In this document: positions 1 to 43,375 of the stretch, one piece after another | Numbering within the stretch: position 1 is the first letter of the stretch | Layout of the letters: every line of letters starts with the position of its first letter | Source: Chrysochromulina tobinii | Lineage: Eukaryota | NCBI GenBank assembly: GCA_001275005.1 | Contig: JWZX01002168.1 | Coordinates: 1 to 43,375, forward strand | Direction of reading: 5' to 3' | DNA: 43,375 bases | Notes under the pieces: generated by a model | Seen by the model: only the letters and a program-made list of their open reading frames with translations | Database searches by the model: none | What the model was told of the DNA's origin: nothing | Translations under genes and position numbers: made by a program

Positions 1-150
1 GAGGGCGGCGGCGGGGGGGGATGCGAGGGCGGCGGCGAGGGCTGCGGCGGCGGTGGCGAGGGCGGCGAGGGCGAGGGCGAGGGCGGCGAGGGCGAGGGCG
101 AGGGCGGCGGCGGCAGCGGGGGCGAGGGCGGCGGCGGCGAGGACGGCGGG
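1..150 (-). repeat. Coding low-complexity (Ser-Pro-Pro-Pro)n repeat
   Basis: Tandem GGCGAGGGCGGC-type units on the + strand encode SPPPP on the - strand. Confidence 0.85.
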
Positions 151-1322
151 CGTGGCGAGAAAAGCAACGAGCAGAACTGACCGCGGAAGTGGTCGCGAAC
201 CGCACCGATGTTGGCCGCGGTGAAGGCGTAGATCGAGGCGGGGGAGGAGGAGATGGCCGCGATCGTTGCCGCGCTCGCCGTCCCGAAGCCGACGCCGAAG
301 ATCTGGACGCCGGCGGCACGGACCGTTGCTGCCTGAGCGATGGCCGCAGCGGCGCCGCCATATTCCGGGTTCTGCTCCCCGTCCGTGAGCAAGAGGAGCA
401 ACTTCAGACGTGTGCCCCAGCTACCTTTCGCCTGGAGGACTGCAAGCCCGGACGCGAGGCCGCTGCTGATGGAGGTCCCGCCATTGGCTTCCTGGGCGGT
501 GGCCAAGGCCGCGAGCACCGCGTTGAGATCGGAGGACAGATAGGACAGGACAGTGGCCGTATCGTCAAACTCCACGAGCCCCACGCGCGACGCATTCGCG
601 CCGAAATCGAGTTGAAGGAGAAGCTCGCGCGCAAACTCGAGCCCCTGGGTCTGGACGGGCGTCATACTCCCAGAGTGATCGAACACAAGCACCAGGTCGA
701 GGGGCAGCCCGTTGGTGCACTGGGGCGCACGCGGTGGCGGCGGCGGCCGCGGTAGACGCGGCCCGCAGTCGAAGCAGTCGGTGCCGTACATGCACGACGT
801 ACCGTACTCGGAGCCGGGGCCGCCATCGTCGCAATCGCCATCGAAGGCGTATATAGGCATTCCGATGCACTCGTTCGTGCAGAGAGTCAAGGACGCGCCG
901 GGGGGGAAAGGTGAAGGCGGCGGCCGCAGTTGACGCGGTCCGCAGTCGAAGCAGTCGGAGCCGTACGGGCACCACGCACCGTACTCGGAGCCGGGGCCGC
1001 CATCGTCGCAATCGGCATCGGAGGACCAGTTGCATGTGTTCGTGCACAGGCCAGGCGGTGGGGGGGGGCGCGGTTGACGCGGTCCGCAGTCGAAGCAGTC
1101 GGTGCCGTAGACGCACGACGTACCGTATTCGGAGCCGGGGCCGCCATCGTCGCAATCGCCATCGAAGGCGTACGATGGATTTCCGATGCACGTGTCCGTG
1201 CAAAGTGTTGTCTGAAGCGCGCGGCGGTTCGTCTCGCCGCTCGGGGTAATGTGCTCGCCGAGAGAGATTGCGCTCTCGGCTTGCGCGCCAAAGGCGGCGG
1301 CGACGAGCAGGAAGGGCCCCAT
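1..1322 (-). CDS. Secreted/surface protein: signal peptide, 3 Cys-rich CDDGGPG repeats, von Willebrand factor A domain, Ser-Pro-rich stalk (runs off window start)
   Basis: Manual translation from ATG at 1322: MGPFLLVAAAFGAQAESA...RRALQ..CTDTCIGNPSYAFDGDCDDGGPGSEYGTSCVYGTDCFDCGPR (3 related copies), then LDLVLVFDHSGSM (MIDAS DxSxS)...GGTSIS...LLLLTDG...VQIFGVGFG, then SPPPPSP repeats. There is no stop in the window, so it is absent from the ORF track. Confidence 0.88.
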   Translation of the reverse strand, partial: MGPFLLVAAAFGAQAESAISLGEHITPSGETNRRALQTTLCTDTCIGNPSYAFDGDCDDGGPGSEYGTSCVYGTDCFDCGPRQPRPPPPPGLCTNTCNWSSDADCDDGGPGSEYGAWCPYGSDCFDCGPRQLRPPPSPFPPGASLTLCTNECIGMPIYAFDGDCDDGGPGSEYGTSCMYGTDCFDCGPRLPRPPPPPRAPQCTNGLPLDLVLVFDHSGSMTPVQTQGLEFARELLLQLDFGANASRVGLVEFDDTATVLSYLSSDLNAVLAALATAQEANGGTSISSGLASGLAVLQAKGSWGTRLKLLLLLTDGEQNPEYGGAAAAIAQAATVRAAGVQIFGVGFGTASAATIAAISSSPASIYAFTAANIGAVRDHFRGQFCSLLFSPRPPSSPPPPSPPLPPPPSPSPSPPSPSPSPPSPPPPQPSPPPSHPPPPPP

Positions 1323-2449
1323 GCGGCCCTTTGTCGATAGACGCAAAATAAGAGTGCTCGCGAAGTTGGTGCGCTCGTAAGGACAAAATCGAAAAAGGTC
1401 AGCTCCGACACCTCCACAAGACTCGCGATACGCTCCACGTCGCTAACATCTCCACCGCCTAACACCGGTCACCGCCATCCAAGCCGCAGACGCCCAAACC
1501 ATCCAGCAGAACCAGCATCCTCAAGCTCAACTGCTCAAGTGCTCAACGTCGCAATCGCGCGCATGCTCCGTGTCTCGTTCTCTCGTATGGGGTCATGCAA
1601 GGTGTGTGTATTCTGAACGGGCAGTAACAGTGTCGTAGCACCGGTCGTCGCGTGTGTCGTGTAAACACACAAGCGCGACTCGGCCACTACCACACGATTA
1701 CCACACGAAACACACAATTGGAAACACAGGGACTGACACGCGCCCATCTCGTCGTCGCGGGCGGGTCCCGGGTCGTACGTCCTTCCCTAGGGCGTGCGTG
1801 CGTGTGCTAGGTATGGTCTGGTCAGCACCCAAAGCTACTTTCCTAGGGGGCTACATGACAGCTAAGGCCTTTGGAGCTCCTGACGTGCTCACTTTCCACC
1901 ATGTCACTTTCCGGTTCCCTTTCCCACTGGTCTTCCCACTTGTTCCCATGCTTGTTCCCTGAACTCTGTTACACGACCGGAAGGCGGAAGCGCTGTTCAC
2001 GTTTGAGTTAAGTGCACGATCTTCCGACCGCGCGCCGCACACCGGGACCGGCGGATGGCCGTCCCGCGACCCGCCTCCTCCGGTGCTCCGGAGCCTCCTC
2101 CGCCGGCGCGCCGCGCAAGTGTCCCGCTCGTGAGTCTGCACGCGCAGCGCTCGTATTGCTGCGGTCCATCGTCGAAGCTCGAGCTCAAAGATGATCTACT
2201 ACGTATGATCTCTCTGCCATATATCGTAATATATCTGAGCATCCATCATCCATGCGGGCTTCTCATGTTCATGTCAGATCGTTTGCGGCCAATACGCACA
2301 TGCCCCTCCCGAACTCGCGAGCACTGCCCACGCCGTGCGCCTGTTGCGACGATCCTCACCCAAAAATACTAGCACTCGAGCGCGAGCGCAAGCCCTCAGA
2401 GGACGAGGCCGCCCGCGACGGCGCGAGCTCGACCTGCGAGCGCAAGCCC

Positions 2450-4033
2450 TCAGAGGACGAGGCCGGCCGCGGGAGCGCCTCGTGAGAGCCACGCCTCGCG
2501 AAGCTTGTCCTCCTGGTCTCCTACGATGTGGTTCGCCCGCAGCTGGAGCAGTCGAAGTGACGCATTCTGGCGCACGGCTTGAACGAGGAAGAGGACAGGG
2601 CATGCAGACACGTTGCGCTCGTCCAAGTGCCACTGGTCCATGGCCTCCGACGAGCGGCCGAGGGCATTGTCGGTCAGGTCAAGGCTCTCGAGGGTGGTGG
2701 AGGACGCGAGCGCCGCGGCGAGCGCTCGCACTCCATCGCGCACCTTGCCCCACCGCCCCAGCAGCTGGCACGAGGCGGCGTCAAGCCTTGTGAGGGAGGG
2801 CTGTGCGGCGACGATCTGAGCGAGCATCGACGCTCCTTCGTGCCCCAATGGATTGCCTGACAGGTCGAGTGAGCGCACGCCCGTCCGAACGTCACCGATC
2901 GCGACGATGAGAGCTTTGAGGGCAGCATGCGCTGAGCTCGCACTGATCATGTTGGAGCGAAGGCCAAGCTTGGTGAGGGCTGGGTGCGCTCGGACGCCCG
3001 CGCTGAGCTCGAGGAGCCCGTAGGGGTCCGTACCGCCCGCGGAGCATGCATTGATCTCGTTCATGCGCAGCGTGCGCAGGCCCTTCGCCCGCGGAAGCGC
3101 ACGCCCGATGGCAGCGGCGCCACGCGCGCCTAGAGGGTTGTGGCTCACGTCGAGGGACTGCAGCGCGCTGCTGTGGCGCATGAGCCAGCCGATCATGTCG
3201 GCGGCGTCGGACTGCAGGTTCACGCATGACACGTCGATCTTGCGCGCGTGCAGGCAGCTCATCACGTCGACGCGCGCCCTCACGGCAAAGTGCGCCAGCC
3301 AGGGCGCAAGGCACAGACACTCATCCAAGATGAATCGAGCCACGGCCACGGGAAGCACGGGCAGACCAGATCGTCCGAGCCCGCCCGTGAGCACAAGCGC
3401 GGCGGTGTATCGGCGCTCGATCGCCTCGTCCAGCAGGTAGAGGCCCCATGCGCCGCGCGAGCGAAAGGTGGGTGATGGCCGGCTGGGCTGCCGGCTAACC
3501 TCCGTGCCGAGCGGCGCTGGCGGCATGATGCTGAGCAGGTCCTTGCACGCGTGTGGTGCGAGCGTCGGTGAGCGGACGCTCACCGACCCGGGCGTGCACA
3601 CGAGCTTGGGCCACAGGGCGTACTCGTCCACGACCGCCTCGTCCGACGACGACGACGACGACGACGACGAGGAGGAGGAGGAAAGGCGAATGGCGGCGAG
3701 AGCGAGCTCGGGCGACGACGGGGAGGCGGCGCAACTGGCGGCGCCCTCATCCACGTCGTCTTCGTACTCGACGACCTCAAAGTAGATGTCTCGAGTCAGA
3801 TATATGGCCAAGATCTCGTCATTCTCCCTGGACAGCCGCGGCCGTGCTTTGGCCTCTGCAGATTGGTGCTCGACCTCGTCGTCGGTGTATTCGTCGGAGG
3901 GAGACAGGAACACGGTCGTAGTAGAAACACGCTCCGCTTTGCAGTCGGCTGGCAGGAGATCATCGGAATCCTCCCAGTCGTTAGGGACAGCTGGTGGCGC
4001 GTGCTTCTCCGAGAAGTGCGCAAAGTCCACCAT
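2450..4033 (-). CDS. Ribonuclease-inhibitor-type leucine-rich repeat protein (NLRC3/RanGAP-like LRRs) with acidic N-terminus and poly-Ser tract
   Basis: Repeats LQSLDVSHNPLGARGAAAIG, LTKLGLRSNMI, VRSLDLSGNPLGHEGA, LESLDLTDNALG. The ATG at 4033 (MVDFAH) is my chosen start; the ORF is open further upstream. Confidence 0.8.
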   Translation of the reverse strand: MVDFAHFSEKHAPPAVPNDWEDSDDLLPADCKAERVSTTTVFLSPSDEYTDDEVEHQSAEAKARPRLSRENDEILAIYLTRDIYFEVVEYEDDVDEGAASCAASPSSPELALAAIRLSSSSSSSSSSSSSDEAVVDEYALWPKLVCTPGSVSVRSPTLAPHACKDLLSIMPPAPLGTEVSRQPSRPSPTFRSRGAWGLYLLDEAIERRYTAALVLTGGLGRSGLPVLPVAVARFILDECLCLAPWLAHFAVRARVDVMSCLHARKIDVSCVNLQSDAADMIGWLMRHSSALQSLDVSHNPLGARGAAAIGRALPRAKGLRTLRMNEINACSAGGTDPYGLLELSAGVRAHPALTKLGLRSNMISASSAHAALKALIVAIGDVRTGVRSLDLSGNPLGHEGASMLAQIVAAQPSLTRLDAASCQLLGRWGKVRDGVRALAAALASSTTLESLDLTDNALGRSSEAMDQWHLDERNVSACPVLFLVQAVRQNASLRLLQLRANHIVGDQEDKLREAWLSRGAPAAGLVL

Positions 4034-4483
4034 GATGAGTTTAGTTTGATGAGTATCCCTCTCGAAAGCGTCCAGAGCGTCGGCACCCCGAATGCACATG
4101 ATGAGCCGAATCGCTGCTTTTGACGAAGATTTGGGAAAACTCGCAAATTTTGACGAAATTTGACCGCGTCTTGCGGGTTTAGAGAGTTGAGGTGGCTGGA
4201 TCCGCACGAAACCTGCTCCGATCCAGCACAATCACGCCCACGCAGCCACGCTAACGACATGCGCACGCTATTCTGGGACGAGCGTGAGGCTCGAGGCTCG
4301 AGCGAGTAAATACATGCACCATAACGAGAGTCATCGCGGAGGGGGGTCTGGCCTCGAGCCCAATGTGGACGACTTGATTGCTGATCGCGCGATAGGAGGA
4401 GGAAGAGCACCTGACCACAAAGGTCTGTGACCTGACGCAGAGGGACCGAGGAGCAAGAGCACCTGATCTCTAACATAATTCGA

Positions 4484-5326
4484 TCAGTCCTCACTCTCGA
4501 AGTCGATCATCGATCGAGCGACGAGTGCGTTGGCGCGCAGAGAGACAATTGCGCGAGCGCGCTTGGGCGCGGGGCACTTGACGAGCGTCGCCATCGCCTC
4601 AAAGGCATGGGGGCCTGCGGGCGGCGTGTCGGTGTCGCCCGCTCGGTGGCCTGCCTGCGAGCATATGCTGAGCGAGGAGGGGAGGCTCCGAAGCGAGTTC
4701 TGCGACATGGTGCGGGTGGCGAGCATGGAATTCGATTCGACCGGGCCCGTCAGGAAGTCATCCGCAGGTGCGATCGGGCTGCCATCGCGGTTCTCCTCGG
4801 TCGCCGTCGTGGTCCTCCCGGAAAGTGGGGTACCGAGGGCAGCAAACTCGGGGAAGGAGACCTCGCCCAACTCACAGTATGTCAAGCCGGCGGCCAGCCC
4901 GACGTTCTCCTCCTGCCTCTCTCGCTTCTGCACGCGTGCCGAGCGCTCCGAGACCTCAGGGGGTGGGGACTTGAAGTGGAAGGTCTTCGGTGCGAGAGGC
5001 CTAACGCAGGGGCTGAGCACACGCACGCATTCGACCGTCCGGCTCTTGGGTGAGCCAAAGACGGAATCGATTTCATCTTCCTCTGATAGTAGGGGGGTCT
5101 GCAGGCCGAGGTTCGATGCCTTTGGCACCCGAAGCCCACTAGGGGTGCACACGAGTTTGACAGTCCGTTGTTTGGGCGAGCCAAAGACAGGCTCTCCGCC
5201 ATCCTCCTCTGGAGACGACTGCAGACGGACGCTCGCAAGGCGTGGCCGAAGCATCGCAGCTGGCGACGTCATAGGGTCGAGCGTCGTGCGGGCGCGCAAG
5301 GACGGAGGCGAAGCCCCAGTGTCCAT
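4484..5326 (-). CDS. Hypothetical low-complexity, SP/TP-rich protein
   Basis: Long ORF with first ATG at 5326 (MDTGASPP). Internal repeat VFGSPKxRTV occurs twice. No domain recognised. Confidence 0.55.
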   Translation of the reverse strand: MDTGASPPSLRARTTLDPMTSPAAMLRPRLASVRLQSSPEEDGGEPVFGSPKQRTVKLVCTPSGLRVPKASNLGLQTPLLSEEDEIDSVFGSPKSRTVECVRVLSPCVRPLAPKTFHFKSPPPEVSERSARVQKRERQEENVGLAAGLTYCELGEVSFPEFAALGTPLSGRTTTATEENRDGSPIAPADDFLTGPVESNSMLATRTMSQNSLRSLPSSLSICSQAGHRAGDTDTPPAGPHAFEAMATLVKCPAPKRARAIVSLRANALVARSMIDFESED

Positions 5327-5601
5327 GGAGATTTGATGAAAAGTCGGCTTCGCGAGTGCTTCGTCTGCTTCGAAGACGCAACAGGGATCCTTTTTTGGTA
5401 CGAGACAGGGGAACCTCGAAAAATCTTCGCCGGAGATCACTACCTCGGAATATCTCCGGGACCAAAGTAGAGGTTCGATCTCGAGGTCGGTTGTCGTCAC
5501 ATCCTACGTAACATGGCAAAGTCTGAATATCGGGACACATCTGTCACCCCTTCCACCCTGTGCCCGTCCATTTCCCGTCCAAACAAAGGTGACCTTCACG
5601 A

Positions 5602-6441
5602 TTACCGGCCAATGTCGCCGCCGATGACGACGTCGGCCGCGGACATGTCCGTGTTGATGGAGTGCGGGACAACGCCCGCGGTCATGGGGAACTCGATGGG
5701 CGCGGTGTTGACGATGCGGACGACGTTGCCCGAGCCCGGGGTCTCGAGGATGGCGAAGAATGGCCGGTCGAGGCCGTCCTCGGTGTAGAGCTCGATGACC
5801 TGCTTGTTATTGTTCGGGCCCTGGAGGAGCTCGATGCGCGCGTTCAGCGGGCGTCCGTCGGTCTTGAGCAGCACCTGGACGCTGTCGACGGTTGGGTCGA
5901 AGGGATACGTGCGCAGGGCTCCACCTTGGATGGTCGTCGAGGCGGCGATGCAGTCGGCGGACGGGCTGTCGACCTGGTCAGCGACGACGTTGGCGGCGAT
6001 GGGGAACTCGATCTGGCCGATGTTGCGGATGGCCACGGTGTTCGGGCCGCGCGGCGTCTCGATCACCGCCGAGAAGGGGCGGAGCTGGCCGTTCTCGACA
6101 TACACGCGCATCTTGCATGGCGTGTTGTCGGGGCCGTGCCAGAGCTCGATGTCGGCATCGAGCGGGCGCCCCTCGGTGCTGAGGACGACCTGCACCTGCT
6201 CCACGGACGGCGAGCGGTACGACCACGTGCGCAGCGAGCCTCCCTGCACGAGGATGGTGGAGTCGGCCTTGACGGGCGCATTGCGCGTGGGCACGACGCC
6301 GCCAGTGTAGATCGCGGTGCCGTAGCCGACCTGCTCGCGCTGGAAGGTCTGCTGCATCACGGGTGATGCGTGGCGCAGGGCTGGCGAGGCGACCGGGCCG
6401 AGCATCAGAGCGGGGGAGGCAGCGAGGACGCAGGAGAGCAT
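5602..6441 (-). CDS. Algal-type protein of unknown function with two internal repeats and an N-terminal targeting presequence
   Basis: Strong coding-like codon bias. Two repeats: QGGSLRTW..VQVVLSTEGRPLDADIELWHGPDN..IETP..NTVAIRN and QGGALRTY..VQVLLKTDGRPLNARIELLQGPNN..LETP..NVVRIVN. N-terminus MLSCVLAASPALMLGPVASPALRHASPVM resembles a signal plus transit peptide. Confidence 0.85.
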   Translation of the reverse strand: MLSCVLAASPALMLGPVASPALRHASPVMQQTFQREQVGYGTAIYTGGVVPTRNAPVKADSTILVQGGSLRTWSYRSPSVEQVQVVLSTEGRPLDADIELWHGPDNTPCKMRVYVENGQLRPFSAVIETPRGPNTVAIRNIGQIEFPIAANVVADQVDSPSADCIAASTTIQGGALRTYPFDPTVDSVQVLLKTDGRPLNARIELLQGPNNNKQVIELYTEDGLDRPFFAILETPGSGNVVRIVNTAPIEFPMTAGVVPHSINTDMSAADVVIGGDIGR

Positions 6442-6737
6442 AGTGGTGTCTTGGATGTGATCGTGAGTGCGCGAAGCTGCGATTGTGTGCAGATGTTCCG
6501 AGGTGGGTTTCGAGATTGCATCTCGCGAAACGGAGCGAAGGGCGGGGCGTGGTGAGGCGACTCTGTCCCCTATATGCTTGCCGGCCTGTGGTAGTCACCG
6601 ACCCCCCTGAACACCGCAACCCTTACACAAATCTAGAGTTTCGTTCGAAGTAGGCGTGAAGTTCGACGAAAGGTGAGCATCTTCGATTCACATTCCTCCA
6701 CATTCGGCAGTCCTAGCATCGGCAATCTTCGCCCCTG

Positions 6738-7436
6738 ATGCGCCGTCCGCCTACGTCGCTCCTCAGCCTTCCCACGGAGGTGCTCGAGGCCGTATGCAGC
6801 CTACTGCCCTCCGAAGACATCACCTCACTCGCGTCGACCGCGAGGGCCACCGCGTCGCTGCACTACACGAGGATCGGCGTGCTTGTGGCACAACAGCGTT
6901 ATCTAACTGAGACGTCGTATGCGCATCTGGCTGCCATCGTCGGCGTGTTGCCCGGATGCAGGGCGCGCGATCAGTTGGCCGAAGTGGTCGAGCTCGCGAT
7001 GGCCGAGTTCAAGTCCAAGTGCTTCGCGGACGAGTCGCACCTGCACAGGCTGCAGCAGTTGCTGAGCCTCGCTTCCCGCTGTGAGGATGTGCCTGGCCCG
7101 ACACCTGTCGCAGCGGCGCACGACGCCGCCGAGTGCTGCCAGTCGTGCAGATGGCAGACTGCGCAGCTGCTCAGCCTGTGCACGCGCGTGCGACAGATCT
7201 GTGTGCTCGCCAGCATGTCCCCGGCACATCGCGCATGCTTCTCCGCACTCAGCAAGGAGGGCGATGTGATGCAGCCGCAGCCGCGAGCGCACCTTTTGGA
7301 GGCGTTGCCTCTGCACCTACCACTGCATCTACCACTGCACAATGAATCAGAGGCAGAGCAGGTGCTGCCCGGCGACGCGTCTCCTGCCGAACCGCACGGT
7401 GCAACTCCTCAGCAGCAGTACCGAGACCCAGTCTGA
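6738..7436 (+). CDS. F-box domain protein
   Basis: N-terminal LLSLPTEVLEAVCSLLPSEDITSLASTAR fits the F-box consensus (LxxLPxEvlxxIxxxL). Confidence 0.65.
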   Translation: MRRPPTSLLSLPTEVLEAVCSLLPSEDITSLASTARATASLHYTRIGVLVAQQRYLTETSYAHLAAIVGVLPGCRARDQLAEVVELAMAEFKSKCFADESHLHRLQQLLSLASRCEDVPGPTPVAAAHDAAECCQSCRWQTAQLLSLCTRVRQICVLASMSPAHRACFSALSKEGDVMQPQPRAHLLEALPLHLPLHLPLHNESEAEQVLPGDASPAEPHGATPQQQYRDPV

Positions 7437-7864
7437 ACGTAAGAAATTTAGGATCGCCTGCGTCGGGCTGATGGATGAAGCGGACTGAACGTGTACTATT
7501 GATTGTAGTAGAAGCTGAGTGTCGTGGCATTCGGGCCATCGGTTCGTGTATCGTGTGGACTATAATTCCACTTTAGAACCACGTTTAGTCGAACGCACTC
7601 TCGAACGCGCAGAGGTGGCGAACAGGCGCGTCAACACGCGCTCTTAAATTCGGTATGAGCTAAGCTGTGAGCTATGACAGAGGTAGTTGAGCAGCATGCT
7701 CAATCCTCAAACTTGATGAGACGCATCAAAATCCCAATGGAATCTTGATCTTCCGTACCGCGTCCGGTAAAATTACCCGGTGTATGAGGCGTCCGGCCGG
7801 CCCTCCCGCTGTGCCGGCCCGCCGAGTCGACCCCACGTGCCGCGATTTACTCCCTGAGAGAGGA

Positions 7865-7955
7865 GTTCGTGAATTATTGAGCCTCCATCGGCTGCGGCGC
7901 GCCTCAGTGAGGTTGCGCGCTTGACGACAGCCAATTTCATAGCGAGCGACACTGC
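7865..7955 (-). promoter_or_regulatory. Eukaryotic SECIS element (type II-like) in the GPx 3'UTR
   Basis: Minus strand reads ATGAA (7940-7936)-ATTGGCTGTCGTC-AA-GCGCGC...GCGCGC-CGCAGCCGAT-GGAG (7886-7883). This gives an AUGA/GA core, helix II ATTGGCTG:CAGCCGAT, an unpaired AA 13 nt after the core and an apical mini-stem, about 40 nt after the stop. Helix I is weak. Confidence 0.75.
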
Positions 7956-7980
7956 ACACTTTGAGGGAGTCGACGGAAGC

Positions 7981-8550
7981 TTACTCCGAGCCGCTCTGCG
8001 TGAGCAAGTACTTCAGGTCGGCCTCAACTCGCGGAAGCTCCCGCGCGGTGTATCGGCCGACGGGCTCCCCGGTCTGATCGACCAGGAATAGGGCGTCAAA
8101 GTTCCACTCGACGTCGCCAGGATAAAAGGTCTTGAGCCATCGCCAGACCGCGTCGGCTTGCTCACCATTGACCACCACCTTGGCCATGAGGTGGACATTT
8201 CTGTCCAGCGTCAGAAACTTCGAGACGAAGCATGGTAACTCATGCTCCGGAAGCTCCTGCGCCCCGAATTCGTCGCTCGGATAGAGAACGATTGAAAAGG
8301 TCGCGCCGAGCTGGTGTTTCCACATCTTCAGCTGGTTGTAGACCAGCTCCGTGTCTCCTCATTCGGATGCCACGTTCAGGAGAAGAAATGGCTTTCCTGC
8401 AAGGGAGTCGAATTTTAGCGGCGTGCCATCAAGGCGCGTGCCGCTCAATGCATGGATCGAAGACGTGGCAGGCTCCCTGGTGCACAGAACACGGCGTGCG
8501 CACGCGACGGATGCGGCGAACGCGCTCGTTCGGGCGGCCACCGCGCGCAT
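7981..8550 (-). CDS. GPX: Selenocysteine-containing glutathione peroxidase (in-frame UGA at 8359-8361)
   Basis: ORFs 8359..8757 and 7981..8325 are in frame across a TGA: GKPFLLLNVASE-U-GDTELVYNQL...YPSDEFGAQE...DVEWNF, giving the GPx U/Q/W/N tetrad. The start at 8550 (MRAVAARTSAF, transit-peptide-like) is inferred; upstream ATGs exist up to 8757. Confidence 0.92.
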
Positions 8551-8757
8551 TTCGGGAGCCCTCTCTTCGTGTATGAATACTGGACCCGAGATGAACCCAC
8601 GAGGGCGCACTTGTGCAAGCCCCGAAGTTGAGTTAGTCGGGAGCTGAACTTGTGGTGTGAACTGCATGCAAAGTTGCTTGCTTGCGGCCATTTTTTCTGA
8701 GCAGGGTGACGACGCGCAACCACTTCCAAGAAAAGATGGCTCTCTGAGCGAGCACAT

Positions 8758-10186
8758 ATGCCCGCTCCCTGGCTTCGTGCTGCTCTCCTCCTTGTCGGCG
8801 CTTCACCTTGCGTCGCAGGCAGTAAGCAATACGATGCTGGCTCTAAGCGCTTTGGTTACTGCGACGTCACAGATGAAGCCCGGGGCATCGATTGCACCAA
8901 CGGCATAAAGGTCTGCAACTGTGACAGCTTCAAATCACGCGTCTTCGGGCATTACCAACATCAATCAATGTGCACTGAGATGCCTGCGATGTGCACGGTG
9001 CAACTTTATCAGCTATTCAAAGGAGCAAGGCGACTGCAGCTGGTTCCACAAATGCGATCTGGACAATCTGACCCACGGTTTTGGCTTCACATCCGCAATT
9101 GTCAAGGGCACCAACGAGAGCCACTGGGCAGGAGTCGCGACGCCGCTCATAGTCCCAGTGCATGCTGCCACATTGGTGAATGGTGTCCTCATCGACATCC
9201 CCTCCACTGCCAGCCCGATGCTTCTGGAGATTGGTTCGTCAGACCGCAATACTTTGGACGTGGAGCTGCTTCCACAACTGCCTGACGCGTTTCTACTGAC
9301 GCTTGAGCCGCTCATCGACAAGTACGCACGCGCGCTCACACGCCGCAAGCCGCAAGAGAGTGTTGTGGACACGTTGGAGCCGCTTGGAAAGCATCACGAT
9401 CGAGGGATCATCCTTCCCATCGCAGTGGCGCCTGCACCGCCGGGTGGCGAGCAGCGAACGTTTTACGCAGCAGGTGGGTGCTCGTCGCTTCTCTCCGTGG
9501 CGCATCGGATCGACTTCGGGGAGTGGTGCCGTAAAATCAAGGAGACGCGTGCTGTCTGGACAGTGCCGCTGTCAACTGTGCTAGGCTGGGTGGGCACGCG
9601 TGTGGACTTTCTCAAGATTGACGCTCAGGGGATGGACTTGGCCATCATACAGTCCGCTGGGCCTCTGTTGCACAGGCGAGTGGCACGCTTTCAACTTGAG
9701 GTGGTGTCCGACGACTGTCGCAGCTTGTATGAGAACCAGCCACGATGCAGCGAGGTTGTGAACACCTCACGCATGCTGGGATTCGAACCCATCGGGGACT
9801 TTTCCTGCTGGCCGCCGTTGGGGCGCTCCCACCTGAACCATGCGTGTGAGCTGGAGCTGGTCTTCGCCAACTCTCAGCTTCACGGCAAGCCGCATCCAGA
9901 GTACGTGCTGCCGTACCAGAATGTCGCCTTCAATGGCTGCCGCGAGGCGTATCCGTCTCAACGGCAGGAAGCCCTTCGCCGAAATCCTCCCCCAGGTAAA
10001 GTGGTTGCCGTGAGACACAAGAATGTCGTTATGTTCGTGAGTGACGCATGGCGTGGACTGAGCACTCACAGTCACGGCCGCAGTTATATGTGCCCATGCG
10101 CTTGCATCGAGCCCAGCAAACGCGCAGCCTGGGGATGTATCACCAACAGCGAGCCTGATACCGAGCAGGGTTGCATTCTTTTCTGA
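8758..10186 (+). CDS. Secreted/Golgi Cys-rich-domain + FkbM-like SAM-dependent methyltransferase, with apparent frameshift near 8911
   Basis: A signal peptide and GYCDVT..DCTNGIK in one frame continue as SATV..CALRCLRCARCNFISYS..DCSWF in the +1 frame. Downstream motifs are MLLEIGSSDRN, LTLEPL, VDFLKIDAQGMDL and FQLEV (FkbM-type). Confidence 0.7.
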
Positions 10187-10502
10187 CACGGCGACGACCC
10201 CAAACGACCCCTTGATGCGCCTGTATGTCAATTTCGATGGTATTGGGCGCGTGAGCGACGGAAATGTACCCGCAATGTACACCTGCTGGCGAATGGAATT
10301 AGTGGCGCCCTCCACGGGCTGTACGAGGGCACGAGGGCGCCCCCATTGGTTGCCTTCTACCGTTCAGACGAGACACCGCGCGCGCACAGAAGCACACAGT
10401 GTCGAATCTTGGCGCCGCACGGCGAGCAGGGCATGTGTTCTGCGAGTGCGCGCCGGGGGAATCCCTGCGTGGTCGATTGTAGATAGATGTAGAGGTCCGG
10501 GG

Positions 10503-13500
10503 ATGCCCTTTTTGTCGAGGTGTGAACTGCGGTGTTCGAACTTGCCGATTGAGAACTCGTCTGATTTTCTGATTGCCGCGACAGCACTACGCGGGGGAGT
10601 CATCTTCGGTTCGTCGCAGAGCGTCGGGGCCATCCGGTTGCTCACGAACGGACGCATGCGCGACGAGATCGAGCGCGAGATCATCATCGAGGAGCTTCGC
10701 TGGCTCGAGGCGCGCGCTTTGGAGTCACGCCTCGTCGCAGTGGTCACGTCCTTCAACTTCGCCATCAGCAGCCGTAAGTTTGGCCTGTCGTTAAACGAGG
10801 CGAACGTAATCCTACGCATCGACGCGGACGGTCTCGCCGCTGAGGATGGCACGCTGCGCGTCGGCGATCGCCTCATCGCCGTCAACACGACGCCCATCAA
10901 CATCGGCGACAGCATCAGCGAGGTCATCTCTGGCCTTGACCAGGTGACCTTTGTCGTCGCGCGGCGTGTAGCGACCGAGCACGGGCTGCAGGCGCGGATG
11001 GCCGCCGCAGTGTCATCATACGCCAGCCCAGCCCAGCAGCTCAAGACACCCGCCGAGCTCGCCAAGGAGATCCAGGCGCAGGCACAGAACCCACCAGACG
11101 CGGGTGCGGAGCGCACGACGTTCGCGCAGGTGCAGAACGTAGTCGGCTCCGCCGTGTCGACCCTTTTCTCGCGCCAGTTCGGCAAAAAGGATGGGCCCGC
11201 GGCCAAGACGGGAGCCGACGGTGGCAACAGCAGCACGCCCACGCTCGCGCCTTCAGACGCGTCCACAATGGAGGACTTTGGCGCCATTGGCATCGACAGC
11301 CTCGACGTGGGGGCACCGCCACCGCCGCCGCCATCCTCTAGAGCGATGACCCCGCCGCCACTCCCGGCGCCGCTCCCGGCGCCGCCACCCTCGCAGCCGC
11401 CCGACCTACAGGCGAGCCTACGGCCGCCGCCGGTGAGTGGATCGAGGTCTGCGAGTGAAAGTGCGACCGCGGCAGCCAGCGCCGCGGCCGCCGCGGCCGC
11501 CGCCGCGGTGAGTAAGAAGCTCGGCACCTACTTCCCCACACGCCGGAAGACGGTCACGGGGGGTGCGCCGGCGCCGTCGGCAGCCGGCCTCGCGACGGGA
11601 CGCGACTCGCCCGATTTGGAAGGAGAGGGGGCGCCCACGACGGCGCTCACGACGGCGCTCACGACGGCGCTCACGGCGGCGCTCACGGCGACGGAGGGCG
11701 AGGGAGGCGGCGGCTCCTCCCCCGAGGGCGCGCCGTCGCGGGCGCCACGTGCCGAAGGAGCTCACGACAGCGCGCCCTCGGCTGCGGGAGGCGCCAGCGA
11801 CGACGCGCCCTCGGCCGTCGAAGGAGCCTCGCCGCTCTCGTGCGAGAGCGGCGAGGACAGTCCCAAATTTGGGAGGCACCGCATCGGCGACGCCGTGCAC
11901 GACTCCGACATCCAGACTGTGCTCGAGACCATCTCCCCGGGCCTCTCGCGATGGAGCCGGGGGCGCGATCGCTGGCTGGCGGCGGACGGGGCGGCGGCGC
12001 CGCCGCCGTCGGTCACCGCGCCCAACACAGCGCAGGCGCCCAACACAGCGCCCGCACCTGCCGTGGAGGGCGGCACCGGCGCTGTGTTGGGCACAGACGC
12101 TGTGTTGGGCGGCACCGGCGACGGGTGCACTTCCGCCCAAGACGGCGCCGGCGCCGGCGTGGCCCTCGCCGCCGCGCGCCCGCCGCGGCAGCTCAGTCGG
12201 CACCGGCGCACCGGAGCGACCAGCGGCGCGCCCACGGCGGCGCGCCCGCCGGCGATGGCCTCGCTGCTGCGCCGGCTGCCCTCGCTCTCGGAGATTGTGG
12301 CGCAGATCAGCCCGGAGCCTCCGCGCCCTGATGAGTTGGACTCCGCGGCCTCGGCAGAGCTCGCGGCGAGGCTTCGCGTTGAGAACTCTCCCGGGCTGCT
12401 CCAGATTCAAATCGTCTCCCTCCACGCCCCGCATGACGCCCCACTCGTGCATGCAAGTGCTCACCACGGCGTCTCTCCCGGTGAGGCGGTGCCAGCTTCG
12501 TCAGGCGCGGCGCCGGCTTCGTCAGGCGCGGTGCCGGCTTCGTCAGGCGCGGCGCCGGCTTCGTCAGGCGCGGCGCCGGCTGCAGCGCCGGCTGCGATGC
12601 CGGCGGCTAGCGTGCTGCTGGGCGTTCGGGTGGAGGCAGTCGGTTTGTGTGAGGTCGGCCTGAGTGTCGACACCTGCAGCGCGGCCGGCACGCCGGACTC
12701 AGCCACTCCCGATGCGGCCTGGTCGTGGCGGTTTGCGCACTGGATGTGGTGGCCCGTGCCGCACACGGTTGCGCCGTCGGCGATCTCGGCGATCCAGCTC
12801 AAGCTCAAGCTCATCTCGCGCGACGAGGCCCCTGGGCGCCGGTCGCCCGAGCTGCTGCAGGCGAGCTACCGTCCCGACCTGCAGGCGAGCTTGAGGCCAG
12901 GTGACTTGGGGAAGAAGGAGGAGGAGGCGGAGGCGGCGCTTGGGGTGGCCGAGCTCGCATTAGCCAAGGTGCTCGCCTCTCCTCACGAGGCGCTCCTCTT
13001 CACACTCCCCGTGCATGCAAGTGCTCACAACGGCGCCTCCCCTCACGAGGCGCTCGCCTTCTCACGCCCCGTCGCCCTCACCCCATCGGGCAATGGCGGT
13101 GTGCCCGTGAACGGCACCGACAGCGCCGCCGTGGGCGCTCACGGCAGCGCCGCGACGAGCCTTCCCGCTGCCGACGGCGCCGTGGTGGGCGTCTCCGCCG
13201 CCGACGGCAGCAGTGTGCCCACACGAGGAGTCGCCCACGACGGCGCCCATGTCGGCGCTCATGATGGCGCCCACCACGGCGCCCACCACGGCGCCTCTCC
13301 CGTGGGCACGCTGCTCGTGCGCGTGACGTGGCGCCCGACGCTCGACGTGCCCGACGCAACGCTCCCGCTCGACGTGTACGGGTTCCAGGTCCCGATGGCG
13401 CACGTGCTCGCCTTCCATCGCGTGCGTGTGTCCACCGGGCGCGATAGCACCATGTGGCTCTCTCAATGGAACGCCCTGATGCGCCGCACCGGCGTCGATG

Positions 13501-15984
13501 GCTCGCTGCCCGCCGAGGCCGCGCAGCTCGCGCGCTCGAAATTCGGCCGTGTGCCCCTCCAGCATCGGCCCCACGCTTGGTTGTGCCTCTCGGGGGCACG
13601 CGACCTGATGCTCGCCTCCGCAGTACCATATCGGGAGCTCGTACGACGCGCCGAGATGGGCGAGGCGCCCATCGACCGCGACGTGAGCAAGCAGCTCGAC
13701 CGCGACCTGCCACTGATGACCTCTGATGACCTCTGATGACCTCTTGATTGCTCCCCTCATCAGGTGAGCAAGCAAATCGAGCGCGACCTGCCACGCACTT
13801 TCCCACAGCATCGAGCCTTCGCATCCCCCACAGGGCTGCGCGAGGCACTGCGGCGTGTGCTCCTCACCTATGCGTCGTACAACGTCTCGGTCGGCTACTG
13901 CCAGTCACTCAACTTTATTGTGGCCATCTTCTTGTTGGTGGCGGATGAGGAGGGCGCGTTTTGGCTCTTGGTGGCCCTCTGTCGGACGGTGGTGGCGGAC
14001 TACCACACACGCGATATGAGCGGTGCGCGGCGCGCGCGAGTCAGGAGGCCTTGCATGCAAGTGCTCACCACGGCGCTCCCCTTCCCCACAGGGCTGCGCA
14101 TCGACACGGCCGCCTTCGTGACGCTGGTACAGGAGAAGCTCCCTTCGCTGCATGCGCACTTTGTCAAGCTCGAGGTGCCTCTCGATCTCTCTGAGTTCCT
14201 TTGAGTTCGTCTGAGTGCGCCTGAGTTCGTCTGAGTGCGTCTGAGTGCGTCTGAGTGCATTGCATACAGGTGCCTCTCGAGATCCTCGCCTCGCTGTGGT
14301 GGCTCATCGCATGCTGATTGCCACCCTCATTGCATGCAGGTGCCTCTCGAGATCCTCGCCTCGCAGTGGTGGCTCTGCCTGTACGCGAACGTGCTGCCCA
14401 CCGCCACGCTGCTGCGCATGTGGGACGTGGTGCTCGCGGGCGGCGGCGTGGACACGCTCGTCGCCTCATCCCTCTCGCTGCTGCGTCGCTTCGAGCCGCG
14501 CCTTAAAGAGACAGAGGTGAGCTGATTGCGACTGCTGATGAGCGTTGATTGCGCCCCTCATCAGGTGGGCGGCGAGTGCCGAAGCACTCGAATCTTGATG
14601 ACGAATGAGTGCGGCTGATGAGCGCTGATTGCGCCCCCTCATCAGGACATTGCGGGTGTGTATGCGGTGCTCGCCGAGGCCACTACCGCCGTCTGGGACC
14701 CCGACGAGCTCATGCTCTCGATGCAGGTGCGCTGATTGCCACTGATTGCCACTGATTGCCACTGATTGCCACTGATTGCCGTGTGGGACCCCGACGAGCT
14801 CATGCTCTCGATGTAGGAGGAGCCCCCGGCACTGATTGCCACTGATTGCCACTGATTGCCACCTACATCGATGCAGGAGGAGCCCCCCGGCACAGATTGC
14901 CACTGATTGCCACTGATTGCCACCTACATCGATGCAGGAGGAGCCCCCGGCACAGATTGCCACTGATTGCCACTGATTGCCACCTACATCGATGCAGGAG
15001 GAGCCCCCGGCACAGCGCCTGGCGATGCACGAGCAGCGCGAGAGCAAGCGCAAGGAGGTGCTCGAGGCGCTCATCCGAGACCTTCCATGCTCTGAAGCGG
15101 ACGTGATGCGACTGCTGCAGGTGCGCTGATTGCCACTGATTGCCACTGATTGCCATGGATTGCCATGGACTGCCACGGATTGCCACTGATTGCCACTGAG
15201 TGCCACTGAGTGCCACTGAACGGACGTGATGCGACTGCTGCAGCTCCATGATGAGGTGCAGCGCCGCCAAGGCTTCGTGCACAAGAGTCATTCGATTGCC
15301 ATTGCTGCCGCCGAGGCCGGGGTGCCCAGCTCGGCGGCCGAGAGCACCTCGCTGTGCGCCATGTGCCTCGATAGATACATAAGTGCAACCGACCTTGCAA
15401 GGCTGCTCCTGCTCGGCAGCCCGATGGCCGGTTTGGGGCTTGCCGCGCCCATCGGGTTCACGCGCTCTCCTGAGCGCTCAATACAGCGCGGCGCGCACCC
15501 GAAGAGGCCGCCGTTACAACGGTCTGGACGAACACGTGTGCTCCCGGAGGATGCGGTCGTGGCGGCCAGGACGAAAGCACTGACCGACGATCTGATCGCC
15601 GCCATGGAGGCGGAGGCCGCAGCGGAGGCCGCAGCGGTGGCGGAGGGGGCAGCGGAGGCGGAGGTGGCAGCGGAGGCGGCGGAGGTGGCGGCGGAGGTGG
15701 CGGCGGAGGCGGAAGTGAAGACGGCCGGTGACGTTGCTGAGGCTGCCAACGGCGATGCGCACTCCGACGGGGCCGCTCGGGACGGCGCCGCTCGGGAACC
15801 CCACTCCGACGGGGCCGAGAGAGCGTACAAGGCGGCGGTGGCTGCGTCGGAGGAGATCTTCCTTGTGCTCGACCCGGAGCATGTGGGCTCAATCTCGGTG
15901 CGCCAGCTGCTCGTCGCCTTCCACCCGCCCTCCGCAGAGCTCCGGCTCGCTATAGAGAGGGCGGGGCTCGAGCTCGTCGAGTGA
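10503..15984 (+). CDS. Rab-GAP TBC-domain protein with N-terminal PDZ, a central C2-like domain and a C-terminal EF-hand-like motif (~1,547 aa, 6 inferred introns)
   Basis: PDZ: KFGLSL..AAEDGTLRVGDRLIAVN. TBC: IERDLPRTF (Arg finger), YCQSLNF (Gln finger), EEGAFW, QWWLCLY, LLRMWD. EF-like: FLVLDPEHVGSISVRQL. Introns 13683-13763, 14023-14091, 14175-14339, 14517-14645, 14727-14997 and 15121-15243 give a continuous 4,644-nt frame. Confidence 0.85.
14727..15243 (+). repeat. Intronic (CTGATTGCCA)n arrays with ~60-nt tandem units copying the exon junction
   Basis: Many CTGATTGCCA decamers and three ...CACCTACATCGATGCAGGAGGAGCCCCCGGCAC units, inside introns 14727-14997 and 15121-15243. Confidence 0.9.
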
Positions 15985-16247
15985 GGCGTAGCACGAAGCA
16001 CGGAGCTGCCGTGCGTGCGGTGGGCGTCGGTGCGATTCTCGTCTGTGTGGCGTGGGAAAGGCTCGGCGTTTGAGGCTACGTTACATGTAGCTCGGATCCT
16101 TTGGCAGGACCTTCTAGACCTTCTCGAACTTCTTTATATTGCAGCGGATTCACAATATGCAGAGAAAATTCGCAGCTTCATTCCCCTTCCAAAAGTGGAA
16201 AAGAAGGTTTTCGCGCGATCGCGATCCATGCGGCCCACGACGCCCTC

Positions 16248-18033
16248 ATGAACCTCACGCTGCCCGCAGACCTCATCTGGACGGTGGCCGTCACTCCTCT
16301 CGAGGAGCAGCTGCCGCAGCCAACAAAGGCACCACCCCAACCCATTCCGATCCTCAAGTGCGTCCAGACCCCTGCACGCGCCTCGCAATCCTCCATCAGC
16401 AGCCCCTGACACGCGCGGTCTTTGTGTGCGCGCAGTCGCGTGGTCGTTAGCAACCACGCGGCAAAGGCGGCGTTGCGCGAACGCCGAGGCACGCATGATG
16501 CGGCTCATCGTGTAGTGATGCACGTGCCCTCGGCTCCGCCGGAGCTCCGCGTGATGATGTCGATCCCGACCATCTTCAATCCGAACTTGAACGGCATGGA
16601 GCCCATTTCCGACTTCCTTCCCAGCCCGAACGAGACGGTCGGCTTCAAGTGCGCCCCTCGCCTGTCGTGTCCTGATTGCCCGCGATGCACCGCGCGTGCC
16701 CATCTCGCAACGATGCCCGCGAGGCGCGCGCTCCCTCTCCCCACGCCATGTCTCCACGCCACCGCGTGGTTTTGTCTCATCTGCTTGCCCCCACCCTTAT
16801 AACCTCGCAGCTACAAGGTCGACGGGATCCTCGGCTCGGGCTCCTTTGCCACCGTCTTCCGCGCCGTGCACGAAGGCGCCCAGAACCGGCCCGTGGCACT
16901 CAAGTGCCTAAAGAACGCAAAGGAGACGATGGATGCCGGGCTGGGCGAGGCCCGGGTTCAATCTATGATCCGCCTACATGACCCACTCGGCCGCCGGCAC
17001 ATTGTGCGACTGCTCGACTGCTTCTACTACCGCGAGCACCTCTTTCTTGTGTACGAGCGCCTCAACGCGTCCGTCTCGGCGCACTGCACGCACCTCGAGA
17101 CACTTGGCCCGCGCGCGCGCGCTGAGTACTGGCACGCAGGCTCGATCGGGGCCCTCTCCATCCAGATGCTCGACGCGCTCGCCTTCCTCACCTACCTCGG
17201 CATCACGCACTGCGACGTCAAGACGGCCAACATCTGCATCGTCAACGCGGAGCGTCGCATCTTCAAGCTAATCGACTTCGGCTCGGTTGTCCTCACGCAC
17301 GATGCCCACATGTCCTACCTGCAGGTGAGTGCCACTGAGTGCTACTGAGTGCCCCCCGCCCGATCACCTCCCAAGTGCCTCCCGATCGCCGCGCCTCGGT
17401 GGTCCTCACGTGTTCGACACCCACCATGACGCCCACCCACCCCCTACCCTGCAGAGCCTCTGGTACCGCGCGCCCGAGGTGATCCTCGGCCTCAGCTGGA
17501 CGCCCAAGATCGACGTGTGGTCCCTCGGCTGCGTGGCCATCGAAGTCGCGCTCGGCTTCTTGCCCTTCCAGTTCGCGTCGACTGAGCTCGTCCTCGCTGC
17601 CCACAATGCTACCCGCGGGCCCTTCCCACCATGGATGATGGAAGGGCCACTCGGATCCATCTACTTCTCCGGCTCCGGCTGCGTGTACGAGATCGACCCT
17701 CGCGCCGCCGCCCCGGGCGCCTACCTGCTGCACGCCGTGCCCAACACGACGCTGACCGAGCTGCTCGTCCAACAGCTCGATCCCGCCATATTCGGCGACG
17801 TGGTCTCCTTCGGTAACTTCGCAAAGACGCTTCTGACCGTCGACCCCGACGTACGCCCTACTGCGGCGGAGGCGCTGCAGCACCCGTGGATGGCCTCGTA
17901 TGGTCTCCCCCCAATCGATCCTCCGATCGTGCCTGAGGGCCCGCTTCCCCCGATCGATCCCCAGTTCAATTCCCCGATCGGCGCGCCTGTGACGCCCGCG
18001 TCGTCGGACGAGGTCCCTCTGACGGCGAGATAG
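16248..18033 (+). CDS. CMGC/DYRK-related Ser/Thr protein kinase (~471 aa, 3 inferred introns)
   Basis: Exons 16248-16357, 16436-16648, 16811-17324 and 17455-18033 give YKVDGILGSGSFATV, VALKCLK, HIVRLLDCFYYREHLFLVYE, HCDVKTANI, DFGS, YLQSLWYRAPE and IDVWSLGC. Confidence 0.88.
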
Positions 18034-18846
18034 CCCAGAGGTACACCCGAGGTAGCCCCATACTATGGGCGCGGCAGAGCTAGGCGAGCGGACCACGGCA
18101 CCGCCGCGTAGACGCACACCGCGCAGCGCCTACAGCTACACGCGCGCCGTTAGACGAGTGGCCATCCCTCCGGCGATAAAGGTGTCGTCGATGGCATTTA
18201 GGATACCTGCCCGCACGCACGCGCCTCGAGAGATACTCATGGAGCAGCCCTACGGAGTAAGGCTGGTGAGTGATCGGCGCAGCGCGCGGTGCGCCTCTTT
18301 TCGCTCTCGACGGGGGGTGCGGCAAGGGCGGTGGTTTGGCGGTGGTGGATACGGTTGGGGAGGGCGTAGGCGGAGGCAGGCATGGTGAGTGACGCATCTA
18401 GCGTGCCGCTGCTCCACGAGATGCCGGCCCGACTGCAGTTAGACTCCCTGCGGTCGCGGCCGCTCCGTGACGGCAGACATACGCTACAAGTAGAATCTAG
18501 ATCAGACGGTGCACACAGTCACATCCAAGCCGGACCGGACGGACGGCGCAAGGAGGTCTTAGTGTGTGTATTCTAAGTATTAAGTAAGTGAGTAAAGTAA
18601 TCTGTATTAAGCAATCTCCAAGCACAAGCAAGGTGACGCGAATATTCGTCAGTGTCATTCGGCGACGCGATAGATTAGAGAGTGAGATTATCAGTAACAT
18701 ATGCCTTCAATCGAATCCCATAAGTCGTTCAGTCAACCGGCGCTGCATCATTTTCTTTCTCTCTCCCGCGCGTGCTATGGATCCCGGATTCCCACCAATC
18801 CCACGTGCAGGCCGTCAGGAACAGGACGAGGCTGCCGCTTTGGCGG

Positions 18847-21800
18847 TCACGGCGCCACGATGGAGCCACTTGCCCCAATGTCGACGACATTGCTCGAAAC
18901 CACCGGCCCGCCAGTTGCCTGATAGAGGACGAGGCGCAGCTGCGTGAACATCGAAGGTGGCGAGGGCGCCCCGCGCGAGACGACCCACGAGAGCGTACGT
19001 GCCTTGTCGTCCCAGCTGAAGGTGGTGCCGCGCATCGCCGTCGCCGTCGCGTAGTCCGTCGTCTCACCATCATCCTCAATCATCTGGAACGCGCCGTCCG
19101 CGCCGCCGTACACGCGCACCTCGAGCGGCCCACCCGGCAGCGCCCCAGTGTACTGCAAGAGGGGCACGAGGGGAACGATGGCGCCCGCGGGCGCAAACAC
19201 GGGCACAGCGGTGAAGTTGTCGTCGCTGTGAACCACGTCGATCGTGGGTCCCCTGATGGGGATCGTCCTCGTACCTTCCTTATTTGGCTCCGTGTCGAAG
19301 GGATACCACAGCCCCTCAGGCAGGTAGGCCGGGCTCTTCTCAGTCTCGCTTGTGAGGATCGGCGCGACGAGGAGCTCGCCGTCGAGCCACTGCGCAGTCA
19401 GGTCGGTGACGACGGGATCGTTCGGAAAGGCGGCGGCGAGCGGGCGCATCCACAGTCTTCCGGTGGTGTGCATCGCATGTGCGAGGGAGTAGTGGAACGC
19501 GATGAGGCGGTAGCGCTGGTTGAGAGCGCTGCGCATCCGGCTCGCGTATGGTTCGGGCCACAAGAAGGGGAAGTGCGGCTTGGCGTTCAGGGTACTGTGC
19601 ACCCTCATCGTGGGGAAGAAGGCGCCCGCTTGCATCCAGCGCGTCAGCAGCGGGCCGTTGGTCTCTCCAGTGAAGCCGCCGATATCGCACGCTACGTACG
19701 GCGCACCCGCAAGACCCCATCGGAGGATCATCGCGGGTGTGGACAGGAGATCGTCCCAACTTGGGTTGATGTCGCCTGTCCATACGGTAGCGCCCAGTCG
19801 CGCCATGCCAGGCGACCACGCGCGGTTGATTGAGTAGAAGCGCGCCGTCGAATTGTGCGCTGCGAGCGTCTGCTGCTGCGCCAGGTTCCAATAATAAAAG
19901 GTGAAGTAGTCGGTCTCGCCCTCGTCGTTCCAAAAGAAGCTCACGCCGTCGCTCAGGTAGTGCTGCTGGTGCGATACGTACCATTCCCGCGCGGCCGGGA
20001 TGCTGTAGTTGAGGTTACGCTGCTCGGCGTACAGTGATTTGGAGTGCAGCGCCCGCATGGTCTCAGGGGTCTCGCTCAGATTGCGCGGCGGCGCGTCGTA
20101 CTGGGCAGTCTCCCCCCCCGGCAGCACGAAGCCCTTTTGGCGTGCCTCGTCGAGCAGCGCCGTGTTGCCGAGCCGGGGCTTGCGGATGCCGCCGAAGCGA
20201 ATGTGCCTGTCCTCACGGTACGACTGGAACTGCTGCTGCGGCTCCGGGAAGGTGGTGGCGCCGTACCTGATGAGGGATGCACTCAATGGTAATCAGTGGT
20301 AATCAAGGGTATCAAGGGATGCCGCGTAGCTGATGAGGGGCGCAATCATCGATGAGGGGCGCAATCACGGCTGCGGCTCCGGGAAGGTGGTGGCACCGTA
20401 CCCAAAGTCAGTGTACCACGAGACTCCTTCTGGGGTAATCAGTGGCAATCAGTGGTAATCAGTGGTAATCAGTGGTAATCAAGGCACCGTACCCAAAGTC
20501 AGTGTACCACGAGACTCCTTCTGGGGTAATCAGTGGTAATCAGTAGTAATCAGTGGTAATCAAGGCATCGTACCCAAAGTCAGTGTACCACGAGACTCCT
20601 TCTGGGGGGAAGCCGTAGTCGGAGATGTTTGTGAACCATTCAAACTGCGATGAGGGCGGGAGTCGAGCGAGCGTGCGAGTTCACAGCGGGTTCACAGCGG
20701 GTTCATCCGCGTCTCATGGGCGGTCAGCAGTCAGCATGCAATGAGCGGCTTCATCCATGCAATCAACGGCTTCCTCCGCGTCACATGGGGTCAGCAGTCA
20801 GCACGGGTGCACACGCGCGCGGCAGGTCGAGGGGTCCCGGCTCGCACATCGCCGATTGGATATTGGAGGTAATCCGTGGTAATCAGTGGTAATCAGTGGT
20901 AATCAGTGGTAATCAAGGCTCGCACATCGCCGATCATGGCGTCGATTGGGTATTGGCCGTCGCGGAACTGCTGGAGCATCGACTCAATGTACGCGCGGTC
21001 CTTCCATCCCCAGCGGGACGCGAAGAAGCCGAACGCGTATCGTGGCGGCACGGCCGGGGCTCCGATGAGGGCATAATACGATTGCGTGCCCTCGTCGAGC
21101 GTCGACGCGGGCATCAGGTACAGCTCGAAGCCCGTGCCCCGTCTGGGGTGATTCCACGTGACGGCGCTCGTGGTGCGGGTGAAGGTGCTGGGGAAGAGGT
21201 TCGTCTTGCCGCTCCCCGTCGTCTCGCTCTCCGGCACCACGCCAAGGCAGCCGTAGCCGTCGGTGGACCAGTAATAGGGGGCGAAGACGCGCGTGTTGTC
21301 TACGACCGGGGACACCGTACCCGTGATGCTGAGCGCCCTGGCGCTCTTGTCGGCGCCCGCCCCGTACAGCGTGCTGGTGGGCGACGCAGAGAGGACCAGG
21401 CTGCGGGGCCCGAAACCAGTCCCTAGTGTGCGGTCTGAGCGCGGCATCGTGCCATCGATGGCGGACATGAGCCAGCAGTTGCCTTCGGAGTCGCCCGGCT
21501 GTCCATAGATCCAGTGGGCGCATCCTTTCGTGGCCTTGCACTTGCTGCAGCACTCGGCCTCGTTGTGAACCGTCGCCGGATCACCCGCCCGCGTCCCAGC
21601 CGTGATGTCGGTACCCTGCTGTGCCGCGCACGTGTCATTCGATGAGCCACCGTCAATCGGCATGGAGCGCGTCAGCTCCTTGCCGTGCGCGTCGAGGAGC
21701 ACAAGCTCGGAGTTGGGAGACACGAGAACGCTGCCAATGGAGGCAGCCACGATGCCCGTGCCAGTCACACCAGACACCTTTTCGAAGCTTGCATCTGGCC

Positions 21801-21990
21801 CTTCAGGAGCGACCATTGGCGTGTCTATGGGAGCCTCGCCAGCGGTCGTGAGGAAGCGCACACGGAAGGCCGAGGTGCCTCGCGTGGACAAGGCGATCGA
21901 TCCAGAGCCAGAGGGGAGCGGCACGACTACTTCCGCGTCGAGCGCGGCGGCGGCCATGGCGGCGACGCCCATAACGAAAAGTGATGTCAT
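18847..21990 (-). CDS. Glycoside hydrolase family 31 (alpha-glucosidase/xylosidase-like), secreted, with a PAN/apple insert (~851 aa, 2 inferred introns)
   Basis: PPRYAFGFFASRWGW, YPIDAMIGD|FEWF, FFWNDEGE (nucleophile), WTGDI (acid/base), CDIGGF, RWMQAGAFFPTMRVH; PAN-like ECCSKCKATKGCAHW..CWL. Introns 20645-20925 and 20267-20573 restore the frame (2,556 nt). Confidence 0.9.
20267..20925 (-). repeat. Intronic (CTGATTACCA)n arrays with exon-copy tandem duplications
   Basis: The + strand shows (TAATCAGTGG)n and three copies of GTACCCAAAGTCAGTGTACCACGAGACTCCTTCTGGGG. Confidence 0.88.
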
Positions 21991-22046
21991 GAGGCTGGAT
22001 TGTGGGCGGCGACACCGATGACGAAACCGAAGCTCAAAGGTCAGCT

Positions 22047-23162
22047 CTAAAGTTCGAGGCGTTTCGACGCCGCCTGAGTACAAATGTACCGCCGCTGAAC
22101 GTACGTACATCCTCGAGCGGCAGGTGAACCGCCGCTGCTGCCGCGAGTGCGAATCCCACCGACGGGCTGGTCGCTCGTCGGGGCACCCGCCATGCGAGTT
22201 TGGTTTGAGCTCCGACGGCCCTCGCGCCCTGCAGGGTCCTCGCCCCAGCCGAAGCTACGACCAATAAGGGCGTAGAGCTCGGCATTGTGCGGCCGGAAGA
22301 AGGCATCAAGCTTCGCTAGTTCCACAGTGGCGAGTCGGCCGACGTACCCCGCGCCGCCCCACTGACCGCCCGCGTTGCGCTCGGCGCCCGTCTGGCCCTT
22401 CTTCTCTAGCGAGGCCATCATCGCGGAGGGTATGGCTAGCCCTGCATGCGCCAGCACTCGCCGCACCGTCGGCAGCGGGTCAGCGTAAAACTCCTCGGAG
22501 CACTCGACGAGGACGCTCTCGCGACCAAAGTGCGCAAAGAAGCGCGCAAGGTGGCGCGCGTACAGGCCGTAGTTGAAGAACATGCGCACCAAGTTCGGCT
22601 CGGCTGGGCACTCGGGTGCGCATGCTATCATCCGATCCAGGCTGGATGCAAACTCGTCGTACGTCGCACGCTTCTGGGCCGCTCGGTGCTCGTTCATGCC
22701 CATGTTGTATGCGGAGTAGAAGCGATCGCTCGGATTGCGCAGGATTGTCACAAGCCGTGCGCGCGGCCCGAGCTGCTGCCGCATCATCGCGATGCGCTCA
22801 TCGGGCAGGACGAGGTAGTCGGGCGATGCGTCAAAGGCGATGGCCGTCGACGTGGCAGCCTCGACCTCAGGGCACGCAAACAGCCGACGGTACCAGCAGA
22901 GATTGACGCCGGCCTCGATCCCACGTGAGAAATAGCGTACTTCTTTGTCCCACGTGCACATCGACTTCCGCGTCAACCTTGGCCAATCACTTCTGCCGCT
23001 CTTGCAATCTGGGAAGACGATGTCGGGATGCGCTCGCAGCATGTTCGCCAGAGCAGTCGTGCCGCATTTGCGCGCACCGATGAGCAGGAGTGATGGAAGC
23101 AAGCCACCCGCGGTGGAGCAGGACGCGTTTGCGCTGCAGTCGGTCGCCTGGGAGGAAGCCAT
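22047..23162 (-). CDS. PAPS-dependent sulfotransferase (heparan-sulfate O/N-sulfotransferase-like fold)
   Basis: 5'-PSB LPSLLLIGARKCGTTAL, KEVRYF, FDASPDY, 3'-PB LRNPSDRFYSAY, GLYARHL, FFRPHNAELY. First ATG at 23162. Confidence 0.88.
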   Translation of the reverse strand: MASSQATDCSANASCSTAGGLLPSLLLIGARKCGTTALANMLRAHPDIVFPDCKSGRSDWPRLTRKSMCTWDKEVRYFSRGIEAGVNLCWYRRLFACPEVEAATSTAIAFDASPDYLVLPDERIAMMRQQLGPRARLVTILRNPSDRFYSAYNMGMNEHRAAQKRATYDEFASSLDRMIACAPECPAEPNLVRMFFNYGLYARHLARFFAHFGRESVLVECSEEFYADPLPTVRRVLAHAGLAIPSAMMASLEKKGQTGAERNAGGQWGGAGYVGRLATVELAKLDAFFRPHNAELYALIGRSFGWGEDPAGREGRRSSNQTRMAGAPTSDQPVGGIRTRGSSGGSPAARGCTYVQRRYICTQAASKRLEL

Positions 23163-23488
23163 TAAGCGGGCTTCACGCCCCCCTCGTGTGAAAAACAACA
23201 TCGCGGTACATGCATGCTACGGCACTGTTACTGCCCGCTCAGAAAACACACACGTTACATCTCGTGTGCGTGTCGGTTTGTGAAAGCCAGAAAAACCCAA
23301 CGCGGTTCGCGGAGCGTACCGGTACCGGTATGCGCAATTGGGTATGCGACGGCACTAATACTCAGTCAGATACGATCTCCAATCGTATCTGACAAGCTCA
23401 CCACTACCGGATCTCAGCCTGCTTGCAGGAAGTCGGATGTTGAGTATACAGTCTACAAAACTCGACATGTCGCCGGAGGTCAGAAACG

Positions 23489-24808
23489 TCAGACACGCCG
23501 GTGGTGCTGCTGCTCCGGGGGGGCGGGGTCGCGGGGGCGCGGCGCGGCACGAGCGACATGCACGGCCTTGAGCTCCTTGAGCTCTGTAGCTGGTGGCGGG
23601 GCGGTTTCTGGTGCTGCAGCATCCGCTAGCTCCTCGATCAGCTCGATCTCGAGCCAGGTCCAGCCGCTCGGTCGGACCCCCGCGGTATGCAAGGCCGCTG
23701 CCGCCATCGCGTTCACCTGCTTGCGTTGCTTGACGCAGTTGTACATGAGCACGCCGAGTGAGCAGATGGCAAATCCACTCAGGTTCACAACCGTGAGGTG
23801 ATCGCCGCGGGTAACTGCCGCCAGCAAGATGGTGAGCAGCTCCTTGAGGATGCCCAAGATGGATAGCGTCAGGGATGAGGTGAGCTTCACCAGCCAAAAC
23901 TCGGCGAGCAGCAGGGCGAACACGAGAGACGAGACGATGGTGAGGAATACAAGCAGCTGCAACGAGAGCTCTGCGGAGCTGAGAAACGGGGACTCGAGTA
24001 TCTCGCTCTCGAAGGCGAGTGCCGGTACCAGCGCACAGATCGCCGTGACGGGCGAGATGTACATCACGGAGCCCAGCGGATGGGAGTGGCGGGAAAGGAG
24101 AGCGGAGGGAGGCTCTGGACCCACGGCCGGCGCAGCGCCATTTGAATGGTCGGCGCTGGGGTGGTCGGCGCTGGTTCTGCAGCTTGAAGCGTCGCTGGAC
24201 CTGGCGCTCGTGGAGCTCCCGATCGACTCGCCGCTTCCAGCCGCGCGGCCTTTCATCAGAAGCTGGGTGAGAGCCCATCGGAGGCCACTCATGGCGGCCG
24301 AGGCAAGGCCGGTGAGCAGTCCAAACCCGCTGAAGCTGACTTCGGCGGACGAGGCCAGACCGATGCCAATGCACACAAGGGCGATGCTCGCCGCGGTGAG
24401 CGTCGACATTGGCTCGAGCCTGAGCAGCCAGCCAGCGAGCAAGACGAACGCCGGAATCGTGCCCTTGATGATCATGTGAAATGAGACGGACACCATGAGC
24501 AGACTCCAGTTCGAAAAGCCGATGTCTAAAGCCGTGCACAGCCCGATGGGCACCACCACCTTCTGGATGGTCTTGCGCGCGAGGGCCGGTTGGCGAAAGC
24601 GTGGAAGGCGTGTGATCAGACAGGCAAGCGTGGCGACTACGGCGTTAGTGGAAGCTGTCATGACGAATGGATAGTGGAATTCGCGGTTGGTGAGCAAGTG
24701 CTTGTTGGCAAAGACGATTGTGATGCTGGCAAGATACCATGTGAGAATCAGTGCTAAGATGACCAGGTGGCGTCGCCACGTGGGCGCGTCCATGCCACAC
24801 AAATCCAT
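23489..24808 (-). CDS. Nucleotide-sugar/triose-phosphate transporter family (SLC35C2-like) membrane protein
   Basis: About 10 hydrophobic segments; WY..SI.IVF.NK, FHYP, ALDIGFSNWSL, SGLRWALTQLL, LVKLTSSLTLSILGILKE. ATG at 24808. Confidence 0.88.
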   Translation of the reverse strand: MDLCGMDAPTWRRHLVILALILTWYLASITIVFANKHLLTNREFHYPFVMTASTNAVVATLACLITRLPRFRQPALARKTIQKVVVPIGLCTALDIGFSNWSLLMVSVSFHMIIKGTIPAFVLLAGWLLRLEPMSTLTAASIALVCIGIGLASSAEVSFSGFGLLTGLASAAMSGLRWALTQLLMKGRAAGSGESIGSSTSARSSDASSCRTSADHPSADHSNGAAPAVGPEPPSALLSRHSHPLGSVMYISPVTAICALVPALAFESEILESPFLSSAELSLQLLVFLTIVSSLVFALLLAEFWLVKLTSSLTLSILGILKELLTILLAAVTRGDHLTVVNLSGFAICSLGVLMYNCVKQRKQVNAMAAAALHTAGVRPSGWTWLEIELIEELADAAAPETAPPPATELKELKAVHVARAAPRPRDPAPPEQQHHRRV

Positions 24809-25144
24809 GTCTTGTCGGTCGCCATGCGAATTTGCGCTGGCTGTGCGTACGCGCGTCCAAGAGCCCCGGGGAGGGACCGACGCGCAAATAACCCAAACGC
24901 GGCAAGTTCGATCCCTTCGAAGGCTGATTCTGAATCTCTCAGCGCGTGAGAGGAGGCGCACACATGTGGGCACAGCCTGCACGCACTCACCGCTGCGCAG
25001 AGTAATGGGCACGGCACATCATGATCAGGTACCGCAGTACAACATACTCCCAACTCAGTCTTCCTCGTCCGCTCTCTCCCACAGGACTCCCCAAAACCAC
25101 AAGACACGCCGCCTGTTCACTGATCGATAGTCATCCTCTGGCCT

Positions 25145-28100
25145 TCAATTCACATTGAGGTCGATGGCGCGCAGAGGGGCGAAGCTTACATCCTCGTCCT
25201 CGGTGCACAGCATCGCGAGGGGCTCATCCACCGCGCAGCGCCGTGCAAAGTTGTCGAGCGCCGCCGCGCGCGCGTCGGCGTCTTGCTCGTCGCGCCCGTC
25301 GTACGGGGCCAGCGTAAGGAAGCCACCGCCAGCGTGCACGTCGCGCCCAAGCGAAGGGGCGACGAGCAACAGCTTGAGCAGCTCGCGCAGCTCCGATGCC
25401 TCATCTCGCGAGCCGCGTCGCTCGAGCACCTTGGCGTAGATGGAAGCGAGGGTCGAGAGTGTATCGGGGGCATCGGCGAGAGCGATGAAACCGCTCGCGG
25501 CGGCCGCCTGCTCGTGGAGGGTCGAGATCGCGTGCAATAAGAGGCCATCAGAAGAGGAAATCAAGAGGCAATTAACGACACTCGCCTGCTCGTGGAGGGT
25601 CGAGATCGCGTGCAATCAGAGGCCATCAGAAGAGGCAATCAAGAGGCAATTAACGACACTCGCCTGCTCGGCCGCGGTCGCGACTCCGTGAGGGTCGTGA
25701 TCGCGTGTAATCAGAGGCTATCAAGAGGCAATCCAGAGGCAATTAACGACACTCGCCTGCTCGGCCGCGGTCGCGACTCCGCCTCGGTGCGTGCTACTGC
25801 CGCCTCTGCCGTCGCGCCCTCCACGATCGAGACTCTTGTCGAGGTCGCGAATCCTCTCCACCGCCTCGGGCGGCGCGGCCAGCAGCTTCCGAGCCGCCGC
25901 GGCCAACTCGAGGATGTCCGTGGGCAGCAGCACGTTTGCGGGCAGCAAGTTCGCTGACCTCGTCAGCTCGCGAGGAGGGGTGCTCACGCGTACGGTCAGC
26001 GAGGGAGGCTGTGAAGAGGCCGGCTGTGAAGGGCCTCCGCCGCTCTTGCTGCCGCCCCGGCCTCGGTCGTCCCGGCCTCGATCGTCCCGGCCCTGGTCGG
26101 CGATGATGAGAGCGCGCGGGCGGAAGATAGTGCCTCCCTCGAGCACCACGTGCTGCGTGGGCGGCTCGTGCCGATCGTACCGATCGCGCGAGCCCGAGCG
26201 CGCCGGATCGTAACGGTCGCGATCCGAGCCACCCCCTGCAGCGGCCGAGATGGTCGCGAGGGGCAGCGCGCCCCACCCGAGGACCACCACCCTCTCGGGC
26301 TTCTCGGGCTCGACACCGGCGGACCGCTCGTCGCGACCATCTCCGCCGCTACGCCCAAGACGGTCGCCGCCGCGGTCGCCAGAACGGTTGCCAGCACGGT
26401 CGCCGCCGCGCTCGCCGCCGCGGTCGCCGCCGCGGTCGCCGCCGCCACCCCCCTTCGAGCGACTTGCGATGGTGACAGTGAGCTCGAGCAGCAGCTGAGC
26501 GCCACGTGGCATCGAGGCCGAGCGCAAGAGCAACTCACGAGAGCCGCGGGGCAGCAGCCACTGGTTGCGCTTCTCGTCGTAGTCGACGTCGAGGGAGAGC
26601 GTGTTCGCAAAGAAGGCATACTGCGCGCCCGAGGCGGCGCTCGGCGGCGGAGCCGAAGAAGGGCGCGCAGGGTCGTAGCGGTCGTAACGGTCGCGGCTAG
26701 ACGTGGCCGTCGGCGGCGGCGCACGCGTCATCTCAAGGATGGCGACGCGCATCGCCCGCCGTGTGATGAACTCATCTCGCGCGAGCTCCGGAGGCGGCGG
26801 CGCGCTCGCAATGTCATCGAGCTCGAGCAGGTAGCTTGGTGCTTCGAGAGGCACGAGCATCTTGAGGTCGTCGATGAGGCACGCGCGCTCGGAAAGTGGC
26901 GCGGTCACGTCGGCCGTGAGGACGGCGGAGAGCGCGTTCAGGTGCAGCCGCTGCCGCCCGCTGATCGGAGAGAGCGCGAGCGGTAGCGGAGGACGCTTCT
27001 CTTCCCCGCGCCGCTGTCGCTCGTCGTCGTCATCCTCACTGCGGTCGCGGTCGCGGTCGCGGCCGCGGTCGCGGTCGCGGTCGTTGTCGCGGTCGCTGTC
27101 CCGCCCCTTGTTGGCCTCGCCGCGCTCCTTGCCCCCTTTGGTGCGCCGCCCATCCTTCTCGTCCTCCTTGCGGTCCTCCCTGACTGCCTCGGGCAGCCAG
27201 CGCAGCGCGCTCAGCACCGACACGCTCATCGTGAGCGCGCCGACCGACACCGCCTTGCCGCCGCCGCCGCGCCGGCCGCCCTTCTCTTTGGGCTGCTCGA
27301 CCGGTTCGAGCGACCGGCGCACATTCGTCCAGTCGCCGTCTGCGGCAGCGCCCTCGTCGCCCTTGCCCTTGCCCTTGCCCTTGTCCTTGCTGCCTCTCGA
27401 GTCCTTCGCGTCCTTGGGCGGCGGCGTGCGCAGCTCGCTCAGCGGCAGGCGCAGCGTGCCTAGCAGCATGCGGTTCTCGCTCAGCCCGTGCTTGCGCTCC
27501 AAGTCGACGCCGTACAGGTTGAGCACCACCGCCTGCTCCGCCTCGGGCAGCTCCTTCAGCTTCTTGGCGAGCTCATCACGAGATCTCTTGAGCTGCGCGG
27601 TCGCCTCGCCCTTCGCCTCAGGGTCGCGCGTGCGCAGCTCGAGCGCCGCGCTGGGCGTCGCGTGGTCGTGAGCACGTCCCTTGCGCCGTCCGAGGTCGAC
27701 AGGGGGTGAGAGTGTCTCCCCCATCCCGAGCACCGAAATGCCCACCTGCAACGCGTCCACGCGCTCATCGAGCTGCTGCGGATCCGCCAAATGGACCGTG
27801 TGCACCGCCACGTGGACTCGCGTCGCTCGAAGCTCCTCGCGCAGCTTGCCCAGCGCCGAAGCGGCGAGGAGGTCGACGGTGACACTCGCGACCGTCTTGC
27901 CGCCCTCGCGCGCGAGCGTCTGCTTGTGCTTCGTGTAGTCGCCGTTCTTGAGCGTAGTCTCCAGGTTGAGCGTCGCCTCACCTGCGGCGTCAGTTGGCCG
28001 AGCTTCGTCAGAGAGGCAATCAGTGGCAATCAGTGGCAATCCGTTGCAATCAGTGGCCATCAGAGGCCATCAGTGGCAATCAGTGGCCATCAGAGGCCAT

Positions 28101-31100
28101 CAGTGGCCATCAGTGGCAATCAGTGGCAATCAGAGGCCATCAAAGGCCATCAGAGGCAATCAACGAATCTCACCCAGTTCGAAGCGTAGCTCCTCGTCGC
28201 GCTCGCCCTTGCTCCGCGAGGTCTGGCCGCGCGCGGCCGAGGCGGGCGCGAGGGCATGCAGCACCAGGTATACATCCGAGTCCTCGGGCGCCACGGTCGC
28301 AAGCGCGTCGAGCAACGCCCTGCGCGCGGGTGCACCGGCCGACGTAGCAAACGAGCGCTCGAAGGCGAGCGGCTGCGTGGTGCCGTCCTTGTAGAGGTTG
28401 AGCCTCTCCGTGTACAGCGGCGCTTCCTTGCTCGTGATCCCCTTGATGTCAATCTCAATCTGCACCGTGTCGAGACGCTCGAGGCGGTGCTTGCGGATGA
28501 GCTCGTCGATCAGATCGGTCCCTTCGCGGCTGAGCTCGAGCCCCTTGAGCGTCATGCGCAGCGGCTCGTCGACGGTCTTGCCGCCACCGCCACGCCATGG
28601 CGGCACGTCCCCACCCTTGCTCTCGCCCTTGCTGTCCTTGTCCTTGTCGTCCTTTCCGCCCTTGGTCTTCTTGGGCGAGTAAGACTCTCCTCGCGCATGC
28701 GCGGCCGAACGCTCCGCCTGCTCTGCCTCGGCTTCGATGGCGCGGCTCGCATCCTGTGGAGAAGGAGAGGCAATCAGAGGTCATCAGAGGTCCTCAGAGG
28801 TCAGCAGAGGTCATCAGTGACGGGGCGCCGTAATGAGCGCATCGCACCTGCTTCTCCTTATTGAGCCACTTTTGGAACTCAGAGAGCGCCTCGGTGCATG
28901 CAAGCGAGACGACGAGGGTGCCCACGCCCTCCTTGCCACCCGCCGGATCAGCATCTGCCAGCTCGAGCTTGCGCTCCTCGACGTCGTCGCCGAGCTTCAT
29001 CAGCTCGACCAAGTTGAGCTTCGCCTTGCCGAGGATCGAGCCCTCGGGCTTCTTGTCCGAGCTCCCTGCCTGCTTGGCCTCCTTGTCGCTCAGGCCGTAC
29101 AGCAGGAACGTCACATTCGACGCTTCCTTGTCGTCCTTGTTAGCGAGCAGCTCGAAGAACGCGCGGCGCTCCGCGGAGCCAACCGCCAGCCCGTGCGCAT
29201 GCGACCACTTGAGCGTCGTCTTCTCGTCACCCTTGTGCACCGACGAGCCGAGCTGGAGGGTCTTTCCGTCGGCGGCGGGCACCTCGATCCAGATGCGCAG
29301 GTGCGCTGGGGGCTTCTTCTTCGCCTTGCCGCCGAGCGTGAGGGAGTGCAGCTGGAACGTCATCTTGTACTTGGTTGCGAGCGCCGCCACGTCCACCGCC
29401 TTCTCGCTGCCGCCTGCGCCCGCCGCCGCCGAAACGGTCGACGGTGCGGCGGCCGCAGGCTTGTCAGTCGCGGGTGCACCTCCGCCGCTGCTCTCGCTGT
29501 TCACACTCCCCTTCACACTCCCCTTGGCGGCGGCTGGCGTCTTGCCGTCCGCTTCGTCGGCGATCAGCTTGAGCGCGGAGAAGCCCTTGACGGCGCACAC
29601 GAGCGTGCCGATCACGGCCTTGGAGCCAGATTCGACGAGATCGAGCGCGCCATCAAAGTCCTTCTGGTCGGCCAGGAGCTTCTCGAGCGAGACACGCCCG
29701 AGGCCCACCTGAGGAAGGAGGCGATCAGACGACATCAGGGATGCAAACGACATCGGGGTGCAATCAATGGTAATCAGTGGTCATCAAGGCCAGACGCTCC
29801 CCCCGAGGCCCACCTCCTTGCTGATGCCCTCCTTGTCTGTAACCACCGCCGCGAACTGCACCTCGCTATCCTCGGGCTCGCTCGTCTTGAGCGCGCGCAC
29901 AATCGCGGTGCGGAGGTCCGTTCCACCGGCCACGTCGTACGTCTGCTCGAGGGCGAGCGCCGTCGAGGTGCCATCCTTGGACTCGATGGTGATCGGCTCT
30001 GTCTTGACCTCGAGGCTCGCCACGCCGACCATGTCGATCAGGATGTGAAGCGTGCCGCTGCCGGCGGCCGCGGCGCGCCGGCCGGAGGAGGCGGCTGCGC
30101 CTCCGACGCTCGTGAGCACCGCCTTGCTGCTGATGGTGATGCTCTTGATCGCCACGGTGAGGGTGCTCGAGGCCACAGTGCGCACCGCCTCGGCCGTGAG
30201 CGCGCGCAGTCCCGCGAGGCATTGAGTGGTTACGAAGAGCGCGCCGGCTTCGGAGGCGCTCTTCGACGAGCCATCGCCTGCCCGGAGTGCAACGCGCGTC
30301 TTCGTGAGCTCGGCTCCCGTCGAGAGTAGTGTCGCCAGGGAGAGGCGCGCCGTCGCGATCACCGGCCCGTCGGCGGACCCGCCAGCGGACGCGGGCGCGG
30401 GTGCGGGCGCTGCTGGCGCAGGCGCGCCACCATCTCCAAAGACGTCAGAGTCGAAGAGGGACGGCGGCGGGTCGTCGGAGCTGAAGTCGTGCACGACGCC
30501 CTTGTCCTTGGGCTTGGGCTTCTCTGCTGTGGGTGCACTGCCGCCACCGCTACCCCCCGACGCGGCCCGCAGTGTGAAGACGACCTCCGAATCGACGGGC
30601 GTCTTCTTGGGCGCGAATGCCTTGATGGCGGCCTCACGTGGCGCCGTGCCGGGCTCGAGGGCAAACGAGGCGTCGAAATTGGCGGGAACGGCCTCACCCG
30701 CCTTGGGGGTGAGCGCGGCCGAGGTGCTCGACACGACACCGAGCAGGTCCACGTGGATGACCAACGGCGCGATGGGCTTGGGCGGGCGCACGAGCAACAC
30801 CTCATGCACGGACAGCTTGAGGTTCACCGAGCCCGGCGCGCCGCCGCCAGAGCTCTCCTTGAGCGTGCGAAGCGCGGCGAGAGCGACCACCGAGACGCTC
30901 AGCGTCCCAAGGGTCTCCTTGCCGTTGGGGGAGAGCACGGGGCGCGGCGCCATGGGTGAGAGGTCCTGCCCGGCCGCGAGCAGCGCCTTGAGCGACACGT
31001 GGCAGATGCCGTACGTCGAGGCGCTGCCGCTTCGGTCGAGGGTCTCAACCACGAGCTGAATCTCGCTCTCCTCCTCATCGGCCGCCTCGAGCGCCGTCGC

Positions 31101-34100
31101 GAGCTTCACGGCGAGCTTCGAGAGTGGCGCGAGTGTGAACGACTTGGAGAAGGGGAGTGCGTAGAGGCCTTCGCCGTGCGCGGTCGCCTTAGGGGTCGTC
31201 TCCTCGAGCTCGGCCACGCCGAGCATGTCGACGAGCAGCCGCACGCCATGGCGCGCGGCGGGCGGTGCTTTCTTGAGCTTGAGTTCCGTCACGTCGACGA
31301 AGAGTTGGTCCGAGTGCGCCGACTTGCCCATGGTGGCGAGTGCCGCGATCGCCTTGACGCCGACGGTGAGCTCGCCCACCACGACGCCGGCGCTATCGAC
31401 GATTGGGCGTGGCGTGGGCGGCAGGTCGGCGCCCTTGGCGACCAGATCATCCTCCAGATGCACACGCGCCACCTGATGAGGGGCGTCATCAGGAGGTCAT
31501 CAGAGGCAATCAGATGGCGACCAGATGGCAACCAGCATGCAATCAGAGGCGCACTCACCCCGAGCTCGGTGCATGCAATCAGAGGCGCACTCACCCCGAG
31601 CTCGGTGCATGCAATCAGAGGCGCACTCACCCCGAGCTCGGTGTGCTTCGACTTGTCCTTCGGGTCGACACCGAGCACGACGAACTGGATCTCGCCGTCG
31701 TCCTTCTCGGGCGACGCGAGCGCGTCGAGCAACGCCTGACGAAGCGGCGTCCAGGGGTCATCAGGGCTCATCAGGTGTCATCAGGGCTCATCAGGGCTCA
31801 TCAAAGGTCATCAGTGGCACTCGCCTGACGAAGCGGCGTCCCGTCGGGCTCATCAGGGCTCATCAGGGCTCATCAAAGGTCATCAAAGGTCATCAGTGGC
31901 ACTCGCCTGACGAAGCGGCGTCCCGTCGGAGACATCGTACGCCTCGACCAGCCGCAGCCCCGCGCGGCCAGAGCTCATCTTCTCCTCGGCGGCTCGCAGC
32001 TTGCCCGCGTCATTGCTGCCCGGCATATCGATCTCGATGCGCACGAGGGACGTCTTCGCAAGCTTGTCCTTGAGTCGGATCGCCGTCAGCGTCACCTGAT
32101 GAGGGGCGTCATCAGGAGGTCATCAGAGGCAATCAGATGGCAATCAGATGGCCATCAGATGGCCATCAGATGGCAATCAGCATGCAATCAGAGTCGGATC
32201 GCCGTAAACTGCACCACGATCCGCTGCGACGCGCCCGACGCTTCCTTTTTGCGCTTCTCCGCCTCCGCCACACGCGCCGTCGCGAGCTGCTCTTCGAGCT
32301 GCGCCATCGCCGTCAGCACCTTGCACGTGCACATGAGCGTGCCCACCATCGTCCCCTTGGCCGCCTCGAGTGCATCGGCCGACGCTGATGGCGCGCCGGT
32401 CGGCGGTGCCGCGAGCTCGAGGCTCTCGTTCACGAGGTCCTGATGAGGGGGGCAATCAAGAAGTCATCAGAGGTCATCAGGGAGTCGAGCAATTGGGCGA
32501 CGGTGCCCTGATGAGGGAGGCCATCAGAGGTGCACTCAGAGGTGCACTTAGAAATCAGAAGTGCAATCCACGGCAATCAGAAGTGCAAGGAGAGGTGCAC
32601 TCAGAAGTGCACTCGGAGGTGCAGCCAGGTGGGTGCCGGTAACGACTTGGGCAGGCACCTTATTCTCGTCCAGCAGCGCACCCATGTCCACCACGCCGAG
32701 CGCGAGGGGCGCCGTGCCGGGCGCGACGCCGCCCTTCTTGTCGGTCGCATGCAGCTCGAACCGAATGGTGCCCTCCCGCCCGTGGAGTACCTCGAGCGGT
32801 GTCGGCGGTTGCGCCGCCCTCGCAGGCGGCGCGTCGAGCGCGAGCAGCAGCGCGCGTGTCACCTCGCCCCCTGCGCTCACCTTGACGGAGTGGGTCAGGC
32901 TGAAGGTGCAGCTACCATCCACGCCAAGCGAACCTTCGGCCGAGAGCATCGTGATGATCAGTAAGTGGCAGTCAGTAGCAATCAGTAGCAATCAGTGGTA
33001 ACCAGTGGCAATCAGTGGCAATCACGTGACGAACCTTCGGCCGTCGCGAGCGGCTCGACGGTTGGCTGCCCGCCGAGCTTGACGAGCAGCTTCACCGGCG
33101 TCTTCTTCGCCGGCTTGGCGGAAGCGCTCGTGATCGTGGCGACCGTGGCGCCGACAGTGACCACTGCCTTGGCCGCCAGCTTGCTCGCGAGCGCCGAGAC
33201 GGGCGCTCGTCCGGCGCTGACGGCGAACGGCGTGAGAGCTGCGATCGCGCCCACGGTGCATGTGAGCTCACCGAGCTTGGCACCAATGACGCCGTCCACC
33301 GAGGTACCGATGATGGAGAGCGGGCCCGAGTGGTCCTTGCCCTCGGAGACGAGCTGCTCGAGCGAGCAGCGCGCCACGCCGATCTCACCCTCGGGCAGCT
33401 CGTTGCCCTTCTCATCGCAGGCGAGCACGACGAACTGCACCTCCGAATCCTCAATCTCGTCCGACTCGAGCGCCTTTGCAAACTGCGCCACGAGCGGGTT
33501 GCCCGCGGCCACAGCGAATTCCTTCTTGAAGGCCAAGGTCGCGCCGGAGGCTCGGCGCGGCAGAGTGATGAGCTCAGAGGCTTCCTGGGCCACGCCGAGC
33601 ATGTCGAGCTCGACGCGCAGCCGGGCGCCCTTCTCACCCAGGGAGCCCGCGGCGCGCGCCAAGACCTTATCGGCGAGCGTGAGCGATCCCATGCTCACCT
33701 GATGAGGGGCGTCATCAGGAGGTCATCAGATGCAATCAGATGACAATCAGATGGCAATCAGGTGAGCGATCCCATGCTCACCGTCACCGCCTCGGGCGTG
33801 CCCAGCGCCGTGCTGAGCGCGCCCGCGAGCGCGTCGTTCACGGCGTCGGCCCGGGGCGATGAGACTCCGTCTACCCCGGCCTCGCTCTCGGGGATCTCGT
33901 CAGATCGGATCTCGCCGCTCCTCTTTGAGGGGCTGAAGGCGCGAACCGCTTTCATCGACGCGCCGAGTCGGCGGCTCGGAGTCAGTGAGCTGTTGGGCTT
34001 CGCACTCTCGGGCTCCTTCTTCGTACTGCCGGGCGCCGCGCCTGCCTTCGAGGCCTCGGCTGCCTTGGCCGCCTTGCCGCTGAGCCCGACGCCCTTCCCC

Positions 34101-36221
34101 TCGTCCTCCTCGGTCTCGGGCGCGCGCCGACGGCGAGCCGCCTCGGCCGGCGCCGTCTTGGGCGCCTCCTCGGCCGGCTTGGGCGCCGTGGCGGGCGTTT
34201 TGGACGCGTTCTCGACCGCTTTGAGGGCCGCGATGGCGGTGATCATGCACGTGAGCTGGCCGACAGGCTCCTTCTCACCGGTGCGACGGATGGCCAGCGG
34301 GCCCGAGTGGTCCTTGCCATCGGAGACGAGCTGCTCGAGCGAGCAGCGCGCCACGCCGATCTCGCCCTCGGGCAGCTCCTTGCCCTTCTCATCGCAGGCG
34401 AGCACGACGAACTGCACCTCTGAATCCTCGGTTTCATCAGAATCGAGCGCCTCGAGATACCTAATTAGGGACATGGGGCGCTGTGGGGTGAGCGCTTGCA
34501 TGCAAGGAGACGCAGGCCATCAGTGGCAATCAACGTACGTGAGACGCAGCGCTGGTTGTGCGCGCGCGTGCATGCAAGTCAGGTCATCAACGGGCAGGTC
34601 ATCAGTGGCAATCAACGTACTTGAGCGCGAGCTTCGACTCCGGTCCGGCGAGGTAGTCTCTCTCAAACGAGAGTGGCGCACTCGCCTTCGCACCGAGCTT
34701 GCTCGGGGCCGTGCGCAGGTTCTCCTTGTCGGTAGCAAGCATATCAATCTCGACACGAATGTACGTCACCTTCTGCGGCTTGGCGTCGGCCGCGGCTCCT
34801 TTGCCCTTGTTCGCCGCCGGCAGCGTCGCGCCCGACTCGGCGAGTGTCACGGACGAGAGCGCGACGCGAACCGACGGAACGCCACTCAGAGCCGTGGCAG
34901 CCACGGCGGCGCCCTTGCCGCCACTCAGGCTCAGGATGCTCCTCTTCTTGCCGCCTTCGTCGGGCGCCGTGTCGTCTTCCTCGGCGTCGAGGCCGCGCAG
35001 CACCGCCAGGCACTCGACCGTGCACGTGAGCGTGCCGAGCGGCTGCGGATTCGTGTGGAGGCGGACATCAGAGCTCATCAGAGGCCGTCCTTAGAGGTCC
35101 TCAGAGGCAATCAGAGGTCATCTGAGGCCATCATCAGAGGTCCTCAGATGTCCTCAGAGGCCATCAGAGGCCATCAGAGGCCATCTGAGGCCAGCAGAAG
35201 GCCATCAGCGCACCTGCGGACTCTTGTCAAGGGAAAGGATCGGCAGCTCGCTCTCCTCATCCTCGACGTCGCGCAGCCCGTCGATCGACTTGCTCAGGTC
35301 CACCTCGGCCGTGCCCAGAGGCGTCGCCTTGCCCCCCTTCTTGACCGAATCCACGTAGATGCGCAGCTTCAGGCTCGACTGTCGTCGCGCCTTCATCAGC
35401 GCAGTGCAAAGCGCCGTGCCGGGCGGCACCGGCCACGTCGCGTCAAACTCCAGAGCCGCCACGCTGTCCGTGAGCGGGAGCGCCGGGCACGAGATGGGTT
35501 GGAGCAGCCCGGGCGGCACGCCCACCACCTCGCAGCGCAGCGCTGCGTATTCGACAGCCAGGGCCTTTGGGCTCTTGGCATCAAGAGCGAGCTCTGTCGC
35601 CTTGAGCACGAGCACCTGACGGCTCTTGGTAGCCTTGGCGGCGACGTCGGCGGCGGCGGCCTCCATCGCGTCGGCCTTGAGCGCCGTCATCGCAGCGAGC
35701 GAGTGCGTCGTGAGCGTGAGCTCTCCCACCTGGCTGCTCGCGGCATCCCGCACGGGCAGCGACTCCCCGTGCACCTCCTGCTTGTTGTGGAGGATCGTCT
35801 CGAGACGAAAGACGGCCGTGCCGAGGAGCGTCTCCTTGGCCGCAGCCGAATCTTTCTTCGCCGACGTGGTGGGTGCGTCCTCGTTCACGCCGTAGACGTT
35901 GATGAGCACCTCGCTATCCTCATCTTCATCGGTCAGCAGTGCGGCGATGAGCGCTTCGCGCACCGGGTTGTCGCTGCCACTCGAGCCGATTTCGTACTTG
36001 CAAAGCCAGTTGACCTTGGCCTCGCCAAGCTTGAGAACCACGGCCGCCGACCGCTTGAGCTCGTCCTCTTGCCCGGGCATGTCCAACTCGACGATCACCT
36101 TCTTGCCATCGTACCGCTGTGCGAGCTTGCTGGTGAGCGAGACGCTCACCACCGTGAGCTCGATTTTCGCGTCGGCCGGCGTGCGCGCGCCGAAGAGAGA
36201 GATGCGCGACACTGCTTTCAT
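25145..36221 (-). CDS. Giant ciliary transition-zone-like protein: ~12 tandem RPGRIP1/RPGRIP1L-C-terminal-type C2 domains plus a nephrocystin-1-like C-terminal region (~3,084 aa, 12 inferred introns)
   Basis: Recurrent module (V.IDM.G...AL.....EDSEVQF.V.....G.A...L..L.....D......G.L...V....AL). The C-terminus (RRAMRVAIL..FANT..LLLRS..LLLEL..GWGALPL..LEGGT..NLLP..FAPL) parallels NPHP1 as I recall it. Introns 35043-35213, 34461-34620, 33699-33781, 32934-33034, 32440-32658, 32096-32214, 31736-31906 (GC-AG), 31473-31630, 29709-29813, 28754-28847, 27982-28173 and 25508-25756 (GC-AG) give a 9,255-nt open frame. Confidence 0.75.
25508..25756 (-). repeat. Three tandem intron-like units, each starting CAG|GCGAGTGTCGTTAATTGCC
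   Basis: The + strand shows GAGGCAATTAACGACACTCGCCTGCTCG three times. Confidence 0.88.
27982..28173 (-). repeat. Intron with (CTGATTGCCA/CTGATGGCC)n array
   Basis: The + strand shows (CAATCAGTGG/CCATCAGAGG)n. G|GTGAG donor and CAG|GTGAG acceptor join ELG-EATLNL. Confidence 0.85.
31473..31906 (-). repeat. Two introns with donor-spanning tandem duplications
   Basis: A 36-nt unit CACCGAGCTCGGGGTGAGTGCGCCTCTGATTGCATG x3, and GACGCCGCTTCGTCAGGCG x3 with CTGATGAGCC/TTGATGACC arrays. Confidence 0.85.
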
Positions 36222-36709
36222 CTTGGCCGCTGCCTGGCTCTCGCGGCGGCAGCCGCGAGTGTGTCGAGTACTTCCACCGGTGCCTCTCCCTCCACTCACT
36301 GCTGATGATGAACGCAATCAAAAGTTTGCTTCTAAAGCAGGACCGCCATCTCGACCTCCTCGATGGTCTCAACGAGGGAGGATTCTGGCTCTGTGCTGTC
36401 TCTTAGTCTAACACTTAGTTAATTTGTGATGCCGTTGGCCGGTCATGCGCCAATGGCAATGTGCGCCTGTCATTCGCATGGTAGGATCCTTCGTGTGTGT
36501 CTGCGAGCGAGATGAAATCGGAGATACAGGCGGTGTCGCACACCGAAAATCGACGCCACACTCACCGCTCCACGCCACAGGCGTATGATACTTCATGACT
36601 TACTTTTAATCACGCATTACCGTACCATAAAGGTCGCGTCGTTCTGCACGCCTCAGAGTCCAGAAGCAGGCTTCGTTCTCGTCACTGACTCACACTCCGC
36701 TATGATGCG

Positions 36710-39700
36710 CTAAGCATACAAGTGTCCGTCTTCCACTTGGCCATCCCCGAGTGGCGGCTTCCTGGTGCCTTCGGCCGGGGAGCCGAAAAAGAATGTTGCC
36801 AAGGAGGTCCCCCAATTGGAGATGGAAGCATTGGTTGGCGACGCGGATGCGCCCGACTGTCTCAGAACATCAGCTCGAAGCAGCTTGGTCGAGGGGCTCG
36901 AAGCACGCAACTCGCCCTGTATGTGCTCGAGCTCGTCCACGATAAAAGGGAACGCAGGCCGTTGAACAGGATTGGTCTTGAGGCACCGGGTGGTAAGCGC
37001 GAGGATGCCAGGTGGGCAGCCGGCCACTTTGCGCAGCTGGTCGAGCGGGGTCGCTTGCCCATTGACAATAATCGCCATGAGCGCGCGCAAGTCTTCCTCC
37101 GGAGGCGTTCCAGCGGGCAGTCTCACATGGCTGTACGGTATGGATCGCGTCCCCATGTGTGCGAGCATGCATCCAAAGCTCCACACGTCCGTGGGCTTGG
37201 CTTTTGCGCCCGAGGTGAGCGCAATGGCCTCGGGAGCCATGTAAGGCGGCGTGCCCGCGGCCCCCTCCGCCTGCCCGGCGTACTTGGTGAGTGCGGTGCC
37301 AAAGTCAGCCACCTTGGCGACCCAATGCTCCGTGAGTAACACGTTGCCAGGCTTCAGGTCGCGATGGACCACGCCCATCGCATGCAGGTACGCCATGCCC
37401 TTGGCCACATCGAGGGCGACGTGGATGAGAGATGCCTCCCACGTGGCGAGCTGCTCGCGCTGCCGGTGGTGGTGCAGCACATCGAGCAACGAGGCGGGCA
37501 TGAGCTCCATCAGAATGCCCGTCTTCCCATCGTCGTCGTCGTGTGCGATGCCCATGGTGAGGAGCACATTGGGGTGGTGCAGGAGCATGGTGAGCTCGAA
37601 CTCGTTCTTTAGCTCTTGTAGGGCCGCCGGCGTGGTCGCCGCCCGTAGGCTCTTGATGGCGCATGGGGTCGAGTTCCACACGGCCACACGCACCTCGCCG
37701 AAGCTGCCCGCTCCGAGTCTCTCTTTCAGAGTCAGCTCTTTCCAGCTCAAGCGTTTGACCACGGTCATCGTACCTCCCGCCAGGCTCGACATCTCAGTGC
37801 CCTCTGGGATGGGCGCGGAGTGTTGATTGCCCGGCAGTGAGCCGAGTGTGCGCATGCGCGTGCGGCCGGGGCCCTCGATGGAGACCCTCTCGTTGATTAG
37901 ATCCTTGTGTGATCGCCGATTGTTGGTGGGATCGCGCACTGACGTGGGGTATTCGTGCGTGAGCTTGTCGGACGACGCAAACAACGGATCCTTGGTGACC
38001 TCGCGCAGGTCGCGCTGGGCAGCCGCCGACGCAGCCACCGCACTCGTTTCCGCCTCCGCCGTGCCCTTCACGTTAACGGCAGGAGCGGAGGCCTTGGCGA
38101 TGGTGGCTTGGGGGGCGGGTTTGGGATTGGGAGCCTTCGGTACGACCGTCAGTGTGGGCACAACGTGGACGGTGTGCGTTGGCTCGGACACGTGGAGGAT
38201 GGGGAACTTGTTCATCGGGAACAAGGGCGGCAAGGTCTCCTCGTGGGAGGTGAGCGGCCAACATGCCCATCCTCCTCGTGTCAACGAAGGCTCCTTGCGG
38301 TCTCGCGACCTGCGCGCCTCGCCCAGCTGTTCGGTGCGCGCGCGCACGAGGTCCTCCGTCCTGAGATTATGGAGCTCGGCGCGCTTCTGATCAAACTGAA
38401 CCGCGATAGAGTCCTCAAAGTCGGAGAGCAGCTGGACAACAACCTTCCGGTCGGCGTTCCCGGTGAAGAAGATCCGCTTCAAGCGCAGCTTCTTCTTGCA
38501 CTGGCGAAGGAGGTGCTCCGGCGACTGCACGACCACCACCTCACGCGGGGCGATGCGAAGCTTGCGGACGGGACGGCCAGCACCATCTTTCCACAACTTG
38601 GGCGCGATCACGCTCTCTGTGCACTCGACTCCATCGACTGCGAGGATGAGGTCGCCCGCGCGCAAGCCTGCTTTAAATGCCGGCGAGTTCGGATCCACGA
38701 CAACCACCTTGTTGGGTTCGAAGGTCGGAAAAAAGGTCGCACCAACCCTTTCGTTCGGGTTTTTCAATTGAAGGGTGAGGTCGATCACGTCGATATTGAT
38801 GAGCTTCGGACCGCTCGCCTCCGCCTGCTTAAGCTCGTCCGAAAGGTCCTCGCCGCTCTGCTTGAGCTGCGTGAGATGCGTGAGCACAATCGAGGCAGCG
38901 GACGTCTCAAAGGTCGGCCACCCTCGCGAGCCGTACGGCCGCAAGTTGTACATTGGGTACACCACGCGGGCCTTGCGACGAAGCGGGTAGCCGCGCACGT
39001 TCAGTAAGCGCGCGGCGCGTGCCGCCCTCTGGTCGTAGATACGCACCACAACCTCACCACCCCGCCCCTTCTTCTCGCAGGCCAGCACGCGGTCGCCCAA
39101 CTCCATCTGCAGCTCCTCGAGCGACTTGTCCTTGAGCGACTTGTCTTGAACGACGAAAACGGTCCCCGTGCGCTCAGAGACGAGCTCGCTCGGCGCGACG
39201 TCGTCACTACCGAGCTTGCCAGGCGGGTTCGTGAGCTGCAGCACACAGGTGCCTGTGGCCGACGCGTAGAGGCAGCCCATGACGGAGAGGCCGCGGCAAA
39301 ACTTGAGCTCATTCTCGAAGACGTGCTCGCCCATCAGCTGTGGCTCCTTGCCGCCGCACATGCCCACGAGCTTGGGATTGTGCCGTGCCTTCTCGGCGTC
39401 GCCCTCCTTGCGGAAGCGCACGAAGCCTTCGGCAGAGACTGCCTCGTCGAAGCGGTACACACCCCTGAGGTAACGTCCGTGGAAGAGCACACTGACGTGA
39501 TCGCTCAGGCCGAGGCTCTTAAAGTCCGCAATGGAGACGAGCTCCCACTTGTTTTCCTCGCACAGGGAGACGAGCTCGTCGACGCAAACCTGCGCCTCGT
39601 CCTCCGTGGCGACGCGCTCCAACTCAAACCTGAGCACTGTGAGCGGGCCCTGAAAGACCACCTCGGACCCGAAGCGCAGCGCGATCGCCCCCGGGGCGTG

Positions 39701-42700
39701 CCACGACGGCCATGCAAAGGGCTGCGGGATGCACGCAAAGTCCACGAAGAGACCGTAGTCGCCGCTTCTGCCCCTATCCACATTCAAGTAGCTGCGAATC
39801 TTTTCGAGGGTGCGGCCATCTGGGTCGTTCATGCCCGTGCGCCAGCAGTAGCTGAGGACGCGAACGCCGCGGTGCCCCTTTTCAAAAAGGACCACGGCAT
39901 CCTTGGGCTTAAGGAAAGCTTTTTCCGGCATGTCCTGGCAGCGTGGCAGAAAGTGCTTTCCCAAGACAATTTCGATGTCCTTGGCCCCAAGCTCAGCCAG
40001 CCTCTCCTTAACCGCCTCGGCCTTGCGGCGCAGGCCGACTGCGGTGAGCGGGGCGACTTCGTCAAACGTGCTGAGGTGGAAGGTGACCACAACTGTAGTC
40101 ATGTGCCCAGCGGACGACAAATTCTCGAGTTGTATCTCCGCCAGGGCAGCCACCTCCGGAGGAGAGGAAGGCGTCCACCGCCACCTCCTCCACCGCGGCC
40201 GCACTGGCGAGGCTGGCGAGGCCGTGACAGCAACTGTATCCGGATGGGAGCTCGGCAGAGTGCTTGACGCGGCCTTGGGTGGAGGTGGCGGGCCGTTCAA
40301 GGTGGCACGCCTCGGCATTGACCTGGCCAGGGGCGCGCTGCTCCGTGGTGCAAGCGCCATCGAGCTTTGAGAGGGCGAAGCATTCGTGCGCTCGCTCACG
40401 ACCGTCCGAATAGCGACGAGCTCTGCGGCGGCGAGGCGGTCGCGTTGTTCTTTTTGCTCTTGCTCAGCCAGCGAAGCAGAGATAGCGAGCGCCAGCTCGA
40501 GCTCTTCCTGCTCATGCCTCATCCTCGCGCCAGCTCGAGCTCTTCCGCCACCCTGTCGGTGACCACCCGCTCCGGCCAGCTCGAGCTGCACCTCCGCCAG
40601 GGCAGCCACCTCCGGAGGAGAGGGAGGCGGCGACAGCGAGGCTGCCGACGCCGCCTCCACCGTGATGCAGATGGACGAGGTCCCGCAGTGCGTTGCCAAC
40701 CGTCGAACCAGCGTGCTCCTCGGCTTGTTGGAAGCGACGCGTGCCACCACCTTGGTGACGCGCGGCAGCTGCTCATCCGAGTGCGCGGAGTCTAGCAGCC
40801 ACGCACAGTTGATGAGGCGCACCGCGCCGTCGCGGAGGGCGTCCACGATCGGCTGGTCGATGATCTGAGCCGCCTCCATTTTTCCTTCAAGCATCTGCAC
40901 CAGCCCGTGCTGCAGGTAATTTTGCTGGATATACCAACGCTCAAGCGCAATATTGATGCCGACGAAAAGCACCACTCCGACTACGGAGACGATGAGCAGC
41001 GCGCCAAGGCCCAGCTCGAACGCCAGCCGAATGGACCCGTCCTGCACCGTGCCGTCGCGCGTGAGTGCGCCGTACACGCAGGCGCCGACGATGGCCAGGA
41101 TGTCGACCGCGTAGAGGAAGGTCTCGAGCCAATGCTGCTGACGCATCTCGTACGGCTGACGCCAGGCCTGCAGCCACCAGAAGCCGCCTAGGACGGCGAT
41201 CGCAAGCGCGGCAAAGACGAAGCGTGCGGTCCGGAGCGCTTCGTACGGCGAGAACCACATCAAGCAGTCCATGGCGAAGGATACGAGGAAGAGGAGCCCC
41301 TGCCGCGCCCACACGACGAGCTGCCACTGCGAGCGGAGCGGCCACCGCGCACCTCCCAGGCCGTCGTCGCTCTCGTACCGCTCGGTCAGGTAGCGCACCG
41401 CCTCCGCCGCGCTGCGCGCCCGTTTCTGCAGCTGCACAGCCTCTGCCCTCGCCACCCTCGCCGCCCGAGTCACATCCCGTGTCACATCGTGGGGGTGTAG
41501 CCATCCGCTCACCTCCCCGTTGTCATAGGTGACCTTGTATGGGTTACTAGTCCTGTTGTCGGACGTGATCTTGCCTCGCCTGCCATTAACCATGACGTAT
41601 GCACCCATCTCAATGCGGCCGGTGGGCGCTGGAGCTGCCTTCGCCGCTGCCGCCTTCTCTTTTGCTGAAGCCGCGTTCTCCGCCATCATCCGGGCCTCGC
41701 GCAGCAGCCGGTGGAAGCGCCAGAGCAGGAAGAGCCAAAAGAGCCAGAGGAGCGGCGCCACGAGGCGGGCGATGATCAGCCGAGTCTGGTCCTCGTCGTA
41801 GCGCATGAAGAGGGTCACGCTCGCACGGAGGCCGAAAGTGAAGAGAAAGCTGAAGAGCATGCTCAGAACGTCTTCGGCCCACGCCTTACGCGCGCACCGC
41901 GCGACGAGCCAGGCGCCCACGAGCGGCATCAGCACGCCGGCGGTCTCCGCGTAGCTCAGCAGCGCCTTGAGCACCGGGTCGGTCAGGATGCACGGCAAAG
42001 GGATGTAGCCCATGAGCGGCAGGTTGATCCCCGCAAGGATCTGCTGGATGATGAGCGGCCAGCCAAGCTGCAAGCTGCCGATGATGGCGAGCGTCTGCAG
42101 GTGGCCCCAGAGGATCATGATCGAGGCGACGTGGGTCTTGGCGTGCTCTGGGTACTTGCGCACGAAGTACCTGAAGACGCCCACGAGCAGCACAAGGAGC
42201 AGCACGATGCCCGCCATGCCGCCGGCGATGCCGAAGATCTCGAGCGGCGTCGGGCAGCGCACGCAACCGAGGCCGTCGAGCTCCACCTCGTAGCGCTGGC
42301 CCTGGCGGTTGAAGGCGCTGCAGCCAATGGGCGGGACACCCGAGCACTGCTCCGCGCCGAGCGTCTGGCAGCGCTGCCAGATCCGGCTGATCGCAACGGC
42401 GGACTCGGCGGCCGTCGGGTCGTCAAAGGCGTTGTTGGCGAGGCGCAGCGGCGCCAGTGACCTGAGGCGATCAAGGAGCCACTCGGGCACGCGGCCGGAG
42501 ACGCCGCCCTCGTCGTCCCACGAGCGCGTCTGCGTCAGGTCGAGGTAGGTGAGGCGCGGCCAGCAGTCGGCGGCGGAGGGAAGGCTGCCAGTGAGCGCGT
42601 TGCCCGAGAGGTCGAGGTGCTGCAGAAAGGGCAGCTCGCAGATCGCGCTGTCGAGTGAGCCGATCAGGTTGTTGGACGGGAGCAGCACCTTGACGACGAC

Positions 42701-43375
42701 GCACGTGGCAAGGTCGCGCGCGGTGCCCGTGACGGAGCCCGAGTGGCAGGCGGCGCTGCCCTGCGTCATGAGCACGCCGGTGGCTCCGCCGCCGTCGGTG
42801 GTGCACTCGTCGTCCCCGCGCAGGACCGGCAGCGCCTGTGGGCAGCAGTGCACGCCGAACCAGCCGTCGACGCACGGCTCGCCGGAGAGCCACTTAAGGC
42901 GGTTGCGCCACGCGCTACCGCCCGTGGAGTCGTAGAGCAGCGCGAGCGCGCGCACCATTTGCGTGGGCGGCATCGAGGGCGGCGGGGGCGAAGGAGGCGG
43001 CGGCGAGGGCGGCGGAGGCGAGGGCGGCGGCGAAGGAGGCGGCGGTGAGGGCGGCGGGGGCGACGGCGCCTGGATCTCGAGGATCTCGTAGGTCGAGACG
43101 ACGTTGGTGATATTCACCCCGAGGGCGCTGGAAAGCGATGCGGCGGTGAGCAAGCTGCTCGCTGGTGGCAGGGACATGAAGACGCGGACATCGATCACAA
43201 TGCTGCCAGAGCGCACCTGTAGGACGACGCTGGACACAGGGGCGCCGAGCAGCTGCGCCAGGAGCGTCCGGAAGTTGGCTACGGCCGCGGCATCAAAGTC
43301 CTCGGCGTTGCCCGCGAAGGTGAGCGCCAGGCTCAGCACGGGCCGGTACTCGGCACCGGGCTGGAGCGGCGGCGG
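36710..43375 (-). CDS. Large receptor-like kinase (5' partial): Pro-rich stalk, LRRs, multi-pass TM region, UIM, HET-like domain, PDZ, TKL kinase
   Basis: Uninterrupted ORF of more than 2,200 aa. LRR: LQHLDLSGNALTGSLP. About 9 hydrophobic helices. UIM: EQEELELALAISASLAE. PDZ: SPAFKAGLRAGDLILAVDG. Kinase: LGAGSFGEV, CAIK, HRDLKPGNVLL, ADFG, GTPPYMAPE, DVWSFG. Confidence 0.88.
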   Translation of the reverse strand, partial: PPPLQPGAEYRPVLSLALTFAGNAEDFDAAAVANFRTLLAQLLGAPVSSVVLQVRSGSIVIDVRVFMSLPPASSLLTAASLSSALGVNITNVVSTYEILEIQAPSPPPPSPPPPSPPPSPPPPSPPPPSPPPPSMPPTQMVRALALLYDSTGGSAWRNRLKWLSGEPCVDGWFGVHCCPQALPVLRGDDECTTDGGGATGVLMTQGSAACHSGSVTGTARDLATCVVVKVLLPSNNLIGSLDSAICELPFLQHLDLSGNALTGSLPSAADCWPRLTYLDLTQTRSWDDEGGVSGRVPEWLLDRLRSLAPLRLANNAFDDPTAAESAVAISRIWQRCQTLGAEQCSGVPPIGCSAFNRQGQRYEVELDGLGCVRCPTPLEIFGIAGGMAGIVLLLVLLVGVFRYFVRKYPEHAKTHVASIMILWGHLQTLAIIGSLQLGWPLIIQQILAGINLPLMGYIPLPCILTDPVLKALLSYAETAGVLMPLVGAWLVARCARKAWAEDVLSMLFSFLFTFGLRASVTLFMRYDEDQTRLIIARLVAPLLWLFWLFLLWRFHRLLREARMMAENAASAKEKAAAAKAAPAPTGRIEMGAYVMVNGRRGKITSDNRTSNPYKVTYDNGEVSGWLHPHDVTRDVTRAARVARAEAVQLQKRARSAAEAVRYLTERYESDDGLGGARWPLRSQWQLVVWARQGLLFLVSFAMDCLMWFSPYEALRTARFVFAALAIAVLGGFWWLQAWRQPYEMRQQHWLETFLYAVDILAIVGACVYGALTRDGTVQDGSIRLAFELGLGALLIVSVVGVVLFVGINIALERWYIQQNYLQHGLVQMLEGKMEAAQIIDQPIVDALRDGAVRLINCAWLLDSAHSDEQLPRVTKVVARVASNKPRSTLVRRLATHCGTSSICITVEAASAASLSPPPSPPEVAALAEVQLELAGAGGHRQGGGRARAGARMRHEQEELELALAISASLAEQEQKEQRDRLAAAELVAIRTVVSERTNASPSQSSMALAPRSSAPLARSMPRRATLNGPPPPPKAASSTLPSSHPDTVAVTASPASPVRPRWRRWRWTPSSPPEVAALAEIQLENLSSAGHMTTVVVTFHLSTFDEVAPLTAVGLRRKAEAVKERLAELGAKDIEIVLGKHFLPRCQDMPEKAFLKPKDAVVLFEKGHRGVRVLSYCWRTGMNDPDGRTLEKIRSYLNVDRGRSGDYGLFVDFACIPQPFAWPSWHAPGAIALRFGSEVVFQGPLTVLRFELERVATEDEAQVCVDELVSLCEENKWELVSIADFKSLGLSDHVSVLFHGRYLRGVYRFDEAVSAEGFVRFRKEGDAEKARHNPKLVGMCGGKEPQLMGEHVFENELKFCRGLSVMGCLYASATGTCVLQLTNPPGKLGSDDVAPSELVSERTGTVFVVQDKSLKDKSLEELQMELGDRVLACEKKGRGGEVVVRIYDQRAARAARLLNVRGYPLRRKARVVYPMYNLRPYGSRGWPTFETSAASIVLTHLTQLKQSGEDLSDELKQAEASGPKLINIDVIDLTLQLKNPNERVGATFFPTFEPNKVVVVDPNSPAFKAGLRAGDLILAVDGVECTESVIAPKLWKDGAGRPVRKLRIAPREVVVVQSPEHLLRQCKKKLRLKRIFFTGNADRKVVVQLLSDFEDSIAVQFDQKRAELHNLRTEDLVRARTEQLGEARRSRDRKEPSLTRGGWACWPLTSHEETLPPLFPMNKFPILHVSEPTHTVHVVPTLTVVPKAPNPKPAPQATIAKASAPAVNVKGTAEAETSAVAASAAAQRDLREVTKDPLFASSDKLTHEYPTSVRDPTNNRRSHKDLINERVSIEGPGRTRMRTLGSLPGNQHSAPIPEGTEMSSLAGGTMTVVKRLSWKELTLKERLGAGSFGEVRVAVWNSTPCAIKSLRAATTPAALQELKNEFELTMLLHHPNVLLTMGIAHDDDDGKTGILMELMPASLLDVLHHHRQREQLATWEASLIHVALDVAKGMAYLHAMGVVHRDLKPGNVLLTEHWVAKVADFGTALTKYAGQAEGAAGTPPYMAPEAIALTSGAKAKPTDVWSFGCMLAHMGTRSIPYSHVRLPAGTPPEEDLRALMAIIVNGQATPLDQLRKVAGCPPGILALTTRCLKTNPVQRPAFPFIVDELEHIQGELRASSPSTKLLRADVLRQSGASASPTNASISNWGTSLATFFFGSPAEGTRKPPLGDGQVEDGHLYA
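42965..43070 (-). repeat. Coding (SPPPP)n repeat
   Basis: Encodes APSPPPPSPPPPSPPPSPPPPSPPPPSPPPPS. Confidence 0.85.

Follow-up and report, generated by a model that had tools for sequence, protein, structure and literature searches.

Described routes of intron gain and their relation to this locus

It has long been asked how a new spliceosomal intron can obtain its branch point and its two splice sites at once, and most of the intron gains reported have, to our knowledge, no traceable source. The 2013 genome paper of Emiliania huxleyi is said to describe intronic tandem repeats of 10-11 bp, reportedly without connecting them to intron gain or exon duplication; richness in 10-11-mers is a feature that this haptophyte shares with the introns analyzed here. 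A literature search, with subscription journals mostly outside it, found no description of the intron family analyzed here.

The closest systems are compared here on the accessible parts of the corresponding articles. Neointrons of Daphnia pulex are attributed to the repair of staggered double-strand breaks and have flanking repeats of 4-17 nt (PMC4202315). Introns can also be gained by tandem genomic duplication of a segment containing AGGT (PMC3443670). An introner family of Chrysochromulina sp. shows 4-bp duplications; the survey that reported it demanded similarity at both ends and discarded low-complexity families, and it screened C. tobinii, whose name appears in the genome list only among the supplement rows listed (10.1101/2022.06.06.494994, PMC9860276). 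In fungi, 82 of 1,610 multi-copy introns are same-gene duplications (PMC3609843), and sister stwintrons have been explained by seamless insertion (PMC8469720). In the accessible text of the C. tobin genome paper, the word 'intron' was found once.

The analysis covers one window, a 43-kb stretch of C. tobinii DNA (43,375 nt), and the system found in it would be best understood, by analogy, as working like the break-repair intron gain of Daphnia and not like a classical introner. As in Daphnia, the insert is flanked by a direct repeat, rounds are repeated at one site (staggered-then-staggered) and no transposon seems to be involved. However, the copies in Chrysochromulina measure 10-66 nt and their filler belongs to a single repeat family in sense orientation, which neighboring introns share up to the splice site, whereas the accessible text on Daphnia names no shared filler family. 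The splice sites provided by duplicated exon, with AG|GT in the duplications of D4 and D9, recall tandem genomic duplication, but here foreign repeats lie between the copies and usually bring one splice site and a likely branch point. With introners the system has in common many related introns in unrelated genes, with one splice site carried and the other taken from the duplication; unlike introners, the window introns are of low complexity and lack end-to-end similarity and a fixed duplication length. As in the fungal duplications and stwintrons, for which end joining has been proposed, intron sequence recurs within a gene, but those are whole near-identical introns, whereas here the introns have only one end in common and a piece of exon is duplicated.

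Genes, splicing and anatomy of the introns

Gene A encodes a RabGAP-TBC protein (modelled part 13380..15984, + strand, frame open upstream to 10215, with RNA joints), gene C a GH31 glycosidase with a PAN domain (18847..21990, - strand) and gene D a protein with around 11 repeated RPGR1_C-like (C2-type) modules (25145..36221, - strand). Removal of 20 modelled introns (A1-A6, C1-C2 and D1-D12) leaves long open reading frames of 681+, 851 and 3084 aa, respectively, and the seven introns whose coordinates had been named in the preliminary description all match modelled ones. In a kinase gene on the + strand, B2 (16649..16811) has a single repeat unit and an RNA joint in 4/4 runs, and B3 (17325..17454), predicted from sequence only, starts with a CTGAGTGCCA-type array.

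Exact joints in RNA contigs were found for at least 12 of the 20 introns among the joints listed. The eight introns of genes A and C are all exactly skipped in RNA contigs, with GT..AG ends, in 2-4 of 4 runs each, and D1, D9, D10 and D11 are seen to be spliced in split pieces of RNA contigs. D2-D8 and D12, which include 33699-33781, 32096-32214 and 32934-33034, were called from frame restoration only. All 12 RNA-supported introns are GT..AG, the frame is restored by 20/20, and the two GC donors (D7 and D12) belong to introns called from the frame. The introns of genes A, C and D are spliced introns with GT/GC..AG ends, as expected of the spliceosomal U2 type.

The basic event has the form X-R-X, a repeat tract (R) enclosed by a duplicated piece of exon (X). 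Terminal exon copies scoring at least 10, which form the insert-flanking direct repeat of Daphnia type, are present in 10 of the 20 introns and in 0/380 mismatched intron/exon pairs; in a local-alignment control, 3/380 mismatched pairs scored at least 14 (maximum 40), probably from overlapping exon windows. Duplications at the intron ends range from 0 to 31 nt and therefore have no fixed length. The terminal copies measure 10-31 nt and inner copies reach 66 nt (C2) and 55 nt (A5), so the previously suggested range of about 10-65 nt holds at its upper end for inner copies only. Six introns (A2, A4, D2, D5, D10 and D11) show no clear exon copy, and non-exon filler is present in all 20 introns. 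Duplicated exon had been expected to supply one splice site, which is the case in about half of the introns and not in the rest; both sites come from the duplication in D4 and D9 only, apart from short overlaps in A3, D7 and D12.

In gene A, the donor of A1 (13683..13763) comes from 31 nt copied from the next exon (28/31; about 30 nt in the preliminary description), followed by a repeat tract and the acceptor CCCCTCATCAG; the X/R join shows 6 nt of microhomology and the intron is spliced in 3/4 RNA runs. A2 (14023..14091) carries a second cassette (TGCATGCAAGTGCTCAC) without 10-mer array, A3 (14175..14339) repeat tracts together with two nested copies, of 13 and 38 nt, made from the start of the next exon, and A4 (14517..14645) two back-to-back cassettes, each ending in CCCTCATCAG. 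In A5 (14727..14997) the donor cassette is GTGCGCTGATTGCC, exon copies measuring 55, 28 and 27 nt are nested, and an exon-end copy forms the acceptor. The first 35 nt of A6 (15121..15243) equal those of A5, and its 3' end exactly repeats 23 nt from the end of the preceding exon and, as anticipated, gives the acceptor. In gene C (- strand), C1 (20645..20925) is an older intron, spliced in RNA, whose donor is spanned by an X-R-X insert, and C2 (20267..20573), spliced in 3/4 runs, contains three X-R-X rounds in which copied exon pieces measure 44 and 66 nt; both share a GATTACC-type array of 39 nt.

Gene D introns, all on the - strand, are similarly varied. D1 (35043..35213; RNA in 2 runs) has a donor cassette of the A5/A6 type, and the exon-end copy claimed for it is present but weak (12/14 nt). 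D2 (34461..34620) combines an array, the second cassette and an internal duplication. The next-exon copies seen earlier at the start of D3 (33699..33781) and D6 (32096..32214) are confirmed, one perfect over 20 nt and the other 20/24, and both give the donor. A 14-nt duplication with AG|GT gives both splice sites around the array of D4 (32934..33034), and D5 (32440..32658) has two CCCTCATCAG acceptor cassettes. In D7 (31736..31906) a 17-nt exon-end copy gives the acceptor beside a nested 82-nt duplication, and D8 (31473..31630) contains three copies of a 36-nt unit formed by exon end and donor. D9 (29709..29813; RNA in 2 runs) has a 14-nt duplication including AG|GT, D10 (28754..28847) an array, D11 (27982..28173) a 15-unit array with a 6-nt direct repeat at the ends, and D12 (25508..25756) nested exon-end copies. 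Nested or repeated rounds at one site are found in A3, A5, C2, D7, D8 and D12.

A shared repeat family and the proposed lending of sequence between neighbors

The repeat tract is built of a 10-base repeat. The motif TGA[TG][TG][GA]CC is present in 20/22 introns of the four genes, 93 times in sense and once in antisense over 3,541 intron bases, with 8 matches in the remaining ~39.8 kb, which bears out the shared sense-strand micro-arrays of the preliminary description. The best antisense match between introns is no longer than 12 nt. Moreover, 6/20 introns have the 3' end CCCTCATCAG in common, and in 7/20 the last A of YTRAY type, a candidate branch point, lies at -17 or -18. The cassette seems abundant genome-wide by the crude measure of summed contig depth (21,919-37,974 vs ~45-70).

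Only 5 of 190 intron pairs share at least 30 nt, and the two members of each such pair lie in the same gene at a spacing of 320-2,189 nt (p by permutation 0.0014 for distance and 0.03 for same gene); comparing whole introns by k-mers gave no significant similarity within genes (p 0.055-0.12). The longest tracts, of 32-46 nt, link near neighbors: the last 32 nt of D3 are identical to D6 and D8, and the last 46 nt of D8 to D6. In four of the five pairs the shared stretch reaches the splice site and runs into the exon, by 5 nt in A5/A6, 4 nt in D3/D6 and 3 nt in both D3/D8 and D6/D8. Pairs share either a prefix or a suffix, and similarity at both ends (at least 9 nt) was found in 0/190; together with the variable duplication length, this agrees with the earlier view that these are not classical introners. 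At the X/R joins, microhomology averages 1.86 nt vs 0.85 by chance (p 5e-5; 22 of 28 hand-chosen joins testable), and 9 of these 22 have none.

The reading that we favor, with a probability of about 0.5, is that introns arise by microhomology-primed template switching that copies one end of a nearby intron. A DNA strand under repair or stalled would switch template via microhomology, copy that end and re-enter 10-60 bases upstream. We infer that the donor or acceptor originates from a shared GTG or CAG: after copying of an acceptor end and return at a shared GTG, the left exon copy would start with GT and serve as donor, and after exit at a shared CAG and copying of a donor end, the right exon copy would end with AG and serve as acceptor. 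The repeat unit would provide the putative branch point, selection would retain only the outcomes that splice cleanly, and repeats of the same event could go on lengthening existing introns. The activity involved might be polymerase-theta-like end joining or break-induced replication. Break repair or slippage with templated repeat addition had been suggested before; repair or slippage involving templated sequence agrees with the data, but the filler looks copied from neighboring introns, given the identical stretches of 32-46 nt that reach the splice site in four of the five top pairs, and not built up repeat by repeat on a dedicated RNA template.

A more tentative extension of template switching is that freshwater Chrysochromulina has an element-free, genome-wide intron multiplier in which each intron can lend one end within its gene. 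If so, the lent end would consist of a splice site plus branch-point repeats, the priming microhomology would automatically make the exon duplication supply the missing site, and introns would spread locally, like a contagion, in a manner that the design of introner surveys excludes. Template switching would make intron multiplication possible without a transposon and would define a class of gain, with one-ended similarity and low complexity, left out by the largest introner survey. Since source and target seem readable within the same gene, and since genomes and RNA of this cultured alga are public and many wild strains exist, break-repair intron gain becomes testable at genome scale.

Relatives and alternative explanations

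Comparison with orthologues, proposed in the preliminary description, shows that several introns are missing from homologues. A genomic paralogue, L004, lacks A1, A2, A5 and A6, four of the six TBC-gene introns, which could be due to retrocopying or to intron loss. The stretch from A3 to A4 in L004 looks converted, with 97% exon identity vs 74-80% in the flanks; A3 is common to both copies (86% identity), and in A4 of L004 the second cassette begins with GTGAGC, as does the first. The A6 copy agrees with the window exon at 3/3 positions differing from L004, and is thus younger than the split. Recent activity is shown by the C1 insert, which 2 close relatives at 92-98% have and 3 lack. A1 is read through by 8/8 TBC homologues (P0121-P0128), several of which run into introns elsewhere, and D1-D7 by P0263/P0342 and P0255 (44-51% identical). 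P0342 ends in LPLIASDYL, which fits an in-frame repeat translation, at a site where the window is intronless. C1 and C2 are read through by 113/172 aligned GH31 homologues, two of them on 76- and 308-kb contigs and many probably transcripts; protein read-through presumes intron-blind gene calls on genomic contigs. P0265 was rejected as a read-through of D3, since its end is the translated D3 exon copy and D3 is hence present, and P0264 and P0257 (contigs <900 nt) were excluded as possible chimeras.

A rather unlikely alternative as a whole, which certainly accounts for part of the exon copies, is that old introns held an unstable minisatellite and later acquired copies by slippage or repair across a splice site, occasionally shifted by a few bases. 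The C1 insert varies between relatives within an intron that they share, and in A4 a cassette sits on an older donor. These two events fell on older introns and count against the favored reading; some exon copies do not mark the origin of their intron. Among the close relatives listed (15 of 225 cluster members), all those of at least 92% that reach C1/C2 keep the intron, only the C1 insert varies, and no empty site was found in a close strain. The same alternative would cover the nested rounds and the A3 and D8 positions, which appear occupied in relatives (P0121 has a repeat-like insert at A3). Furthermore, eight introns of gene D fall together at equivalent places of the homologous modules, 5 pairs of them no more than 6 nt apart (p ~0.001, also when only proto-splice sites are considered), as expected of old introns inherited with the modules. 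Nevertheless, A1, D3, D6 and A6 consist of an exon copy plus one cassette and nothing else, A1, A2 and D1-D7 are read through by homologues that have introns in other places, and identical ends of 32-46 nt cannot match the age of highly diverged modules.

It is unlikely that a reverse transcriptase used part of the pre-mRNA of the same gene, or a repeat RNA of non-autonomous type, as template for an insertion at a staggered nick, by target priming (non-LTR type) or RNA-templated repair, which would give variable target duplications. Duplications of 10-31 nt, near-absolute sense orientation, sharing within a gene, the many inserts ending at the acceptor and the apparent genome-wide abundance of the cassette would suit such a route. 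On the other hand, both donor-end and acceptor-end cassettes exist, and the shared stretches run into exon, which an excised intron would lack and a pre-mRNA would not. Reverse transcriptase, transposase and HUH domains were all absent from Pfam results on 18 window frames, which cover gene D in part; neither these enzymes nor an RNA template was found within the window. Rfam gave 0 matches, and a viral collection gave 0 in two motif scans and one chance match within a coding frame in the third. Prokaryote genomes gave 7 array matches, none with the acceptor cassette; the three inspected are bacterial DNA with their own repeats. In template switching itself, the template may be DNA or RNA.

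A DNA-transposon introner, MITE-like or mobilized by an HUH/Replitron element and decayed into repeats, is very improbable. Introners are reported in a marine Chrysochromulina and in Emiliania, and Replitron-1, with one reported locus in C. tobinii, makes variable target duplications; in the window, however, no intron pair is similar at both ends, duplication length is not fixed and terminal inverted repeats are absent. A 7-bp hairpin from the 3' end of D6/D8 (z -3.3 and -2.7) was dropped as a defining signal, being significant in 2/6 ends and not in the other four.

Assembly artefact or unspliced repeats, both named in the preliminary description as possible refutations, are already refuted, save for the unit number inside A5, by the exact RNA joints, the restored conserved domains, 14 DNA runs and two further assemblies. 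The runs contain 93-96% of the words from 27.5-35.5 kb, and one unspliced DNA contig spans D9 with zero differences. Proteins from other samples terminate within the D3 and D4 exon copies. Both other assemblies (L001 and L002) have all of A1-A6, with A1-A4 and A6 letter-for-letter identical to the window; short-read assemblies of repeats do vary, and A5 is 1 nt shorter in L001 and 61 nt shorter in L002.

Repeat introns as spliced units

Twenty introns were modelled from the sequence before RNA was compared for genes A and C, and all statistics come from the 43 kb of the window. Their removal yields a RabGAP-TBC protein (gene A, + strand, introns A1-A6; 681+ aa modelled), an 851-aa GH31 protein (gene C, - strand, C1 and C2) and a protein of 3084 aa in which C2-type modules recur (gene D, - strand, D1-D12). 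RNA contigs skip A1-A6, C1 and C2 exactly, and likewise one kinase-gene intron. D1, D9, D10 and D11 are seen as split pieces, and the support for eight gene-D introns, absent from the RNA joints listed, is restoration of the frame. One DNA contig traverses D9 without change. A1-A4 and A6 are identical in two other assemblies, where A5 is off by 1 and 61 nt. The runs carrying the window are mixed-culture and freshwater, and the 90% cluster of one single-exon window protein (NCBI/UniRef) includes KOO32186.1 from Chrysochromulina tobinii. The intron system of the window is real, spliced and recently active.

Exon copies, cassettes and repeat unit

The basic event in these introns is a duplicated exon piece around a repeat tract (X-R-X). 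Terminal exon copies scoring at least 10 were present in 10 of the 20 introns versus 0/380 controls, and a clear copy was not found in six introns. In A1, D3 and D6 GT opens the left copy and the filler terminates in CCCCTCATCAG; in A5, A6 and D7 AG closes the right copy, and D4 and D9 have AG|GT inside the copy. Extra rounds occur in A3, A5, C2, D7, D8 and D12, with inner copies of at most 66 nt.

Phase 0 was derived from exon lengths for 15/20 modelled introns, and two of the 20 have GC donors. Splicing of A5 bypasses three AG copies upstream. A4 (14517-14645) and D5 (32440-32658) carry two acceptor cassettes apiece; A4 resembles two introns flanking a zero-length exon and is a candidate for stepwise splicing. 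A second cassette, TGCATGCAAGTGCTCAC.., was located by sequence at 12449, 13013 and 14053 (+ strand, the last in A2) and at 34495 (- strand, in D2). Besides these introns it occurs twice in frame in gene A, and RNA loose ends place it before further acceptors elsewhere. The cassette at about 12985-13065 is flanked by 15-nt direct repeats and resembles an X-R-X insert retained as coding sequence.

The unit motif was found in 20 of 22 introns (93 sense matches versus 1 antisense), with 8 matches elsewhere in the window. In one DNA run the depth of array-containing bins is several hundred times single-copy, which hints, by a rough measure, at a family spread over the genome. YTRAY is a branch motif, and CTGAT within the unit matches it; the last YTRAY-type A lies at -17 or -18 in 7/20 introns. 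TCATCAG, the acceptor common among them, equals CTGATGA in reverse complement, and a terminal hairpin was significant in just 2/6 intron ends. Short arrays of the window's 10-mer also occur in unrelated bacteria (L017-L023), intergenic or at a contig end in the three examined, and are probably convergent.

Recent gain against older introns

A less likely alternative is that the introns predate their repeats and exon copies. The gene-D introns do concentrate at sites that are homologous between modules (p about 0.001), which fits old introns or homology-guided copying alike. Furthermore, an insert at the C1 donor is present in two and absent in three close relatives, all five with C1, and in A4 a cassette has been placed on a donor of earlier age, which means that existing introns are hit as well. 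Against this alternative, the related TBC locus L004 lacks A1, A2, A5 and A6, each of these sites being cleanly empty. L004 is genomic, 74-80% identical in most exons, and its protein is labelled C. parva; it is a paralogue or sister-species copy and could be a retrocopy. A3 and A4 are common to both loci, within a 97%-identical tract (L004 10337-10841) that looks converted, making intron transfer by gene conversion possible. The A6 copy matches the window exon at 3/3 differences from L004, and its duplication is therefore younger than the split. The L004 copy is otherwise intron-free, with a different N-terminus (UBA and WWE in P0123).

Assuming intron-blind gene calls, A1 is read through by 8/8 TBC homologues, C1 and C2 by 113 of the 172 aligned GH31 homologues (175 given), and D1-D7 by a gene-D orthologue that halts near D8 (P0263/P0342 and P0255, probably one locus since both list an 18,377-nt contig). 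Many of the GH31 homologues probably represent transcripts, and contigs of 76 and 308 kb carry two. One frame of the gene-D orthologue ends in a peptide fitting the window repeat, at a place where the window has no intron. Among the close relatives compared, no empty site was found in a close strain. Short contigs (P0264/P0328 and P0257) fuse gene-D modules 3 and 4, and P0264 continues into a D5-like tract where the window has no intron, which makes it either chimeric or the bearer of a new intron derived from D5.

Origin of the filler and genomic setting

Only 5/190 intron pairs share at least 30 nt: D6/D8 (46 nt), C1/C2 (39 nt), A5/A6 (35 nt), and D3/D6 and D3/D8 (32 nt each). Each of the five pairs lies within a single gene (p 0.03) and at short distance (p 0.0014); a whole-intron k-mer test was not significant. 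Four of the five top shared stretches extend to the splice site and then 3-5 nt into exon, which is what priming by exon bases on an unspliced template would produce. At the joins of exon copy and repeat tract, microhomology is about twice chance, for hand-picked joins (22/28 testable, 9 without any). The likeliest course is that at a short match a nascent strand leaves the template, takes one end of a neighbouring intron as its new one and then returns to a position upstream; template switching, the enzyme involved and DNA as the thing copied are inferences. Strand return at GTG would give a donor and exit at CAG an acceptor, and selection would purge other outcomes. An RNA-templated route is less likely.

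The window system works like break-repair gain in Daphnia (PMC4202315), joined to tandem-duplication gain (PMC3443670) and to same-gene intron duplication (PMC3609843). The window introns fall outside the introner definition of the introner survey (10.1101/2022.06.06.494994, PMC9860276), which discards one-ended and low-complexity families. In the literature searched, of limited coverage, no account of this repeat-intron family was found.

Introns are uneven across the window, with 22 in four genes and several other genes unbroken, including a 2,221-codon frame (36710-43375, - strand; LRR, PDZ and kinase domains, from open frame and domain matches). The C. tobin genome paper gives an average of one intron per gene. 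An assembly that also carries A1-A6 (L002, 14190-20258) tracks the window at 98.8% up to 18041 and beyond it carries different genes together with a second, inverted copy of the kinase end, a haplotype or paralogue difference; the kinase gene has differing letters in RNA runs too. Moreover, the intron-free gene at 5602-6441 (- strand) matches DiatomPyrShell (E 4e-90), has an internal two-domain repeat and represents a pyrenoid-shell-like protein in a haptophyte.

What the first reader, a model, noticed from the sequence alone, without database searches (positions are those of the whole stretch)
14727..14997. Intron contains a copy of its own intronless exon-exon junction (TBC gene)
14778-14832 reads GCCGTGTGGGACCCCGACGAGCTCATGCTCTCGATGTAG-GAGGAGCCCCCGGCAC. 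This is the upstream exon end joined directly to the downstream exon start, with 2 substitutions, and it is followed by three more acceptor units. It is either a fossil of the pre-insertion allele or a patch templated from spliced mRNA/cDNA. Either origin constrains the mechanism.
Basis: partly seen in the sequence, partly recalled or inferred. Interest (0 to 1): 0.7.

Follow-up and report, generated by a model that had tools for sequence, protein, structure and literature searches.

The report
Stranded splice junction in newborn intron
A recently gained intron in an algal gene holds a 55-base copy of its own intron-free exon junction, likely left behind when repeated DNA-copying events duplicated the gene's sequence around a repeat filler, which would offer a rare step-by-step view of how new introns are built.

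Summary
Observation confirmed. Bases 14778-14832 match the spliced junction of intron 14727-14997 at 53 of 55 letters; an RNA contig shows this intron spliced, and two other assemblies carry the copy. The gene is a RabGAP-TBC gene of a Chrysochromulina-like haptophyte. The intron looks young: 37 of 38 homologous proteins covering the site read straight through it, and a close sister lineage has versions with and without it. The copy is not a one-off: 12 of 21 introns in the window match their own flanking exons (5 of 420 control pairs), one holds a longer junction copy, and five hold copies needing an unspliced template. Best reading (0.5): the intron was born as donor + 10-base-repeat filler + a 39-base duplication of the exon end that supplied the acceptor; later duplications across that acceptor stranded it. 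No mRNA is needed, but an mRNA/cDNA patch (0.22) or copying from an intron-free allele (0.2) is not excluded. Closest known: Daphnia break-repair neointrons; not a fixed-duplication Introner. The scan earlier noted a repeat-flanked intron in this genome (e1-2577349) and exon-end copies in another protist (e1-7376132).

The parts
14646..14726 (+). Upstream exon (81 nt) of a RabGAP-TBC gene; its last 39 nt (14688-14726) are the source of the first part of the copy
   Evidence: RNA contig pieces, exon ends, Pfam PF00566 on exons 13764-14021 and 14340-14516
14727..14997 (+). Focal GT-AG intron (271 nt in the window, 270 in L001)
   Evidence: RNA joint in run X13; open frame only with the last acceptor
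14727..14777 (+). Donor plus array of the 10-base unit TGATTGCCAC; first 35 nt identical to the start of the next intron 15121-15243
14778..14832 (+). Intron-free junction copy: 39 nt of upstream exon end (internal acceptor at 14816, TAG instead of CAG) + 16 nt of downstream exon start; 3-nt exact overlaps with the repeat at both ends
   Evidence: also in L001 and L002
14833..14997 (+). Three tandem acceptor units of 60 nt period (repeat filler + acceptor + 18 nt of exon start); acceptors at 14876, 14937, 14997. They contain intron end joined to exon start, so their template was unspliced
14862..14871 (+). 10 nt just upstream of the acceptor that are the exact reverse complement of 14808-14817 in the copy, including the variant T (possible fold-back copying; post hoc)
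14998..15120 (+). Downstream exon (123 nt)
15121..15243 (+). Sibling intron: same donor and filler, ends in a perfect 23-nt copy of its upstream exon end, i.e. the inferred first-step state of the focal intron
   Evidence: RNA contigs skip it
20267..20573 (-). Intron of another gene holding a longer junction copy (34 + 32 nt, about 20370-20435); mirror case in which an old co-opted donor was stranded. Ends placed by frame and splice motif, no RNA laid

Best explanation
The 55-base copy sits inside a spliced intron that most homologues lack, and it is likely the intron's original acceptor junction, made by duplication of intron-free genomic DNA and then stranded by later duplications. Inferred steps: (1) at an intron-free CAG|G site, repair-type DNA synthesis switched by short homology onto an existing repeat-bearing intron, copied a donor and five 10-base units, and returned 39 nt upstream, so that the duplicated exon end supplied the acceptor (the state seen in the next intron); (2) a second round left the exon 16 nt past that acceptor, added more units and returned about 9 nt before the acceptor, creating a new acceptor and leaving the old junction inside the intron; (3) the new 60-nt acceptor unit was amplified to three copies. 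Shown: the layout, the splicing to the last acceptor, the copy in three assemblies, the recurrence of flank copies, unspliced-template copies, intron-free homologues. Inferred: order of events, the DNA template, break repair as trigger. The enzyme (a polymerase-theta-like activity is my guess) is untested.
For: Intron-free junction existed as DNA: 37 of 38 proteins that cover the site read through it, among them 7 of 8 from a sister lineage whose ORFs start inside the preceding intron and so were read from unspliced sequence. Flank duplication is routine here: 12 of 21 introns score >=12 against their own spliced junction versus 5 of 420 mismatched pairs, and 11 of 21 have terminal repeats >=7 nt versus 5 of 420; lengths vary 0-23 nt at the ends and up to 39 nt inside. 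Five of 21 introns (focal, 20267-20573, 25508-25756, 31473-31630, 31736-31906) hold long copies of an exon-intron boundary that spliced mRNA cannot template. The step-1 state exists next door (15121-15243) and the mirror case in 20267-20573. Switch points show short homologies (3 nt exact at both ends of the copy, plus a shared 6-mer one unit upstream). The copy has 2 differences while the acceptor units are near identical, as expected if it is older. Five sister-lineage proteins show an in-frame duplication with filler at a site 13 codons before the next intron position where the window's gene has no intron, so duplication plus filler can happen without an intron.
Against: One sister-lineage ORF (P0101) appears to carry the intron (it ends as the window's donor would translate) although that lineage differs by 0-14% per exon in protein; if the intron is shared by descent, a copy only 1-2 letters from the exon may be younger than the intron. 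The intron site at 14175 is shared with more distant relatives (P0001, P0017), and P0001's read-through intron does not begin with an exon copy, which suggests that some flank copies are added after birth. All 75 of 75 repeat-dimer hits in the window are on the sense strand of a catalogued intron, which an RNA template would explain directly (selection and local copying also would; the catalogue was seeded from these arrays). The 9-nt match between the last acceptor and the exon end may be partly chance, because the acceptor also resembles the end of intron 14175-14339. No DNA of the sister lineage could be fetched.
Confidence: 0.5

Rival explanations
1. Patch from the gene's own spliced mRNA or cDNA: a break inside the existing intron was bridged by copying the spliced transcript across the junction, entering and leaving by short homology to the repeats. 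One-sided versions of the same event would give the terminal exon copies, two-sided complete versions precise intron loss.
For: The copy lacks the intron exactly. The intron may predate the copy (P0101). Sister-lineage ORFs lack this intron, and five also lack the next one but keep an in-frame scar centred on that site, a pattern compatible with loss of neighbouring introns. Sense-only arrays. mRNA-templated repair with whole-intron deletion is reported in human cells (PMC12065846, abstract seen).
Against: Not needed: intron-free DNA of this site exists in relatives and unspliced-template copies show that non-mRNA copying is common here. Paralogues and all distant homologues lack both introns, which favours gain. 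No copy crosses a second junction, though the test has no power (copies reach at most 39 nt into an exon, neighbouring exons are 71 nt or longer).
Confidence: 0.22
2. DNA-only but secondary: the intron already existed, and the junction was either copied from an intron-free allele or homologue in the same cell, or arose when donor and acceptor regions were tandemly duplicated and the inner intron copy was deleted between the 10-nt repeats at its two ends.
For: Intron-present and intron-free versions occur in one lineage. The two splice sites share 10 letters. Donor-region duplications exist in four other introns and acceptor-region ones in this intron. The difference at 14783 would be synonymous in the exon frame, as an allelic variant would be.
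Against: Needs an extra event or a second allele; no evidence of an intron-free allele in the runs laid (no DNA joint across the intron, where contigs drop rare variants). Does not by itself explain 11 of 21 introns with terminal repeats.
Confidence: 0.2
3. Assembly artefact: intron-plus and intron-minus haplotypes, or RNA and DNA, merged by the assembler.
For: Tandem 60-nt units are hard to assemble; L002 differs in unit number; the three assemblies may come from related cultures; no long reads seen.
Against: Copy present in the window, L001 and L002, each with the private G at 14783 and new joints to the repeat on both sides; the assemblies differ elsewhere, so they are not one record. A comparable internal duplication in intron 14175-14339 is mirrored in proteins from other records (P0025, P0085).
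Confidence: 0.04
4. Two successive insertions of a classical Introner transposon with a fixed target-site duplication.
For: Introners that carry the donor and co-opt the acceptor from a 4-bp duplication are reported for a Chrysochromulina MAG (10.1101/2022.06.06.494994, passages). The filler is high-copy in the runs.
Against: Duplication lengths vary from 0 to 39 nt, unlike the fixed 3-8 nt of described classes (10.1101/2020.10.14.339549, section 5); introns share at most 46 contiguous letters, not a full-length element.
Confidence: 0.04

Closest known systems
Break-repair neointrons of Daphnia pulex, staggered-then-staggered class (Li et al. 2014, PMC4202315; passages and section 19 read)
   Same: Recent, polymorphic introns; a direct repeat of the adjacent exon end at the far intron end; secondary internal repeats from repeated events at the same place.
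   Different: Daphnia exon-intron repeats are 4-12 bp and the filler is AT-rich; here duplications reach 39 nt, span the splice junction, and the filler is a recurrent array of a branch-point-like 10-mer with ready-made splice ends.
Intron gain by tandem genomic duplication of an AGGT-containing exon segment (review PMC3443670; passages)
   Same: Splice sites taken from duplicated exon sequence; precise gain without coding change.
   Different: Here only one site (or neither) comes from the duplicate and most of the intron is added filler; intron 32934-33034 takes both sites from a 14-nt duplicate but still has filler.
Introners with one carried and one co-opted splice site: Chrysochromulina sp. 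family (10.1101/2022.06.06.494994), Polarella classes 4/5 and 6/8/10 (10.1101/2020.10.14.339549)
   Same: One splice site carried, the other recruited from a flanking duplication; many related introns per genome; no terminal inverted repeats in the Chrysochromulina family.
   Different: Those have fixed 3-8 nt duplications; here length is variable, events are iterated at one site, and members share only short stretches.
RNA-templated double-strand-break repair (PMC12065846, abstract) and templated sequence insertions (PMC5110952, PMC4516963; search listing only)
   Same: An intron-free junction written into DNA, short homologies at the joints.
   Different: The reported signature is whole-intron deletion or insertion from a distant template; here the intron stays, the template is within 40 nt, and intron-free DNA templates exist.

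Membership tests
Break-repair neointron (Daphnia type) | Recent gain, present/absent among close relatives | tested here: met
   37 of 38 covering proteins read through; sister lineage 7 without, 1 inferred with; protein-level only, many rows are members of two clusters
Break-repair neointron (Daphnia type) | Direct repeat of the adjacent exon end at the opposite intron end | tested here: met
   9 nt at the last acceptor, 39 nt at the internal one
Break-repair neointron (Daphnia type) | Secondary internal repeats from repeated events | tested here: met
   three 60-nt units
Break-repair neointron (Daphnia type) | Origin at a double-strand break | not testable with these tools
   inferred from repeats in both cases
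Introner (fixed target-site duplication) | Duplication of fixed length (4 bp in the Chrysochromulina family) | tested here: not met
   terminal repeats 0-23 nt among 21 introns, 39 nt internal
Introner (fixed target-site duplication) | Full-length sequence similarity among family members at unrelated loci | tested here: inconclusive
   longest exact share among 210 intron pairs 46 nt, 35 nt for the focal intron; genome not held
Introner (fixed target-site duplication) | One splice site carried, one co-opted | tested here: met
   donor in filler, acceptor in exon copy (15121-15243 and the internal acceptor 14816)
Tandem genomic duplication (AGGT model) | Intron consists of duplicated exon sequence with both splice sites from the duplicate | tested here: not met
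   donor and most of the length are repeat filler
RNA-templated repair patch | Copy lacks the intron precisely | tested here: met
RNA-templated repair patch | No intron-free DNA template available (intron older than the copy and fixed) | tested here: not met
   intron-free unspliced ORFs in a sister lineage; not shown for the window's own population
RNA-templated repair patch | Copies cross a second spliced junction | tested here: inconclusive
   none seen, but copies are shorter than all neighbouring exons

The most novel reading that the evidence does not exclude
This alga builds and erases introns by repair synthesis on its own transcript: unspliced RNA of a neighbouring intron supplies donor, branch-point repeats and acceptor, spliced RNA supplies exon junctions, and one pathway yields new introns, half-erased introns, precise losses and in-frame scars. 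The sense-only arrays, the near-identical sibling introns within single genes and the presence/absence series in the sister lineage would all be its footprints.
Probability: 0.2. Interest if true: 0.85.

Novelty: new variant of a known kind. Interest (0 to 1): 0.55.

Why it matters
How spliceosomal introns arise outside of transposon bursts is an open question, and most new introns show no trace of their making. Here each young intron records its own assembly in readable pieces (exon copies up to 39 nt, repeat filler, short homologies), about half the introns of the window do so, and close relatives supply intron-free, intron-bearing and scarred versions of the same sites. That makes the DNA-versus-RNA template question testable by counting across one genome and a few strains. 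The single copy by itself does not prove RNA-templated repair. It also warns that a spliced-looking junction in genomic DNA is not by itself evidence of reverse transcription.

Tried and rejected
Whole genome: none held, so no genome-wide count. Logan contigs of two DNA and two RNA runs gave no cover at 14790-14819, the middle of the copy, and the DNA contig over the upstream exon runs unbroken. I do not count this for or against: the tool states that a hole proves nothing, the piece lies between two arrays whose summed depth is in the thousands against about 40, most of 14865-14879 is uncovered too, and two assemblies hold the copy. It leaves raw-read confirmation open. Contig depths were not used as copy numbers. 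DNA of the sister lineage: not found in genome contigs or viral contigs. Repeat-motif scans: 0 hits in viral contigs; 4 hits (L003-L006) are unrelated bacterial or phage sequence and were dropped. Exact look-up of two minus-strand ORFs crossing the copy: not in the collection, uninformative. Representative search with the downstream exon: only the window-type ORF and two repeat-protein hits (P0098 inspected, unrelated; P0099 not inspected). P0078 in the cluster is an unrelated protein and was dropped. The 'open frame' column is unreliable for short exons and was not used. Within-gene similarity of introns is only weakly significant (permutation p 0.027 and 0.085). The idea that the 18 nt after the acceptor are exonised intron made at the insertion was rejected: intron-free sister ORFs already have the same six residues. 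Chance similarity rejected.

Full report
Observation. Window 14778-14832 equals the last 39 nt of the exon ending at 14726 joined to the first 16 nt of the exon starting at 14998, with differences at 14783 and 14814 only. It lies in a GT-AG intron 14727-14997 and is followed by three acceptor units of 60 nt period. One RNA contig (run X13, 1 of 2 RNA runs) joins the exons at the last acceptor. In run X11 one contig stops at 14727 and another starts at 14956, inside the intron, which may be unspliced RNA, use of an earlier acceptor, or DNA in the library. Each earlier acceptor would give a stop 13 codons later. A scan of the metagenome collection with a degenerate exon pattern gave 2 loci, both with the copy. 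L001 matches the window over 10.6 kb but for one C at 14883 and one letter at 15330. L002 keeps the copy's G but has C at the 14814 position and one unit fewer; it also departs from the window at both ends inside repeated genes, so its unit count may be real or an assembly collapse. The laid contigs did not cover the middle of the copy; that is set out under Tried and rejected. No raw or long reads were seen.

Gene and organism. Two of four exon pieces scanned hit Pfam RabGAP-TBC above the curated cut-off. Six introns of this gene are placed by RNA contigs and give one open frame. The nearest named homologues are Chrysochromulina parva proteins, so I infer a Chrysochromulina-like haptophyte.

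The intron looks young. Of 38 fetched proteins that cover the site, 37 read through it: 10 distant homologues, 20 members of a paralogous clade and 7 of 8 from a sister lineage (exons 58/59, 27/27, 38/41 and 199/232 identical to the window's). These rows are largely members of two clusters and are not independent. The sister ORFs begin inside the preceding intron and lie on contigs up to 15.8 kb, so they were read from unspliced sequence. The eighth, P0101, stops as the window's donor would translate, so I infer that it has the intron. At the next intron site, 1 of 6 sister proteins appears to have the intron and 5 have instead an in-frame duplication of six residues with a six-residue filler, and a second such duplication 13 codons upstream. 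All of this is protein-level; the DNA could not be fetched.

The copy is one case of a pattern. I catalogued 21 introns in four genes, 6 from RNA and 15 by frame and splice motif, starting from the repeat arrays, so the set is biased to array-bearing introns. Twelve of 21 align to their own spliced junction with score 12 or more against 5 of 420 mismatched pairs; 11 of 21 have terminal direct repeats of 7 nt or more against 5 of 420. Some take the donor from a copy of the downstream exon start (13683-13763, 14175-14339, 33699-33781, 29709-29813), some the acceptor from a copy of the upstream exon end (15121-15243, 31736-31906), one both (32934-33034). Two of 21 hold an internal junction copy: the focal intron and 20267-20573 with 34 + 32 nt. 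Five of 21 hold long internal copies of an exon-intron boundary, which spliced mRNA cannot template. All 75 repeat-dimer hits are sense-strand and intronic, in 20 of 21 introns, and the five closest intron pairs are all within one gene (46, 39, 35, 32, 32 nt; permutation p 0.027 for the mean, 0.085 for nearest neighbours). The 10-mer contains CTGAT, which I recall as a branch-point-type motif; no call tested that.

Mechanism. An intron whose acceptor comes from a duplicated exon end has an intron-free junction in its DNA by construction; 15121-15243 is such an intron and shares its first 35 nt with the focal one. If the focal intron began that way (14727-14816), a second duplication-plus-filler event reaching across the acceptor would strand the old junction, and slippage would multiply the new acceptor unit. 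The joints carry short homologies with the repeat. Ten letters before each later acceptor are the exact reverse complement of the centre of the copy, variant T included, which would fit fold-back synthesis of the kind described for polymerase theta (PMC11292364, abstract seen); this was noticed after the fact and the acceptor also resembles another intron's end, so I give it little weight. I put this DNA-only, birth-then-stranding reading at 0.5.

What speaks against it. If P0101's intron is shared by descent, the intron may be older than a copy only 1-2 letters from its exon. The site at 14175 is shared with more distant relatives, one of which lacks the exon copy at the donor, though repeated gain at one site is common in Daphnia. 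The sister lineage's series could be read as losses. These points keep alive a patch from spliced RNA (0.22) and a secondary DNA route, from an intron-free allele or by duplication and deletion between the 10-nt repeats at the two splice sites (0.2). The cleanest test, a copy that crosses a second junction, has no power in this window.

Comparison and novelty. It works most like the staggered-then-staggered neointrons of Daphnia (PMC4202315; passages and section 19), with longer duplications and a standard filler. It fails the fixed-length test for Introners (10.1101/2022.06.06.494994 passages; 10.1101/2020.10.14.339549 passages and section 5; PMC12130899 passages, no mention of haptophytes in the main text) and the all-exon test for tandem duplication (PMC3443670 passages). 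Searches listed no paper on repeat-array introns with variable flank duplications in haptophytes; the library lacks most subscription papers and I read no supplements, where such families could be listed. Earlier notes of this scan report a 15-nt-flanked intron elsewhere in this genome and exon-end copies in another protist; I took paper leads from them and checked only the pattern in this window.

Verdict. Real, not unique, and most simply a stranded first acceptor of a young intron. New variant of a known kind; interest 0.55, because the system makes the template question testable rather than because this copy settles it.

Noticed in passing
proteins P0063, P0100, P0105-P0107 (site of window intron 15121-15243 and 13 codons upstream): Sister-lineage orthologues carry two in-frame duplication-plus-filler scars (12 and 13 residues) in coding sequence, one centred on the intron position; either failed intron births or imprecise losses.
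   Followed up: partly
window 14346-14460: DNA runs hold a second version of this exon with 4 differences at single-copy depth; its residues match the Chrysochromulina parva paralogue P0084, and related proteins share the internal duplication of intron 14175-14339, suggesting exchange between paralogues.
   Followed up: partly
window 20267-20573 (minus): Second intron with an intron-free junction copy (34 + 32 nt); host gene looks like a glycoside hydrolase (label recalled from motifs, no call).
   Followed up: partly
window 31473-31630, 32096-32214, 33699-33781 (minus); 20267-20573 and 20645-20925; 14727-14997 and 15121-15243: Introns of one gene share long exact stretches (32-46 nt), hinting at copying from a neighbouring intron.
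   Followed up: partly
window 25508-25756 and 31736-31906 (minus): Two introns with apparent GC donors, each with tandem copies of exon end plus donor; ends not confirmed by RNA.
   Followed up: no
window 14517-14645 and 32440-32658: Introns with two acceptor-like ends in series separated by about 30 nt of unexplained sequence.
   Followed up: no
window 14023-14091, 34461-34620, near 12440 and 13000: A second, non-decamer intron motif of very high depth in the runs; matches near 12440 and 13000 may mark further introns or remnants in the 5' part of the TBC gene.
   Followed up: no
window 14883 and 15330: Window-specific letters (an extra C; C where L001, L002 and four runs read T), probably errors of this assembly.
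   Followed up: yes
L002 (reverse strand 19078-20120 and both ends): Inverted 95%-identical copy of the kinase-like gene at window 16939-17980, with the same intron; L002 leaves the window's gene order inside repeated genes.
   Followed up: no

What the first reader, a model, noticed from the sequence alone, without database searches (positions are those of the whole stretch)
25145..36221. NPHP1-like C-terminus fused to ~12 RPGRIP1-type C2 domains
Splicing joins a dozen fragmentary ORFs into one ~3,084-aa protein. Known: NPHP1, NPHP4 and RPGRIP1L form a transition-zone module; animal NPHP1 has an N-terminal coiled coil and SH3, and RPGRIP1L has a single C-terminal RID-type C2. Inference from remembered motifs: here a long array of RID-like C2 domains replaces the NPHP1 N-terminus. 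That would be a Rosetta-stone fusion, possibly relevant to the flagellar transition zone or haptonema.
Basis: partly seen in the sequence, partly recalled or inferred. Interest (0 to 1): 0.7.

Follow-up and report, generated by a model that had tools for sequence, protein, structure and literature searches.

The report
Giant NPHP1-like protein with twelve C2s
A freshwater haptophyte alga transcribes and splices a 13-exon gene for a 3,084-residue protein in which twelve copies of a ciliary C2 domain (single in animal RPGRIP1/RPGRIP1L) sit in front of what is likely the core of the kidney-disease protein NPHP1, which would make it an unusually long scaffold for the gate at the base of the flagellum.

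Summary
The minus strand 36221-25145 gives a 13-exon, 3,084-aa model with no internal stop. RNA contigs show 11 of 12 introns as joints; intron 4 is supported only indirectly. There are twelve RPGR1_C/RID-type C2 repeats, shown by Pfam, leave-one-out profiles, and PDB 4QAM_B by sequence and fold. Four other lineages encode the same array plus C-terminal module in one uninterrupted ORF, so the fusion does not depend on the splicing model.

The module of an orthologue folds as a C2 domain followed by helices. Its conserved motifs match the published NPHP1-C2 alignment better than NPHP4N- or AHI1-C2, by eye and by a post-hoc pattern. No search returned a named NPHP1, and the Atlas ranked NPHP4-labelled clusters first, so NPHP1 orthology is likely (about 0.8), not shown.

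A window neighbour clusters with a Chrysochromulina tobinii protein. Best reading: a haptophyte NPHP1 whose variable N-terminus became a multivalent C2 array at the flagellar transition zone. The 'Rosetta stone' and haptonema ideas are untested. New variant of a known kind.

The parts
25145..36221 (-). Whole gene, 13 exons, 3,084 aa: exons 36221-35214, 35042-34621, 34460-33782, 33698-33035, 32933-32659, 32439-32215, 32095-31907, 31735-31631, 31472-29814, 29708-28848, 28753-28174, 27981-25757, 25507-25145
   Evidence: model; RNA joints, RNA contigs reach 36277 upstream of the ATG
35676..36176 (-). RID-type C2 repeat 1 (aa 16-182)
   Evidence: Pfam RPGR1_C E 2.3e-08; leave-one-out 79 bits
34992..35624 (-). 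Repeat 2 (aa 200-353; spans intron 1)
   Evidence: leave-one-out 43 bits
34214..34889 (-). Repeat 3 (aa 388-559; spans intron 2)
   Evidence: Pfam on exon 3 piece E 7e-05; 143 bits
33231..33799 (-). Repeat 4 (aa 698-859; spans intron 3); shares a 124-nt tract with repeat 3 at 3 differences
   Evidence: Pfam E 5.3e-06; 123 bits
32302..33182 (-). Repeat 5 (aa 876-1062; spans introns 4 and 5)
   Evidence: 50 bits
31329..32232 (-). Repeat 6 (aa 1086-1237; spans introns 6-8)
   Evidence: 108 bits
30864..31313 (-). Repeat 7 (aa 1243-1392)
   Evidence: Pfam E 5.6e-08; 87 bits; modelled
30195..30833 (-). Repeat 8 (aa 1403-1615, with a ~60-aa low-confidence Pro/Ala/Gly insert)
   Evidence: 60 bits
29565..30170 (-). 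Repeat 9 (aa 1624-1790; spans intron 9)
   Evidence: 101 bits
28881..29378 (-). Repeat 10 (aa 1853-2018)
   Evidence: Pfam E 3.1e-07; 69 bits
27851..28573 (-). Repeat 11 (aa 2090-2266; spans intron 11)
   Evidence: 64 bits; positional orthologues in 5 of 5 lineages form one clade, 100/99
27191..27832 (-). Repeat 12 (aa 2273-2486), most diverged; in the same exon and reading frame as the C-terminal C2
   Evidence: 24 bits vs best shuffle 7.2; clade of 5 of 5 lineages, 100/99
25979..26980 (-). C-terminal module, part 1 (aa ~2557-2890): C2 domain, likely NPHP1-type, with Gly/Arg/Asp-rich inserts
   Evidence: fold of orthologue P0037; motif order vs published alignment
25148..25978 (-). C-terminal module, part 2 (aa ~2891-3084; spans intron 12): predicted helical domain ending the protein
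   Evidence: helices 244-344 in the P0037 model, block pLDDT 50-73; conserved across orthologues

Best explanation
This is a transcribed, spliced gene whose protein carries twelve RID-type C2 domains in front of a predicted C2 + helical module that is likely the haptophyte NPHP1, and it likely works as a long multivalent scaffold at the flagellar transition zone. Shown: the gene model, the twelve repeats and their family, and the same architecture in four other lineages. Predicted: the fold of the module. Inferred: (1) the module is NPHP1 and docks on NPHP4, as the C-terminal 131 residues of mammalian NPHP1 do (PMC8104407), which would place the protein at the transition zone. (2) The repeats, like the RPGRIP1 RID (PMC4519163), would bind proteins rather than Ca2+ or lipid, so the array would give up to twelve docking sites on a flexible string. 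At roughly 4 nm per C2 domain (recalled size) that is tens of nanometres, the scale of the gap between doublets and membrane. (3) The array arose once, by joining a RID-type domain to NPHP1 before these lineages split; the last repeats stayed fixed while the front ones duplicated and were homogenised.
For: Gene and splicing. Repeats: Pfam (orthologues E 1e-35 to 6e-60), leave-one-out test 12 of 12, PDB 4qam_B by profile E 4.1e-05 and by fold E 5e-09, TM 0.72 on the target, the best single-domain match. Single-ORF orthologues: P0022/P0024 (10 and 9 repeats), P0034/P0045 (9), P0036 (12, reads through to a matching C-terminus), P0047 (11); modules 29-76% identical between lineages; repeats 3-12 colinear with P0022 at 33-57%. 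The last two repeats form position-specific clades at 100/99, the third-last at 91/76. Module fold: C2 sandwich Z 11.1, rmsd 3.1, 138 aligned to Aida C2, then helices to the end. This is the order 'NPHP1-C2 + alpha-helical domain' in Table 1 of PMC3495828, which also reports that the NPHP1 N-terminus varies by lineage. Ordered motifs match protist NPHP1-C2 rows (oomycete, ciliate, chlorophyte) and not NPHP4N or AHI1. An ordered NPHP1-C2 pattern matches 8 of 9 proteins tested and 0 of 2000 shuffles each; an NPHP4N pattern matches 0 of 9. No membrane-spanning stretch stands out (highest 19-residue hydropathy 1.77).
Against: No search returned a named NPHP1. A 3-row profile against 1.84 billion proteins gave 17 hits; all 17 (one fetched earlier as P0002) look like members or fragments of this family and none carries an NPHP1 name. 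Word-based searches, Pfam and PDB sequences gave nothing for the module. The ESM Atlas ranked NPHP4-labelled clusters (0.92, 0.91) and an unnamed oomycete cluster (0.91) first, with a low recognition value. The motif pattern was written after I had seen both sets and was not run on the published sequences, so it is partly circular. The fold is of an orthologue (35% identical to the window piece), and the helical part has low confidence. No contig spans the whole gene, and run X13 appears to keep intron 4, which holds an in-frame stop. Location, partners and lack of Ca2+ binding are all carried over from mammalian proteins.
Confidence: 0.62

Rival explanations
1. The module is not NPHP1 but a diverged relative from the NPHP4/NPHP1 C2 clade (for example an NPHP4 N-terminal fragment, or a haptophyte-only paralogue); the protein is still ciliary.
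For: Atlas top hits are NPHP4-labelled; no named NPHP1 hit.
Against: The NPHP4N hallmarks seen are absent in 9 of 9 proteins. NPHP4 continues with a second C2 and Ig domains, whereas this protein ends in predicted helices. The Atlas value was below its recognition level.
Confidence: 0.15
2. The protein is a true NPHP1-RPGRIP1L fusion that replaces both genes (strict Rosetta stone), the array doing the job of RPGRIP1L.
For: Both parts belong to one module, and the NPHP1 C-terminal region pulls down RPGRIP1L directly or indirectly (PMC8104407).
Against: Only the RID-type domain is present. No Pfam hit points to the other RPGRIP1L C2 domains in the window, and no long N-terminal coiled coil precedes repeat 1, which starts at residue 16. 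The RID's known partner is RPGR.
Confidence: 0.1
3. The protein was co-opted for a haptophyte-specific structure (haptonema base, or the extra plates and filaments of the prymnesiophyte transition zone) rather than the ordinary membrane gate.
For: The hits found all belong to this one family; haptophyte transition zones have distinctive plates and a central filament (PMC9010356); a dozen-domain array suits a structural spacer.
Against: No localisation data. The taxa of the orthologues are not given by their sources, so restriction to haptophytes is inferred. Repeat number (9-12, some ORFs incomplete) and linker lengths (2-225 aa) vary, which fits a fixed ruler poorly.
Confidence: 0.1
4. Array and module are two neighbouring genes, joined only by the gene model.
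For: No single RNA contig spans the gene.
Against: Repeat 12 and the module's C2 share one 2,225-nt exon; an X13 contig of 2,169 nt crosses introns 9-11 into that exon; four other lineages have single ORFs of 2,030-2,779 aa with both parts.
Confidence: 0.02

Closest known systems
NPHP1 / nephrocystin-1 (SH3 + NPHP1-C2 + alpha-helical domain; PMC3495828 Table 1)
   Same: C-terminal C2 followed by a predicted helical domain that ends the protein; motif order of NPHP1-C2, closest by eye to oomycete and ciliate rows; a variable N-terminus is already known for the family (SH3 or EF-hands).
   Different: About 2,550 residues of twelve RID-type C2 domains in place of SH3 or EF-hands; long Gly/Arg/Asp inserts in the module; too diverged for any search run here to return a named NPHP1.
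RPGRIP1 / RPGRIP1L RPGR-interacting domain (Pfam PF18111 RPGR1_C; PDB 4QAM chain B)
   Same: Sequence family and fold of each repeat.
   Different: Twelve copies at the N-terminus instead of one at the C-terminus; the coiled coil and the other two C2 types of RPGRIP1L were not found.
Multi-C2 ciliary and membrane proteins (C2CD3, CEP120, ferlins, extended synaptotagmins)
   Same: Tandem C2 arrays; they appear in the fold search of the three-repeat model.
   Different: C2CD3's array is of the PKC type; here all repeats are RID-type, and no membrane anchor is apparent.
NPHP4 (NPHP4N-C2, NPHP4C-C2, Ig domains)
   Same: Related ciliary C2 type; top Atlas labels.
   Different: Hallmark motifs absent; no second C2 or Ig domains after the module's C2.

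Membership tests
RPGR1_C / RID-type C2 (repeats) | Pfam PF18111 above curated cut-off | tested here: met
   5 of 13 exon pieces; all 6 long orthologues scanned; the other repeats tie in by leave-one-out profile, 12 of 12
RPGR1_C / RID-type C2 (repeats) | C2 beta-sandwich like 4QAM chain B | tested here: met
RPGR1_C / RID-type C2 (repeats) | Binds RPGR; does not bind Ca2+ or phospholipid (PMC4519163) | not testable with these tools
   needs binding assays; no genome held in which to look for RPGR
NPHP1 | C2 fold followed by a terminal alpha-helical domain | tested here: met
   model of orthologue P0037: C2 at 38-232 (Z 11.1), helices 244-344 at low confidence
NPHP1 | NPHP1-C2 sequence hallmarks in order, rather than NPHP4N or AHI1 hallmarks | tested here: met
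   by eye against supplement parts; post-hoc pattern 8 of 9, shuffles 0 of 2000 each; partly circular
NPHP1 | Significant profile or sequence match to a named NPHP1 | tested here: inconclusive
   none; Atlas gave NPHP4 labels and an unnamed oomycete cluster and nothing usable for the helical part; no NPHP1 sequence was available for a direct comparison
NPHP1 | Sequence homology of the helical domain to that of NPHP1 | not testable with these tools
   the published alignment covers the C2 only; the likeness of the helical part rests on recall
NPHP1 | Transition-zone location and NPHP4 binding | not testable with these tools
   needs localisation and pull-down
RPGRIP1L orthologue | Long N-terminal coiled coil + RPGRIP1N-C2 + PKC-C2 before a single RID | tested here: not met
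   repeat 1 starts at residue 16; only RPGR1_C passes in Pfam for the window; PF00168 and NT-C2 hits in orthologues lie on the repeats
NPHP4 | NPHP4N-C2 hallmarks, second C2 and Ig domains | tested here: not met
   pattern 0 of 9; model ends in helices

The most novel reading that the evidence does not exclude
Haptophytes built a lineage-specific giant NPHP1 whose string of about a dozen RID-type C2 domains is itself a structural filament or spacer of their unusual transition zone or of the haptonema base, taking over part of RPGRIP1L's role; it would be a first molecular handle on these structures.
Probability: 0.15. Interest if true: 0.8.

Novelty: new variant of a known kind. Interest (0 to 1): 0.55.

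Why it matters
NPHP1 and RPGRIP1L belong to one transition-zone module behind human ciliopathies, and how its C2 domains are arranged in the ciliary gate is unsettled. A conserved natural fusion that puts about twelve RID-type domains on the NPHP1 core suggests that this domain can act as a repeatable building block and not only as a single RPGR dock. It also extends NPHP1 to haptophytes, which I did not see in the protist part of the 2012 alignment; a 2014 survey called NPHP1 opisthokont-only. At about 320 kDa (estimated from length) with many unique epitopes, it is a ready marker for asking what the haptophyte transition zone and haptonema base are made of. The gene is easily missed: public records hold it mostly as exon-sized hypothetical proteins.

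Tried and rejected
Own-genome searches for separate RPGRIP1L, NPHP4, NPHP1 or RPGR: impossible, no genome held.

Metagenome scan: 2 loci from 189 pattern matches. Both are this same organism or near-identical, so they are not independent support.

Searches for a named NPHP1: word-based searches with exon 12 (5 hits, 4 of this family and 1 low-complexity chance hit), exon 13 (0) and the module alignment (3, all this family); PDB sequences (0); Pfam on module pieces (nothing below E 0.1); Atlas on the helical part (no usable hit). These blanks show neither absence nor novelty.

PI3K-like 'C2 + helical' reading: rejected. Foldseek alignments reaching into the helices have rmsd of about 15-19 A, and the VIA rows cover mainly residues 38-232.

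P0051 (508 aa) carries part of the module behind an unrelated N-terminus. I read it as a mis-joined gene call because its cluster mate P0030 differs at that point; not resolved. The other short hits are fragments and say nothing about fusion.

The 853-codon plus-strand frame 33744-36305 was taken as an antisense shadow of a GC3 0.85 gene and not pursued.

Self-BLAST of the protein gave no usable rows and was replaced by profile searches. The scan's earlier findings held nothing. No complex prediction was run.
Full report
Organism. A neighbouring window protein (5602-6441) falls in a 90% cluster with a Chrysochromulina tobinii protein. The RNA runs holding the gene are labelled mixed-culture or freshwater. 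The window is therefore from the freshwater Chrysochromulina group of haptophytes (inference). No whole genome was held.

Gene model. Reading the minus strand in three frames gave 12 introns, 10 GT-AG and 2 GC-AG, 83-249 nt long. RNA contigs list joints of matching size for introns 2 and 5-12 and for 1 and 3, 11 of 12, most in two to four runs; intron 6 is listed in X13 only. Both tables were cut, so unlisted rows may exist. Intron 4 is supported by a 16-nt loose end in X7 that reads on into exon 4 and by an X1 piece that leaves the stretch at the exon border. In X13 an intron-4-like stretch is kept at about exon depth; in the window this intron has an in-frame stop, so a short form may exist in some strains. 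Run X15, of unrecorded kind, shows none of the four listed splice joints. All runs are short-read contigs and none spans the gene.

Repeats. Pfam RPGR1_C passes its cut-off in 5 of 13 exon-sized pieces; repeats cut by introns could not be scanned whole. Internal searches delimited 12 units of 150-215 aa. Each scores 24-143 bits against a profile built without it and its counterpart, while the best of 200 shuffles reaches at most 10.2. A profile of nine window repeats finds the RPGRIP1 RID (4qam_B, E 4.1e-05) first of 4 hits. A model of exon 9 shows separate beta-sandwiches with low confidence in their relative placement (mean pLDDT 70, pTM 0.41), and its best single-domain match is again 4qam_B (E 5e-09). 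Linkers run from 2 to 137 aa.

Conservation. P0004 led through its cluster to P0022 and P0024. A whole-library profile search gave 17 hits, among them P0034 and P0036, and P0037's cluster gave P0047. These make four lineages besides the window with array and module in one uninterrupted ORF of 2,030-2,779 aa, with 9-12 repeats; some ORFs start inside the array or run into a probable last intron. Their modules are 29-76% identical between lineages. The fusion is therefore independent of my splicing model. In a tree of 53 repeats the last two positions form clades across all five lineages (100/99 each) and the third-last a weaker one (91/76), while front repeats group partly within lineages. Window repeats 3 and 4 share 124 nt with 3 differences. 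The sources give no taxa for these orthologues; that they are haptophytes is inferred.

The C-terminal module. Folding orthologue P0037 on a 12-row alignment gave a confident beta-sandwich, then helices of low to middling confidence; its last 80 residues do not align with the family and were disordered. The sandwich is a C2 domain: Aida C2 ranks first by Foldseek and by VIA (Z 11.1, rmsd 3.1, 138 aligned), with many C2 domains close behind, so the fold does not name the family. PMC3495828 gives NPHP1 as SH3 + NPHP1-C2 + alpha-helical domain and notes a variable N-terminus (passages). I read its supplementary alignments (parts 5, 55, 56, 58, 59, 66, 69, 71, 72 of 77). Protist NPHP1-C2 rows show, in order: a basic residue before the second strand, a G-N-V motif with a Trp about a dozen residues later, a hydrophobic strand ending in Glu, a C-x-W strand, and an L-x-G-G-T motif. 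The five lineages here keep R2630, N2682, W2697, E2722, W2792 and G2838-G2839 invariant in that order. The NPHP4N and AHI1 rows have other hallmarks. A pattern of these features matched 8 of 9 proteins and 0 of 2000 shuffles each, and an NPHP4N pattern 0 of 9. I wrote both patterns after seeing the data and could not run them on the published rows, so this measures chance, not specificity. Against the label: no search returned a named NPHP1, and the Atlas put NPHP4-labelled clusters first at a weak recognition level and gave nothing for the helical part. The likeness of the helical part to NPHP1 rests on recall and comes from no call. I put NPHP1 orthology at about 0.8.

Mechanism. Mammalian NPHP1 binds NPHP4 through its C-terminal 131 residues, and its C-terminal region alone pulls down RPGRIP1L directly or indirectly (PMC8104407, passages). 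The RPGRIP1 RID is a C2 domain that binds RPGR and neither Ca2+ nor phospholipid (PMC4519163, whole abstract). Carried over by inference, the module would anchor the protein in the NPHP complex at the transition zone and the array would offer many protein-docking sites along a flexible arm. The strict Rosetta-stone reading is weaker, since the RID's known partner is RPGR and the rest of RPGRIP1L was not found here. Haptophyte transition zones have distinctive plates and filaments (PMC9010356, passages), which keeps a structural role open, but no evidence here bears on the haptonema.

What is in print. Ten full-text searches (listings only unless named) showed no paper on this architecture; 'haptophyte' with 'RPGRIP1' gave 0 papers. 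The library lacks most subscription papers, and bioRxiv supplements were closed. A 2014 survey restricted NPHP1 to opisthokonts (PMC4092220, passages), whereas the 2012 alignment has chlorophyte, stramenopile and ciliate members; 'Emiliania' does not occur in that supplement. In the parts I read, RPGRIP1C-C2 appears without obvious multi-copy proteins (parts 67, 68 and 70 not read in full). PMC6215392 (one passage) and PMC9860276 (two passages) were consulted for context.

Verdict. Observation confirmed; interpretation partly supported. A real, expressed, conserved architecture: a new variant of known transition-zone proteins, with the NPHP1 label likely and the function inferred. Interest 0.55.

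Noticed in passing
window ~34280-34420 and ~33320-33445 (minus): Cores of repeats 3 and 4 share a 124-nt tract with 3 differences, synonymous sites included; P0022 shows the same pairwise likeness. Likely gene conversion within the array.
   Followed up: partly
all 12 introns, window 25508-35213: Each intron carries 2-12 copies of a short CTGAT-type micro-repeat (0.3 per kb in exons) and 3-21 nt of direct repeat at its borders; several contain tandem copies of their own donor region. Introner-like; PMC9860276 describes Chrysochromulina introners with 4-bp target duplications. The intron positions are not shared by the single-ORF orthologues, if those are genomic.
   Followed up: partly
window 32934-33034 (intron 4): The acceptor comes from a duplicated exon end and lacks the usual pyrimidine-rich end; it appears spliced in X1 and X7 but retained in X13.
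   Followed up: partly
window 5602-6441 (minus): Pyrenoid shell (PyShell)-like protein, Pfam PF25192 E 4e-90.
   Followed up: no
window 36710-43177 (minus): Single 2,155-codon ORF with LRR, hydrophobic stretches, PDZ and a C-terminal protein kinase domain; directly upstream of the gene on the same strand.
   Followed up: no
window 23489-25356: An X1 RNA contig runs from the gene's last exon past the laid stretch towards the downstream TPT/SLC35C2-like transporter gene on the same strand (record 1); long 3' UTR, read-through or DNA.
   Followed up: no
window 18847-23201 (minus): A split GH31 glycoside hydrolase with a PAN domain, and a sulfotransferase; ordinary neighbours with no ciliary link.
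   Followed up: no
P0004, P0022, P0029, P0030, P0035 and window aa ~2660, ~2815: A short motif of the form [FY]DPARP recurs several times in the low-complexity inserts of the module and late repeats in several lineages; possibly a linear binding motif.
   Followed up: no
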